Shown: positions 1 to 64,000, counted from the stretch's first letter. The stretch is 64,000 bases of DNA from Amoebophrya sp. A120 (GCA_905178155.1 CAJINV010000001.1:7741123-7805122), one strand, 5' to 3'. Notes: generated from the sequence alone by a model not told the origin. A program made the numbers and translations.

Positions 1-179
1 AGGTCGTAGACGCTGTGACCCCCCACAGCGTCTACGAGGTCAGGTCGTAGACGCTGTAACCCCCCACAGCGTCTACGAGGTCAGGTCGTAGACGCTGTGG
101 CCCCCCACAGCGTCTACGAGCAGAGGTCGTAGACGCTGTGACCCCCCACAGCGTCTACGAGGGTGGGTCGTAGACGCTG
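1..179. repeat. 41-bp tandem repeat with palindromic units (about 4.4 copies; runs off the left edge)
   Basis: Unit AGGTCGTAGACGCTGTGACCCCCCACAGCGTCTACGAGGTC starts at 1, 42, 83, 124 and partially at 165. Each unit holds a 14-bp inverted repeat (TCGTAGACGCTGTG / CACAGCGTCTACGA) around a 6-nt loop. No unique spacers. Confidence 0.95.
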
Positions 180-209
180 AAATGAAGCACTGTGATACCA
201 AATCCGAAA

Positions 210-3200
210 TTAGCGTAAGTAAAAAGCACAAAAACATCTTACCTCATCACACCGGAAGCGTTCTGCCGTGCTTTCTCGCAAACGCCTGACCAGTTCCGCA
301 ATTTCTCGCGACTGCTGCGATTTCTCGTCTGTCAGAGCCTTAATATTGCGCTGCTGCGTGTCGAATTGATTGTTCTTCTCGGTCAGGTCCCGCGTGCGCT
401 GGTCCAGCTCCCGTTGTAACGCCTCACACTTCCGTTGCACCTCGTTGCGCTTCGACTGCGTGTCGGAAAGGTCCGCTTCCAGTTGGATGCTGCGCTCTTG
501 CAACCCACGCTGCTCTTCGTCCAATTCGCACTGTTGGTGAACATTTTCATTTATTTTTGATGCTCTACCACGTCTTCCTCTTCGCTTACAAAGCGCAAAT
601 GCGTGGTACATACGCATGGCAAAATGGCATGAAAACCGGAAGACAACGACAAGCTTGTGTCGAAAATAAGTACCTGAATCTTGTCGATTGCGTCGTACTT
701 TCGTTTCAGAAAAGCCATCTTGTCTTCCAGCTCCAAGACTTTCGCCTCCGCTTCTTTTCGTTTCCGTCGCTCTTCCGCCCCGACCTCTCTCTGCTGGTCC
801 AGCTGCGATTGGATGTTCTCAGCGTGCCCAGAGAGTTCCTGCACCCGCTCCAAGTGCATCTGCACGCGGCCCTCGGTGTCCAACTGCGTTTTGGTCGCGC
901 GCAGCTCGTGCTCACCAACCTGCACCTCTAAGCGGGTGTGGTGACCTTGATGTTATGTGTGGTATTTGCCGTTTTGGAAAAGCAAACGCATATTGCAAGT
1001 TCGAAGGGGGCGTGTCCGATGTGAGACGATGTGGTCGCACAAATTTGGTGACACGTGGGTGATCTGAAGAGATTAGGTAAGTACCTCGTGCTTCCGCAAG
1101 GCTTCGGTGTGTTTGCGCCAGCTCTGACACCAAGTGGTCGTGCTTCTTTTCCAGCTCGAGCTTTTGGTCGCGAAGATTAGACAGGTGCTCTTCCTATCAA
1201 GTGCAAAAATGTCTGGGTCTGGAAGAATTCACGTTTGTCATGCTTGTCTGGCATGACTCTTAAATCTGTCATGCACGTTACCCAAGAGCTCCGTTTTTCT
1301 GTGATGCAGAAGCGCAGTTTGTCATGCAAAATAGGCAACACCTAGGAGCTCAGAAACTTGTCATGCTGGGCCAGCATTTGTAGCCTCATCATGAGACGCC
1401 ACCCAACATCACAAGTTTCCAGACCCAGACATTTTTACTTTTGATACTTCCATGGTTCCGTTGAGGCTTTCGTGGTGCTGCGCGCGCCGCTCGTGTTCTT
1501 TTCGCTCCGTCATTTCGCGCTCGAGATTACCGCGGACTGATTGGAAACAAAAAGAGTGCCATTTAGAAAATCCGCTAGACGTGGGTGACGACCAGAGAAG
1601 TCTGTTCCAAGGATAAAGCAACAAGCAAAAATTACACAGCTTGCATGACGCAAGTTTTTAATACCTTGCTCTGCCTGCAAGCGAAATTCGTCGCGATCGC
1701 GCTCCACCACCGCCAGCTCGCCTTTCAGCTTCGCCAAATCAGTTTTCATGACGTCGAGCTCCTCGCGTGCCTGGCCGTAGTCGTACAGCAGCCGCTGTTC
1801 CACGCCTATTTCGTCTGCGTGCACTGCCAAGGCCCGGTTCAAAATGGACACCTCTTTCGTCAGATTTTCGTTATCCGCTCCCAGTAGCGTGGCTTCCTCC
1901 TGCGCCTCTGCCTCGTGCTTCTGACACAGCTCCAGGTCCTTCTCCAGTTGCTCAATTTTCAGCAGGTTCTTCGATGTCTGTTGCAGCTGGAAAATCCGCG
2001 CCTCCAACTTCCGATTTTGCTGCTGCGCGGTGGTCAGAGAGCTCTCCGTCTCCCGCTGCGCCTGCTTCAACTTTTCGACGGATTGCAGCTGCGTGCCGAG
2101 CTCCTTCTCCAGCCGCATATTCTGCTTCCGCAGCACAACCGTCGCTTCCCTACTTTCCGAAAATTTCGCGTCGCGCCGCTGCAACGCCTCCTCCGCTTTG
2201 TTCAGCTGCGTGTGCAGCCCTTCCACGTGTTTCCCGTGTTGGGCTTTTATCGACTCCACTTTCGTTGCCAGAGAGGTTTCCGCGACGGCAGCGGCCGGAG
2301 GCAGGATCCCCGTGGCCGCGCTCGTCGCGTGGGCAGCTAACCTCGCCACCGAAGACCCCGCTGCTACGCCGCCAGCGACGCTCTTGAACAGTCGGCTGCT
2401 CGCACTCATGGTGCTGGTGTTTAAAAGATTTCCTCTTTGCTGCAAATTGTTGTTCATGTTCATCTGGTTCCCAGAAGTCGGTGCTGAGCTGTTCCGCGTC
2501 GTGACGTTTGACGTGCCCAAGGAGGATGTTCCCAGCAAGCTTCGGTTTTCCACCGCGGCTCTACTGCTGTTCCCAGCGGTCTTCGAGTTAGACGCAGATG
2601 AACTGCTTTCCTTGCTTTCCAAAGTCGCGTGCAATCGAGCCTGGCTCCGGAGGAGACTCGCGCCCCTTGTCGATGGCTTCGCCAGCGGGGCGTTCTTCGC
2701 ACTGCTTGAGGGAGACGCTGGCTCGTAAGTTAACGACGCCGTCCGTCTTCGCCCTGCTCCGAGTTCCAATCGCTCCTGCACATCGTGGTGGTCATCCAAA
2801 AGCTGGCTCAGCTCCGCAGCGTCGAGAATGGACGAGCCCTCGACGTTGAGCAAGGGCGAGGTTGGCTTGTTCGTATTGCCCTGCTGCTCGACAGACTCCT
2901 TACTGTCTCTCTCCGCTGCATGCTCCCCCTCGGAAAGAAGTCGCCCGCGGCCGCCTTGATGATGTGAATGCAGACTCGTCGAACCAAGTAGTAGTTCCTC
3001 ATCTTGATCTGAGGACCCTGCCACCAGCCACGGTTTATTCGTCGCATCATGTTGATGCAACTTCGAGCTCGAACTCGTCACCGTCTGCAAATTTGCGTCA
3101 AAGGACCACAAGTCGTGGCTGTTCCGTAAGACACTGGATTCCGCACTCTTTCGCATCGACTGCGAGGCTAGTGAGCTGTCGTCGTGCTGAAAAGCACCCG

Positions 3201-3336
3201 TACCGAACGTGGGGCTCCGACTGCTACTAGACGACGCGATAACCGGCGGGGCGGGCCGGGATTGTTCTCTACTTCCTTCACTGTAGATGGAAGATTCGCC
3301 GGGTAACGGCGGCGGACCTCCCTTGTTTGGAGACAT
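210..3336 (-). CDS. Multi-exon coiled-coil protein with Ser-rich disordered N-terminus; 3' end probably continues beyond the window
   Basis: ORFs 1510..3342, 1409..1624, 912..1133, 551..925 and 210..617 join through GT-AG introns (~1544-1663, ~945-1083, ~590-673) and one TIR element into a continuous heptad-rich protein. GAG|GTAAG donor near 243. Confidence 0.75.
1195..1446. mobile_element. Introner-like TIR element, class A (252 bp, TSD CTTCC)
   Basis: TATCAAGTGCAAAAATGTCTGGGTCTGGAA...TTCCAGACCCAGACATTTTTACTTTTGATA. CTTCC at 1190-1194 and 1447-1451. Excision gives NGTME|EHLSNLRDQKLE in frame. Confidence 0.93.
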
Positions 3337-3856
3337 GATCAACAGCCACTAGAAGGCCTTTGCTGTTTTATTGAAACTGCTTGGCGTTCGATCTATCTCT
3401 TCCGTATGTATCTAGCACAATAGAAATACTTTGGTGTCTGCGCGACTGTGAAAATGAACTGCGCTCACTGATCAAAACACTCGTCCACCGATATCTCGCT
3501 TTCGCATCCACAAACAGAAGACACTGAACTACAGCAGTGTCTCAGCAATGACTGTTGTCCAGTGTAACTACATTCGCGAAGATTTCGTTTCCAAAATTCC
3601 TCGATAGACTATACTGCTTGATTCATTGATTGCAAAGAGAACAGATCCCGTGCATCAACGGCAGCATGCAGTACTGTCCGTCGAGGCGGGCAGTTTTTCT
3701 TTATGGAAAAAAAAATTCCTCCTGTAGTACTGCTACCACGTGAAGGTAGGAAAATAGCGATATTTGGCAACGTCGTGTCTCAACACACTCTTCAGAACCA
3801 CTCTCCAAAGTCTGCGTTTATTTCTGTAAGCAGCTGCGGTATCCCGTGCCCGCTCG

Positions 3857-5142
3857 CTACCTACGCGTCGACATCTGAGTGAAACGACTTACTGTACTCA
3901 GGCGGCTGCAACTACTGCCAGGTCGGCTTTGCAGATCGGCATTCGGATTGTAGTTCGGAATGTCACCCTTCATTACTTCGGGGAAACCCTTGCAGGCCTG
4001 TTTTTTTTTCGTGTGAGTGCGAAAACGAAAACTGGAGGCCAAAACGAAATGCATTGCTTCTTCCGAACTCACAACAGAAAAGCCCACCTGCTGCTCCAAA
4101 CAGACAGCAAGTACCTCTTCGAAGCCACCGCTGAGCCCGTAGACATTGGTGAATCCCTTTTCGACCAGCGTTGTGGCTATTCTAGCGGTTGCCTTGTCGT
4201 CGGTGTCGTAACTGCAAAGAATTGGCGTTCTTGTTTCGGAAGTGAAACGAAGGCTTCGACGCCAGACACAGACTGCAGTTCGACGCCAGACACGAAATAA
4301 GGATCACAATCAGACTGTGTTACAGTTGTAGAGTGACGTACTAACTTGCTTCAAGAACGAAACCATTATCACAAAAAATAATGATACACGACAAGCCGTT
4401 TTTCTGGTCTTGCCTTGAAGGCGTAGAGCTCCGCGCTGATCTTGTCGTGGCTCAGGAGCTGCTTCGGATAGGATTTCGAGTGCAGAACGTGGCATTTGTC
4501 GTACTCCTCGGGGTCTCGAACGTCAAGGATCAGGAGTGTGTCGGACTTTACCTGTGAATTATCAGAAGATATTTTATTTGACGTCTGCTTCGGAGGAGCA
4601 TGCAAGATCCTGAGTTTTGCAAAGCGAACAACGTCCCGAACATACAAGTAGAAACAAACGACGAATTAATTATACTGGTGTTTCTGCGTCTACGACTACC
4701 GACTGCCCGGGTGGGTACGAAGACCCGGTTGTTGGCGTGGCACCCAGGGGTGTACCCAACGCGTAGACGCTTTCCGCGGCTTGGTAGTGATCTCGAATGT
4801 GCTGCGAAAGCGTTTGCATTCGGACGCGTTTGAAAAGTTCGTCTCTCCTCCGGACGACCAGCCGGTCGCTGTCCTGCTTCGCTGCTTTGCTCACACTATT
4901 GCCCGTGTCAGTCACCCCGCTGACGTAGGAATACCTTTGTATACATAGATCGTTATTTGCTCGTCATTCGCACTAGTTGCAGGTATTGACTTTGAAATTG
5001 TAGTAAATCGTTTGCTTAATACAGGCAAACAAGGCAAGCAAACAAGCACAGAAGTTTCTTTAGTCCATTACTTTAGTCCATGGTTCTTTGGCTTCTTTTC
5101 GAATGCCTTCGTTTGCGGAAGGGTTCCCGACTTCAGCGACAT
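3857..5142 (-). CDS. CEP41: CEP41-like rhodanese-domain centrosomal/ciliary protein (multi-exon)
   Basis: Exon translations YSYVSGVTDTGNSVSK...RRDELFKRVRMQTL, LLILDVRDPEEYDKCHV and YDTDDKATARIATTLVEKGFTNVYGLSGGFEE follow the CEP41 motif order (DTGNS, DELFKR, LLDVR, GF.N...LSGG). Start inferred at ATG 5142. Confidence 0.8.
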
Positions 5143-5680
5143 TTTATTCGCAGGCCAAGGCGGCAAAACTAAACCAGTCGTCAAGTTCTCGTATCAATTC
5201 TGTGAAACAATTTTACATTTTCGAAGTAAGACCCTATGTTGCGCGTACGGTATTCTCGGACGAGATGAATAAACGGAGTAGGCGTGGGCCTGCGGGCCTA
5301 AATTCCGGTGGGTTGGTCGGTTGGTTGGTTGGTTTTGGACAGACGACATTTGACCGAATTTACGAAGTATGGAGACAAATCCCTGCTCGCTCTTGGCGAA
5401 GAGCGGAAAACCATGCACCTGTCGCGAAGACAATAATCTCCTCGAAAAGATTATTGTCTCCGATTATTGTCTCACTCGCCGATACGTAGAGGTTGGAAAT
5501 TGAAAATCGGAGCCCTGCCCTCGGGGGTGGGGCGGCTCCACGGTTTTGAATTTAGAAGACAGCCGCAACGGCATGGAGGGCGAAACACGATAAGGGGGTG
5601 GTCGGGGCGCGCGGCGCACCTGCCTCCCTACCGGGGCTGCAGCCCGCCCCTGCGAGGCAGAGTTCGATGTGTCGACGCAA

Positions 5681-5965
5681 CACAGACACAAATCTGTGTT
5701 GCGCGGGCGCCAATCTGTGTTGCGCGCGCCACAAATCTGTGCTGCGCACAGCTCGCCGCAGACACAAATCTCCGCTGCGCGCAGCACAAATCTGTGTCGC
5801 GTGCAAATCTGTGCTGCGTGTTGCGCACAAATCTGTGTTGCGCGCAGCTCGCCGGAGACACAAATCTGCGTTGCGTGGACGCAAATCTGTGTCGCGCGCA
5901 GCGCAAATCAGTGCTGCGCGCAGCTCGCCGCAGACACAAAGCTGCGTTGCGTGGACGCAATCGGA
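5681..5965. repeat. Minisatellite of ~20-30-bp units, core CACAAATCTGTG(T/C)TGCGCG
   Basis: About 11 imperfect copies, interspersed with CAGCTCGCCG(C/G)AGA spacers, inside the 2.2-kb element. Confidence 0.9.
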
Positions 5966-6214
5966 GCTCCGGGGGGCCTCGCGAGAATTTGCGCGAGATA
6001 GAAAGAGGTCGGGGCTCCAGTGCTGCAGTTTTCCCCAGCCGCGACCTGCGTTTCCTCAACCCAAGCAAAACACATTTGGGAAATAGAGACAAACTCGCGC
6101 AAAATTTGGATCAGCCCCCACTTGGTCATGCCGAGCGGGGGCTTCTTGCGCAACCCCTTGGCTGCGCGAGTCCCTTGCTTGCAAGCCCCCTGCTAATAAA
6201 TTGGGCCCCTGGGG

Positions 6215-7225
6215 AGGTCGGCAGGCGTGGCCACCGGGTGGCGCGCGCCGACCCCTGCCAAGGCAGGTGGGCGGGCAGGGTCGGCAGGCGTGGCCAAAAG
6301 GCAACGCACGCTCGCCCCACCCCCTCCCCCCCCCGCTGGCTTGGCAGGTGGGTTGGTAGGTCGGTAGGCGTGGCCAATAGCCAACACACGCTCGCCCCCC
6401 CCCCACTTGGCAGGTGGGTGGGTAGGAAGGTCGGTAGGCGTAGCCAATAGGCAACGCACGCGCACCCCGCCCCCCCCCCCCACCGGGCAGGTGGGTGGGT
6501 AGGTCGGTAGGCGTGGCCAATAGGCCGCGCACACTCGCCCCACCCCCCCACCTGCCTCCCTGGTGGGTCGGTGGGTTGGTAGGTCGCTCGACAGGCGTGG
6601 CCAATAGGCAGCGCACGCTCGCCCCACCCACCCACCAGACAGGTGGGTGGGTAGGTCGGTAGGCGTGGCCAAGAGGCAACGCACGCTCACCGCCCCCGCC
6701 CACCAGCGAGGTGGGTGGGTAGGTCGGTAGGCGTGGCCAATAGGCAACGCACGCTCGCCCCACCCGCCCACCAGGCTGATGGGTGGGTAGGTCGGTAGGC
6801 GTGGCCAAGGGGCAGCGCACGCTCGCCCCACCCACCCGCCAGCGAGGTGGGTGGGTAGGTCGGTGGGCGTGGCCAATAGGCAGCGCACGCTCGCCGCACC
6901 CACCCACCAGGCTGGTGGGTGGGTAGGTCGGTAGGCGTGGCCAATAGGCAGCGCACGCTCCCTCGCCCCACCCACCCACCCATCAGGCTGGTGGGTTGGT
7001 AGGTCGGTAGGCGTGGCCAAGGGGCAGCGCACGCTCGCCCCACCCACCCACCAGCGAGGTGGGTGGGTAGGTCGGTAGGTGTGGCCAATAGGCAGCGCAC
7101 GCTTGCTCGCCCCACCCACCCACCAGGCTGGTGGGTGGGTAGGTCGGTAGGCGTGGCCAATAGGCAGCGCACGCTCCCTCGCCCCACCCACCCACCAGGT
7201 GGTGGGTAGGTCGGTAGGCGTGACC
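6215..7225. repeat. G/C-run-rich minisatellite of ~60-bp units
   Basis: About 16 copies of GGTGGGTGGGTAGGTCGGTAGGCGTGGCCAATAGGCAGCGCACGCTCGCCCCACCCACCC with variants, inside the 2.2-kb element. Confidence 0.92.
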
Positions 7226-7714
7226 AGTAGGCAGCTGTCTCTGGGTGGAAAGGGATAGGTAGGTAGGTGGGTCGGTGCGATCACGGTACTACAATGAATC
7301 GAAAAGGCGCCACGGTACTACAAAGGCGCCAGGTAGGTGGGTAGGTAGGCAGCTTCAACAGTAATAGTAGACGAATCTCAGAAAAACACAAAACACAATG
7401 CAGCGGGTTCGGTCAAATGTCGTCTGTCCAAAACCAACCAACCAACCGACCAACCCACCGGAATTTAGGCCCGCAGGCCCACGCCTATTGAATAAACGGT
7501 ACTACCCAAGTTCTCAAATCAGGAACCTGTTCTTTCGCAACCCTCAACTTCATCTGTGCGTACAGCAGTTTTGATGCCCAGTTTTCCTTTGCCCTCGAAC
7601 ATGCACTTTGAAGAGGAAAAAAAAGCTTCGCCACTTTTGCAGAAGACGATTTCTTCTTTCTCGCTGCAGTCACGGTACGTTGTACTTAACCTTTTTGCAA
7701 GAAGTGCACTGTGT

Positions 7715-10700
7715 TCATTGAAAAATCTGGAAGCGGAAAGAGTGTTCAGTGGTGTCTGCCTTCGCTTGCAAAAGCATAGTCACATCAACGTCTGCTCCAG
7801 CGGGCTGCAATCCTGCGCGCACAAGGTCCAGCGCGCCGGGATCACATTCCAATGTCCTGAGCACTGCCGCCGCCCGCATGACCGTGCAGGGATTTGGCTT
7901 TTTCTCGCCTCCCAGCGACACCGTTTGGTAGCCTGCGATGACGCCCCACAAGAAATCCACCGGCCCGATCGCGGACGTTCTACTCAGACACGTGAACCCG
8001 TGGGCGCATATGGCGTTCTCAACTGTTACACGATTTGTCATGCAAATTTACGGCCAAGATCGCCGCGATTAAGCTGCTTCACATGACAAATATCCGAAGG
8101 GCTAAACAGCATCCAAATCTGCGCCAAATCTGTAATGCAAAAGACGCAATCTTCCCCCTTTCACTTTCGCCGTTCTTGCATTACAAATTCATGGAACAGA
8201 TGAGAATGTAACATTTGAGAACTCCATAGCGCACTTCTGCGCCTTATGCTTCCGGTTCACCTTTTGCTCCTTGAAAAGCCAGTCGGCAATCGCTTCTTCG
8301 GTGACCATCCGCCCCCTCTCCGGAATCTGTTCGTAGACCGTCAGAGCCTTGTCCCACTGCAGGGGTGTCAAGGGAACCGACTGCCACGTCCTCCACAACA
8401 GCGGCACCACCTGCTGCACGCGGGCACGCTCGCGCAGTTCCGACGTGCGGTAGCCGCGCGCCGTGGCCGCCTCCTGCGTAATCTTCGCGAGTGTCTGCAG
8501 CGGATTCGTGACCACATTCACACTCCGCCCACGTGCGGGCGGCTGGAACTGCCCATGATTCCGGGAGGGGCGGCCGCGGGACGCACTCCGCTCGAGGTGC
8601 GAATTTGTGGTGGAGATCCGCCGGGGGGGCGGCCCGTGGTTGTGACATTGACTGTAGGACTCCGACACCCGCCCGTGCCGCTCTGGCGTGCTCGGCGGCG
8701 GTACATTGTGCAATGGACGCGCGGACGACGAGGAAACGGAGGCCTCCTCTAGAACAGCCTCGTCGTGTAAGTGTACTCCTTCCGCTGCTGGTGTGTTTCT
8801 GGTCTGGTTAATCGGCGTCACAGACGTGAGCAGCATCGGGTCACCAGACCGTTCTGGCTGTGCAGATTGATGTAGTTGGTCTCCTGACAACTCATACTGG
8901 TTGTAGTTGGATGAACTACTTCCTCCGCCGGCGTTATTCAAGGTCGGGGTGTGCTGGTTGGAAACCGGTGCACTGCGCAAGGAAACCTTATCACCCGGTC
9001 GCTTCGAGGAGGAGTTTGCCCCGGCGGGCGGCCGGGACGCGGGAGCGCTGGGAGTCGTCGTTATGGTAGATCCGTGTGCTGCTGGGAAGTGCATCTGTGC
9101 AGCTTTACCGTGCTGGTGTTGCTGTGCCGCGACCTTTTCATGATCTTCGGAGACTTGCTGCAATCCCCCGTCGTGCTGAACTATGTTGTCCGGCTGTGCG
9201 GGATCCGCAACCACTGGCTGCGGTTGCTTCGAGGGCGTGCTGGTATAGTGCGCTGGCGCTTGTTGCGTTTGCAGAGCAGCGGCAGAGGAAGCCGAAGTGG
9301 AAGTAGTCGTTGCTGCCAGAAAGAGAGGGTTTTGAGAGAAATCCCAGCTGGTCAGCGAGTCTAACGCCAAATACGGTGCCCCCTGCTCGTCCGCACGGAC
9401 TGTTGGCTTCATCTCCTTGTCCATTGGGAAAAGAAGTTCCGACATTGCGCTCGCTTCCGTTTTTTTCTCTTGCTCTCCTCCAGTCCTGGAGTTCCGCCTT
9501 GGCGTCAACTCAAACAGCTGCTCGGGCCAACGCGAACCCTGTCTGCGCCGCGCCTTCTCGGATAGCTGCAGCCGATTTATCGCAGTAGAAACTGCGCCAC
9601 GATTAACGTCGCCGCTCCCTGCGCCGCCGTCACTATCTGTGGCTTTGCTTCCCCTGTCGCCATCCGCCTCCAGCAAGTCGCTCAACAGCGCCCACGCCTC
9701 TCTGGGTGCCCGAGTGGCGATGCGCCGGACCCTGATTCGCAGCGTCGTCCGCTTCTCAGATACCAGATGTAGCATCGCGGCCTCACTTTCGACTAGTCCG
9801 CCGACGTCGCAGCAGGAGTTCAAGCTTATTTCTAGCGGTAGAGTCCACGATATCCCGGATTTTGGAAAGGATTTTTCACCGCTCCGGATTATTGCACGAA
9901 CTCGAGGATTTTTCTTCACAAAATCCAGCGCTGTTGTGCTTGATGTAGCACCACTTGTTGAAGCCCCATCCACTGCAGGAAGAGATGAAGTTGTCGAGGC
10001 CATAGAAGCAGATGGATAGAACAGTTCTTGCAAGAGCATTCTTTCCTTGCTGCTTCCTTTTTCCGGATGGGGGAGCACGACAGGTTTTGTAAACGCGTTT
10101 AGTTGCTCCAGCGACTGCAGCGAAGATGAAACTCCGGTCGGCAGACAAAGAAAACCACTCGGAAGCAGGGCCGCAAGACTCATGAACTCGAATGCGCGGT
10201 TCAGCAGGTCGAAGAGACGCCCGCCGAAGGGTTCGCCGAAACGGCGGTCACATTCTTGGCGAAAACCGAGATGCGCGTTCACGTGGCGGTTTTCGTGAAG
10301 GCCACGAAGAAGAATGATATTCTGCGGGTACAGAATCTTCAGCGAGAACAGAAGTGCGAGCTGTGTCGGGTGTTACGTTTCAGAATCCGATATTAAGGGC
10401 TTTAGCCGGTTATGTTTCATCGACTCTACAAACTTACATAGATTGATGAAACAAGGAACATGCACCCTCAGCTGCAAAATTCGAAATCAATGCGACTAAA
10501 AAACTCGTTTACAAATGTGCTATACATAGCTCTAGTACCAGGTCAACTTGATTCGTTCCCCGGTCCACATAGTCGCCGAGAAAAACATACTGCGTGTAAC
10601 TCAAGTCTCCCGACTCCAACTCCGGCACTGGACAGCCGAAGGACTGGAAGAAACTCAGGAGGTCCACCAGCTGGCCGTGCAACCCGCCGAAGATTTTCAC

Positions 10701-12198
10701 GGGTAAATGCTGACCCACCGTCAACACCGTGTCCTCGTGCTGCAAAATCCGCAGCATATGCTGCGTCAGCTCTTCCATCTGGGGCGCTTTCAAGTTCAAA
10801 CAGGGAAAGGTCTTCCTGCTCGCGCTAGTGTAGTGGCTCCAAATCGAAGAGCTGGACGAGGACGAGGACGAGGACTGCGTGGAATTACTAGAATTCCCCT
10901 GGCTCTGCTGGCACCCGGACGGCGAAAACAGCTGTGACACGATGTGCTGCGCGATCGCCTGCGCCTTCACGTGCGGATCCAGCCGCACGGCACCAATTTG
11001 GTTCGCGACATAGGGGAGAACACCATCCGCTGGGTACGGCTTCCTTTGCTCGGATGTTGATACACAACTGGAGTTCTTTGCATCACCTCCCTGCTCGGTC
11101 GTGCTGTTCATCACACAAAGACGTTGTGAGAGGGCTGAATTCATTTTCTCCGAATTTATTCTACTAAAAAGTTCCCGACAGTCGCTCTCGAGCGGCAGCT
11201 GCAACAGAAACGGCTCCCAGCAGTCAAAGTCTAACAGCAAAGACTGGTCCAGAGGGTGTACAATATCCCGGTCGTGCTTACTTCTCCGCGGTTTCAAGAT
11301 CGATCGGTGAAACCGAAACAAGCGCGACGTGCCCCGGAGTTGCTCGCTGTGTATGAACTCGTAGAACTGCTTGAATTGGATGGAAGAGAATTGTAGGCGA
11401 AAATTTCCATGTGGTGTTGCGGACGAGAAACCACTGCTCTCGCTACTTTTCTCCTCCACCACCTTATCCTTTAGCAGCCCGAGCTCTCGCGCTTTCTCAA
11501 GCGCTTGCTTCCTCTTCTTCGCCGATGAAGTTGACGTGCTGGAAGATGATGAAGATGCTGCAGTAGTTACTACTGCCTGCGTCGGTTGTTGCCCAAAGGT
11601 CGTGTCTGCTATGAGTCGGGAAAATTCCCCGAATTCCAGACTGCCCGACCGGTTGAAGTCGTAAAAGTCGAAAATGTAGAAACTCCTCTCGTACCCCGTG
11701 AAGGAGTTCAAAATGTGCACCGTCCCCGGGTCCGCCGCACAGCAGCCAAGGTAAAATTCCTCGAAGGTAAGAAAATCGTCCTTGTCGCGGTCCATGGCGT
11801 GAAAGTAGCGCTCGTAACAGTCCGCGGAACAGGCCTCATACTGCTGCAGAAGCCGACAGAAATTTTCGAGCGAGAGCACCGGCTCGGATAGGGATGTGGA
11901 GGAAGGCGGCTTCTCGGAGAACCTTGAAATTGAATAGGATTTTGTTTGCAATAAAAGATTGATGTTCAAGAGTGATTCTTTGCGATGATGTGGCATTGAT
12001 TGGAAACAACGGAATGGAAACACATTCTAGCACGTTTGATGCAAGGGAAAAATTTTACCTGAGAAACTTCCGGCGCAGCTCTTCCTCCTCAGTCGGGCCG
12101 ACTTTTGCTTCTTCGAAAAAGTTTTGCGCGTTCGAAGATGGGAGCTCAACGGGCGGAGACGGCTTAGCCGCTTCATCCACGCCTGGCTCTACTGCCAT
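7715..12198 (-). CDS. EF-hand-containing PPP-family Ser/Thr phosphatase-like protein, probably a pseudophosphatase (EFPP-like); 3' end uncertain
   Basis: EF-hands DRDKDDFLTFEEF and DFNRSGSLEFGEF. PPP motifs GGLHGQ, FLGDYVDRG, LLRGLHE. GT-AG introns near 11937-12058 and 10371-10537, plus one TIR element at 8009-8228. Confidence 0.8.
8009..8228. mobile_element. Introner-like TIR element, class C (220 bp, TSD GCGCA)
   Basis: Left TATGGCGTTCTCAACTGTTACA vs reverse complement of right end TATGGAGTTCTCAAATGTTACA (20/22). GCGCA at 8004-8008 and 8229-8233. Excision gives AQKCA|HGFTCLSR in frame. Confidence 0.9.
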
Positions 12199-13388
12199 CG
12201 TCTTGCGAGCGCTACTTACTATGCTGAAGAGATTTCGAATCTCACAGCGACTGAAAACCTACATATTAACGGCCAAACGCACTATAATTACTTGATACTT
12301 CTTGTGATTTTGTTGATCTGTGCAAAATGTCTAGACGTCAAAAGTTGTCTACGAGAGAGCCAATAATTCCGTACTAGAGATCGTGAAAGGAACAAACAAA
12401 ACGACAACGACATTTCAAGTTCCAACATCAGAGTATTATGAGATTGCGGAAATGGACTTGGAAACGAGTTTTGGAAAAGAGAACGACAAGGAGAATCAGC
12501 ATCATGTTGGTGGTACTTACTCGAACTTCGAACAGCGAAAATCACTTGCATTTTTCCCCAAGCTGCAGGTGCCCCATCGTGCGACCGCGACTGCTCCTAG
12601 GCAGTGAATAGAATGCTGACTTGGATAGCGGATGAAAAATTCACAAGAAACAACGACTAAGTGTACAATAAAAAGCGTACAGGTTTTAGAGTAGTGATCA
12701 TGAAATCTCCATCCCAAACAATAGAGCTACAGGAAAAGAAGACAAAATAGGTACAGGGAAAAGAATTTCTAAAGTGAAAAAAAGAATCAACTCCTATGCG
12801 AAAAGAATATTACTGACTCATATACAATTCTATGTGAAAATAACTGTGCAAAATCTGTAAAAGTTAAACGAATAATGAGACTTCTCTACGAATAGAGCTA
12901 CGTCACGGTGAATAGAAGAATGTAAAAAAAGGTAAAAAACTGTGACTGTCTGATAGAAGAACGTCTGATAATAAACCCACCATAACTTTTCTCCGGATTC
13001 GCCAACTTTGTCCAGGATAGAGTTGTGCATTTTCCTCTAACTGGCCGAACCTCCTTCACGCCATGCATAAAGTTAAAAACTGTTTATTTTTTCCCACGTG
13101 TAAAGAACATCAACGAGACTACTTATTTTTTCGGGTGACTACAAGTAAGATTCCTCTTGAAACTGCGACTTAAAAAATGTACAGGACGAAACATTACTGA
13201 ACCTCCCCTTAACGATCAAAGAAAGAGAAACGGAACGATTTGCATTGATACCACACTAAAGTTGAAATCGAAACAGAAGAAGGATGCAAAACTTCTACAT
13301 CGATCATACAAACAAACTTTGTCTTGAATTCGTTTTTCCCTTCCAGCGAGATGTTGACCTCCTGAAGAATCCCACTGCTGAACTGAAC

Positions 13389-16300
13389 TCACGCCCCACG
13401 CGTGGACAGGAAGGGTTTCTTGGCCATGGGCGAGGTGCCGAGGATGAAGTTCTGCTGTTTGACTTGGAACTGCTCGGAACCGTTCGCTCCGTTCGGGTTC
13501 GCGCCCATCCGTCTCGGCTGTTCATCATTCAGAGTGTACGTTTCGTCGTCGTGGGGACTGACAAACTTTACGTAGGGATTCCTTCCCGTCGGCCCATTGC
13601 GGACACTGGCGAACTCCGCGCGCCGGCGCAGCGACTCTTGCAAATTCACTTCCTGTTGCTGCGAAGTGAGGGTTGCCTGCTGCTGGCTGATGTTATTTCC
13701 TTGCTGAAACTGCATGTTGTTGTTTCCTGCGAAGCTCGAGGAGCTGGCGGTTTGCTGATTGTAGTTCAGCATGTTGAGGTGCGTCGGCTGCTGGTACTGC
13801 TGATGATGTTGATGACCACTACCGTTCGACGCCATGAAATTGTTCCCGCCCTGCATGTTCATGCTGAACAAGTTGTTGTTCGACGAGGAAGCGGCAGCAG
13901 CCGTGTTTCCCATCTGCTGGTCGTTGCCTTGCTGCTGAAAAAACTGGTTGATCATCACATTGTTCTGCTGCGCGTGCGTGGCCACGACGCCCTCCATAGG
14001 AACGCCGGCAGTGTTGTTTCCGGTGTTGGTTCCAATGTTGCTAGCCTGCTGCTGAGAAGCGGCCGTTGTGCCGTGGTAGCTGGGTTTCGCGAGGGAAAAA
14101 GGGTTCTCGCGGGAAACCATCGCGGGCGGGGCCATACCACAGGACTCATCACGACTCACATCACCGCTGGGCTGACGCATTGAATGCCAGGAGTTAGAGG
14201 AGTTCGCGGTAGGCTGTATTGCGTTTTTTTTTTGCCGATTGGTATCGACAAAAACAAATGAAATGTAGTTTGCATCAAATTTTTACAACAGTAGATCAGC
14301 TTTAACATTTACATTCGTGATCGTGCCCCATCTAAGAAGGAAAAAACAAGTATACCTGACTCGCGTGCGCAGCGGCAGAGAAATGGTCCTTGACCATGCA
14401 GTGGGTGTGCATGCGGTTCATGACGAACAGCGGGATCTCCTCCGCGTTGGACTGCGCGATGGTCAGTTCCTGGCCTTCGGAGTGGGAGGATCGGTGGAAC
14501 ATGGCCTTCAACCCGGTGTAGTTCGGAATCTCCGCAAATTCCAAGGTCTGGCAGTACAGCACAAAGTACAGCAGCTTTTCTGGGACCTGGATTTTTTTTA
14601 ACGTATATTTTCGGGGAGCGATATTAGTCACCCCCATGCTCAGGAATGTTGTCAACTTCTACCTTCTAAAATCGTCCCCCCGCATTCAACAGTCAGAAGC
14701 GATACAGCCTCGAACCATGTTCACGAACCATGTTCACATTCTCATTCAGCGACTTTATCATACCTTTTCACGATTCAGCTTCGGCAAATTCCCCTCGATG
14801 AGATCGTCCGGGCGCGTAGTCATGGTGGTTTGGAACAAGCCCAAATCGCACTTTTTGTCCGGCTTCTTGGAGTTCTGCACGGCAGACCGGCGGATAAAAA
14901 CCTTGGTTTCGTCGTTGGTGCGCTGCAGCGCAGCGGCATACGGGGTCGCGTTACGGGACGGGTTGGCAAGAATCTCCGCAATGTCGACCTGGAGAGAAGT
15001 AGTACGAAATTTTTCTTCACTAAAACTAACTCGATAAGAATCATGTCGGCGGGACCTTGCTACATTCATCAGACGAATAAGTAGGCAGATAAATTATTCG
15101 CTACGTGCACTCACAATTATACGCACCAACACACTCTGAAAAAGGAGGAGTCAAATATTACCTTGTCCTCAAACAGCACAGACAGCATCTCCCAGTAGGG
15201 TTCCAGAACCGCGGACCTCCAGGCCTTGAAACTACGGTTACCCATCACCAACCACAAAAGCAGGTAGGACAAAGATTCCAAGTCATCGCGACGGGATGGC
15301 TGGCAACGGTACCTGATAATGAAATGGTGAAACCTTCTTCAAGTTTTGCACCTTTATGAATGAGAACCTTGTGCTGACAAACAGCCAACCAGGCGAAGAG
15401 AACTTCTCAACCGACCAACATGATCTCAACAAAAATCCTACCTAGACGCCCTGGAACTGTAATCCATGCTGCCACAGAACCGGCAGTGCCTCTTGGGCTT
15501 GGTATTTTCGGCGACGAAGTAGCTCATACCCAGGTCGATCAGCGCCAGTTGATCAGAATTGGTGACCACGTCCGTTTCCAAGGTGCGATTACGATCGCGA
15601 AAGACGACGTTCTGCGGCTTCACGTCGTGGTGGAGGACCTTATCAAATGTAAAAATGTCTGGGTCTGGAAGAATCATGGTGTTTCTGCATGACACAGAAG
15701 GTCTGGCATGGAAGCTCTAGCATCACAGGCTTCGAGAAGCTTCCGCAATGCCGAATCCGCATGACAATCCCCCATTTTGGTGACAGAAAGTGAGCAGCTT
15801 TTGCTGCCTATGCATCAGAGATTTTTGTGTGTTCTGAAATGCGCATCACAAGTTAGTACATCCTTCCAGACCCAGACATTTTTGCATTTGATAAACCTTC
15901 ACCTTGTGCAACTGTTCCAACACTTCGATCATCTTCTCGGCGATTATCCACAGTAAATTTCCTGTGCACGTACAAACGCGGTTTCTGCATGACAAAACTT
16001 GCCTTCGATCCTAGTCCAGCATGACAAGTTGGCCTCTGCAAGTTAGCGAAATTTGTCATGCATTTTGTACATGTACAGGAAATTTACATTGCATAGCGAT
16101 CACGTAGATCGAACGCAGCTCCATGGTACTGCCACGGTTCGGGACCTAGTGTCGTGCCATTTTATTTTTGAACACAGAAAGGTAAGTTTAATCTCACATC
16201 GAAAGCGAAGGGTAAGTTTAATCTCACAGTATTCAATTCTTGCAAAAAAACAGAGCTAAAAAATGTAATGAAACGAGCAGATCGAGTTTGTTTCATACGT

Positions 16301-18225
16301 TCAATCCCTGTTCGATCTGCTGTGCGCGCTTGTTGCAGACCGCCTGCAGCTATGGATTGCAAAAATGTCTGGGTCTGGACGATTCTGCGACTTGTAATGC
16401 TGTCTTTGGATTCCAAAAGAATCTGTATTGCATGACCAGCAACAGGACTCCAGTTTGTGTATACGCGGAGAGGGCATTTCTCATGCGGAATAGGCATTAG
16501 GAAGCTACCTAAAAATCTGTGTTGCTAGATCATGCATTAGAGACATCAATCATCATACAAAATATGCATGACGAGTCTGCATTCTTCCAGACCCAGACAT
16601 TTTTGCATTTGATAGCAGCATCATGCGAATGCTGGGTCCGAACAGCTCGAGTGCCAGGTAGTCCGGCTTGGGATCCTGCTCTGAGTGCGAGCCGTGCAGC
16701 GCAGCAATTCTGGTGTCGAACAGACGCGGGATGGCGGACACACGGTGCTTCACGCAGTGACTGTAGATCGCGTACTCCTTCTCGAAACCCTTGTTCTTCT
16801 GCGCTGTGCGGTTGCCGACCTTGAGAGCGCACAACTCATTGTTCACGCGATCAAACGCTTCGTAGACGACGCCTTCACCACCAGAACCCAGGAAATTGCG
16901 AATGTCGAACCGGGCCGTACCAAGATCCGGGATTTCGTGTTCCTAATTTTTTACTTTGGAACAGTAAATCGTTGATTTGTCACGCATGAATTTTGCGACA
17001 TGCTTCACTCGCGCAAAAAGGAGAAACAAACGAGGGGCTAGGATACATGGTAGAGCTCAAGAATTTATTTGTACCCACAAGTCTATCGCTTGATTCGCCA
17101 AGGAAAAAAATGGAGGAAGAAGCTGTGTTCACAAACACCCATTCTGTTAGTAAGTGGAAGTACTTACCTCATGCTCCACCATCGCTGCGGCTGCAGAAGC
17201 AGCCCCACCGTGCTGATGGTGCTCCGGCGTCGGTGCGCTGCCGTTCGTGTGACCCGTGTACAGTTTGCTAGGGCTATCGGACAGGAGCACACGACTGGAC
17301 CGGTCCACGTTGAACAAGCCCGAGGGGGTGTTACCCGCGGCGTACATCGTTTGCTGCGGTCCGAGCTGCACAAAGTTCTTCGACGGAGTCTGCATCTGCT
17401 GCTCATTCTGCTGCGGTTGTTGATGTCCTCCCTGCTGCACCACGACTTCGTTGTTTTTCGACGGCAGAGATTGCAGCGACTCCTTCGAAGACGGCGCTTT
17501 GGTCGTGTCGCCACTGATCGTGCGCTTGTTCTGGTGCGACGCACTGGCGTTGCGGGAGAGGCTGGGCGCGCCCCACTTCTGAATCAACGACTGCGTCGCG
17601 TTCATTTTGCTTCCACTGGCGTTCTATGCATTGCAAATATGCCTGGGTCTGGATGGATTCGAATTTGTGATGCAAATTCTACATCATGACAAAATCTGCC
17701 ATGTTGCATGGTCAGCAAAAGGTCCCGCTTCCTGTTACAGAAAAAGAGCATTTGTCATGCGGATTAGGCATCGAGATTACCTACTCGGGATCTGTAATGC
17801 TAGGGCTTGCAAACTAGACAATCCGGGCTAGGCAAAAACTGCATCACAAATGTCCGCACTCCTCCAGACCCAGACATTTTTGCATTTGATACGTTCAGCG
17901 TCGGAGTGGATTCGACGTGCGCACGGCGCTTCCTCCTTCCGGAGGGCGAAACCGAGGGAGAGGTGGAGGGTAACCGGGTTGTAGTTGTCGTGGTGCTCAC
18001 GACCCGGGCCGGACTGTTTGCTTGGCGGTTGCGACGCGGGCTCTTGCTCAGCGTGTTGATTTTCTGGCTGCTCTGCGACCCGCGATGCAGGTTGGTGCCG
18101 CTGTTCTGTCGGCTCGAGGATCCGAGTGTCGCCTTATTCGGGGTGGTGGAAGACCTGTTCGTCTGCGTCGCCTGCTTTGGTTCGTCCTCTCGGTTTCTAA
18201 AGTAGCGCGTCTGCAGAAACCACAT
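13389..18225 (-). CDS. Casein kinase 1-family protein kinase with long low-complexity N- and Q/N-rich C-terminal extensions (many exons)
   Basis: FLGSGGEGVVY, CALKVG, YLALELFGPS, LHHDVKPQN, LIDLGMS, FCGSMDYSS and the CK1 hallmark SRRDDLES. Continuous only after removing four TIR elements and several GT-AG introns. Confidence 0.85.
15641..15893. mobile_element. Introner-like TIR element, class A (253 bp, TSD GACCT/AACCT)
   Basis: 30-bp class A TIRs with a 4/5 direct repeat. Excision gives LEQLHKVK|VLHHDVKPQN. The only copy readable as GT-AG (15896 to 15639). Confidence 0.92.
15945..16095. mobile_element. Introner-like TIR element, class D (151 bp, TSD GCGAT)
   Basis: Left TATCCACAGTAAATTTCCTGTGCACGTACAAA vs right reverse complement TATGCAATGTAAATTTCCTGTACATGTACAAA. 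GCGAT at 15940-15944 and 16096-16100. Excision gives RSIYVIA|EKMIEVLEQ. Confidence 0.9.
16351..16614. mobile_element. Introner-like TIR element, class A (264 bp, TSD GCAGC)
   Basis: TATGGATTGCAAAAATGTCTGGGTCTGGA...TCCAGACCCAGACATTTTTGCATTTGATA. GCAGC at 16346-16350 and 16615-16619. Excision gives GPSIRMML|QAVCNK. Confidence 0.92.
17625..17891. mobile_element. Introner-like TIR element, class A (267 bp, TSD CGTTC)
   Basis: Class A TIRs. CGTTC at 17620-17624 and 17892-17896. Excision joins ORFs 17800..18225 and 17147..17605 (TPTLN|ASGSKMNAT). Confidence 0.92.
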
Positions 18226-19000
18226 TGGATTTTCTAAAAAGCGGTTGGCATCGCAAGAAAAAATGCGATACCGAAGAGGTTTTTACGAAGTTCTTATCCT
18301 GACGTCCTGATACTGCCTGCACTGCCCAGATTTCGAGTTATTGACTTCCCCTTGCTAGCTATTCTGTCCCGAAAAAAAGTATATTGTCTCTTCTGCTTGC
18401 TGAAAGCTTTGCTGTCGTGTCTTTACGGAATCAAATTCACACGAACTGTTGTGCGAAAATGATGAATTTTAGCTCACCTCAGAGCGAAAAAAAAGGAAAA
18501 AAATGCTATCAGTGGTTGTTCTTGTTGAGAGGTAATGGTAAAACCCTCTTACAACGAAACGCAGGTGCAACTGCATCCACGTGATGAATATGAGATCTAC
18601 ACCAACTCTACAAGACGATATCGACGAAACGGAACGACCCTGATACTGATTGGTACAATTTATTACGCATGAAAAAAAAAACAGATGCAACCAGCCTCGG
18701 TAGCAATGGCAATGCACAGCCACAGACAAACAACGACTAATAGAAAAAAAGCACGACCGATGTGAAGATTTTACCGAATACATCCACGACCACGAGTGCG
18801 AGTTGTCATTCCAATTACGAAAATTTTCTTAGGGACTACACGAGGAACAAAAGACACGAGCATGGAGCTCTTCCTTTTTCGAATATTCAACGACCCATGA
18901 ATCGAGCACGATGATCTCGTGCCGTGTGCAGATTTGACGTCGCATGTACATCAATCATGGGAAAAATCGACAACTTTTCTTGCCAAAAAACGGTCGCGGC

Positions 19001-20422
19001 TCAACTACTTTCAACAGATTTCAAATCTATGTCGCCATCTTCGTCCATGTCATCGGTATGATGATTCTGATGAGTCTCTTCAACATCTACATTTTTCTTC
19101 TCGGGGTTGCCTGCTGTGTGATTTCCTTCCATTGCCACATCTTCATCGGAGATGTCGCCTTCCATCTGGATGCTGCCTTCCTCATCCGAATCGAGGGCCA
19201 CATCTTCTTGCTCGACACCAGCTGTATCGCGGTTGCCTACCCCTACTGGCGGATGTTCCGCTGCTGTTTTATTTGCCGCTGGTACAACTACAGCTGTTGA
19301 GGCTGGTACTGTCGCGGAAGATGTCGCTTTGCTGCTCGCCTTCGATACTCCTACCGGGGCAGGCGCTATCGACTTCGACTTGGCCGCGACAGACGCCTGG
19401 TTTTTCAGTTTTGCGAACAACCCGGTTGAAGATGGAGCGAGGATGTCGTCGAAGCTATTATTCCCCATGTCGTCGAAGCCCTCTTCCTCGTCTTCTCCAG
19501 CTCCAGCGAGCAGGGAGTCCAGGAACGACGTAGAAGTCGGAGGTGCTTTCTTTGTTTCTTTTTCCCCGAAAGGCTGCAGAGCCGAAGATTTTGCTTTCGG
19601 GAGTGTGATTTTTGTGGTTGCGACTTCGTCTGCGGGAGGTGGAAGGTCGAGAAACATGCGTGGCTTCTTTGCTGGCTGAGATCCTGCAGCTGAATTTTCG
19701 GTCTCGTCTTGTAGTGCTTTGTCTGCTCCATTCTGATTGGCATTTGATGTAGCAGCTATTGCAGGATTTATTTCATCGTCCTCGCCTTTCGGTTTTGGCA
19801 GCATCACCAAAAAGTGCGCCGCTCCACCGCGAGCTTTCGACACGGCTTTCGGCATCGAGCCCAGTGAAGGGCCGCTGCCGCTCTTTGCTACTGCTGGTGG
19901 CATTTTAGGCAATCCTTGCGGCTGTAGTTGTTCTGGACCCGGGGCTGCTGGTACCTCTGGAACACTTTCTTGTATTTTTGGACTCTCTGGCTCGGGCGGA
20001 TTAACGACGCAAAAGCCATTCTTCTCGTACAAATCTGCCCATGGGTCTTCTATCATGGCTCGTTTCGCAAAAAACGACCCATTGATACTGTCGTGTGGTG
20101 GGTATCTGTTGCTCTTGGGTCCCTTTTTCCCCTTTGCGAAGTCAAAGCGGCCCGCCGCGCCGCCCTTATTTTTCCCCTTGTTATTTTTCTTCCCACCATG
20201 ATCGTTCTGTGTCTGCTTGCCAAATGACATGGGAAGCCCCTTGCCCTTCTTGCTGAAGTAGTCGTCGGGTAGCCTGCGCAGCGGACCTGCAGGACCGGCT
20301 CCTGGCACGGGCTGGAATGGCGCATGGGCCGTCGCTGGAAAAAGGTTCGCATTGAACTTGCCGCCTTTGTTCTTTCCGGAACCGCCGCCAGTAAAGGCAG
20401 AAAGATCGGGTCGGAAACTCAT
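19001..20422 (-). CDS. Single-exon low-complexity protein (G/K-rich N-terminus, acidic C-terminus) with an MPLKIP/TTDN1/SICKLE-like motif
   Basis: 473-aa ORF with ATG and stop. Contains SFFAKRAMIEDPWADL, resembling the YFKPSMLEDPW motif of the MPLKIP family. The family call rests on that motif alone. Confidence 0.65.
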   Translation of the reverse strand: MSFRPDLSAFTGGGSGKNKGGKFNANLFPATAHAPFQPVPGAGPAGPLRRLPDDYFSKKGKGLPMSFGKQTQNDHGGKKNNKGKNKGGAAGRFDFAKGKKGPKSNRYPPHDSINGSFFAKRAMIEDPWADLYEKNGFCVVNPPEPESPKIQESVPEVPAAPGPEQLQPQGLPKMPPAVAKSGSGPSLGSMPKAVSKARGGAAHFLVMLPKPKGEDDEINPAIAATSNANQNGADKALQDETENSAAGSQPAKKPRMFLDLPPPADEVATTKITLPKAKSSALQPFGEKETKKAPPTSTSFLDSLLAGAGEDEEEGFDDMGNNSFDDILAPSSTGLFAKLKNQASVAAKSKSIAPAPVGVSKASSKATSSATVPASTAVVVPAANKTAAEHPPVGVGNRDTAGVEQEDVALDSDEEGSIQMEGDISDEDVAMEGNHTAGNPEKKNVDVEETHQNHHTDDMDEDGDIDLKSVESS

Positions 20423-21548
20423 AATTCTGTCTATCTCTATTTATCAATCATGCGCGGGGAAAAACGAAACGAGTGAATTCCAAATCAGGGGGCTAGTTGC
20501 GGCGATCTAGCTACATACACTACACTACTGCTAAAAACTTCTGGCTTTCGCATCATACTCGAAAATGACAGTCGCTGAGGGAAAAAGGAATTCGCCAATG
20601 AAAAAGCTTCTTGTTCCTTAGCCAGCAGTCTAGGAACAAGATTGACGAAAGGCTATGGTAATGATCTGTCATTCTTCATCAATTATTTCGATTGAACTTG
20701 GTGGTCAAAAACTGCGGTACTAGTCGGAACAGGAAATGCTCTGGGAGTTCTGCGGTGCAGACAAGCCGAGAAATTTCTTTTACTGTACGTATTTTCCAAT
20801 CTTATTCCCATTTGATTAATGACAATACTACGCGTTGGTCAGGTTCGCAAACCAGGAAGGCTTTTTCTAGTAGTTGTGCGGCAGCAGCTCGAAGATCGTG
20901 ACGCGCAGTGTTATTAGGCCCGAAAAAGTGTGCGCACTGCGTCCCTGATCCTAGAATTATCGGTCCAACTACAGCGTCAGTAAAGTAAACATCAATCTAA
21001 AAATATTTTACATAAAGGTGCGTACCTGAACCACAGATATTATGAACGATAGAGTTACAAGAAGATACTGCAGAAACCGAATTTCGAAATAGTAAAATAC
21101 AAGGTAAAAATTGCGAAAATCAAATCCACTAAAAACTTAACCGGGACAAAAATGATACAGTTGTTTGAATGCATAGAGGAACGAGCTCTTGGTCGTGCTT
21201 TACAATCTGGTATATTTTTCAACTTCAAAATTTACGTGCGAAAATTGAGTCTGATCATACATACAACATTGAATAATTTACATCCGCCTCTATTTACATC
21301 GACAACCCCCAATTGGACTGCCCTGTAAAGATAGCTGTGAAAAATGCAAAGAAAAAGAATAAAATAACACACTTTCCTCTCGACAAACACACCCATTATG
21401 ACGAAAGCTTTCAACAACGACCGCATAAAACATTGTAAATTGAACCACCACCTCTCCGTTTTTAGCATTTTTGAATCATCTAAAGTCACATAGTTCGAAA
21501 CTAAAATCTTTCTTCCCAAGAACTGGCCCCTTTTTCGTCTAGCACCAC

Positions 21549-23694
21549 TTACCCCTGGAATCCGCCCTTGGGGAACTGCGTGGGCTGCAGGATCATGTCC
21601 GGATCCTCCTTGTGCCTCGTCTTTGTTATCACACAGAAAAAAGCTGGCAGGTAATGCAAAAATAAATACACAAAAAAACATGGCATATCTGCCGAAACAG
21701 CATTCTATAGGGCCGCCCATGACAAGTTTTTCTTTTTCTGTGTATTTATTTTTGCATTACAAATATGCCATGCCAGCTTTTTGCTCTGGGATATTTGTTC
21801 GGTAGGAAGCCGTGGTAAAACTGTACCGCGGTGCGTTGCCGTACGGGGTCACGATGGCGCCACCCAGTGTCGTCAAATGCTGTTTCATTATTTGTCTTGA
21901 TTGTAATTTGCAACGCAATTTCCTTTCCGCGTAAAAATGCGAAGAGCGCATATCCAACTAGATCACGCATAACAAACGTAGCTATTTGTACCTTGTACTG
22001 ACCCGGCCCCACGCCCGGTGCCTTTGGGTTCACGCCCAAGTGCGATTCCATGCTTGGCCGCAAGCCCGTACCAATCTTGGTTTCCGTACCGACCGGCTCT
22101 TCCACCTGTGTGAAGTTGAGGCTGTACTTATCCCAGGGAAAAATCCCCCTCCCCACATCGAAAAGGTACGTCGCAGAAAATTTGCAATGCTGATTTGCGA
22201 CCACAAATGATCTCTGTCTTGCAAGAAGGCAATTCCACAGGCTCCGCCGCATTATGCAGGCGGTTTGTGGTGCTGTTTGGCCTACAGCGCAGACGCTTCT
22301 CATGCTAAGCGCCTAGGCCAAAACCTCTCTACTCAGGCTTGATGTGGGCCTGCAGTCCTCTTCAGCAAGACAAATCTGATTTGTGTACTCAAATCCAGCA
22401 TCACAAATTTCGTTTTCGATATGGGGAGGGGGGACTTTTCCTTTTGATAGTACTTGCCCGGCCCCGGCCGTTTGTCGTCTTCGGGATTCTCGTAGAACCA
22501 GTTGTGTCGACCCGCAAACTATCAAATGCAAATATGTCTGGGTCTGGAAGAGTGCCAGGTTTGTCATGCATATTTCGCATGACCCATGATGTCTGTGATG
22601 CATGCCCTAGCATCACAGATTTTTAGAGGACTTAGTGATGCCTCTACCGCATGAGAAATGTCCTCCTCACGTAGCCCCAACTGGATTCCTCTTGCTGGTC
22701 ATGCAACACAGATTTTTTTTGAATCTAAAGACAGCATTAGAAGTTGCAAGCTTCCAGACCCAGACATATTTGCAATGCATACAAACTTGATCGTAAGCGT
22801 GGAAAGCGTCGGGTCGTTTTTGTTGTTTTTGTCCCGAACCTGTAGTTTTTGTTTCATGGATGTGCTGCCTGTCATGCAGTATCATCATGATTACTCTTTT
22901 GCTTTCGGTGTCGCGTTGCTTCCCATTGGAAAATCTCGCTCAAAAACATTAATTTTAATTTTTCAACTTCGTGTTCATACCTCGTACTGACCCGGTCCTG
23001 GGCACTTTGGGATGGATTTTGGCAAGCCTGTAATGTCTGGTCGTGTGCTCTTTCCGAAACTAATGTCACTCCGTCGAATCGTACTGCGTGCCGTCTCGTA
23101 TTGACCTGAAGAGTGGATGTAGAATGATTGCTGTCTGTCGATGGAGCCAAAACAGGCGATGAAGTGGAAGTCTGTCATCGTCATGCACTCCAAAATTATT
23201 ACGCATTGACAATTTCATCAAATGGAATCAAACTATACCTGGTCCGCCCGTTGTGTTGTCACCGTAGTTTCGTGCCCACCGTTTTGCGGAGCCAAAGCTG
23301 CATGAATACGTCAGCTGCCCGTATTTTGAGGTGTGTTTCGTCATTTCCCGCACATCGTACCTTGGATTTTTTTGCAAAATTTTTGCCCTGACATGGTATC
23401 CATGTGGCTGAAAAAAAGAAACGGTATCGTATTCTGCTTCTGTTACTGCTAAAAGACATGATGCATTTTTAGTGGTTTTAATAGGTAAAGATAGATACAG
23501 ATCTATGTCGTGATGAAAAAAAATCAAATCAATCGTGTAAAGTACTTGTTCGCAGCTGGGATGTTCTGGTTTCTCTCGATGACCTTCCATTTTCCCGTGA
23601 CTGAGTATCTTGGACCAGCTTCATACTGTGAGAATCTCTGCAAAACGGGAGCGCTGGCACTCCGGTTGCTTCCTACCGGCTTATCGTCTGGCAT
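21549..23694 (-). CDS. ODF3/SHIPPO-like sperm-tail PG-rich repeat protein (multi-exon)
   Basis: Repeated P-G-P-G-x-Y units across exons (NIPAANKY, KCPGPGQYE, KRPGPGKYS, GVGPGQYK). Start MPDDKPVG at 23694, stop after FPKGGFQG at 21549. Two TIR elements. Confidence 0.72.
22129..22449. mobile_element. Introner-like TIR element, class B (321 bp, TSD GTACT)
   Basis: Left TATCCCAGGGAAAAATCCCCCTCCCCACATCGAAAA vs right reverse complement TATCAAAAGGAAAAGTCCCCCTCCCCATATCGAAAA. GTACT at 22124-22128 and 22450-22454. Excision gives PGPGKY|SLNFTQ. Confidence 0.9.
22520..22781. mobile_element. Introner-like TIR element, class A (262 bp, TSD CAAAC)
   Basis: Class A TIRs. CAAAC at 22515-22519 and 22782-22786. 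Excision gives TLTIKF|AGRHNWFYE. Interior is the reverse complement of the 16351/41335 subfamily. Confidence 0.92.
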
Positions 23695-24439
23695 CTTTTT
23701 GACTTCTCAAGAAAAGTAGCAAACTTTATCAACAAGCTGCTCAGGAACGAAAGTTCTTGAAGTTCGGTATCTTAGGTCAATTCTTTAACTTTATCTCTAC
23801 AATCTAAGGCCGAAAAGACCAAGAAATTCGTATTGACTCACTTGATTTACCCCGGCAAGTGAAAAAAAAACGCGAATCTATGTCGATGTTTTTGAGCAAT
23901 TCAATAGTCACGATTTTTTGCAAACAGAATTGGATTGACGACCAAGATACCCCAACACGACCACGAGCGAAATCTACTACAAAAAAGTCCCAAACTTGTT
24001 CGCTACGATCGAGGAGAAAAAATGGTTTTGACGACGTGAAGATGATGATGACGACAGACTTTCCCCGAGAATATACACGACCATAGCGTTCACGATGACG
24101 ATTCTTCTACGCCGAAATCAGCAACATTTTGGTCTACGAAAACCTTAGAGAATGCATCAAGCCATGCCTTGACGAAGGCTGCGGTTGCAACGACAACGAT
24201 TCCGATCTGTCACTGCGACAATTATGCACTGTAGTTTGTTCTTGTTGCGTATGCGTGTAGAAAAAGCCAATCTCGAAAATAATACGATCAAACTAACCTA
24301 TTGTGGAGGATCGATGCAAAGTGCACGGCCCGGGCCGTTCGCCACTACATGGCGGGAACCAAGAATTTTCAGTGCAATTTGGAAAATTGCGCAATTCAAA
24401 AAAATTTTGCCGCCAAAACGTGATTGCAGGAGCCTTCTT

Positions 24440-27400
24440 TCATATTCCGCCATCTTCCTCGGAAGACGATTCCTCAAGCGCTTTCAAGTATTGTTCCAGT
24501 CTATTCCGGTCTAGGACATCCTGCTCTTCTCTCGTTCGCATGGCGGTATTTGGTTTCTCTCTCTGCAGGTTCGAGCCAGATGCGCCAACCCTGCTGCGCT
24601 GATCGCGAAGATCAGTCTTCCCTGCTACTTTTTCAACATCAGCGTTCGGATGATTATTACGACCTGTCGCGCTTGCGTTGCCGCTGTTCCTTGGACTGCC
24701 CGTGAACACTAGGAAATTTTCGTAAATGCCATCGTCCTCGGCTGCTTCGTCCTCGCTGTCGTCGATATCTAGTCTCCTCTCAAGCGGAAGGGGTTTTGTG
24801 TTAGTACTTTGCGCCGGCAAGGCTTCTGCCTGTTTCTTCCCGGCAGGAATTCCGATCGACAGCACGCCATGCGCGTAAGACCGTGTCTGTATTTGGGCTC
24901 CTCCTGCTTGTTGAGGTTTTTTGTTCTGAGCGACACTTTTGATGTTCTGCAGTTGTGATGATGCAGAAGCAGAAGTGCTCGTACCTCCAGTGCCGACGCC
25001 GGCCTGACCTCCTGCAGCATTTGTTTGTCGTTCCTCCGCTGGCGGTTCTGTTGGTCGCAAGGAGAAATCGCGCAGCTCCAAGGAAAAATTATTTTTCGCT
25101 GTTCGATACTGCTTTTGCTGTTGCTCCTCTTCCGTTTGTTCCGTACTATGCGAAACACCATTCTCTTCCACCTCCTCGTCCACGAAGACACCTTCATCGG
25201 CCTCCCGACCTTCATCCTCTGACACCTGCTGGCTCGTAAAGTCAGAGGACTGCCGTGTTCTATTTCTGTTGGTGCTATTTGCTATGTCCCTCCCACCCAA
25301 GTCCGTGTTCCAGAGCATGGCCCCGCAGAGGAGGAGCATGCAAGTTATCAGCGCAAATCCGACCCGGACCGGAATGTCCACCGCCAGGGAAGCGACGACG
25401 ATGAAATTAAGCGGGACACGGAAAAAGTTGTACAACATCGCGCGGTTCCGCTCTGGCACCAGCCGGCTCTTCAACAAACCGAAGGTTGGAAAGTAAAGCC
25501 CGAGACTGAATTCGAACCCGAGGAAGGCAAACAGCAACACAATGGTGGAACTCGTGACAACGACCAAAGCGTTGGAAATTACCGCAACTGTAACGGTGAG
25601 CGCCGCGAGTTGCTTTTCCGACCAAGCGCTGGAACTACGTTGGAGCAGGCAGGAGGAAACAAATTTCGCAAAAGCAGACTTCGTTCCCGGCGGCACGCGG
25701 TGATTTGCTCGGGCGGTAAAATTGTCTTCGTTTTGGGAGGAAGAGAGAAGTGAAAACATGCAGGAGCCGCACATGCAGGCCAGCATGAATAACGCGAAGA
25801 TCAATCCGTAGGGCGCTTTTTTCGCAGACGGAATCACGTCGTGTATGGCCGGCGTCCAGAGAAAAACGAAGATAAACATAGAGCTCTCAAACAGCGCGCA
25901 CATCCATCCCAGTTTTTGCACTTGGGGGCTGGTCCGTAGAACGTGAAAAGCGGCAGCTATTTCGTTGTCGGACAGTGCTTCAGATCGAGGCTTTTGGAGT
26001 GATTTTTTCTCTGTGTTGAATGGCGGCGCTCTTAATATTTCCTCCTGAACCATATCGCTGGAGTCGTACTTTCTTCGCTGTTCACTGTCAACCACTTCCG
26101 TGGAGCTCGTGGTCTCGTTGTGGTCTTGGCTGGCAGAGGTGGGAGACAGCTGTCTTCCTTTGTTTGACGCACTTCTACCCTGCTTTACGCCGCTACTGGG
26201 CCGCAATACTGGCGGTAGAGCTAGCCCGAGTGGCGACAACACGACTTCACTGGGGGACATGATGATCACCGGCGCGGCAGGGGTTTTATCCGCGCTCGTA
26301 CCCGTTGGACTGCTGTCTTCTTCCTTTCCATTCTCGTCCATGTCTATCTCAAACGCGTGCTCGTGCTCGCCATCGAGTTCTTGCAAGCGTGGGCTCTTTA
26401 CATTGGAAAGCTCAACTTCTTCAGTATCTGCTATTTTTCCTGTGCTTCCGCTTTCCTCGATACTGCCAGCTGTAGTTCCTGTGGACCCGTAATTTTCCTG
26501 CCACTTGAAATGGATGAAGACCCCGCAGCAAGCCAGCACCGCCGCCGCCACATCGAACGGACCGAGAAACTTTCCTACGTAAAAATACGCGTCACTGGTT
26601 ACCGTTGTCGCACCTCCACCTCCTGTACTACCCGACAATGGCGCCGCAGCAAGCAAAGAAATATTGCTCGACTGCTGTTCATGATCCCACGATTGCAGCC
26701 CAAGCACTGGGAAAACCCGGCGAAACTCGCCTCCACCCTCGCTCACTAGCTGGGCGATAAATCCGGCCAAAATTGCACAAATGCTGTTCCCGAAGATTGC
26801 CGCGGAGAAGAGCTCGGAGAGCTGTGCCTCTGATGACAATTTCGCTGCACCTGTATTTCCCGATCCCGTCAAAGAACTTGACGACGACATGACTTCGCAT
26901 ACCACCCAAGACTCAAACACGGAGAACAACAAACTGGTCGCAATCCCCGCCAAAATTCGCCCGAGGCACAGAAAGTAGAAGTGGTTCACGTGTTTTGTGA
27001 AGCAACTGAGCGTGTAAACGACGCAGTAGAAGATGCAGAACTTCTTCCGCCCGAATTTATCCGCGTACCCGGCGAGAAACGTGCCAAACACCATCGAGCT
27101 ACCGAAACCGAAGATGAAGAGTATCCCGTTTTGCGCCTTGGAAAAGCCGTATGCGTCGTAGAGCGCATAGACATACGGCCCTTGCAGCCAGTCCGCGAAC
27201 ATCGCAAGCAGGTAGGCGATCAGGTAGTTGCGTTTGGTTTTTCTAAACCCGCTGGTTTCATCTTCAGAAGACGCTCCACCGGCACCTCCCTGCGATTGCA
27301 GATGCTGCTCCAATGCCGTTGTTCCATTTTGATGCATATTCGCACTTATTTCAAGATGATCGTCCCCAGGCAAAGGCAGTGGTGCGTAGTCATGACTTTT

Positions 27401-27589
27401 GCCCTTCTTCCGCAGTCGCTCCACGAAAAGCAACAGTGCAGCAAACGCACCGGTCACCACGAGACCGAGGTTGACAGCGAAGCGCAAAGACGCGTCGCCG
27501 TCGAACGCGTGTTCCATTTCGGGATCGGGAGGAGCCGTCGGAAACCCGTAATCAGTCACGCTCACCTCTTGAAAGTTGAACGAACTCAT
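24440..27589 (-). CDS. MFSD5: MFS_5 family transporter (MFSD5/MOT2 molybdate-anion transporter-like), intronless, with long insertions
   Basis: YLLAMFADWLQGPYVYALY, GFGSSMVFG, ADKFGRKK, IATSLLFSVFESW, LFESSMFIFVFLWTP and RAMLYNFFRVPLN are MFSD5/MOT2 signature segments. Confidence 0.88.
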   Translation of the reverse strand: MSSFNFQEVSVTDYGFPTAPPDPEMEHAFDGDASLRFAVNLGLVVTGAFAALLLFVERLRKKGKSHDYAPLPLPGDDHLEISANMHQNGTTALEQHLQSQGGAGGASSEDETSGFRKTKRNYLIAYLLAMFADWLQGPYVYALYDAYGFSKAQNGILFIFGFGSSMVFGTFLAGYADKFGRKKFCIFYCVVYTLSCFTKHVNHFYFLCLGRILAGIATSLLFSVFESWVVCEVMSSSSSLTGSGNTGAAKLSSEAQLSELFSAAIFGNSICAILAGFIAQLVSEGGGEFRRVFPVLGLQSWDHEQQSSNISLLAAAPLSGSTGGGGATTVTSDAYFYVGKFLGPFDVAAAVLACCGVFIHFKWQENYGSTGTTAGSIEESGSTGKIADTEEVELSNVKSPRLQELDGEHEHAFEIDMDENGKEEDSSPTGTSADKTPAAPVIIMSPSEVVLSPLGLALPPVLRPSSGVKQGRSASNKGRQLSPTSASQDHNETTSSTEVVDSEQRRKYDSSDMVQEEILRAPPFNTEKKSLQKPRSEALSDNEIAAAFHVLRTSPQVQKLGWMCALFESSMFIFVFLWTPAIHDVIPSAKKAPYGLIFALFMLACMCGSCMFSLLSSSQNEDNFTARANHRVPPGTKSAFAKFVSSCLLQRSSSAWSEKQLAALTVTVAVISNALVVVTSSTIVLLFAFLGFEFSLGLYFPTFGLLKSRLVPERNRAMLYNFFRVPLNFIVVASLAVDIPVRVGFALITCMLLLCGAMLWNTDLGGRDIANSTNRNRTRQSSDFTSQQVSEDEGREADEGVFVDEEVEENGVSHSTEQTEEEQQQKQYRTAKNNFSLELRDFSLRPTEPPAEERQTNAAGGQAGVGTGGTSTSASASSQLQNIKSVAQNKKPQQAGGAQIQTRSYAHGVLSIGIPAGKKQAEALPAQSTNTKPLPLERRLDIDDSEDEAAEDDGIYENFLVFTGSPRNSGNASATGRNNHPNADVEKVAGKTDLRDQRSRVGASGSNLQREKPNTAMRTREEQDVLDRNRLEQYLKALEESSSEEDGGI

Positions 27590-28128
27590 CTTGATGTTTT
27601 CCTGCAAGTGCTAATCAACAAGCTCAAAAGTAGAATCAACGTGCAGAACTCAAACTGCGCGCCGGCATGTGCTTTTGCTACAACCCTCTCTTGCTTTATG
27701 CCTGAATATTTTGAAAGGGTAGCAGCACCCTTTTTCACACCTTGCGAAAAACGGAAATGAATCGTGAACATCACAAACGGGACTCCCTTCCTGAAAAAAT
27801 TTGGCACATGTTCAGGGACGGCCTGGCATATGTCGTCAGCACGACCTCGCTACCCTTCAGATAATTTCCATTTCCTCTCTCTTTTCTTTTTGCTGCTTTC
27901 CTGTTTTGCGTTTTAGACTTTTGCACAGACAATTCATTGATGGTTTACGTTTGGATATTGCAAACAAGTATCAAATTTTGTTACATTTCAAGGGTGCAGT
28001 TTCACTCCGCATTTTAGATGACAAACTTTCCTTCGAATCAATAGGTTCATATTCTACAGCTTTATTCTTGTGTTCTCTACCTCAGAAACTTGAAAGAGGA
28101 GCCTTGTGCTCTGATTCAAAGAAGTCCA

Positions 28129-31100
28129 TCACATGGTCGCCGCGCCGGCCGGCTTGTCTTCCGGCAGGTCCCGAACTTCTTCCGGCTCCGCGGATAAGGC
28201 GAGCTTGCAATGGAAGTCCGCCTCTCCCTGTCTCCGCTGGCAGAGCTCCATCCGGTCTTCTTGGATCGTGACGCCGTGAAGGAGCAAGCCCTCGCCGTAC
28301 TTCATTATGGATTGCAAAAATGTCTTGGTCTGGAAACTTGTAATGCTAAAAGTGAATGGGAGACGCACTGCAATACGCAGCGATGCATGACAAATTTTTT
28401 GGCTCCCATGTCTTACGTATTCCGCATGGCAAACTGCGTTTTTGCATGACAGGGAAGAGGGCCTCTTCATGCCTATGCAACACAGATTCTCGAGTCATGC
28501 CAGACAAACTTGCATTCTTCCAGGCCCAGACATTTTTACATTTGATATTCATCCTGAAATAGCCATTGTCGCCCCACTTCGGGCCCCAGGAATTCTTGAT
28601 CCACCAGTAAAGCGTGCCCGTATTTTCATCGCGTTTCAGCCCAACCACCTGGACGTAGTGATCCCCGGTGAGGTGTACCGTGCCGGTTAAACTGTAGGAG
28701 GGGAAATCCTCCTTCGAGATGATGTGCTTCTTGTACCGCGGCCCCCAGGCGAATTTCTTCAGCCCTGAGGCGTCCACGAGACCAACGACCGGCATCTTCT
28801 GGAGTTGCGCTCGGATCTCCAACTCCGTCCCGTGCCAGCGAAGCAGGTCCTTTCCGACGATCATTTCGGTCAACCGTAGCGGATTCGCCAACTCCTTGGA
28901 CTCAGTTGGGGTGATGAAAGTCGGTGGGGGCGTGTACGAGCCGACGGGTAGCATGTTCATCGCGGAGGGCGTCGTAGGCACTACTGATGTAGTCGAAGGC
29001 ACTGTCGATATTAACTGGACCGCCGTGGGCGCGCCAGTTTCGCCAGAACTGCTGCTGCTTGTTTCTTTTTCCACTGTAGACGCAGCGGCGCTGCGTGACG
29101 ACATGGACATGTTCCTCTGTAAACCTAAACTTCTGCTTTTGCCACCGGTCGTGAGGGTCGAAACCTTGTTTTTCGCTCTGGTCCTCTCGTTGCCACCACC
29201 GCCAGGGTCATGCTGTTCCTGTTCGTGTCGTGCAGCACCGCTGGCCATACTGATTTCTTCTTCCTGAATGAGCTCCTCCGCGAGCGCGAGGTCTTCTTTT
29301 GCTTTGGAAACTTTTTTTAGAAAGGGCTGCTCTTGTTCTATTACAGCTTCGTCTGCCTGAATAATTTCCTTCTCGAAGGACGAAGGTGAGACAACATCAG
29401 CCGGCTCGCTTTTTCCGATGAGCCAGGCCTTATTATCGGGCTCGATCTCCTCGTTCCAGGGAGTGTTGACTTTGTCTTCCCCCTTCATGACCCCGCCGAA
29501 GGCCTGGTTGGGGTCTTGCACCTTCTGCAGGACATTTTTCATGTAAACGTCATCGTAGGCGTGACGATGGCCTTTCGGAGGACGAATCCGGACTACTTCT
29601 TCGACAACCGGAGGCAGGTCGTCTCCCGACGCTCTGGAGAAAGATTCCTCAGTAACTTCTTGCAATGCTTGTTCTCTTCCTCGCAAATTTACCACGCGCG
29701 GGGGCTCTGCTGCTACTCCGGCAGCCGCGTCAAGAGCGCCATCGACTGAAGAAAAATTTTTGCTGTCTGCATCACTCGCAGCAGACTTCTCCAGGATGAA
29801 AGTCCTCTTGTGCTGGCAATAGTCTCTACGATCCCCGTCTGGCCGCGCGCCGACAGGTGGATGTTTCGTTGGATCACGGTACCTGAAAGGAACATCCTGC
29901 TGCCGGTCATCGTAGGTATCGGATGGGTAGACCACATCCCGTGGCGGTTCACCCGGCCACTGCAGTTGCGGCTCAGATGTCAGCAACCTGATAGGATATT
30001 CCATAAGGATTTTGAATAAGTAAGCGGTTTCCAACATCTGCTCACCCAGACTGCACTTGGAATAATCTTGATGAGGTGAAACTTCGGCGCAAAGTACTTA
30101 AACAGATCATACCGGATCCCGTTCTGCACCATGTAAGCGTAGACCCAGGTCTGAATGTTTCCGTCTGTGCAGAGTCGCTCGACCGGCAAATCCTTCGCAG
30201 CCACGGCCTCGATCGGAATGCCGTTAAACTTGTTCCGGTCCATCCTCTCCTCGCGACTGGTACAGGAAATGACCTCCCCCAAATCCACCCTCCGCAGCGT
30301 CCCGTCCTTTGAACTAAGCGCCAGTTGCGCCTCAATCTGCGCGCTCGTCGCGTAGGCCCAGCAGGTGCCGCAGGTCACAGTGGAGGACCAGAAACCCTGA
30401 TGCTGCACCGCGGAGATCACGTTCAAGCCTGCCCGGGTCCAGTCCGTGCAAGTCTGGTCCAGCTTGTCGTACCAGGGGTTCCCCTTTGGGTTCGTCTTCA
30501 GCGTCTCCGGACCTTTGCACTTGAAATTTGCACGATCTTCCAACTTCGTCGGAAATTGGCGCCCGTCCTCCTTCAAAAGCTTGGCGCTGTTCACGATCTC
30601 CGGGTCCAGGTCTGGCAGCTCCGAGGCGGCGGGGAGCACAGTATTCTTCCTGCGGTCGAGGAACCGCGGATTATTTTCGCGGGGTGAACTACCAACATGG
30701 CCGTTGGTCTGCTCGGTACGATCTTCGTTACTGAACGGGCTAGCAGTGGCGTCAAGAGAGGCAACGTCCTGTCGTGCCACTGAGTCATCGCGTTCGCGTC
30801 GCTCCTCTACACCCTCCGGATAGGTCAATTTTGACCAGCTCGAGTTGGGCGTGGCTGCCCGGTGCCGCCAGGCGTGAAGCCGGTCCTCTAGCGTCGGACG
30901 CGGAATGCGGTGCATCCCCACATGACCACTGTAGCCCGTGTCCTGTTGGTTGTTTTCCCCTCGCGTGAAAAGATGGCACCCGAATATGAGAGCAAGCGTG
31001 GACACTGCGCCGAAAGTCAACGCACCCGGGCGCTTCCTGCACGGTTTCCTGTTCTTCTGCGCTTCGCTGAAATCTCTTTCCAGAGAGAGAACAGAGGTCG

Positions 31101-32007
31101 CCTTGGAAATCGACCGCTCCTCTGGCTTTTCAATTTCCGGAGGGGCGACGGAGTCGTGGAAAAGTAAAGCGCGTCTAGAATCAGAAAGCTTGTCTCTCTT
31201 TTCCTCACTCGTAGTTATTCCCGAGCCGGTTGATAGATTTTCTTTGCTACTGCGCAACCAGGCACTCATCCCACCCTTTTGCCTGCTCGTCATGGTCGTA
31301 AGTGCCGGCGTCGTCCCTGGGCGACTCGGATGTGGTCCTCCTCCTTTCCCTAAACCAATACTGCCGTCCACATCTTCCTCAACGCGCCAATAGTGGCTGG
31401 CGTCGACGTCCTCATCGTCACTTTGTTCGTTGTCGGAGTCGTGCACGACGGCTAACTGATTCGAGGAACCAAACGTTTGTTGTACCCAGGTCTTCAAACT
31501 TCCGGTCGATTTGGACAGCTTGTCGTGCGAGCTCGTCAGCGCAGATCTTTGATGGAGATTCAATTCCCTCGCGGTCGGGGACGATCGCTGCTGCAACTCC
31601 TGCAAGTTTGGCGTGCTCGCAGCCAACGCCGGGTTGGCCGTCCGCCGCTGCTTCAGCTGTGAGTGCTGGTGCCTTTTGTTAGGCGACGAGGACGTCGACG
31701 CACCTCCAATCGACAGCAAGGACGGCATGGACGATGACAAGCGGTCGTCGTGAAGATTCTGCGACGAGGAGAAACCGCCTCGACTGCTGGTGATGTCAAG
31801 CAGAAGGTCCGACTGGTCGTGCTCCCTGCTGATGTTCTCTTCCGCATGGTCTTGCTGTGGCTGTTGTGCCGCACGCCGAAAGCTCCCTCCAGGGTATGAG
31901 ACGTCTGTTTCTTCCCGAGTGGCCGTGTCGACCGTCCAATCGTCATACTCGCCCGCGCCACGGCTGCTAGCAAACCAATGAAAACAAAACAACAATCGCA
32001 CGATCAT
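28129..32007 (-). CDS. Papain-family (C1A) cysteine protease with very long pro-region and large in-domain insertion
   Basis: QHQG...CGTCWAYA (Gln/Cys), GDHYVQVVG (His), YWWIKNSWGPKWGDNGYFRM (Asn). GT-AG intron from 30112 to 30051 or 29988. TIR element at 28306-28547. Confidence 0.85.
28306..28547. mobile_element. Introner-like TIR element, class A (242 bp, TSD TTCAT)
   Basis: Class A TIRs. TTCAT at 28301-28305 and 28548-28552. Excision gives GYFRM|KYGEGLL. No register gives a GT start or an AG end. Confidence 0.92.
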
Positions 32008-32330
32008 CTTGCTGTGAATCAAGTACTACTGGCGGACCCCTTGTTCCAGTTCTTCTCTCGCTCTTGACTCTGATCGGCGATCCTTAAGGCGCTTCACGCG
32101 CCACGAAGAAGGTCCTGATAATTCATCCTGTCTGCTTTATCAACGAGCGCGTAGTTCCTCGTTGTAACAAGAAACATTCTCTCTCGGTCACTTTGTTCAC
32201 AAGCGCAGCACAACACTCGTCACATGAAGAACCTTTTGACCTTGACATCCTTCATCATGTGACACGGTAATTGATCGTGATTCTCAAGCGGAATACACGA
32301 CACATGTACCTAATTGCCATGCTCCGCTGA

Positions 32331-33410
32331 TCACGACGCTGCTGGGTCAATCATCGGATCTGTTTCTCCGCAAATTAAGTGACGCTTCGGTAGCGGAATC
32401 AGTACGCTAGTATCCCTTTGGTACAACCTGTACATGTGTACTCGAGCTGGGGTCCAATTCGTGACCATTTTTTCCTCCGTCATCACCGTGACGATTGCTA
32501 GCACGATAGAATTCAACAAGGTTCCAACTGCCGTCCACCAGGCCCCAACGCCGATGGCGAACAGCGCTACGCTCCACCAAAACAGCTGCTCGCCGAAGTA
32601 GTTCGGGTGTCTACTGTACTTCCAGAGGCCGGTGTTCAAGAGGGGAATGACGTCTCTACCTTCCTTTCTTCTCGTCTCGTTTTCAAGCATGTAATCACGC
32701 AGCTGGTTGTCGGCGAAATGGGCGAAAGTTAGTCCTACTACGCAACCAGTGGTGGCAAGTGAATCGACAATCGTCCAAGTATCCGCACCATATTCTGAGT
32801 CGCTGCCTCCCCCTCCGCCGTAATTCGTATACTCCAGCGGCCAGGTAATGCCCACAAGCAATGGCTGCTGCGCAAGTCCGACGGCGAAAAAGCTCAACAC
32901 AGGCCAGCACGTCGGAAAATCCTTCTGCATCTTCGTGTAACGCCAGTCTTCGCGCTCCCCGAACTTCCAATTTTCTCTTCGGAAGTAATTGATCGTGAGC
33001 CGTACCGCCCAAACCCACACGAGGAGTAGAGAAACTGTTGCACGTGTGGGAACAGTTGGCTGGTCTTGGACTTGCGGCAACTCACGATAGAAGTGACCGA
33101 TTAATGGCGGCAGGATGGTCCAGTATGGGTCAATTAGCCACATGGACTTCTGGATCCATCCGATGACCCAGAATCCGACTGTCACGTTCACGAAGAAAAG
33201 CAGATTCACAGTAAAGAAAGGATGATCAACCAAAAGTGTGCACCACGAACCATCCTTGGCTGTCTCTGTGGCGCACGTACCAAACACGACAAAGATCACA
33301 AAGAAGACCGACGGAACCACAGCTGTCGCACACAGAAAACCATTGCACAGATTTTTGGAAGAGCAATGATCGTGCTCGGCGTAAGCGCCACGCCAGGTAT
33401 ACTCACACAT
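32331..33410 (-). CDS. DUF1295 family membrane protein (steroid 5-alpha-reductase-like)
   Basis: LIDPYWT, WAVRLT, GEREDWRY, ADNQL, GLWKYSRHPNYFGEQLFWW motifs and multiple TM segments. Start taken at first ATG (MCEYTW). Confidence 0.85.
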   Translation of the reverse strand: MCEYTWRGAYAEHDHCSSKNLCNGFLCATAVVPSVFFVIFVVFGTCATETAKDGSWCTLLVDHPFFTVNLLFFVNVTVGFWVIGWIQKSMWLIDPYWTILPPLIGHFYRELPQVQDQPTVPTRATVSLLLVWVWAVRLTINYFRRENWKFGEREDWRYTKMQKDFPTCWPVLSFFAVGLAQQPLLVGITWPLEYTNYGGGGGSDSEYGADTWTIVDSLATTGCVVGLTFAHFADNQLRDYMLENETRRKEGRDVIPLLNTGLWKYSRHPNYFGEQLFWWSVALFAIGVGAWWTAVGTLLNSIVLAIVTVMTEEKMVTNWTPARVHMYRLYQRDTSVLIPLPKRHLICGETDPMIDPAAS

Positions 33411-33794
33411 GCCTGAGACCTGTCTCCAATCTCCTAAAAGTGGGACCTGTCGCTCCATCCTAAGATCACAGACGAAAGTAGCTTTCAAAGGTCGGAGTAG
33501 GGCTTTAGGTTTTGCTTTTGGCTTGTATGACAGATACATCTCACGAGAAAACGAGAGACCCAACACTGCAGGCAACGAAACGGCTTTGCGTATGTGATTC
33601 AACACGCAGACACAGGACTAGACACCGCGAAGCGGACCTCCCTCTCCTTTTAAGATTGAAACTTTTTTTTCAACTCCTACATTTTTAAAACTGTGAAACG
33701 GAGGCATTCTGAAACGAAATGTTATTCAACGACCTGACAGCTCAGCCTTTGGCTCACTCCTCGGCACGCTGCGCATAGATTCAATCGTGCTTGA

Positions 33795-33930
33795 GTTAGA
33801 GTTATTGTATCAAATTGCTATTGCTAAGTTTTAGAGTTATTGTATCTATCACTATTCGCTTAAGTTTTAGAGTTATTGTATGTGCTAAGTTGAAAACAAA
33901 AAAAAAGAAATCATGCTAAGTTGAAAATAA
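33795..33930. repeat. Short degenerate AT-rich tandem repeats in an intergenic spacer
   Basis: TTAGAGTTATTGTAT three times (~36-bp spacing) followed by TGCTAAGTTGAAAA twice. Confidence 0.6.
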
Positions 33931-34087
33931 AAAAGGACTCACGAAACTATGCCGCAACGAAAACGAGCGAGCTCCAAGAGAGCCACCGAATCCGTCAAAA
34001 ACCAAAATTTTAAATTTGTTGTTCCAGAAAACTCGTACAGAAAAACGCAGGAGTCGAGAGTTTCTCTCTTCTATCGCACGCAGCTTA

Positions 34088-37000
34088 TTAATCGCCCTTC
34101 AGCATAACCAACGCCTGCTTCAAGGAGTCGATCTCTGCCTGTCTCTGCGCCATGCGCTCCTCGTGCGTCACTTCCCCCTTAGTACCACCAGCGGAAGCAG
34201 GGCACTGCGGTTTCAAGGCTTCATACTCGTCCTCAGCGGCCTTCAGCTGCTTGCTGGTGTTTTCCTGTGAGAAGGTTTCAATGTTGCGGTTTACTTTGTG
34301 TAAGCAGAGACATGGTAACGCATTTCTCTCCATCAGCAGAGCAGTGTCACAGGTTTCTAAATCAATTACAAATAGCACACGCTTCTTAGAGTTCAAAACA
34401 AAAACACAAATACCAAGTTCTCGGCAGCCGCGGTGGCAGCGGCCTTCGCTTCCGCTGCGTCTTTCTTTTGCAAGTCGGCGTCCGTGGTCTTCTTGGCGAG
34501 GGACACCTTCCCGTCGTTCATGTACTTCTTGTATTCCGCAGCGGCTTCCGCCTCTGCAGTTTCCGTCTCGGCCGCGTCCCGCGAGAAGTCCTGCTCGATG
34601 ACTTCCAAGATACCAAGCACGCCGGTGGCCTTGTCCTGCTGCCCACCGTAGCCCTTGCCTTCCGGCAAGGTTGCATAGTCGTCCGGAATAGCGGCGGGGT
34701 CCGCGAATTCCGGCGGACCCATGGCATCCCAGGCGGCGGACCCAGGCTTCGGGATCTGGACCTTCTTTTGCGACTTCTGCAGGAACATGGCCGGCATGGC
34801 AGCCCCGGCCTTCTCGTAGAAGGCACGGAGAACTTCCAGCGCCTGAGAAACCGCCTCGGAACCGTCCTTGGCCTCGGCGATCGCGGCCGTGTTGGCCTCC
34901 TTCTCGGCGTTACGGGCGCTCGTGGCATCAGCCATGGCGGTACGCAGGGCGGCGATCTGTTTAATCGGAGTTTTGGTTGTGAAACTACTTTCCCAGCGAT
35001 CTTGCACAAATCTGTAGACAATCACGGGCGGACAAATTACCCAAAGGAATGCTGACCAGGACCCGTGCAGCTGCAAGAAGAAAACTGTCACTTCCAAAAA
35101 AAATCAGTACCTCAGCCGTCAATTGCGTAAAGCTCTCGGTCAGCTTCTCGGCCAACGCGGACTGCTTGGCCTGCTCGGCAGCGTACTTGTCAGCAGCGGC
35201 TTTGTATGCAGTGCAAAAGCATCGTAGTCGTACATATAAATGCATGACAAATTTCCTCAGCATGAGAAATGAAATTTGTAATGCGGATTTAGGTTAATAA
35301 CAAAATTTGTAATGCATGTTTGCAATTACGAGTACGATACTTTTGCACAGGATACGTTGTACTTCTTCATCTTTTTCTTGGCCTTGCCGAAGTTCAGCTT
35401 GCAGAACGCCTCGAGCTTCGCGTCCGCGGCACCCTCCTCCATGAGCTTGTCGATCATGGTTTTGATCATGCCCTTGACCTTCACAAACGGGTCCTCAGCC
35501 AGCCGGTCGGCAACTTGGGCGAGAGAAGTGGAACGCAACTGCACGCTCGCGTGACGCAGGAACATGGAGATCTGGTTTAATTAAAGGGTTTTAGAATGTT
35601 TCGGCGTGCGAATCCCGTAAATCGAAGTTTTGTTGGGTCGTGAAGTAGGCAAAGTCTGAATCTAAAGACAACCTGCAAGAACATCGTTGCGCGCTTGTTG
35701 ATCTATGCAAATGCGAGAAATTTAAAGTCCTAAAAAAGCTAAAATTCACCTTCGCAGCCTCGCCCATGTCTTGCACTTGCGAGTCAGCGCTGTTCTTCAG
35801 TTGCACAAAGCTGGTTACCTTGACTTGCGCAAAGCTAATGCCGCCGAGAATTTCAATCGCCTTGTTATCAACTGTAAAAATGTCTGGGTCTGGAAACTTG
35901 TGATGCTAAGTGGCGTAGCATGAAGAGGCCACAAGTGCTGGCTCAGCATGACAAATTTCTGAGCTTGTAGGTGTTGCCTATTCTGCATGACAAATTGCGT
36001 CTCCGCATGACATAAAAATGCGGCTCTTGGGCAACGTGCATGACAGATTTAATAGTCATGCCAGACAAGCATGACAAACATGCATCCTTCCAGACCCAGA
36101 CATTTTTACATGTGATACTTGTCCAAAGCCTCCAACTCGTCGCCGCGGACTCTTTGTTTAGTTTTGTACTCCTTCGCTTCCGACGTGCAGGTCATGGCGG
36201 TGTCTTGCTTCTCAACCATGGTGTCCTTTAAATCATCTTTGCACACTATCCCACGAAAAAACTGTTTCACTGTGATGACTTTGCAACATCTGCATTACAA
36301 GTTTGCTACATATGACACTGAAAATTTGTCATGCGCGCTTCCCAAGGGAAAACACGCTTGCAAATTCAATGCCTTGCAGGTGTAGCAAGACAATGAGTTC
36401 TGCGTTCCATTTTCTGCATCACAAGTTCACAGCGAAACAGTTTTTTCTCACGATACACACCACCAAGAGCTCTTCGGCCTTTGCTTTGTCCGACTTTCTC
36501 GTCTGCAGGTTGATGCTCTGGTCCTCGGAGTCGGTCGTGGCAGAGGCGATGTCCTCCGTGAGGAGCTGAATCATGTTCTCGTAGTTGTGTCTGCGATTCA
36601 TCTCGGCCATTTCTGTGTCATGCACCTTCTGCCGGAACTCATCGAGGGACTTCTCGAGGATACCGAGAACGCCACTATAACCTGCTCAGGTGTTACAATC
36701 TCAAACGTTACAATAGAATCTGGAATTTGTGTTGCATGGAGAGCATGAGGAACGTGCAGAGTATTGCGCTTTTCGCAATACAAATTTCGGCAGATCCTAG
36801 TGCGGTTTGGCACTCCAGAACTTGTCATGCGCAAACCTATGCGAATTGGGTAGATCATGCACTTCTTGCATCACAAAATCCAGACTCTATTGTAACGTTT
36901 GAGATTGTAACTTTTGAGCGGGTCATAGCCACCGGTCTTTGCCTCGTACGCCTTGGCCTCGCCGGTTGGTGGGGCTGAGATAACGAAAGGTTCAAGTTGT

Positions 37001-37931
37001 GTAAATTTAGATTTCTGAATGCAAAAATCTTTTTCTCAGTCGAAAAGATCGAGCGATGCGGTAGATCTTAGCTAAATTTCCAAAACATGCGCGATGATGA
37101 TGAAATCCAGCACATCATCAGTACCATCCATCTCCAACATGGCCATGGCCAAACCTCGCACGTCTTCCGGAAGTTTCTGCGAGACTTGCAAAAAGCTCTC
37201 CTGCGCAACGGACCCGAACTTGCTTTGGTGTCTCTCGATGATTTGAATTGCTTTCTCTAAGGCCATTACTGATTCCTCGTAGTCCGCCTTTTCCAACAGG
37301 TACGCCTTATGCTCCTCCTCTCTGGTTTTGGTTGCCTTTTCCTTCTTCGCGTTTCTGTCCGCGATGGTGGCTTGCAGTTCTGCAATGTTCTCTGCTATTT
37401 CCTCCATGTCGGCGTATCAAATGCAAAAATGTCTGGGTCTGGAAGAGTCCGAAGTTGTGATGCACATTTCACAACACAGAAAAATCTCTCATGCACGGGT
37501 AGCGAAAGCTGCCCCCTTTCTCTCACCAAAGTGGGGGATTTGTCATGCGGATTCGACATTGCGGAAGCTTCTCGAAACCTGTAATGCTAGAACTTCCATG
37601 CCAGGCCTTCTGTGCCATGCAAAAACAGCATGACTCTTCCAGACCCAGACATTTTTACATTTGATACGGCGGCGGCTTGAGCAATGCTGGCTTCGAGGTC
37701 GGACTTCTGATCTTTCAACTCCCCGACAGAAACTGTGAGTGCATCCAACCGGTTTGTGCACCACTGATTTCTCGCGGACCACGCAACCTGTTCGTCCTTC
37801 ATCTCTTTTGTCCCGGCCTTGTGCATTTCGGTGAGGAGTTGTATTACTTTCCCAAGTTTCCCATCCTGCGCCCCCGCAACCACTGATGCAGACAGCGCCA
37901 GGAGTCTAAACCGCGACCCCCTGGCCCGCAT
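34088..37931 (-). CDS. Secreted, internally duplicated coiled-coil protein (dinoflagellate 'FLQ'-type; candidate extrusome matrix protein)
   Basis: Signal-peptide-like MRARGSRFRLLALSASVVAGA. Two homologous halves: GKVIQLLTEM...ESFLQ...TGGVLGILE and VKVKGMIKTM...MFLQ...ATGVLGILE. Five TIR elements and at least four GT-AG introns. Confidence 0.8.
35205..35354. mobile_element. Introner-like TIR element, class E (150 bp, TSD CTTTG/CGTTG)
   Basis: Left TATGCAGTGCAAAAGCATCGTAGTCGTA vs right reverse complement TATCCTGTGCAAAAGTATCGTACTCGTA. 4/5 direct repeat. Excision gives MKKY(N/K)AAADKY. Confidence 0.88.
35866..36117. mobile_element. Introner-like TIR element, class A (252 bp, TSD CTTGT)
   Basis: CTTGT at 35861-35865 and 36118-36122. 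Excision gives ELEALDK|AIEILGG. Reverse complement aligns end to end with element 1195-1446. Confidence 0.93.
36247..36455. mobile_element. Introner-like TIR element, class F (209 bp, TSD CACAC)
   Basis: Left TATCCCACGAAAAAACTGTTTCACTGTGA vs right reverse complement TATCGTGAGAAAAAACTGTTTCGCTGTGA. CACAC at 36242-36246 and 36456-36460. Excision gives EELLVVC|KDDLKD. Confidence 0.9.
36676..36927. mobile_element. Introner-like TIR element, class C (252 bp, TSD GCCAC)
   Basis: About 49-bp TIRs containing GTTACAATCTCAAACGTTACAATAGA. GCCAC at 36671-36675 and 36928-36932. Excision gives YEAKTGG|VLGILEK. Confidence 0.92.
37415..37666. mobile_element. Introner-like TIR element, class A (252 bp, TSD CGGCG)
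   Basis: CGGCG at 37410-37414 and 37667-37671. Excision gives IAQAAA|DMEEIAE. Reverse complement aligns with element 15641-15893. Confidence 0.93.
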
Positions 37932-39358
37932 CTTTAGGACTGTGTGCTTTATTCTAGAAACTTCGCACTATGGGTTCCAGTGCCGTAACCAAATCTAAGG
38001 GGACGATCCGATGGCGGGAGTGTCGATGTTGATCTTGGAACAGAGAGCTGGAAAAGCAACAAAATCACTTTAACACGTTGCGCAAAATGATCCAGGCAAA
38101 ACTTAGAGTTTTGGTGATCTCGTGTGAAGAACACGAGAAATGACTTGCGAAGTCGCGGATGTGCAAAGCGCTTCCAGCCCCTTTGCCATGCCGTCACCCA
38201 CTTCCCGTGATTTGGACAATAGCAGCTTCCACTTTGGGTACATTTGCAAGACAGCAACTCGCCGGGGAAACGAGGTAGGAGAAAAAAAACCTACCATATC
38301 CGCATCCCGAAAAAAAGTCCCTTGATTTGAAAAAAGCAATCAACAGAAAAATTCACAAGTTTTGCAAAATTGAGAAATCTAAATTTCTGGTCCTAATCGC
38401 AAAATAAAAACGTCTGGTAGAAGCAGCTATGGCAGCAGTGGTGTGCAATCAAACAAGATTCCGATATTTTTAGCATGAGATTTAAATAGTTTATTTCAAT
38501 GCGACTCAGTAGTATCGACTACAATATTCGCGATAGTGACTTTGACCGCCGCAAACGAGGCGACATACTGAATCACAAAAAAAAAGTAGAAGCTACCGCA
38601 ACCCGTGGAGTTTCAGTGACCCCAGTAAAAGATTGTTGTTTATTTGGCAGGTGTAGTGTAATGAAGATGAACTGATGAAAAGAAGAAATAGAAGCGCAAT
38701 AGATCCCAATTTAAAACTTTGCTCAACATACAGGATTATTTTGATTCTGATTGGCTTGCTCCGAACAACGCATCACTACTGATGCGCGTTGCTGACATGA
38801 AGTAAGAAGTTAAATCACATACAGACTTTGTGCTCTCAATAAATTACCCAAAAGAATAATTTGCAATATTATTTGGCTGATATCAAAGTTTCGCGGTCCA
38901 AATCTGTGTATAATTGAGGATAAATCTAAAAATCCGCAAATAGGAAGAGCCAAATCTGAAGTGTCGGCTTTGTCTCTGTGACTGTATCTATCTTTCTCAC
39001 ATCGACGAAAAAAAATCGTTTTCAGCTGCTGAAACAAAAAAAGTAGAATAACCTCCGGACGACGCGTTTTAGAATCAGTCCCAGCGTCGCTAAACCAGCT
39101 TTCGATCTGAATTGCAAACTAAAAATCTTCTGCAGACCGCACAGTCGGCAAGCAGCGTGCGATGCACAGAACTGCTACTGCTGCCAGCATAAAAATTGAA
39201 TACATCGAGAAAGTAACCATTCGGAGGTAGAAACTCCTGTAATGTAAGTGATTGTTTTTAGCAAGCTAAGAGAAAAGTCCAACATGCAGAGACTTCGAAA
39301 GAACAGATTTAAATCTACTTGGTCTTCCCGAGATTTTTATTCGGAAAGAGCCACCGAG

Positions 39359-43791
<4,433 letters not shown>

Positions 43792-44746
43792 TGATGGAAA
43801 ACGGCAGAAGAAGGGGAAGTTTTGTTGCTATTATTATCATCGTTATCTTCCTCCTGCTCGTATTTTCCGTGGCGTCTTGTGCGTTCGAATTCTTGTCTGG
43901 AAGTGGTGCTTTTCTCTGCTGCCACGAAGGAAGTGAAAACGAAGGAAATGTCCTCGTTCAAAGTTAAGATTTTTGCCGGCTCGTTTTCGTGGTCAGCACG
44001 AAAGAAGTCGGCAGAGCGCGCTCTTGCGCATGAAGTGATACTAGCACAGGTTCTCGTACCACCACGACGCGCCAGAAGTATTCACGTTTTTTTCTCTTGT
44101 CTTCCACTAGAAATCGTTCATCATACAAGGGAATGGCTACTTCTATATTAGGCTACTTCATTTCGACGCTCTTGATTGATTCAAAGCCACTTGAAGAACT
44201 TTTGTTCTTCTTCCACATCATCATGTGCCAGGACTTCTTCGTATTCCGTACTCGTACTACGCGAATTCTAGGCGCGAATCGCCTCCTCTTAGAACTAAAT
44301 GGAACATATTGAATCAGTCACCAGCCTCACTTATTTTATGGCCCACGAGGAGATAACATAGGATTAGGAATAACACACGAAGCTGGAAGCACCTTTTTTC
44401 ACTAGCAACGGGCAACTTTTTCACTAACACACACCTTTTGAAACTTTGCTTTGTCACACACATCGAGTCTTACGTTCGCACACAAGAGACGAGAAGATAA
44501 CAAAACTGTTTGACACTTTCAACATACCGGTTTGCGCTTTCTCTCACCTCCAAGCACCATTTGAATTATTCACGCACACACCACGTTGTCTGGGGGTTAA
44601 GACAGAACAACTACGACAGCTTTATGGAGACGGAGACCACAGATGTTAGTGTTACACATAGGAAAACAACAAGACCGTCCGTTGACAGCATTGACTTTAT
44701 CTACGATAGGCTGGTCGGCTTTTCTAGTCGAAAGGAAACGCCTGAA

Positions 44747-47700
44747 TTATGCCGATAGAGTTTGGTTCACGTTATCGATATCTATGACGGCGCAAGCTTG
44801 GTCGATGTTGATAATTCTTATGCCTAACTGCTGAAGCTCGTGTGTCATCTCGTGTACCAGTCTAGAGCTGAGCTGTGCGGAATAGTGAAATCCAGTGGCG
44901 GATGAGACGACCCCTTCTGGTTCCCTTCTGTCGAGATCGCGATGATCTGAGGTGAAACAACTACTAGTATCAAAGCCGAGATCAAGAATAGTACTCGTGC
45001 TGGCATCCTGTTCTGCCATCTCGGTGAGGGCTTCCCGCTGGAGCGAGACCTGCGCGAAATCAGTGCTCCAGCGGGCGAAAAAACCTCTTCCTGCAGTTCC
45101 ATTTCGCTCCGCCACGGCCTGCTCCTCCCACCGTGCCAGGGCCTCTTCCACTTGATCTCTTCGGAGCAGCAGCAAATGCCGTAATCTGCTTTTCCAGAAA
45201 CGGGCCCGTAACCGCGAGGGAAGAAACAAAGCTAGACCGCCGGATTCTCGTTCGACGAATTGGCCTTCTGAGACGAACATGATGCCAACGCCGGCGGCGG
45301 AATGGCAGTACTCCAGTTCATACAGCGAGGATGTGGCTCCGCTAGATTCGCCGCCAGTCTGATCAACCAACACGTTGTCTTTCGGAAGAAACCAAAAGCC
45401 AAGCTCGATGCAGCCCGTCGGGTTACTTTCGCTTTCTGACACCAGATCAGGAGAACGCACTGCACTGGTTGTTCCAGTCTGCAGCATCCGAAAAATGTCG
45501 GAGACAGGAAGATCTGCAAGGATTTTTGCAAAATCGTATACCACACCACCGCCGCGGATCCGCTCCGTGCGCGTCTTTTGTGCTTTTGCCGTTGCCAACA
45601 TGGCTTCAAAAGCATTTGACAATGGAGATATTAAGTCATTTGGCTGCACTAGCGGACAAACCTGGCCTGCTTCGCTGGTCTCGACGTCCTTTACGTCGAG
45701 CTGCTCAAAAGTTTCTTCTGCGGTTTCCAACATTTTTGCTACGGCATCGCGACCGTTGTTTTCTTCCGCAGCAGGCACCGCATCTCCGTGATTGACCTCC
45801 GAGAGGATATGTTGCTGCGGACGACGTGCACTTTCCTCTAGCAGAGGTCGTCCTACTTCTACAGGGCCATCTTCTTCTCCACCTTCTTCCACCGCAGGAA
45901 CCTGCGCTCGCAAGAACTCGCTGCTTCTTTCCTGAATTTTCTCTGGAAGATCCAACACCGCTTCCGCCAGCACCTGTGCTTCCTTTGTACGCTCGACGAA
46001 GTCTCGCTCTCCGAGCGTGCATTTTCTGACGAGAAAGTCGGCGAGGGCTTGAAATCTCCGCCGTTTTTCGTTTTCAGGGGTATCATCTTCCCGCCCGGCA
46101 TTTCCCGCTAGCAGGTCCAGTGCACTCATCGCCCGCAACAGTACTCCCGCCTGTTCCGCACGGATTCGTAGCTTGACGTGGGACTTCTCCTGTAGATACA
46201 ACTCCGATGTGCTGGTGGTTCTCTCGAGAGATGTTTTTTCATGATCAGTTGTTGAAGGCAGCAGCGCTACTGTTGCGACAGCATCCTCAGACCTTGTTCC
46301 ATCCTCAGCTTCGTCTACCAAGGGGAGCATTTGGCTCAACACCCGTTCGGTGACTCGGACACTGTGGACGCCCATGAAAGCGAAAGCATCCATTAACCGG
46401 ACCGCTTGCGGCACTGTGAGGCGGTAGTGCTCTTTGACAAAGAGCGGCACCAGTGGGAACGTGTTGACAGCAAGGCATTCCCGCGCAGCGCAAGCGAACT
46501 CGACGACGTCTTTCGGCTTGTCAAAAATGGTAGAAATTTTCGGCAGATTCAGCTGCACGAGCGTCTCGAAGAACTCGTTCCGCTCCACGAGTCGCCGTCG
46601 CGGGTTCCCTAGAAGGAATAATGAGTCCTTCAGTTCCGAACTAGACAAACTTTCCTCGTTGCCTTCGATCCTGCGTATCATCTCTTGAAATCCCGGCTTC
46701 AGGCACATTTCCTTCCGTCTTTTCGAAACCGTCCAGTGCGAGGCGAGAATCTTCATGCAGTCGAGGATCTGGCCGACACGGGGAATTCGTTCCACCAGAG
46801 CGGCAAACCCGTTCCTGAAGACATTTGCGACTTTGCTATTTTCGTCCAAAACCGGGCTGCGAACCGTCTTCGTGTTGTCGTACAGCCGATAAATCTGGTC
46901 GAAGGATTGGAGCAGGGCGAGGTACTTCGGAGGTTCGAGTTGAGTTAGATCCGTTTTTCCACATTTTTCAAGCAATTCCACGCGGACAGGCTTCGGCAGC
47001 GTTGGCAGGGATAAATCCTGCCACGCGAGCAACGGCAAAGCTAAGTCGTTCATGGAGGATATGCGGAGCATCCGCCCCGCTTTTCCACCAAGACGCTGCA
47101 AACAGGCTTTCGCGATTTTGCTTTCGTGCACGCAGTTGTTTTCCTGCTGATATGGTCGTGCTGCCATTGGTATTCGCACACCGACAGTCGTCGAAGCAGA
47201 GGATGACATTGCCCCCGCGGTTGTTGATTCAAAAGCCCTTTTGTAAAGCGCAAAGCTGAGCAACAGCTCCTGCCGGACAGTTTCAGTTGCTAGTGGTATA
47301 CGATGGTAAAGCCAAGTGCAGCATTCCAAAAAAGCTTTCCGGTCCAGGACACTGCATTTCGCATGGTAGAAAAACACAGTGCTGAGTGCAGAGGTGCTCA
47401 TCGTTGGCAAAACTTCCTCCAAGGCAGCGACATACTTTTCCATGTCAAGTTCTACGGCAGGTGTCATGGCGGATGATCTTGACGATGAAACAAGTGCAGG
47501 ATTCAGCGCTGCAAACTTTATCCCGATCTGCTTCTGTGCTTCTATTATCACGCGCCAAAAGTCGAGCAGACTCTCTTCCACAATACGATCTGTTGCGGAG
47601 ATCGTACCACTCACGCCGGTTTTCCGCCCATTTTTCCGCTCCTGCTCCTTGACACTACGCGGTAGCCCCAAAACGCAAGACAGCGATGGTGGAGCTCTGG

Positions 47701-49147
47701 GATTCTGGTCGACGTCGAGACGCTTGTTTGCATGCGGCAGATCCTCACCATCGGCGTCTATGATTAAGGACTGCGCCCCAGCAGCTAACTCAGCGTCTGG
47801 ATCATGCCCGTGGTTCTGCATAATTTCCACTGTTGATTGCAGGAGCCTTTCCAGCAGTATTTGTTTTGCGTCACGCGGCTCTTCATGCTTCGCTAGGGCA
47901 TCTACATCGGCGTCTGCGGTGTAAACCTTCAGACGAAGTGGCCGACGTGCCTCAATCAGCAGAGCATGCGGATACTTGATCACCGCTGGTGCGAACACTT
48001 TGTTTCGGAAAGGGGCTGTTAAGTCCGAAAGCCGTTCGCTCCCTAGCAGCTCCTGCACAAGCGTTCTGACAACATGGATTCCGTCCCTACTTGCGCCCTG
48101 GATTGCTAAAACAGCAACCAGCATCTGAGCTAGGGTCTCAGTGTCATGCTGCTCTTTTGTCCCCACGACGTCGCGGACCAGACCAAGTACCCGTGGGTCC
48201 TTCTGCAAAATTGTGCGGAAAGTGTCTCGAAATTCCATGAAAGACTCTTGCGCGGGGGGCGAATTATTACCGTCAGCCTGCTCCTGTTGTGACGCCGCCT
48301 GGTTGCTATCTTCCTGCTCCGCGTCTTCGCAAATCGCATCGTTCTCCGCCACTTCTAAACGCGCCGCTTCAACAGCAGACGGATGCACAAGCTCCAGCAC
48401 GTGCTCGTGTGCTTCGAAAAAGTGATGTGACACCGCCTGGTAGAGGAGGGAGACGCGGGCACGCACTTTTTTTTGCTCCATCGCCATTTCCAGATTCGAG
48501 TGAAAGCCGTCCAACGCCCTACCTCTCCTTTCCTCTGCAACTCGCTCCTCTTCCAGAAATTTCTCGGCCGCTTCTCTCTCCTGCACCGCAGCGACTGGGT
48601 CCGGGTTTTCGCAGGCTGCCGAAGGGTCGAAAGTTGGAGGAGACGAGTGCGCTGAAACAAGTTGGTCGCTTCGGCCGTTATTTCGTGGTACGGTCAGCAT
48701 GTTCTTTGTTGATCGACCGGGCAAAAGTAATTCAGATGGCGCTGGTGATACTGCTTCAGTCCCCCCGGGTGCTAACAGTTTCTGACTGCTAGTCGATGCC
48801 GACGAGCCTCCTTCTCTTATCCTCAAATCCCTCCCAGCAGCGGTAGCCGCAAAAGATGGAACTACTGGATTTTCTCGGAGCGATTCCTTCGCCTGTCTGC
48901 AGAATTGCAGCGACTGCCGCATTTTTTGCCTCAGCACGAACTTCTCCTGTCGTGTCAAGGTTCGCGGTAAGTCGAATGCCAGTTCTTCGTCCCTGCCACG
49001 CTCTGCCTGTTTTTTTGCGTCCCTCGTTGCTCGCCGCCAGGGTAAAACACCAGGCGGTGTTTTGCTCTTCGGTACCGATGCACCATGAGAGGCTGGCTTT
49101 CGTGCGGTGGCGGCTGCAGAGTGCTTTCTTAGTAGAGAACTCTTCAT
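44747..49147 (-). CDS. Large intronless helical protein of unknown function (possible RAP-like organellar RNA-binding protein)
   Basis: Uninterrupted 1466-codon ORF with a basic N-terminus, Leu-rich helical middle and a C-terminal ...ELQQLGIRIINID reminiscent of RAP-domain ends. The family call is weak. Confidence 0.7.
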   Translation of the reverse strand: MKSSLLRKHSAAATARKPASHGASVPKSKTPPGVLPWRRATRDAKKQAERGRDEELAFDLPRTLTRQEKFVLRQKMRQSLQFCRQAKESLRENPVVPSFAATAAGRDLRIREGGSSASTSSQKLLAPGGTEAVSPAPSELLLPGRSTKNMLTVPRNNGRSDQLVSAHSSPPTFDPSAACENPDPVAAVQEREAAEKFLEEERVAEERRGRALDGFHSNLEMAMEQKKVRARVSLLYQAVSHHFFEAHEHVLELVHPSAVEAARLEVAENDAICEDAEQEDSNQAASQQEQADGNNSPPAQESFMEFRDTFRTILQKDPRVLGLVRDVVGTKEQHDTETLAQMLVAVLAIQGASRDGIHVVRTLVQELLGSERLSDLTAPFRNKVFAPAVIKYPHALLIEARRPLRLKVYTADADVDALAKHEEPRDAKQILLERLLQSTVEIMQNHGHDPDAELAAGAQSLIIDADGEDLPHANKRLDVDQNPRAPPSLSCVLGLPRSVKEQERKNGRKTGVSGTISATDRIVEESLLDFWRVIIEAQKQIGIKFAALNPALVSSSRSSAMTPAVELDMEKYVAALEEVLPTMSTSALSTVFFYHAKCSVLDRKAFLECCTWLYHRIPLATETVRQELLLSFALYKRAFESTTAGAMSSSASTTVGVRIPMAARPYQQENNCVHESKIAKACLQRLGGKAGRMLRISSMNDLALPLLAWQDLSLPTLPKPVRVELLEKCGKTDLTQLEPPKYLALLQSFDQIYRLYDNTKTVRSPVLDENSKVANVFRNGFAALVERIPRVGQILDCMKILASHWTVSKRRKEMCLKPGFQEMIRRIEGNEESLSSSELKDSLFLLGNPRRRLVERNEFFETLVQLNLPKISTIFDKPKDVVEFACAARECLAVNTFPLVPLFVKEHYRLTVPQAVRLMDAFAFMGVHSVRVTERVLSQMLPLVDEAEDGTRSEDAVATVALLPSTTDHEKTSLERTTSTSELYLQEKSHVKLRIRAEQAGVLLRAMSALDLLAGNAGREDDTPENEKRRRFQALADFLVRKCTLGERDFVERTKEAQVLAEAVLDLPEKIQERSSEFLRAQVPAVEEGGEEDGPVEVGRPLLEESARRPQQHILSEVNHGDAVPAAEENNGRDAVAKMLETAEETFEQLDVKDVETSEAGQVCPLVQPNDLISPLSNAFEAMLATAKAQKTRTERIRGGGVVYDFAKILADLPVSDIFRMLQTGTTSAVRSPDLVSESESNPTGCIELGFWFLPKDNVLVDQTGGESSGATSSLYELEYCHSAAGVGIMFVSEGQFVERESGGLALFLPSRLRARFWKSRLRHLLLLRRDQVEEALARWEEQAVAERNGTAGRGFFARWSTDFAQVSLQREALTEMAEQDASTSTILDLGFDTSSCFTSDHRDLDRREPEGVVSSATGFHYSAQLSSRLVHEMTHELQQLGIRIINIDQACAVIDIDNVNQTLSA

Positions 49148-49770
49148 TTTCTGTATCGGATGGTAGTAAATGTCGGCATCATCTAATTTAAATTTATCAG
49201 TACATCAGCGAGTCATTCCCCCGTCGGCACAATGTGTAGGACAACATGTGCGATTTTTGTTTGAAAATAGCGCTCCGGCCGGGCCTCGCATCTTCTCAGC
49301 AACCAAGCAATGGAACCGCCAAAAAAATGCTTTCTTCTTTTTCCGCGAAACCGAATCACGAGAACTGGGATCAACGAACTTCGAATCACGAGAACAACCG
49401 GCTGGGAACGCACAAACAAATCACGTATGGACAAAACGACCTGAGTCTCATCAGAAGCTGTTCACGACACGTACCGAAGTTCCGCAAGACGCGAGGAATG
49501 TCTAACGTTTGACTTGGAAGGATCTGATCTCCAGCTTTGAAGACACAGCGATCTTCATCATCATCATCATTTCGTTTCGCAGTAGTGTGGATCGATCATG
49601 TGAACAGTGAGGAAAAGCGTTGGCACACGAGTTGAAATGGACTTTTCGCCTGTAACTCTGTGGATATAATTTTTGCTTTCAAAAGTAAAATTGCATCGAA
49701 ATCGCGTCGGTCATCGTCAGGCATTTTTCGATCATTCGTGTGAAGTTTCTGCAAACAGACCTCTCACATT

Positions 49771-51337
49771 TTAGCGCCCTTTGTCGCGTTGTCGCACTTT
49801 CCGCTGGTTTCTGGTGCGGACACCCAGACCCTTTCGCAGTCGTTTCCGTGGTGCTTCCAACTTCGGGTTCAGCTTGAGTTCGCGCTCCGGGAAGGCAACT
49901 GTGATGGAGTTGTTTGTGAGGCAATGAAGTGTGCGCACGAAATCTTGTTTATAGAAGGATCTTCTTCGTGCCAGCAACAGCGGGTGAAAGTGAAATTGCA
50001 AATCTATCAAAAATCCGGAAAAAATCAAGAATACCTTCTTCCACAGGCAGATCTTTGTCCTTCAGCTGCTTGACGATGGTCATGAGAGTTTGCCGCTTGT
50101 GCGCAATGAGTTCCTCGTCCGTGGCGATCGAAAAGAATTCCTCTGCGACCGGCTTTCGCATGTGCTCCGGTAATTTCGCAGAGAACACCTCTTTCACGAC
50201 GGTCTTCAAGAAAGAGTCCGAAAATGACGGATCCGCGAGAATCTGCATCCAGGGTTCCAGCAAATGCATCGTCGTCTCTTCCTCGTTGATAGGTGTTTGG
50301 GTTGATGCCTTTTCGGACTGTTCCTCAGCTCTATTTTCCTTGTTTTGTTCCCTCTTCTTCCTCTCCGCAGCGAACGTCTGAGTCAGTTCGTCCCAGAAGC
50401 AAGCGGCGACCTGCTGTGCGAAGCCCGGGTTGAAAGTGCTTTCGAGGCAAAGGGGGGCGAAGGAGAGCATGGAGGAGTTGCATTCTTCCACAAGGTCTTC
50501 GTCGAAGTTGTGGGAAGCGAGGACAGCGAACATCTCCGCAAGCTGGATGCGAACCTGTGGAAATGAAAAATGCGTTGCAGATAGGATAGGAGTCAGTAAT
50601 CGAGGTAAGAAAAAGGTAGAGAGTTTCGAGTTCGATTTGAGTTTGAAGTAAGTACTCAAAGAAAACTTTGAAAAAAAAAACACTCTTACCATCAGCAAAA
50701 ACTTGTTCATTCGCCAGGTATCCAGTTTTGGCCACTCGGTTTGAAAGACTTCGAAGAAGGACGCGAACCAGAGCGGGAGCTTTTCCGTCGCGATGCTCCT
50801 GGTCAGCTGCGCAATGTGCACGGACAGCGCCTGCTGCACCGGTTTCTTGTCGCTCATCCAAAGGCAGTAAAACAGCGCCCGCCAGAGCTTGACGAAGTCC
50901 AATTCCGTCAATTTCTCCCCCTTCTTCTTCAACCACTTTTGTAAACTTTTGAAGCCCTTGTCCCGCACGGATTTTTCGCAGTGAGACAGTTTCGTCGCGA
51001 ACGCGGTGTGGTTGGTGCTGGCTTCTTCTATTTCTTTTTCCGCCTCTGCGTCGTCTGCCTGCTGCTGTGCCAGATTTTCTTCGTCAGCATCTTCCTGGTC
51101 GTTTTCCTCTGAGTTTTCAAACACATCGGCTTCCCTTCTCTTCTCCCGGTTGACAATTTCGGGTAGTCGCTTTTGGATCAATTTATGGATCTTCTCCTTT
51201 TGCGGTCGGTTTTGTTTCGCCAAAACCCTTTTTCCACCCTTTCGGTTCGGCCCGGACTTTTTTCCACCAGTCCTCTTCTGGGCGGCCTTCTTCTGGGCCC
51301 GCTTGCTGTTCTGCTTCTTCTTCGCGTTCTTCGGCAT
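49771..51337 (-). CDS. RRP1: Ribosomal RNA processing protein RRP1/Nop52
   Basis: FATKLSHCEKSVRDKG, FVKLWRALFYCLWMSDKKPVQQAL, EWPKLDTWRMNKFLLMVR. In-frame GT-AG intron ~50556-50690. Last exon in frame of ORF 49771..50028. Confidence 0.9.
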
Positions 51338-52256
51338 TTTGAGGAAGTCTAGGAAGAAGAATAAGATGAAAGAAACAAAAATCTAAGTTTCTCTGATGGA
51401 CTTGAAAGAAAAGGCAGCTCCTTCAGTCGCTACACTTTCTCATCTATATTCCAATCCACATTGATGATCAGACTCGATTTACGAAAAATTATCTAGAAGG
51501 GTACGGTTACTTAAACCTCCTGAATGAGTAGAACTCACAAGAAAATCAGTTCGTTTGTAACACAAGCAGCTTCTAAGTAGGTTCGAGGCTTTCGTTACGT
51601 GATACAGATTCGGGATTGCCAGATCAGCGTGTCAATTTTGTCTGATCAACCATTTTGATCCTTTTGTGACCCTTTTTGTGGATCTTTTGGCCTTGTGGTA
51701 CTGGAACTGAAGTAGAAATCACATCCTTTGAGCCTAGGCGAATCTCAACTTTATCGCGGAAGGAAATTGATCTGTTACAACAATGCAGGTGTCGGATCAC
51801 AAACAAGAATTAGTGGACACTTGTCCGTTTTGTAAGATCAAGACCATCGCGATGTCTCGGCTCGATTCTATTACGCAGCATTGCTGGTAACACATGGGCC
51901 GGCTTGCATGAACGAGCCCAGGCACAGGCACTAAAGACAAAGAACAAGATACTTACTTGCTTTTTGGGAAAGTCACTATCCCATCGAGATCTATACAATC
52001 ACGTGCACAGGCAAAGAAATGTGAAAAGGGACGGTGGTAGAAAAGATTGAACAGAACCGGAGAAACTCGATCAGGGGCTCTTTCAAGAACCCGTAGCTCT
52101 AAGTGGCAGACCTATTCGAAAACCTTCCGACGTCCTCTTTTATGTTTTCCACTTCCACAGCGTCTGGGTACATTAGGAAATAATCGTCCCATTCTGAATC
52201 AGTATATCCCACAACATCCCCGCACCTCTCGTATTCTGGTCCTCGCTCTGGACGCC

Positions 52257-54789
52257 CTATCTGTCGACGCTCGATTTTTTGACTTCCTGTCGCTCGGGCG
52301 ATTTCGTCCTTGACCTCTCTCTGCTGTGGGAGCTGTGTCCTGTTAAGCCCGTTGAACCAGCACCTGCGTCGCGCATAATCCGATCCGCTCCTGAAGTCTG
52401 CACGTCGATCTGTCTGCCCAAATTCAACAGTTCGACCTCCATGGGACGCAATTCTTCCAGTAACCAATCTTTGAGTCGCAATGTTTTTCCTGCATTAAAT
52501 TTACCCCTTGCAATTGCTGCTTTGGCTTTGTCATGTGCATCCTTTAACGATTTGCCCGAAGATTTGAGGTCGGCTAGAAGACTCGTGTCAGTTCCGGCCT
52601 TTGATGGAGCAGCCTGTGCTGATTCGTGTTCCTGATTCCCGCCCTGAGCCTTTTGCACCGTACTGGTAAACTTTTGAAAAACGCCCTGCAACGCAGAAAC
52701 GGAATCTCGCGCAGGGTTCAACGCTTTTTCCAAGCACTCTTGCTTCCGTCGCTCTAGTCCTGCTAGCTGGTGGTGAGTTGCCGTTTGCTGGAGTGCTTTC
52801 TTCGTCTGCTCCTGTGGTGCAGTGGTCTTGCTCAGTGGCCCTGCTCCGCTTGGTGCATGCGGTCCTGCTTTTTGTTCACCTTGGGGTTTGTCTTTCTGCG
52901 TGGTCTCGTCTTTCGTGTTCGAATGAGCGAAAGACGCGGGTATTCTGTGCTCCTGGTTTTTGCGCCGTAATAAAACTGACAACACTGGACGTGCATCTTG
53001 CGACGGCTGCTTCTCCTCAATGGACGGCGGAGGATCCGATTTGACTTTCTTTATCGCTTGCATATCGGGAAGGTCGAAAGCAACGCCCCGACTACGCTTC
53101 AAGGATTTTCCCTGAGAGGCCTGCGCCTGTTCCTCCTCGCTGCCCCTCTTTTCCTGTTTCTCGCCAAACCCGAACACTTCAGTGAAGTTGTAGCTGTGCT
53201 CGTCCACGCACAAGGTTACCTTGGTTGCGTTGATTTTCCATTTCGGGATACTTACGCGAGTCGTGTTCATTCCGTGGCCCTTACTCGGTGCATATTACTG
53301 CGGAAACACAATGTACAGACACACAAACCATAGAGGCGAGATCGAGAAAACGGAAAAATGCGTCACGGTCACAAATTAAAATTTAGTTTGTAACCGTGAC
53401 GTACATATATATTAACTATACCCAGCCCCGAAAAGCGCGGACGGTAAAAATCGTGTGCTTCCGGAATGTGACAAAAATCCGCGTGATGAGGCCTGATTCG
53501 TGCGCAACTTTCTTCGCCGGTCCAATTTGCTCCACTACATCACCGCTGGATAAGAACGCCGTCACCCTAGAGCCTGTCTCGCACGATTCTTGCACCGAAG
53601 CGCCTGAGCTTCGCAGTAATTGCCATTTTCTCTGTCCAACGGCGCCGTCTCCAATTGATTGGGCTTCGCAAGCCTTCGACGCGGTTACATTCGATGCGCT
53701 GGATTTGGTGCCCGGCACAGTGGCCGCTTGAACTGTGGCAGGTGCGACTGCAGGAGGAGGTCGCTTCGATGCAGCGTCGAGCCAGTTCTTCTGCGCTGGA
53801 GGCAATGCAGCCGCCTCCTGCACTTTTGTATTTGTTGGCCTGGCGCAGGCGCCCCCCATTGCAATGGAGCGCAAAGCCTCTACGGCAGCCAGCTGAGCTG
53901 ATTCTCTGCCGGCGCGGCTGTGCAACCGCAAAGGGTCCTCGCTTGACACTGCTGCAGCGCCCGGAGTGGTCGCTTTCCCGACTTCAAGCCTTGGCCGAGT
54001 GTATCTCTCGAACAGAATAGCCCCGCAACGACATGCGTCCTCCTTTGTAAGAGCCACAATTTGCGCCGCAAGTTCACCTACACGTGAACCGCCCGTGTCG
54101 GTTTTCGCAGCCGGGGACGCACAGAAGAGGTCGCCGGGAAATGGTTCGTGCAGGCGCAGCGCTGCGAGGTTGTGCGTTTTAAGTAAGTCAGCCTTTGCTG
54201 TGTGGACAACACCGTAGTCATCAGGATGCAGCGGGACGGACCGCTCAACGATCCCCATGCCGAAGCGGTCCTCCAGCTCGCGCTTGTGATTTTTGGGCGC
54301 TAGTGTGATCCAGTTTCCCATGCATAGATTGGAAAACTTAAACGCAAACTCCTCTTGCACTCGTCGAGGGTTTACTAGCTCGTAAGCCTGCACACGTGTC
54401 GTTGGTTTCGCAACCATGTATGCGTAAGCGCGACGGTTAGAAAGCGCGTAAAATACAGAGTCTGTGTCTGCAGCAGGACTGAAACGCGCTGATGGGTGCC
54501 GAGCTACTTCCAGGATGTTGCCTTGCAAAATAGATTCAGGATCTTCATTTGGACGGCGTCGGAATTCAGCAATCAAATCGGTGACCGAGCCGTAACCATG
54601 CTGAAAGTCCTTACTGATGTTGTCCTGCGTAAACCGGAGCTGACTCGTGCTCAACTCGATTTTTTTCCAATCGTCTTTGTTGTCATTCCAATTGTACTTG
54701 TGGTCGTCAGAATTGGTTCCACCTCTGACATGAGAAAATCCTCTTTTGTAAGAGAAGCCCCTTGCGTGCGCAGAGTTTCGATCCGCCAT
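52257..54789 (-). CDS. ParB/Srx-like domain family paralog 1 (ParB-like + KH-like + SH3-like + helical C-terminal domain; two exons)
   Basis: LRFTQDNIS...FYALSNRRAYAY. Exon 1 ends RGW|GTATAG and joins ...CCAAG|VTLCVDE in ORF 52257..53270, whose NAGKTLRLKDWLLEELRP matches NATKTTTWRDWILEELKP in paralog 3. Confidence 0.75.
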
Positions 54790-55376
54790 GATGTGGCTTT
54801 TTCGTCGTGTCACACCTGGTTTCCAAGCTTCGAGCTCAAGATTAGATGGCTCACTCCGTTACAATCAAGAAACTACAAACTCTGTGTTGCACATAGGTGC
54901 TCTCAATTTCGCATCAACAGCTGATGGGTCTCGGGTAAATCTAAAAAACCTGAAGTCGGATATTAAGCTAAGCGTAGCGATAGATCGATAAAGCTTCCCT
55001 AGGAAGCGAGTGATTGCGATATTCGAAAATCTAGTAAAAAAGAACGCACTTTGACGCTCTAGCGAACATAGAACCAGCAGGAACAACTGCATGAAGCCTT
55101 TCCAGAAGTTCTGTTTTTTCAAACATAGTCGTCGGGCCCACTCGGCTCTGCTCACCAGATGCTACACGTAGGTAGCAGGCTGCATGATCTTTGATGCGAA
55201 GAGAGCTCGAACTGATCCTGTAACAAAGCTGTGTCGACGTCCACGCGGAATGATTGTTTGTATGTATAAAAACCACGCGAATCCGTTTCGCGCTTCGCCC
55301 CATGGAAACGTCCAGAAAAGAGCCAGCGAAAATTGCAAGAACATTCACAGACAGAGTTGCTTCATCTCTCATCAAA

Positions 55377-58300
55377 TCACATCTCACGCAGCTTCTTAAT
55401 CCCCTCATCAAGAGCCGAGATTATCTGAGACGTTCGCACCGCTTGCGCCTGGAACTCCTGGTCGAACGTCAAAAAATCTGCTTTGAGCTGCTCGAAGCTT
55501 TCCTCTGCCGTGTCCTTCCCGCATGTCAAAAACGCCACCGCGGTGCTCATTTCGCGATGAAGGTCGTGAAGACGGTCCGAAATGCCTTGAATATCTGCCA
55601 TAAGGGTCGAGGTGCGAGATATCCGCATCTGTGCGTCGTTTCGCGAAGCCGGCCCCTCGAGTCGGCGCGCTGCGCGCTCTGCCACATCAAGCAAATCGGT
55701 GAAGCCGCCACAGTTCTCGCGGTACTCGTCTACACAGCTGCGCGCATTGTCAAACTCGGCCTTGGTGGAGATACTTTCTGCTTCGGTGGTAAGCTGCTGT
55801 TCTGCCGGGAGACTTTTCGCAGCAGCATGGTCTTCGCCCAACGGCGTGATGTCCTCTGATGGTGTCGCGTTGGAAGTAGCCGAAGGGAAGGCTCGCGGCG
55901 TTTCCAAATCTTCAATCGATGCGGCTGCAGGGCGACCGGGCCGGTATTCGCCACCTCCCACGCACTGCCCAAACTTGATTCCATCCGATTCGGGCGATGA
56001 CGACCGCGCCCGACTTTTATTGATGGCTCTCGCTTTTTTCTCTTTTTTCCGATTCCGGTGCCTGCGTTTTTCCTTTTTCTTCTTTTTCGCTCGCGGTGTT
56101 CGACGTCGCTGTGGCGAACTCGATGATGATGAGACTCTTGAACGACTGTAGTGACGTCGTATTACAATGAAAAATGCACCCATCCCGATTAGCAGAAGCT
56201 TCTCATGAGAATTTTCCGATTCCAAGTGAAAGCTTTATGTCTTGCATGAAAGGACTATATGAGTCTTTCTGGCGCAAAAGGTATCTTTTGCATGACAGAC
56301 CCGCCTGCTGTTGGGCTTCTTTGCAACACATATTTGAGCTATTCAGCATGGAAATCTGTGATGTTGCTGATACATATTTATATGCAAGACGGGGAGCGTT
56401 TCTATTGGAAAGGTTTGCAATACGAATCCTGCCAAGTCCTGGGGCGGGAGCATTTTTCACTGTAATACGTCGCTGTCTACTTGCGTTGCTCCTGCGCCGC
56501 CGTTTTTCTCCTCTTCGCCCCGATCGTGACTCGACACCCCGAACACGGCGCCCGTAATAATCTTCGTCCGAAGAGATCGGGACGCTCGCACGAACGCGCG
56601 AGAGACTTCTGCTGGAGCTCGAGGGCGCGCTGTTTCGTCGTGCAGGCTTCCTTGCTTGCGCGGAGCGTCTCCTTCGTCTGCTCGTGCTTCTACCTCGTGT
56701 CGGACTCTCCGCCCCTTTCTCTCCACCGGGTACTTCAACAAAGTACTTCGGGCCGCCGGCATTTTCGGCAGACAGTGTCACCTTGATATTTATAAAGTGC
56801 TTGGAGTGCCAAGATGATTATAGTGCATTTGTCAACAAGAGTCGAGCCTCTGCGCAAGAAGAACTATCGCGCACACAGCGCGCAAGGCCTCAAAACCGGA
56901 ACTGGTTTCATGCACTGCATACGGTACCTGGAGGCACTATTGCTTCTTGCTGCGTAACTGACAAGCACCTCTGAGCTATGTATTGACCACAAAGAAAACG
57001 GGGCATGATAAGCAAGTATGGGAACTATACCCAGCCTAGCGTGTGCGGCAGAAGAGGTTCGCCCCGCTTCCCGCTCTTTCCCTCCGACAATGGGCCTGGC
57101 TCCATTTCTTTGCTTGCCTGCCGTATGTCTCGGACCAAGTGCAGACACCTGTAAAAAATTAGAAGCATCCACTGTCGCTTGCTAGTGAGCCCCATCATTA
57201 TAAAATGCTCTTGCATGAATAAACAGACTGTGTACGTTTCTGCATGCGAGTGCTACACTGGCTAGAACAACAGAAAGACAAACAACAGCGCCCCATAAAG
57301 AGTGTCTACCAGTCCAGAATGGTTTTGGCGCTCCTCTCTCCCACAATCCTTGCAAACCTCCGCACAAGCGCATCGCCGATCTTGCCGCCCTCGGCGACGC
57401 GTGCATCTTCGTTTTGTTCGCGGTTCTTCAAAAATGTTTTCACCTCCACCAGTTTTCGCGTTGCTGGGACGTGTTCCTTTTCTAGCTCCTCCCATAAGAT
57501 CTCCGCTTCCGCGGCGGCTAGCTCGCCAAAAACTGTCCACGTCGGCGGTTTTGCGGTGCTACTTCCACAGCCTACAGGCAGTCGGTTTGCTGGCAAGCGA
57601 ATGGGCATGCGTTTGACGAAGCCGTCGCAGCCGGACTCGAACTCGCCGAACTCGAACTCGACAGGACCCATTTGCTCGACGGTTTGCCCTTCGGCGAGCA
57701 CTCCTAACTGCTTAGAGGACAGGCACTTGCTCGAACGCATCACCACCCCGGTCCGCGCTACTTTCCAATTTTTTTTTGGAAGCGCATTCCGAGGTACGTA
57801 TTGCTGCGCGCTTGTCGAAGTGGTCCGCTGCGGTGGACGCATCCCGTGAAGCCCCGGCGCGATGTACGGAAACGGGAGAACTCTATCACATGAGGTCGGT
57901 GATGTTCGGCGGCTGTTGCCCACCTGGTGTGATGCTGTAGTGAGGCTGAGCCTTCGCCGCTTTGTGCCTGCTTCAGTCCCTGAACACGATGCGTCGATGT
58001 CCTCACCAAGAAAACCGTTTCTACCATGTGAGCCAGTCGCGCGGGTCGACGAAAAAAGCGAAGCCGCCACACCAGTCGTGCTGTGTTCCGGTTCGGCGGA
58101 CAAAGCCGCGACGGTCGCGAGGGTCAGAGGCTGCACTCCCCCGACATGCTCCGGACGCAGGGCGTCTACGAGCGCCGCGGCCCGAGACGGGCCGGCTTCC
58201 ATTCGGCGCCGCGAATACGCCTCGTAGAGCAAACTGCCGCAAGCGCTTACCTCCTGCTCAGTGCGGCCGACTATGTGCGCCACAAGGTCTCCCACCTGTC

Positions 58301-59528
58301 CGCCCGGCAACTCCTGCGAGTGCTTAGCAGCGGGCCCCGGCAGCGTCGGTCTTTGCACGCAAAAAGTGTCAAAATTTTTCCCCGGGAGGTGCTGCGTCAG
58401 ACTGAAATCAACGAGATGATATCGCTTTACCAGGTCGCCAATTTTATCGCTCACCGCCGGGCCGTCGTACGGGTGCAACGGCACAAATCTCTCGTAGACG
58501 CTCGTATTTCCAAACCGCTGCTGCAGGTTGGTCTTGTGGCCCTTGTCCGTCAGGGTTATGAACAGCCCATCACTCATATCCCGTGTAAAAACGTCTCCAC
58601 CCCATCACCAAATGCAAAAATGTGTAGGTCTGGGAGATTGCGACATTTGTCATGCACATGCTATTCTGGCATGACTCCGAAGTTGGTATTGCGTGGCCGC
58701 GAAGAGCCCCTCTTGCTGGTCATGGAAAAACGCAGTTTCTCATGCGAAGTACGCAACGAACTCAGAAGCGTGTCATGCTTGGAAGCGCATTACAGTTTTC
58801 TCACTACTCCCTTCCTTGCATCACAGGTTTCCAGACCCAGACATGTTTGCCATGCTGCATGCTGTATATGCAAATTTGGACGCTGAGAATGTTTCTCATG
58901 CGGAGCCTCATGTTGATAGTGGTGCCCTGAGCTTTGTTATGCTCAAATCAGAATGATAAGCTGGATCTGTAACGCTGCTGCACTAGCTAAACACGACGAT
59001 ACTACGACGAGCCCAAATTACTCATGTGCAACAGCCAAAGCTTCTTCATTTGTCTTGCAGATTTCCCAACTTGACTACGGGGCGGGGACGTTTTTCCTCG
59101 CAATAACTCACGCTGGAAAAGCGGAACTGAAATTCGTGCTGCAGCTTGTGCTCGTCCACCAGCTCCTTCGCGTTGACCTCCTCCCCGGGCCGGGCCACGA
59201 TGTAGGCCAGGGCGCGCCTATTTGTGAGCGCATAGTAGACGGGTTCGGATCCGGGTGCCGCAGATGGGTGCCGTGCCACTTCCAGAATGTTGCCCTTCAA
59301 AACCGTGTCCGGATCCTTCGGGCTCGCGCTCTTCAGCTTGTCGATCAGGTTTTGAATTGGGCCGAATTTTTTGTCCGTAAAATCCCGACTGATGGTCTGC
59401 TGCGTGAAGCGAATCTGGCTGGTATTCAGTTTAATGCGCCTGTACGCGGGCGCCGCTTTCGGCTCCGGGGCGGACATTCCACCCTTATTCTTGCGCCCCC
59501 CGGACTCCCAAACCCAGCCACTATACAT
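55377..59528 (-). CDS. ParB/Srx-like domain family paralog 2 (ParB-like + KH-like + split SH3-like + RS-rich + helical tail; about five exons)
   Basis: IRFTQQTIS...YYALTNRRALAY. ORFs 59046..59528, 57306..58577, 57025..57216, 56203..56781 and 55377..56225 join via two TIR elements and two GT-AG introns, one with the same GGCTGG|GTATAGTT donor as paralog 1. Confidence 0.72.
56160..56467. mobile_element. Introner-like TIR element, class B (308 bp, TSD CGTCG)
   Basis: Left TATTACAATGAAAAATGCACCCATCCC vs right reverse complement TATTACAGTGAAAAATGCTCCCGCCCC. CGTCG at 56155-56159 and 56468-56472. Excision gives ASRQRR|HYSRSR. Confidence 0.9.
58577..59105. mobile_element. Introner-like TIR element, class B, carrying a nested class A copy (529 bp total, TSD ACTCA)
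   Basis: Left TATCCCGTGTAAAAACGTCTCCACCCC vs right reverse complement TATTGCGAGGAAAAACGTCCCCGCCCC. ACTCA at 58572-58576 and 59106-59110. Excision gives FRFSSVS|DGLFITLT. Confidence 0.9.
58606..58858. mobile_element. Decayed class A element nested inside the class B element
   Basis: CACCAAATGCAAAAATGTGTAGGTCTGGGA...TTCCAGACCCAGACATGTTTGCCATGCTGC, ~253 bp. Interior resembles the 1195/28306/35866 group. Terminal TAT/ATA and TSD are degraded. Confidence 0.8.
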
Positions 59529-60113
59529 TTTTATTTCTTACATTAGTCAGCGAAGAAAAAAGTAACAAGAAGAGACAACTGAGACAAAGAGCAGGCCGGT
59601 GAGCGTATGTCGCAGCTTGATGCTCTTGTTGCGGAACAATAAACTAAAGCTCTGCACAGCACTAGAGCAAATACATATAAGACCAAGATCTTCTTTACTT
59701 ATTATGGAGTCACCGGCACAGATGCGTATGCTTTCCAAAGACCCCGCAAGACAGGCAGAGGAAGCCTCTCGTCGCCCAAGTTTATGTCCGATTTTGGGCG
59801 AAGTAAAAGCGAGGGCGCTACTACTTACAATCAGGATCAAGGTCGAGCCGTTGTGCGCGATGAGGATCCTTAAGGACTCTTATTGTCGCGGACCTTTTCT
59901 TGCACAGCCTGAGTCTTCATTTGAGAACGTCATGCTGTTTTTGACGCAGCAAAATGCGCCGTGTGCCGTTGCTTGATCCAAGAATTCATTGCGGGAATCA
60001 TAAGAGGAAGAAACGAAAGCGCTTGTCGGAATCATGGGTATGCACTAGGGATCAAAGTTCTGCACGTCGCGTCCTACAGTTAACCAAATAGGAATAGATC
60101 AGTTTCCACCTCG

Positions 60114-62030
60114 TCAGTGAGTAACGAACCTTCGAATGCGACCCAGTCGCCTTTCTTGCATTTCAAACTCTCGACTGACCTCCGCACAATGTCGCTCGAT
60201 CGGTTTCAGTTCCTCGAGAATCCAGTCGCGCCATGTCGTTGTTTTCGTGGCGTTTAGCTGCAATTTCCGCACGGCTTCCTTTGCCGCGCTGTGTAAATCT
60301 TTGCCTTTATCCACGGCGGCCTGAAGGTCCGCGATCCAGCTTGCTGTTGCCGCTGCGCCCGCAGCCCTTTTGTCTTCCTCGCTGCGAAGTCTGGTTGCGA
60401 TGGCTGATGATTGCTGCTGCAGTTTTGCGAGGCACATACTCGCAGTCGCGCGGCTTTTCTCCAAAACAAGCTTTCTCCGCGCTTGCATCCGCATAGCGTC
60501 GTCGTCAGGACTTCTGCTGCGCCGCGAGCTTGCGCCAGGGGTTTCCTCCATAGTCGCTTCCGGTTGCGCTTTGCCGCGGCCCTGATCCGAAACCTCCAGC
60601 CCTGTCGCGATGAAGGGATATGGCATGATCGGGCCCCGTGATGAGGATGATTCTTCATCTTCGGAAACAAGATCCCGGCTGCTACAGCTTGCGTCATCCT
60701 GTGGCCACTCCTTCTGCGCGCTGTCATCTCTTTCGACCAATTCCACTCGCCTTCGCTTTGTACCAGCTTCGGCGACCGACGGTCTTCTGGTAGATGCGCG
60801 ACGTAGATCCGCTCGCGCAGTTAGAAAGACAGCGCCAGTTGGGTTGGTTGACGGCGGCGCGTGAGATATTGTAGACGTTCGTGACCTGCTTCTGCAGCGA
60901 GACCTTCTGCGCGACCTTCGTCGATCCCCCACTCCCATTTGCGAATGTCTGTCCTCTGCCACTTCTCGTTCCGTTGTCAAAGCGCCCGGCACTGGCTGTG
61001 CGGCGTCACGAGCAAGGCCTTCGTTGCTTCTGCTGTTCCGAAAACTGTCAGTCAGCATTTGCATATGTTCAGCTACCTCCTCGGGGGTCGCGAAAGGTGA
61101 GACTAGCGGCAGAGCTGTGTCAGCATGATCGCCGCCTTCTTCATACGTGCCCCTACCGCCACCCCGGGTGCTTTCTACTTGTTCTATGTTTTGCTTAAGC
61201 TCCAGCTCCACTCGTGGTCGTGTGTAGGTGTCATACAATAGCCCGCCGCAAGCTGTTGCCTCCTGCTCCGTTCTCGCTACGACGTGCGCTATAACATCTC
61301 CCACGCGACACCCTGTCGATGCCTCCTTACCGGCAGCTGCTGCTGCGTGCGTAGAATTGTACTCCCGGACGCGAAAAAGATTTGGGTTCTTTCCGGGGAG
61401 ATATTCGCGCAAACTCAAGTCCGCCAAATGGTACGTTTTGACCATGTCCTGAACTTCCTCGCGGACGTCTGCCAGGTCATCAGGATGCAAGGGGATGTGG
61501 CGCTCGTAGATGGAATCGCCGAATCGCGTCTGCAGCTTCTTCTTGTGCCCCCTCGACGTTAGTGTGAGAAAAAGCCCGTCGCTCAGGCTCGAAAACTTGT
61601 GCTTGAAATGGTACTGGATCGCGTGGCGGTCGACCAACTCGAAAGCCCGTACAGTTTTGTTTGGTCGGGCGATGAGGTAAGCGTACCCACGACGGTTGCT
61701 GATTGCGTAGTAAGTCGGCTCTCGGCCCGGCTCGCGGGGACGGGACGGATGCTGAGCCACCACCAGAATATTTTCGCCCAAGATGTGGCCGGGGTCGTGC
61801 GGACAGTCCATCAGTCGCGCGATCAGATTCTCCACGGGCCCCCAATTATCCTGGAAGTCTCTGCTGATGTTGTCCTGCGTAAACCGGAGCTGTCTTGTGT
61901 TCAACTGAATTAACGTGTACGACTGCGATCCGTCCCCGCCCTTTTTCCCAGCGCCTTTGCTGCGACGAGCTGCACGCGCTCGGTTTGACATCTTGCGTTT
62001 CTCTTTTATGTATGTGGGAATGAAGGACAC
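60114..62030 (-). CDS. ParB/Srx-like domain family paralog 3 (intronless; ParB-like + KH-like + RS-rich linker + helical C-terminal domain)
   Basis: 638-aa ORF with LRFTQDNISRDF, YYAISNRRGYAY, ERHIPLHPDD and VVARTEQEATACGGLL. Confidence 0.82.
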   Translation of the reverse strand: MSFIPTYIKEKRKMSNRARAARRSKGAGKKGGDGSQSYTLIQLNTRQLRFTQDNISRDFQDNWGPVENLIARLMDCPHDPGHILGENILVVAQHPSRPREPGREPTYYAISNRRGYAYLIARPNKTVRAFELVDRHAIQYHFKHKFSSLSDGLFLTLTSRGHKKKLQTRFGDSIYERHIPLHPDDLADVREEVQDMVKTYHLADLSLREYLPGKNPNLFRVREYNSTHAAAAAGKEASTGCRVGDVIAHVVARTEQEATACGGLLYDTYTRPRVELELKQNIEQVESTRGGGRGTYEEGGDHADTALPLVSPFATPEEVAEHMQMLTDSFRNSRSNEGLARDAAQPVPGALTTEREVAEDRHSQMGVGDRRRSRRRSRCRSRSRTSTISHAPPSTNPTGAVFLTARADLRRASTRRPSVAEAGTKRRRVELVERDDSAQKEWPQDDASCSSRDLVSEDEESSSSRGPIMPYPFIATGLEVSDQGRGKAQPEATMEETPGASSRRSRSPDDDAMRMQARRKLVLEKSRATASMCLAKLQQQSSAIATRLRSEEDKRAAGAAATASWIADLQAAVDKGKDLHSAAKEAVRKLQLNATKTTTWRDWILEELKPIERHCAEVSREFEMQERRLGRIRRFVTH

Positions 62031-62404
62031 GATAGGAATAAAGAACTTTTAAGTAAGTAGTAATGATGCACTCACAGCAATTCGAGAATGAGACACATGA
62101 AGTAGAGAAGAAAGGCACTCGCCGTAAGACCGAAGTTGTCTGCACTCCTCAAACAAACTTTCACTTCACTCAAAGCCAATCGCAACACGAACTCACTCGA
62201 CAGACAATATACAGTCTCTCTTTTCCCTGAGTTAGACTCTCGGAAAAAAAAAGTGCGAAATTTTCTTTCCGCCCAGATGCGCGAACACAGGACAATCTCT
62301 TTCCTGTGAACTAAATTGAAAAGGTTTTACCTCCACCATTTTGTCGTCCCGTCATGCGAAAGAGCCGTAATCAAATTTCTGCTGTTCCACATTTGCACTA
62401 GTCG

Positions 62405-64000
62405 CTATCTGTTCACTGAATGAACCATGATGATGCTCAGCCTGTTGCCAAGCGACTGCGCTGGAGACCTCTCTCCACTGTCGTGTTCAGTAAACTGTGC
62501 CAAGCCCCTGCTGCCATCGGGGGCCCAGGGTGGCGCGTTCGCGTTTAGGACTTGAGCGCTACTGCTTGCGGTTTCAGCTCCTCCAACAGCGGAGCTTATT
62601 ATATCGTGGCCATCTACTTCCGTCGTGTTGTAGTAGCCATTAGTTTCGACGTGCGAAGGAATGGATTGGTAGGAATAGGATTCGTCAAAAACTCCTGCTG
62701 CCGACGAGCTCCTCTCGTTGGGAACGCCGTAGTTATCTTGCTCCGCAGCAGATGCGAAGAATTGTGCCCCGACAACTACCTCACTATGTTCGCCCCCGCT
62801 CTGATCATGTTGTTCGAAATTGTTGCCGTGGGGGTCATTTGCCCCTACTGCTAGAGTGAGGCTGCTGCCTTCGATCTCTGGCGTGCTGCTGTTGCAGCTC
62901 CATTCTGCGTGCGCGACACCGTAGTCGTAAGCAGGTTCTTCGTTGCCATACCCAGCAGCAACCTCAAAACCGAGGCTCTCCTCATCCACGGTGGAGCTTG
63001 TCCCTGTGCCGTGCGTGGTACTGTCGTCGCAGGAACTATTGTTCAACGGAAAAAACACAGAGGTCGCAAACGGGTTCGGGCGCCAATCCGACTTCTTCTC
63101 AAGATCGGACGCACAGTTACCCGTCTGCACGTCTTCCGGCAGCTGGAACCCAAACGCCTCCCGCGGCCGTTGGTCGTCGTCCATCTCGCTTGAAAATGCG
63201 GTATGTAGTCTTACTGGCGTCTGCGTCAGCAACTGTCTCTCCAACTCCCGAGCGCGAATCTTGTTTGGAGTGGAAGTTCCAGACACCAGAGACTGCGGGG
63301 CAGAGACAAACACTTGCGAAATGGCCAGCCGCGGCGTCGTGTATTTGTCAAAGAGGTAAGACGCACATACACTCACCTCTTGGTCCGTCCGCCCTACGAC
63401 TTGCACTATCATATCGCCAACCCGCGCTGACTTTTCGGCTCGTCTGCCACTTGACGAACCTGCGCTCTCCTCCTCCTCGTTTATGCTGTTCGTGCAAAAC
63501 ACTTGGTTGTTGGGATAGGGATCGCGGATATTCAACTCGGACAAGTGATATTTCTTCAACAGAGCTGCGCGTTCCGCCCGCACTTCCCCGTAGTCCCTGG
63601 GGTGCAGCGGTACGTTGCGCTCAAATACGGTGTCCCCCTTGCCCTGCAGGCGTTCCTGGAGGTTCTGCTTGTGGCCGCGCGGGGTGATAGTTACATACCG
63701 CCCGTCCGTTATGTTCGAGAACCGCTGCGCAAAGTGCGTCTGCAGCTTCCGCGTGTCGGTCAGCTTCCTGGCCTTCACGATTTTGTTCGGTCTCGCGACC
63801 ATGTAGGCGTACGCGCGGCGGTTGGATATCGCGTAGTACACCTTTTCGTCCTCACTCTGCCTCCCCTCACGGTCATTGGGGTGCTCGGCGACTTGGAGGA
63901 TGTTGCTCTTCAAAATGCACTCCGGGTCCTCGTCGCTGCATGCGAGTAGCTCGGTGATCAGGTTTTGCACTGTGTTCTCCACTGTGCCGTGCCGGGCGTG
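62405..64000 (-). CDS. ParB/Srx-like domain family paralog 4 (5' end beyond window; acidic low-complexity tail)
   Basis: ILKSNILQVAEHP, YYAISNRRAYAY, ERNVPLHPRDY, VVGRTDQEVSVCASYL. Frame is open to the window edge. Confidence 0.8.
   Translation of the reverse strand, partial: HARHGTVENTVQNLITELLACSDEDPECILKSNILQVAEHPNDREGRQSEDEKVYYAISNRRAYAYMVARPNKIVKARKLTDTRKLQTHFAQRFSNITDGRYVTITPRGHKQNLQERLQGKGDTVFERNVPLHPRDYGEVRAERAALLKKYHLSELNIRDPYPNNQVFCTNSINEEEESAGSSSGRRAEKSARVGDMIVQVVGRTDQEVSVCASYLFDKYTTPRLAISQVFVSAPQSLVSGTSTPNKIRARELERQLLTQTPVRLHTAFSSEMDDDQRPREAFGFQLPEDVQTGNCASDLEKKSDWRPNPFATSVFFPLNNSSCDDSTTHGTGTSSTVDEESLGFEVAAGYGNEEPAYDYGVAHAEWSCNSSTPEIEGSSLTLAVGANDPHGNNFEQHDQSGGEHSEVVVGAQFFASAAEQDNYGVPNERSSSAAGVFDESYSYQSIPSHVETNGYYNTTEVDGHDIISSAVGGAETASSSAQVLNANAPPWAPDGSRGLAQFTEHDSGERSPAQSLGNRLSIIMVHSVNR

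What the first reader, a model, noticed from the sequence alone, without database searches (positions are those of the whole stretch)
1195..59105. Seventeen TAT...ATA TIR elements of six classes sit in coding exons and behave as precise non-canonical introns
Seen: 17 elements (150-321 bp, one 529 bp) in 8 genes, each with 22-49-bp TIRs, TAT/ATA ends and a 5-bp direct repeat (15 perfect, 2 with one mismatch). Deleting the element plus one repeat restores the frame every time, including next to conserved motifs (CK1 LHKVK|VLHHDVKPQN, protease GYFRM|KYG, PGPGKY|S). Only one can be GT-AG and one GA-AG; 28306 offers neither GT nor AG. Established: IR/DR-bearing non-canonical 'introner' introns have been reported in Amoebophrya genomes, and to my knowledge their excision and mobilisation mechanisms are unresolved. 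Inference: a MITE-like superfamily removed from RNA by TIR pairing rather than by ordinary splice dinucleotides.
Basis: partly seen in the sequence, partly recalled or inferred. Interest (0 to 1): 0.85.

Follow-up and report, generated by a model that had tools for sequence, protein, structure and literature searches.

The report
Transposon introns removed without GT-AG signals
Small hairpin-ended DNA inserts interrupt protein-coding genes of what is likely a parasitic dinoflagellate (Amoebophrya), and RNA-derived contigs lack exactly the insert plus five bases; this is an already published kind of mobile intron, likely cut out by the spliceosome reading the insert's own ends instead of the usual GT-AG signals.

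Summary
Observation confirmed; the phenomenon is already published. I find 18 (not 17) TAT…ATA inverted-repeat elements with 5-nt direct repeats, all in coding exons. RNA-like contigs skip exactly element+5 nt at 8 of 9 laid elements (the ninth indirectly), together with ordinary GT-AG introns; a DNA run keeps them. They match the Amoebophrya A120 introners of Farhat 2021; Gozashti 2025 lists one A120 family as Ginger-like, 5-bp TSD, TA/TA ends. Not found in the papers I read: (i) a sharp 5-nt repeat across TIR classes (212 of 276 in a related assembly); (ii) removal in either orientation, with GT-AG possible in 4 of 107; (iii) two imperfect repeats leave one common cut, 1 nt before TAT and 4 nt after ATA, which puts TAT where host donors have GTA(T/C); (iv) an internal TGT(C/G/A)ATGC motif in all classes at helically phased spacings. 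Likely: non-autonomous integrase-type transposons spliced by a relaxed U2 spliceosome. The register rests on two junctions, pairing versus linear signal is unresolved, and a reverse-transcription artefact is unlikely but not excluded. No transposase found. Interest 0.45.

The parts
1195..1446 (-). Class-1 element (252 bp), 5-nt repeat GGAAG, in a coiled-coil gene; GA-AG possible
8009..8228 (-). GTTACA-class element (220 bp), repeat TGCGC, in an EF-hand-containing gene; no GT or AG
15641..15893 (-). Class-1 element (253 bp), imperfect repeat AGGTT/AGGTC, just before the kinase catalytic loop; RNA keeps the downstream base; only GT-AG-compatible site
   Evidence: joint 15636>15895, 258 nt, in X3 and X5; Pkinase hits
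15945..16095 (-). 151-bp element, repeat ATCGC, CK1-type kinase gene; no GT or AG
   Evidence: joint 15939>16096, 156 nt
16351..16614 (-). Class-1 element (264 bp), repeat GCTGC, kinase gene
   Evidence: joint 16345>16615, 269 nt
17625..17891 (-). Class-1 element (267 bp), repeat GAACG, kinase gene
   Evidence: contig pieces 17167-17619 and 17892-18512 are adjacent in record coordinates, 272 nt skipped (table 8)
21627..21793 (-). 167-bp element, repeat ACAAA, PG-rich repeat gene; no GT, GC or AG in any of 7 equivalent cuts
   Evidence: joint 21621>21794, 172 nt; cuts
22129..22449 (-). C-rich class element (321 bp), repeat AGTAC, after PGPGKY
   Evidence: joint 22123>22450, 326 nt
22520..22781 (-). 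Class-1 element (262 bp), repeat GTTTG, inserted opposite to its relative 16351
   Evidence: joint 22514>22782, 267 nt; orientation
28306..28547 (-). Class-1 element (242 bp), repeat ATGAA, papain-family protease gene; no GT or AG
   Evidence: RNA-like contig piece ends exactly at 28548 with 448 nt left and downstream depth fits a skip; joint row not shown; Peptidase_C1
35205..35354 (-). 150-bp element, imperfect repeat CAACG/CAAAG, coiled-coil gene; RNA keeps the upstream base
   Evidence: joint 35199>35355, 155 nt, 1 ambiguous letter
35866..36117 (-). Class-1 element (252 bp), repeat ACAAG; opposite orientation to its relative 1195
36247..36455 (-). 209-bp element, repeat GTGTG
36676..36927 (-). 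GTTACA-class element (252 bp), repeat GTGGC, 74-nt arms
37415..37666 (-). Class-1 element (252 bp), repeat CGCCG; opposite orientation to its relative 15641
41335..41596 (-). Class-1 element (262 bp), repeat CGCTG, polo-like kinase gene
56160..56467 (-). C-rich class element (308 bp), repeat CGACG
58577..59105 (-). Composite element (529 bp), repeat TGAGT: C-rich class outer element of about 276 bp
58606..58858 (.). Nested class-1 copy (253 bp) inside the 529-bp element; both TAT ends changed, no direct repeat left
   Evidence: TIR scan

Best explanation
These are short inverted-repeat elements flanked by a 5-nt duplication that RNA-like contigs lack precisely (element plus 5 nt), matching the published Amoebophrya A120-type introners; they likely spread as non-autonomous DNA transposons and are likely removed by the host's U2-type spliceosome reading the element's own ends rather than GT-AG. 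Steps: (1) Shown: anatomy, exonic position, high copy number, precise removal in 8 of 9 laid cases, both orientations, no need for GT or AG. Identity with the published class about 0.93. (2) Inferred, about 0.75: an integrase-like DDE transposase acting in trans makes a 5-nt staggered cut; TAT/ATA is its cleavage end, TIR positions 9-29 and the phased internal TGT(C/G/A)ATGC motifs are its binding sites. (3) Inferred, about 0.5: in the pre-mRNA the TIR stem (positions 9-29) holds the ends together; the 5' cut falls 1 nt before TAT, so TAT fills donor positions +2 to +4 (host donors are GTA, mostly GTAT or GTAC) with +1 relaxed to any base; the 3' cut falls 4 nt past ATA with no AG. Because one copy of the duplication leaves with the element, the original coding sequence is restored at any insertion site.
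For: Precise joints in two RNA-like samples of one study, in contigs that also skip ordinary GT-AG introns; the 7 RNA joints listed have 0 contigs in DNA run X1; record coordinates add up with no extra letters for the 21.5-23.7 kb gene (1707 nt) and for 17625. Element depth in X1 is 10^4-10^5 against about 45 for single-copy DNA (not a copy number). Related assembly (152 loci): longest exact repeat is 5 nt in 212 of 276 TIR pairs, 30 more have one mismatch; GT-AG possible in 4 of 107, neither GT nor AG in 29 of 107; orientation 9:10, 2:4, 13:8. 22520 and 16351 are 79% alike in opposite orientation and both are removed. 15641 allows cuts -1 to -6 and 35205 allows 0 or -1, so -1 is the only shared one. 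9 of 9 RNA-confirmed ordinary donors are GTA; +4 is T 5, C 3, A 1. Elements fold at z -2.4 to -11.3, ordinary introns at -0.9 to +1.1. Motif: 54 in 4,613 nt versus 5 in 59,387 nt; in 238 of 242 relatives; same-direction spacing 31-33 nt in 125 intervals over 13 TIR cores, first motif 30-34 or 40-44 nt from the end. A120 keeps nearly all spliceosomal proteins and U2, U4, U5, U6 (PMC7789003). One A120 family is listed as Ginger, 5-bp TSD, TA/TA.
Against: The register rests on two junctions, both flagged 'between: not known', and each has a more ordinary reading (GT-AG at -3 for 15641; TA-AG at 0 or GT-AA at -1 for 35205). The G before TAT seen in 9 of 18 here (p 0.049) was not reproduced: 41 of 124 (33%) against 30% in flanks, so there is no sign of selection for a GT donor. 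No branch motif was visible in host introns or elements. U1 snRNA was not found in A120. All RNA evidence is cDNA contigs from one study, labelled RNA by a guess; hairpins flanked by direct repeats are known reverse-transcription artefacts (PMC8240250). No transposase was found: five 457-972 bp elements carry passenger DNA with no Pfam match in 11 frames; Farhat found no transposase in A120. TSD is 5, not the usual 6 of IS3EU/GingerRoot. The motif is unbiased by host strand (210:207), which fits a DNA site but cannot exclude an RNA role.
Confidence: 0.55

Rival explanations
1. Same elements, but removed by a spliceosome-independent or strongly altered cut-and-join route that recognises the paired TIR stem, releasing circles or linear RNA.
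For: Predicted stems pair TIR positions 9-23 with mean probability 0.85-0.99; no dinucleotide preference in 124 strand-called relatives; removal in both orientations; U1 snRNA not detected in A120; euglenid introns give circles, not lariats (review PMC11282704).
Against: TIR symmetry is expected from transposition alone; positions 4-8 are mismatched in about half; the shared cut is asymmetric (1 nt before, 4 nt after) and mimics the host donor; in the closest animal case the U2 spliceosome does the job (bioRxiv 2025.08.15.670264).
Confidence: 0.2
2. Spliceosomal, but with no fixed register: the TIR brings the ends close and the cut slides within the 5-nt repeat to whichever near-canonical dinucleotide is present, always removing the same length.
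For: 15641 can be GT-AG and 35205 can end in AG; Farhat draws the splice sites as variable relative to the hairpin (figure legend); annotated A120 families show mixed donors.
Against: 21627 has no GT, GC or AG in any equivalent cut and is removed exactly; 29 of 107 relatives have neither GT nor AG; independent sliding of the two ends would give other lengths, which none of 8 joints shows.
Confidence: 0.17
3. The skips are made in the tube: reverse transcriptase jumps across a hairpin between direct repeats, and the elements stay in the real mRNA.
For: Hairpin plus direct repeat is the exact substrate of published false introns (PMC8240250 passages); all RNA data here are cDNA contigs.
Against: Retention truncates a kinase at its catalytic loop and other ORFs, with up to five elements per gene; at 35205 the product carries the upstream copy, whereas an enzyme stalling at the stem base would be expected to have copied the downstream copy first (inference); the listed long contig pieces show only the skipped form.
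Confidence: 0.05
4. The elements are excised from DNA in some cells or stages, so the RNA simply copies an element-free template.
For: Transposon anatomy; a run labelled RNA by guess may hold DNA.
Against: The DNA run has 0 contigs for the 7 RNA joints listed and its contigs run into element ends; the same RNA-like contigs also lack ordinary GT-AG introns. Contigs drop rare variants, so low-level excision is not excluded.
Confidence: 0.03

Closest known systems
Amoebophrya A120 introner elements (Farhat et al. 2021, PMC7789003)
   Same: IR starts TAT, seven variable bases, then a run of A; direct repeats 3-5 nt; about 240 nt; repeated; RNA-supported non-GT-AG introns; no transposase inside.
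   Different: The text I read gives 8-20 nt IRs, 3-5 nt repeats of variable position and variable splice sites; here TIRs run to about 29 nt, the repeat is sharply 5 nt and abuts TAT/ATA, one cut register fits, and an internal motif is shared by all classes. Figures 3, 4 and S19-S25 could not be seen and may show some of this.
A120 introner family 38, 'Ginger', and other A120 TIR families (Gozashti et al. 2025, PMC12130899)
   Same: 5-bp TSD, TA/TA termini, TIR DNA class; many families of 150-320 bp with about 30-nt TIRs and mostly non-canonical ends.
   Different: Family 38 is about 808 bp with integrase-like ORF homology; nothing like that was found here. Other rows I saw (41 of 58) are 'Unknown' superfamily with automated TSD calls of 2-6.
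IS3EU/GingerRoot transposons (PMC10045372)
   Same: TA..TA termini, integrase-related DDE group.
   Different: TSD usually 6 bp, here 5; no transposase seen; not described as introns in the passages read.
Fritillaria borealis MITE-derived non-canonical introns (review PMC11282704; bioRxiv 2025.08.15.670264)
   Same: TIR plus TSD elements turned into introns and removed by a U2 spliceosome.
   Different: Preferred AG-AC/AG-AT ends and a TAC target; here no target or dinucleotide preference.
Euglenid nonconventional introns (PMC12501133 abstract; PMC11282704)
   Same: Ends brought together by pairing, cuts at fixed distances from the paired motif, TSD-like repeats.
   Different: CAG/CTG signature, purine at exon start, circular products; short pairing rather than 30-nt TIRs.
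Micromonas/Aureococcus introner elements (review PMC11282704)
   Same: Non-autonomous DNA transposons whose TSD leaves with the intron.
   Different: They build canonical GT/GC-AG sites from element plus TSD; these do not.

Membership tests
Amoebophrya A120-type introner elements | IR begins TAT, 7 variable nt, then three or more A | tested here: met
   TAT in 36 of 36 ends by construction of the scan; A at position 13 in 36 of 36, at 11, 12, 14 in 30-32 of 36; definition. TAT in 348 of 370 class-1 ends in a scan that did not require it, though the loci were fetched with a TAT pattern
Amoebophrya A120-type introner elements | 3-5 nt direct repeat at the borders | tested here: met
   5 nt in 18 of 18 (16 perfect)
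Amoebophrya A120-type introner elements | Removed from RNA without GT-AG | tested here: met
   8 of 9 laid elements, 7 of the 8 with no GT-AG option
Amoebophrya A120-type introner elements | Repeated in families | tested here: met
   pairs 77-87% alike in the window; depth in X1; up to 97.6% matches in related loci
Amoebophrya A120-type introner elements | Host genome is Amoebophrya | tested here: inconclusive
   GC 51.4% against 51.2% for A120; all modelled genes on one strand; best named relative of one window protein is the dinoflagellate Prorocentrum, 52%. No named Amoebophrya match was shown
MITE / non-autonomous TIR transposon | TIRs, constant TSD, no coding capacity, high copy | tested here: met
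MITE / non-autonomous TIR transposon | Autonomous partner with the same TIRs and a transposase | tested here: inconclusive
   no genome held; five long elements in 408 kb had no Pfam hit; 0 matches in viral contigs
IS3EU/GingerRoot | TA..TA termini | tested here: met
IS3EU/GingerRoot | 6-bp TSD | tested here: not met
   5 nt in 212 of 276, 6 or 7 nt in 0
IS3EU/GingerRoot | IS3-like DDE transposase | not testable with these tools
   no autonomous copy in the DNA held
A120 family 38 (Ginger-like) | 5-bp TSD and TA/TA termini | tested here: met
A120 family 38 (Ginger-like) | Integrase-like ORF homology; same TIR sequence | not tested
   the family's sequence was not seen; no ORF match in elements here
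Canonical U2 intron | GT(GC)-AG ends | tested here: not met
   GT-AG possible in 1 of 18 and 4 of 107
Canonical U2 intron | Donor positions +2 to +4 like host consensus | tested here: inconclusive
   TAT fits GTA(T/C) if the cut is at -1; two junctions only
Canonical U2 intron | Lariat formation, spliceosome dependence | not testable with these tools
   contigs only
Euglenid nonconventional intron | Pairing of intron ends | tested here: met
   predicted folds only
Euglenid nonconventional intron | CAG/CTG (N3CDG…CHGN5-6|R) signature | tested here: not met
   ends read TAT-N7-AAAA against the signature
Euglenid nonconventional intron | Circular excision product | not testable with these tools
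   no raw reads of this strain

The most novel reading that the evidence does not exclude
The tens of thousands of 'patternless' non-canonical introns of this lineage obey one rule, N|TAT…ATA-NNNN|: the spliceosome has dropped both the +1 G and the AG and reads a transposon end, so one integrase-type transposon superfamily, unified by a shared helically phased internal motif, can land anywhere in coding DNA in either orientation and be removed without a scar.
Probability: 0.35. Interest if true: 0.75.

Novelty: already known. Interest (0 to 1): 0.45.

Why it matters
How Amoebophrya removes more than 60% of its introns without GT-AG, and what moves them, was left open in PMC7789003. A fixed cut register, orientation independence and a shared internal motif would reduce that to a few point mutations and one genome-wide count of imperfect repeats. 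If true, it shows a spliceosome retuned to a transposon end, which makes exonic insertion nearly free and explains mass intron gain. The elements themselves are not new.

Tried and rejected
No whole genome was held, so no genome-wide transposase search. G enrichment before TAT (9 of 18) rejected after 41 of 124 in relatives. No target-site preference in the 5-nt repeat. Using AT-versus-GC bias in 17 imperfect repeats of relatives to infer which copy is intronic was uninformative by hand count (6 versus 5). Variant ends (13 elements: 5' TAC x3, TGT, CAT; 3' GAT x2, TAC, TGT, TAG; 3 unplaced) fit a donor-like 5' end but are too few and mostly transitions. Farhat's Table S4 lists only N-T donors among the 9 predominant A120 motifs, which fits -1, but aligners favour these half-canonical motifs (my knowledge), so I do not count it. 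Raw RNA run X9 laid 13 reads, on elements only, none on exons: uninformative. No listed holder was on record as RNA. The 3884-nt length of the protease model was set from the contig length and is not a test. Class-1 pattern in viral contigs: 0. 11 frames of five long elements and 2 exons of the PG-rich gene: no Pfam match. Earlier findings of this scan: none. No decayed or lone TIR outside the 18 elements except the nested copy and two weak 9-mismatch hits. Roy et al. 2023 was not held.
Full report
1. Observation. A scan for TAT…ATA pairs with inverted-repeat ends and a 5-nt flank repeat gave 18 elements and one internal pair without a repeat, which I dropped; 20 shuffled windows gave 0 or 1 hit. 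Sixteen repeats are perfect and two have one mismatch. Nine elements share one TIR (class 1); the rest fall in five or six further classes. All lie inside minus-strand coding frames; with a rough hand estimate of 66% coding DNA, 18 of 18 has p about 5e-4. Hosts include a CK1-type kinase, a polo-like kinase, a papain-family protease and an EF-hand protein (Pfam; 7 of 12 pieces matched). Removing element+5 nt opens the frame where element alone, other sizes or retention do not, with two caveats: the test at 1195 did not discriminate, and retention of 28306 gives an ORF of similar length with a different end.

2. RNA test. Two lays covered 9 of the 18 elements. Contigs of X3 and X5 (two samples, one study, RNA by the tool's guess) skip 258, 156, 269, 172, 326, 267 and 155 nt at 15641, 15945, 16351, 21627, 22129, 22520 and 35205, each element length plus 5; record coordinates give 272 nt at 17625. 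The same contigs skip ordinary GT-AG introns, and DNA run X1 has no contig for the 7 RNA joints listed. For 28306 the contig leaves the genome exactly at the repeat and downstream depth fits a skip, but the joint row was among 11 not shown. Most joints are flagged 'between: not known'; for the 21.5-23.7 kb gene and 17625 the record coordinates leave no room for extra letters. 21627 offers no GT, GC or AG in any equivalent cut.

3. Where the cut falls. Perfect repeats hide the cut; the two imperfect ones do not. At 15641 the RNA keeps the downstream base at repeat position 5 (cuts -1 to -6 relative to TAT); at 35205 it keeps the upstream base at position 4 (cuts 0 or -1). The only shared cut is -1: intron = one base + TAT…ATA + four bases. 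Nine RNA-confirmed ordinary introns all start GTA, with T, C or A at +4 (5, 3, 1), so TAT would fill +2 to +4. This is two junctions, and each has another reading (GT-AG at 15641; TA-AG or GT-AA at 35205).

4. A larger sample. They have no exon match to the window but elements up to 97.6% identical. Of 276 TIR pairs, 212 have an exact 5-nt repeat, 30 one mismatch, and 34 more (some are mis-paired ends); none has 6 or 7. A coding model gave the host strand for 124 of 242 (sign correct for 18 of 18 window elements, but training overlapped some host genes; 96 of 98 same-locus pairs agree). G before TAT is 41 of 124, at background, so the window's 9 of 18 is chance. GT-AG is possible in 4 of 107, neither GT nor AG in 29; orientation is unbiased. 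No RNA was tested for these loci.

5. Anatomy. The two ends match at positions 1-3, poorly at 4-8 (9-13 of 18) and well at 9-29 (same in 242 relatives): a cleavage end, a spacer and a binding region, as in IS-type ends (recalled). Predicted RNA folds close the TIR stem (z -2.4 to -11.3; ordinary introns -0.9 to +1.1). All 18 carry TGT(C/G/A)ATGC or its reverse: 54 in 4,613 nt against 5 in 59,387 nt, and 238 of 242 relatives do. Same-direction copies lie 31-33 nt apart in 125 intervals over 13 TIR cores, and the first inward copy starts 30-34 nt (64 ends) or 40-44 nt (217 ends) from the end; copies of one family are not independent, but the phasing by about 10 nt recurs across classes. I read these as transposase sites (inference). 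Five long elements hold passenger DNA without a Pfam match.

6. Mechanism. Most likely: an integrase-like transposase in trans inserts the element with a 5-nt duplication into coding DNA; a relaxed U2 spliceosome then removes element plus one copy, guided by the element's ends. Rivals: a pairing-driven, spliceosome-independent route (0.2), a sliding register (0.17), a reverse-transcription artefact (0.05; the anatomy is that of published false introns, but retention breaks conserved genes and 35205 keeps the upstream copy), DNA excision (0.03).

7. Literature seen. PMC7789003: abstract, passages, sections 10, 11, 12, 16, supplement passages and part 3 of 5 with Table S4; figures not visible. 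It reports A120 IRs as TAT, seven variable bases, three or more A, 3-5 nt repeats, 29,850 repeated introns, no U1 snRNA, no transposase in A120. PMC12130899: passages and 41 of 58 A120 rows of supplement file 8, plus a term search (files 13-14 not searched): family 38 is Ginger, 5-bp TSD, TA/TA. PMC10045372, PMC12005148, PMC8240250 and bioRxiv 2025.08.15.670264: passages (preprint supplements closed). PMC11282704: passages and section 6. PMC12501133: abstract and opening text. Roy 2023: not held. Searches showed no paper giving a fixed cut register or an internal shared motif for these elements ('subterminal' occurs 0 times in the Farhat and Gozashti papers); unseen figures and subscription papers may hold either.

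8. Verdict. Real, RNA-supported and already known as a class; the organism is likely Amoebophrya of the A120 type but was not named by a tool. The added value is a concrete, testable splice rule and a shared motif, both still inferences. Interest 0.45.

Noticed in passing
window 58606-58858: A class-1 copy nested in the 529-bp element has lost TAT at both ends (5 of 6 bases changed) while the other 54 TIR bases differ at only 5; a nested copy may be selected against keeping splice-competent ends. One case.
   Followed up: partly
window 16146-35110 (nine ordinary introns): Ordinary introns start GTA in 9 of 9, are 112-225 nt, and mostly have A-rich 3' ends with no pyrimidine tract or visible branch motif.
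   Followed up: partly
window 5290-5350 and 7400-7500; 5690-5960; 6200-7330: Intergenic block of GC-rich tandem and inverted repeats (about 70-nt units at 6200-7330), bracketed by an inverted repeat of roughly 70 nt near 5270-5350 and 7410-7500; possibly a larger, different mobile element.
   Followed up: no
window 1-180: Short tandem and palindromic repeat array (about 41-nt units) at the window start.
   Followed up: no
window 53419-54790, 57309-59480, 60117-61990, 62408-64000: Four divergent paralogues in tandem share a domain (…QFTQDNISRDF…YAISNRRAYAY…); one carries an element (58577) and the others do not, a possible empty-site comparison. The 57309-58571 piece had no Pfam match.
   Followed up: no
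L024 3314-3770, L046 571-1051, L047 3315-3945, L023 632-1465, L073 4024-4995: Long elements with intact ends and 5-nt repeats carry 200-700 nt of passenger DNA; two share a (CAT)n tail-like stretch, and in L073 the insert is flanked by a duplication of about 19 nt that includes the internal motif.
   Followed up: partly
window 28132-32007: Papain-family protease whose catalytic domain is split by about 400 residues of low-complexity sequence; the RNA-like contig covers the insert.
   Followed up: no
window 15641-15672 (run X9): A 2026 RNA run with the same species label holds the class-1 TIR in other flanks but nothing on this window's exons, so the family likely exists in another strain at other sites.
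   Followed up: no
window 15894-15944, 22450-22519: Elements leave exons as short as 46-65 nt between them, and these are joined correctly in the RNA-like contigs although neighbouring class-1 TIRs could pair across elements (one search shows 15641 pairing with 16614).
   Followed up: no

Follow-up and report, generated by a model that had tools for sequence, protein, structure and literature searches.

Positions 52257–64000 of the window, a 64,000-nt stretch of the Amoebophrya sp. A120 genome (GCA_905178155.1 CAJINV010000001.1:7741123-7805122), contain four co-oriented paralogous genes, G1 to G4, all on the minus strand, at the coordinates that the initial annotation had given for this tandem array. 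Their products share a core of about 230 aa at 37–47% identity, and in a BLASTP comparison of the four proteins all six core pairs aligned with E values of 1e-47 to 3e-74, so this likeness is not due to chance. The NRR and ER..PLHP motifs noted previously are present in all four genes, and RF[TS]Q..I in three of the four within the window; the G4 copy of this motif lies past the window end and was seen in P0004 (594 aa). The features of the array are as follows.

52257..54789, minus: G1 gene, 776 aa (P0002); ParBL1, KH-like and SH3b-like parts and a helical tail
53422–54789, minus: G1 exon 1, spliced model
53220–53421, minus: G1 intron, GT-AG
52257–53219, minus: G1 exon 2, spliced model
54292..54666, minus: G1 Tox-ParBL1-type ParB-fold domain, aa 42–166, with RFTQ, SNRR and KFSN..G
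53980..54255, minus: G1 type I KH-fold domain, aa 179–270, lacking GxxG
53178..53634, minus: G1 SH3b-like segment, aa ~386–470, which the intron interrupts at GW|VT; also in G2
52362..52799, minus: helical region at the C-terminus of G1, aa 597–742, with homology to the C-terminus of G3
55377..59528, minus: G2 gene, 964 aa (P0003), five exons; ParBL1, KH-like, interrupted SH3b-like and RS/basic parts and a helical tail
59106–59528, 57310–58571, 57031–57148, 56468–56781 and 55377–56154, minus: G2 exons
58572..59105, minus: G2 intron 1, a non-canonical A120-type introner splitting the ParBL1 domain
56155..56467, minus: G2 intron 4, a non-canonical introner
58200..58508, minus: G2 KH-fold domain, lacking GxxG between alpha1 and alpha2
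60114..61991, minus: G3 gene, 625 aa (P0001), single exon
61551–61919, minus: G3 ParBL1 domain
61206–61514, minus: G3 KH-like domain
about 60852–60956, minus: G3 RS segment
about 60129–60503, minus: G3 helical tail
62405..64000, minus: G4 gene, last 531 of 594 aa (P0004); start and RFTQ beyond the window
63668–64000, minus: G4 ParBL1 domain, part
63320–63628, minus: G4 KH-like domain
62408–63310, minus: G4 acidic low-complexity tail

Gene structure and transcription of the array are established. The spliced G1 model (gene GSA120T00002778001) is identical to NCBI A120 protein P0002 (CAD7925477, 776 aa), and the G2 model (gene GSA120T00002777001) is likewise an exact match to P0003 (CAD7925479, 964 aa), apart from the start, which in P0003 lies 17 codons upstream of that in the model. 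Contigs of two RNA-type runs from one sample show all five introns spliced out, and RNA-type contigs cover all four genes; the designation of these runs as RNA-type is our guess, as they are not recorded as RNA. In a DNA-type run, 49500–58715 and 59071–64000 are covered without splicing at an even depth of 42–46, which rules out a collapsed repeat. G2 intron 1 has a TAT-N7-AAA start, a terminal inverted repeat and a 5-nt direct repeat and is highly repeated genome-wide, and intron 4 has a 32-nt inverted repeat (84% complementary) and a 6-nt direct repeat. Protein searches found four array copies and one distant member, P0009, in A120; copy number beyond the window thus reflects protein searches rather than a whole-genome search. 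The array gene identifiers were not found in the supplementary files of PMC6176090 (10 files) and PMC7789003 (one file).

Fold and kinship of the conserved core

By its described motifs and its kinship to RHS tips, the N-terminal domain fits Tox-ParBL1, a family published together with its spread into several eukaryote groups (Zhang et al. 2012, PMC3482391). All four array copies retain the [ST]Q, NRR and [KR]F[ST] motifs and also the conserved N-terminal Ser/Thr of the family (RFTQ). The [NT][RT][RT] motif of Tox-ParBL1 reads NRR in 4/4 array genes and in all 13 full alignment rows, across which Q, F, N, R, R and G do not vary. Kinship to bacterial toxins is demonstrated by a family profile that matched the C-terminal end of a bacterial RHS protein of 4557 aa (E 1.7e-7, among 5.8 billion sequences) and by a profile-profile comparison of the array core with the toxin tip and non-array relatives (98.3%, E 2.6e-14). 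With an HMM of three bacterial tips alone, G1–G4 score 8.6–15.3 bits, which none of 200 shuffles of each reached (maximum 5.2). Non-array relatives score 20–47 bits on this HMM against 9–15 for the array, and DNRRL of the family has drifted to [ST]NRR[AG]; given both, the activity may be altered or lost in the array.

Structure comparisons, like the profiles and HMM, support the toxin-type ParB/Srx-like domain of the initial annotation. ParB entries came first in both Foldseek runs against the PDB (E 5e-3 and 2e-2, prob 0.87–0.99), and no Foldseek match of the array reached E 0.001 or better. VIA matches to ParB/Srx structures (Srx/Atu1540) had Z scores of 6.5–6.6, below the caution line of 8 set by the tool; Atlas structures matched RHS, HINT and ParB_N clusters at TM 0.62–0.68, and ParB-like rows topped the BFVD search, none at E 0.001. 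Each comparison is modest, but they are concordant in pointing to a ParB/Srx-related fold for the modeled domain. A homodimer prediction with ATP/Mg, run without an alignment, scored 0.00 and gave no verdict. No curated family in Pfam, NCBIfam, PHROGs or PADLOC matched the core, and PF02195, PF17762 and TIGR00180 had no match in the array proteins in Pfam and NCBIfam searches. PDB sequence searches returned nothing real, the PPR matches being summed repeat artefacts. Locus scans confirmed 5 of 16 pattern matches in genomes (alignment A9), 0 of 88 (A5) and 1 of 122 (A6) in metagenomes, and 0/43, 0/24, 0/31 and 0/47 in viral contigs. Two partial matches (L005 and L006) were excluded from the HMM and tree, and L002 is the contig of P0019 itself.

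The KH-like domain proposed earlier was borne out as a type I KH fold (beta-alpha-alpha-beta-beta-alpha), with Z scores of 8.7–9.4 to named KH domains. The comparison with the N4BP1 KH gave Z 9.4 (rmsd 2.7, 69 aligned), and the better model, with core pLDDT mostly 80–96, gave Z 8.8 and 8.7; SF1/Msl5 KH is among the fold matches, and the Atlas held no usable match for this part. In G1, alpha1 and alpha2 are modeled as a single helix (aa 189–205). GxxG, the loop that KH domains require to bind RNA, has been lost between alpha1 and alpha2 in all 12 rows examined, with G..G elsewhere in two, and the KH domain as a hint of RNA binding is therefore not supported. N4BP1, a top or near-top fold match, and KHNYN likewise join a GxxG-less KH with fused alpha1–alpha2 to an effector domain, but theirs is a vertebrate-type di-KH with an NYN/PIN RNase, whereas the array has a single KH that follows a ParB-like domain; with 4% identity, the likeness is one of analogy and not of kinship. 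In the available text of PMC11997328, KHNYN KH1 shares the fused helix, and the KHNYN di-KH bound none of the RNA tested.

Canonical ParB CTPases (Spo0J/Noc), which came first in Foldseek, share the fold and an Arg-containing phosphate motif, but carry an HTH where the array has its KH fold, and GxxR where the array has [ST]NRR. Sulfiredoxin, SerK and SbnI use the ParB fold as an ATP enzyme without an HTH, and the array aligned with Srx at Z 6.6 (rmsd 4.6, 99 aligned). The catalytic Cys motif of sulfiredoxin is FGGCHR. This motif is absent from the array, where 4/4 genes have [IL][ST]NRR[AG] instead, and ParBL1 has been treated as a eukaryotic acquisition separate from Srx (Zhang 2012, PMC3482391).

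Tails, age and taxonomic range

The tails agree with their earlier description: the highest RS/SR density is 10 per 60 aa for G2 and G3 versus 2–3 for G1 and G4, the G2 and G3 tails are basic and NLS-like, and the G4 tail has a net charge of -28. They are largely disordered (pLDDT<50 over aa 310–606). The proposed SH3-like segment found weak support, at the level of HMM matches: a two-sequence HMM matched 2kyb (E 0.18) and 2kt8 (E 1.0), which we take to be bacterial SH3b domains, and also intimin (E 0.15), and the segment had no Pfam match. Tails share blocks pairwise and have a common intron position, which fits descent with loss. The longest repeat between array genes is 93 nt at 74%, and the tail of G4 has no counterpart among the others, since 32–93 of 100 shuffles score as high. 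The tails look like the outcome of differential loss from one ancestor, not of cassette swapping, though old exchange may have occurred; "interchangeable", as the tails were called in the initial annotation, is an interpretation and not an observation.

Pairwise estimates within the array gave dN of 0.42–0.59 with saturated dS, and these comparisons indicate that the core is under purifying selection. Paralogue identity is 38–57%, compared with a genome-wide A25/A120 orthologue average of 48–51%, and the ParBL1 domain (49–57%) is more conserved among copies than the KH domain (38–49%). The copies look old, with duplications about the age of the A25/A120 split. The suggestion of a rapidly diversifying family is not supported, since synonymous sites are saturated, the core is conserved and paralogues are about as similar as A25/A120 orthologues. 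In the tree, the array clade, which includes A25 members, sits on a long stem (1.65 changes per site, support 99/97). The ParBL1–KH fusion was also found in transcriptomes of Yihiella and Gymnodinium smaydae and occurs in free-living and core dinoflagellates, a group absent from the taxon list of Zhang 2012 (PMC3482391). The family was called undescribed, which does not apply to the domain, in print since 2012; of the KH fusion and its dinoflagellate range we found no published description. The distant paralogue P0009 carries a degenerate DEAD-like domain (Pfam E 0.0026, below the cut-off; no PDB match); together with the RS tails, this domain hints at a function involving RNA, and both were counted against the NTPase reading discussed below.

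Possible roles of the array proteins

The four genes do not form a polymorphic toxin system: they have no signal peptide, no RHS and no transcript evidence of an immunity gene. Neither a signal peptide or hydrophobic leader nor a membrane helix was found in any of the four array proteins, a hydrophobic N-terminus was found in 0/9 proteins, and neither RHS nor filament domains were detected in Pfam and NCBIfam searches. The genes are separated by 413–919 nt, and the longest same-strand ATG ORFs in these spacers are of 35, 51, 113 and 32 aa; the 113-aa ORF overlaps the G2 3' UTR and extends past the transcript contigs, and no separate transcript for spacer ORFs was seen among the contigs, which cannot prove absence. 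The array shares with Tox-ParBL1 the predicted ParB fold, the N-terminal [ST] and [NT]RR, and its relatives lie at the C-terminal tip of RHS/HINT proteins. Unlike the C-terminal toxins of polymorphic toxin systems, however, the array domain is N-terminal, fused to a GxxG-less KH and long tails, lacks a trafficking domain and is predicted to be intracellular.

Our leading explanation, held tentatively at a little under even chances, is that G1–G4 are old, expressed tandem copies of a Tox-ParBL1 and GxxG-less KH protein, probably acting as intracellular NTP-hydrolysing (probably ATP) enzymes in which KH and tails select partners and location. The papers found describe no assay of a ParBL1 member. 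A characterised point of reference is ToxB, a ParB-fold CDI toxin that is a monomeric ATPase, yields ATP to ADP only without detectable DNA damage, compacts nucleoids and is toxic in plant cells (bioRxiv 10.64898/2026.05.05.722872). Like the array domain, ToxB is an HTH-less ParB fold from the polymorphic-toxin pool, placed in the Tox-ParB group, sister of ParBL1, and its G105-N-H-R108 may correspond by motif to the array S/T-N-R-R; it differs in being PF02195-detectable, CdiA-delivered and paired with an immunity protein, whereas the array has no PF02195 match or delivery domain. S/T-N-R-R would be the ParB phosphate-binding motif with its last Arg catalytic, and the domain would hydrolyse NTP or transfer phosphate, like ToxB, Srx and SerK, rather than cleave DNA. 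The KH fold may dock a protein partner or hold the enzyme in check in cis, as has been suggested for the di-KH of KHNYN, and the basic/RS tails of G2 and G3 could direct them to the nucleus or RNP granules. The copies may have come to differ in location or partners because different portions of a single ancestral tail were lost from each.

Tandem expansion and toxin ancestry are typical of conflict genes, and the array proteins could instead be RNA-decay or innate-defence nucleases in which ParBL1 cleaves RNA, such as that of viruses or mobile elements, and is recruited by KH and RS tails as in N4BP1/KHNYN. The N4BP1 fold match, the RS-rich tails of G2 and G3 and the P0009 DEAD-like domain favor this, as does the argument that ParB toxin domains could be nucleases (Zhang 2012, PMC3482391); the same source also counts against it, the ParB nuclease label having been built on wrong assumptions. 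We consider this rather unlikely, as ToxB chemistry stops at ADP, pairwise estimates show no excess amino-acid change, and PADLOC families at E<=0.001 were found in 0/12 proteins, weak evidence from a prokaryotic library. The characterised HTH-less ParB-fold proteins are ATP enzymes, which also speaks against the nuclease label of the initial annotation.

The long array stem, an inserted loop and the replacement, next to NRR, of D by S/T, L by A/G and C by A, the disordered tails and the generally fast evolution of Amoebophrya proteins would suit drifting duplicates or scaffolds, in which the ParB-like domain folds, catalysis is lost or changed and the tails do the main work. Retention of the three motifs in 4/4 copies despite synonymous saturation, and conservation of ParBL1 above that of KH, make this unlikely.

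A third alternative would have the proteins released into the dinoflagellate host nucleus to collapse host chromosomes, as ToxB does the bacterial nucleoid. The available text of PMC9478091 reports that A120 grows in the host nucleus, that host chromosomes shrink about 3.5-fold early, and identifies no nuclease responsible; these observations, the toxin-type domain, the nucleoid compaction and plant-cell toxicity of ToxB and the NLS-like tails of G2 and G3 are in keeping with such effectors. The lack of a signal peptide or membrane segment in 4/4 proteins, the fusion in free-living dinoflagellate transcriptomes, and a family in A120 of only four copies plus one distant member, old and conserved in the core, make it improbable. 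Very improbable in our view is a variant in which a domesticated toxin tip is kept safe by the fused KH and has expanded in Amoebophrya into ATPase effectors, which would leave the trophont non-classically and cause the early shrinkage of host chromosomes in the manner of ToxB.

Membership in the machinery splicing Amoebophrya non-canonical introns, raised by the initial annotation, is hardly credible: RS tails, an SF1/Msl5-like KH fold, A25 members in the array clade and the absence of U1 in A25 and A120, for which a novel protein subunit was proposed (PMC7789003), would fit, but GxxG is absent, the fusion occurs in core dinoflagellates too, RS segments are in 2/4 copies only, and the G2 introners are strain-type insertions from a spread dated after the A25/A120 split (Farhat et al., PMC7789003), whereas the duplications look coeval with the split itself.

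Roughly 59% of A120 proteins lack annotation, and for four of these the present work provides folds and a testable chemistry. It also widens the range of Tox-ParBL1 to include dinoflagellates, where the family has a fixed partner domain of which we found no description in the literature. The array proteins escape PF02195, on which a 2025 survey of the ParB fold was based, so that eukaryotic ParBL1 remains outside the assayed branches. If the effector reading were true, it would explain the degradation of host chromosomes by a major bloom-controlling parasite.

The array, its transcripts and its tails

The tandem array of four related genes described in the initial annotation is confirmed: G1–G4 are co-oriented on the minus strand, and all six pairs have a core in common (E 1e-47 or better in BLASTP; 37–47% identity for matches confined to the core). 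The features concerned are the following.

52257–64000, minus: array of four co-oriented genes, G1–G4
G3: single exon, 625 aa
G4: 594 aa, 531 of them inside the window
49952–51382, minus: Rrp1/Nop52 gene downstream of the array (Pfam E 8.7e-43; transcript joint 50552–50688)
6261–7235: GC-rich tandem array, 68-bp unit x13.6
5686–5960: GC-rich tandem array, 76–96-bp units x2
1–179: GC-rich tandem array, 41-bp unit x4.4

ORFs at 39652–43827 (minus), judged by eye, are presumably several exons of a polo-like kinase. Five introns, a single one of G1 and the remaining four of G2, are spliced out in contigs from two RNA-type runs of one sample. Joining the exons at these points leaves open frames of 776 aa for G1 and 947 aa (counted from the second ATG) for G2, which are the A120 NCBI proteins CAD7925477 and CAD7925479. 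Contigs without introns span G3 (59992–62035) and G4 (62315 to past the window end), and an unspliced DNA-type run covers nearly the whole array at a flat depth of 42–46. The RNA label of the runs is a software guess, and G1–G4 are called transcribed because of the spliced joints and the low depth in the spacers. In run X2 contig depth at G4 (62400–64000) is 26–36 versus 2–8 for G1–G3, with no rise in X1, X3 or X4; contig depth being a poor measure of expression, this is only a hint. Co-oriented blocks are normal in the A120 genome, accounting for 98.5% of genes (PMC7789003). In G2, introns 1 and 4 start with TAT-N7-AAA, have both inverted and direct repeats, occur at high copy in the DNA run and agree with the published A120 introner families. 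As passengers, they do not bear on the function of the genes.

Beyond the core, a C-terminal helical region is common to G1 and G3 (score 149, shuffle maximum 81, 0/100), and an SH3-like segment to G1 and G2 (score 63 after masking the best alignment, 0/100 shuffles; the best alignment before masking was equalled by 8/100). G1 and G2 also have an intron at the identical GW|VT position, with its first eight bases identical. The SH3b identity of the segment is weak, and it gave no fold in the AlphaFold model; in G2 (57031–57530) it is broken by ~130 aa, including a 118-nt exon, ahead of its GW|VT end. Two short motifs are common to the G2 and G3 tails (3/300), and the G4 tail has nothing in common with those of G1–G3. 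This pairwise pattern fits descent of all copies from a single ParBL1–KH–linker–SH3b-like–RS–helical ancestor, each having lost different parts; that the tails are interchangeable is an interpretation of the initial annotation.

The two domains of the core

Searches of Pfam, NCBIfam, PHROGs and PADLOC put no name to the core. Zhang et al. (2012, PMC3482391) characterise Tox-ParBL1 by three features: a ParB fold (predicted), [ST] near the N-terminus, and [NT][RT][RT]. They name several eukaryote groups, dinoflagellates not among them; the array has all three features. All 13 full rows of the ParBL1 alignment keep Q, F, N, R, R and G unchanged. An AlphaFold model of the core from 18 rows has pLDDT mostly of 80–96. 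In Foldseek, ParB headed the list for either model, with no match under E 0.001. VIA returned Srx (Z 6.6, rmsd 4.6, 99 aligned) and Atu1540 (Z 6.5, rmsd 3.4, 98 aligned), and Atlas matches comprised mollusc, cnidarian and diatom clusters together with RHS, HINT and ParB_N clusters. The structure searches, expected to yield ParB/Srx and then KH folds, returned both. The family profile also matched the C-terminal end of a bacterial RHS protein of 4557 aa (E 1.7e-7; one match, 5909 candidates), and the proposed toxin-type ParB/Srx-like domain is supported. Motif, predicted fold and kinship place the first domain in Tox-ParBL1.

A genome scan found the ParBL1 domain at five loci out of 16 pattern matches; at three it ends a long ORF that is directly followed by one of 99–126 aa, whose position suggests an immunity gene (the RHS call rests on Pfam for one protein, P0019, and was made by eye for the other two). 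Two of these small ORFs, L002:2852–3178 (acidobacterium) and L004:2769–3065 (Streptomyces), are alike by eye and likely form a common immunity family. An HMM from the three bacterial tips scored the array at 8.6–15.3 bits, which by itself would lack significance in a large database but was reached by 0/200 shuffles of each protein (maximum 5.2). Seven non-array relatives scored 20–47 bits, which makes the array the more diverged branch. Through intermediates, its sequence link to the toxin tip is firm (hhalign 98.3%, E 2.6e-14). Three residues past NRR, 7/7 non-array eukaryotic relatives have Cys and 4/4 array members Ala; the array members differ further by an added loop that contains HP and by a lengthened loop in the KH.

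The KH fold of the second domain is borne out by VIA, in which most top rows are named KH domains, including N4BP1 (Z 9.4, rmsd 2.7, 69 aligned) and MEX-3C (Z 8.8, rmsd 5.4, 85 aligned). Its use as a hint of RNA work is not supported: GxxG between alpha1 and alpha2 is absent in 12/12 rows, and the model has a single unbroken helix there. KHNYN resembles the array proteins in this respect at its KH1, and the KHNYN di-KH bound no RNA tested (PMC11997328); a review (PMC12787238) states that altered-motif KH folds bind no RNA. This is not a canonical RNA-binding KH, and on these grounds a protein-docking or regulatory module is more likely. Overall, the array is confirmed and the first reading partly supported: its toxin-type ParB domain and KH fold stand, and its hint of RNA work by the KH is not supported.

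Range and age of the family

Among 1,835,955,588 representatives, the core profile found 11 matches: the four array proteins, three from strain A25 (two of them partial neighbours), a further A120 protein on the array's own scaffold, one from Yihiella yeosuensis and two environmental proteins. Round two (7993 candidates) gave five matches, of which three were new: Gymnodinium smaydae and two environmental clusters. Both named species, core dinoflagellates, are predators, so their transcripts may come from prey. The P0011 cluster includes a pair of unrelated proteins of 52 aa (one is annotated as Flp pilin), probably a clustering artefact. A distant ParBL1–KH paralogue on the array scaffold (P0009, CAD7925073) carries a degenerate DEAD-box-like domain at aa 558–715 (Pfam E 0.0026, under cut-off), for which a PDB search returned no match. 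No description of a ParBL1–KH fusion was found in literature searches that covered few subscription papers.

G1–G4 and two A25 fragments form one clade in two trees (99/97 and 96/90), with the inner order unresolved. The fragments (59% to G1, 49% to G3; the genome-wide A25/A120 orthologue mean is 48–51%, PMC7789003) are as near single A120 copies as the copies are to one another, so the duplications seem to date from roughly the time when A25 and A120 separated. These adjoining partial models (P0005, CAD7972679; P0006, CAD7972677), one nearest G1 and the other nearest G3, could represent a single gene that was split, or point to an array in A25. Core pairs are saturated at synonymous sites (pS 0.68–0.79; dN 0.42–0.59), which masks selection at single sites; dN/dS is ~0.17–0.34 in the three of six core pairs with finite dS. 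Against this saturation stand 29 identical nt between G1 (54614–54642) and G3 (61864–61892), over the QLRFTQDNIS motif, possibly a short gene-conversion tract.

Predicted activity

The nuclease label for ParB is traced to mistaken assumptions, nuclease activity still being allowed (Zhang et al., 2012); Srx, SerK and SbnI use the ParB fold for ATP binding (PMC12704722); and ToxB, from the toxin group sister to Tox-ParBL1, is a monomeric ATPase requiring its motif Arg that compacts the nucleoid without detectable DNA damage (bioRxiv 10.64898/2026.05.05.722872). On these analogies we infer that NTPase or phosphotransfer activity ranks above nuclease; literature searches found no assay of any ParBL1 member. 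An RNA-decay or defence nuclease is an unlikely identity for the array proteins. A drifting scaffold is somewhat less probable again. G1–G4 are no polymorphic toxin system, and all four proteins lack both a membrane helix and a hydrophobic leader; an effector acting on host chromosomes (compare PMC9478091) is improbable. The part in non-canonical splicing once floated is scarcely credible. The best reading, held tentatively, is an intracellular NTPase with partner-selecting modules: the array proteins would work as NTPases inside the cell, the added modules choosing their partners.
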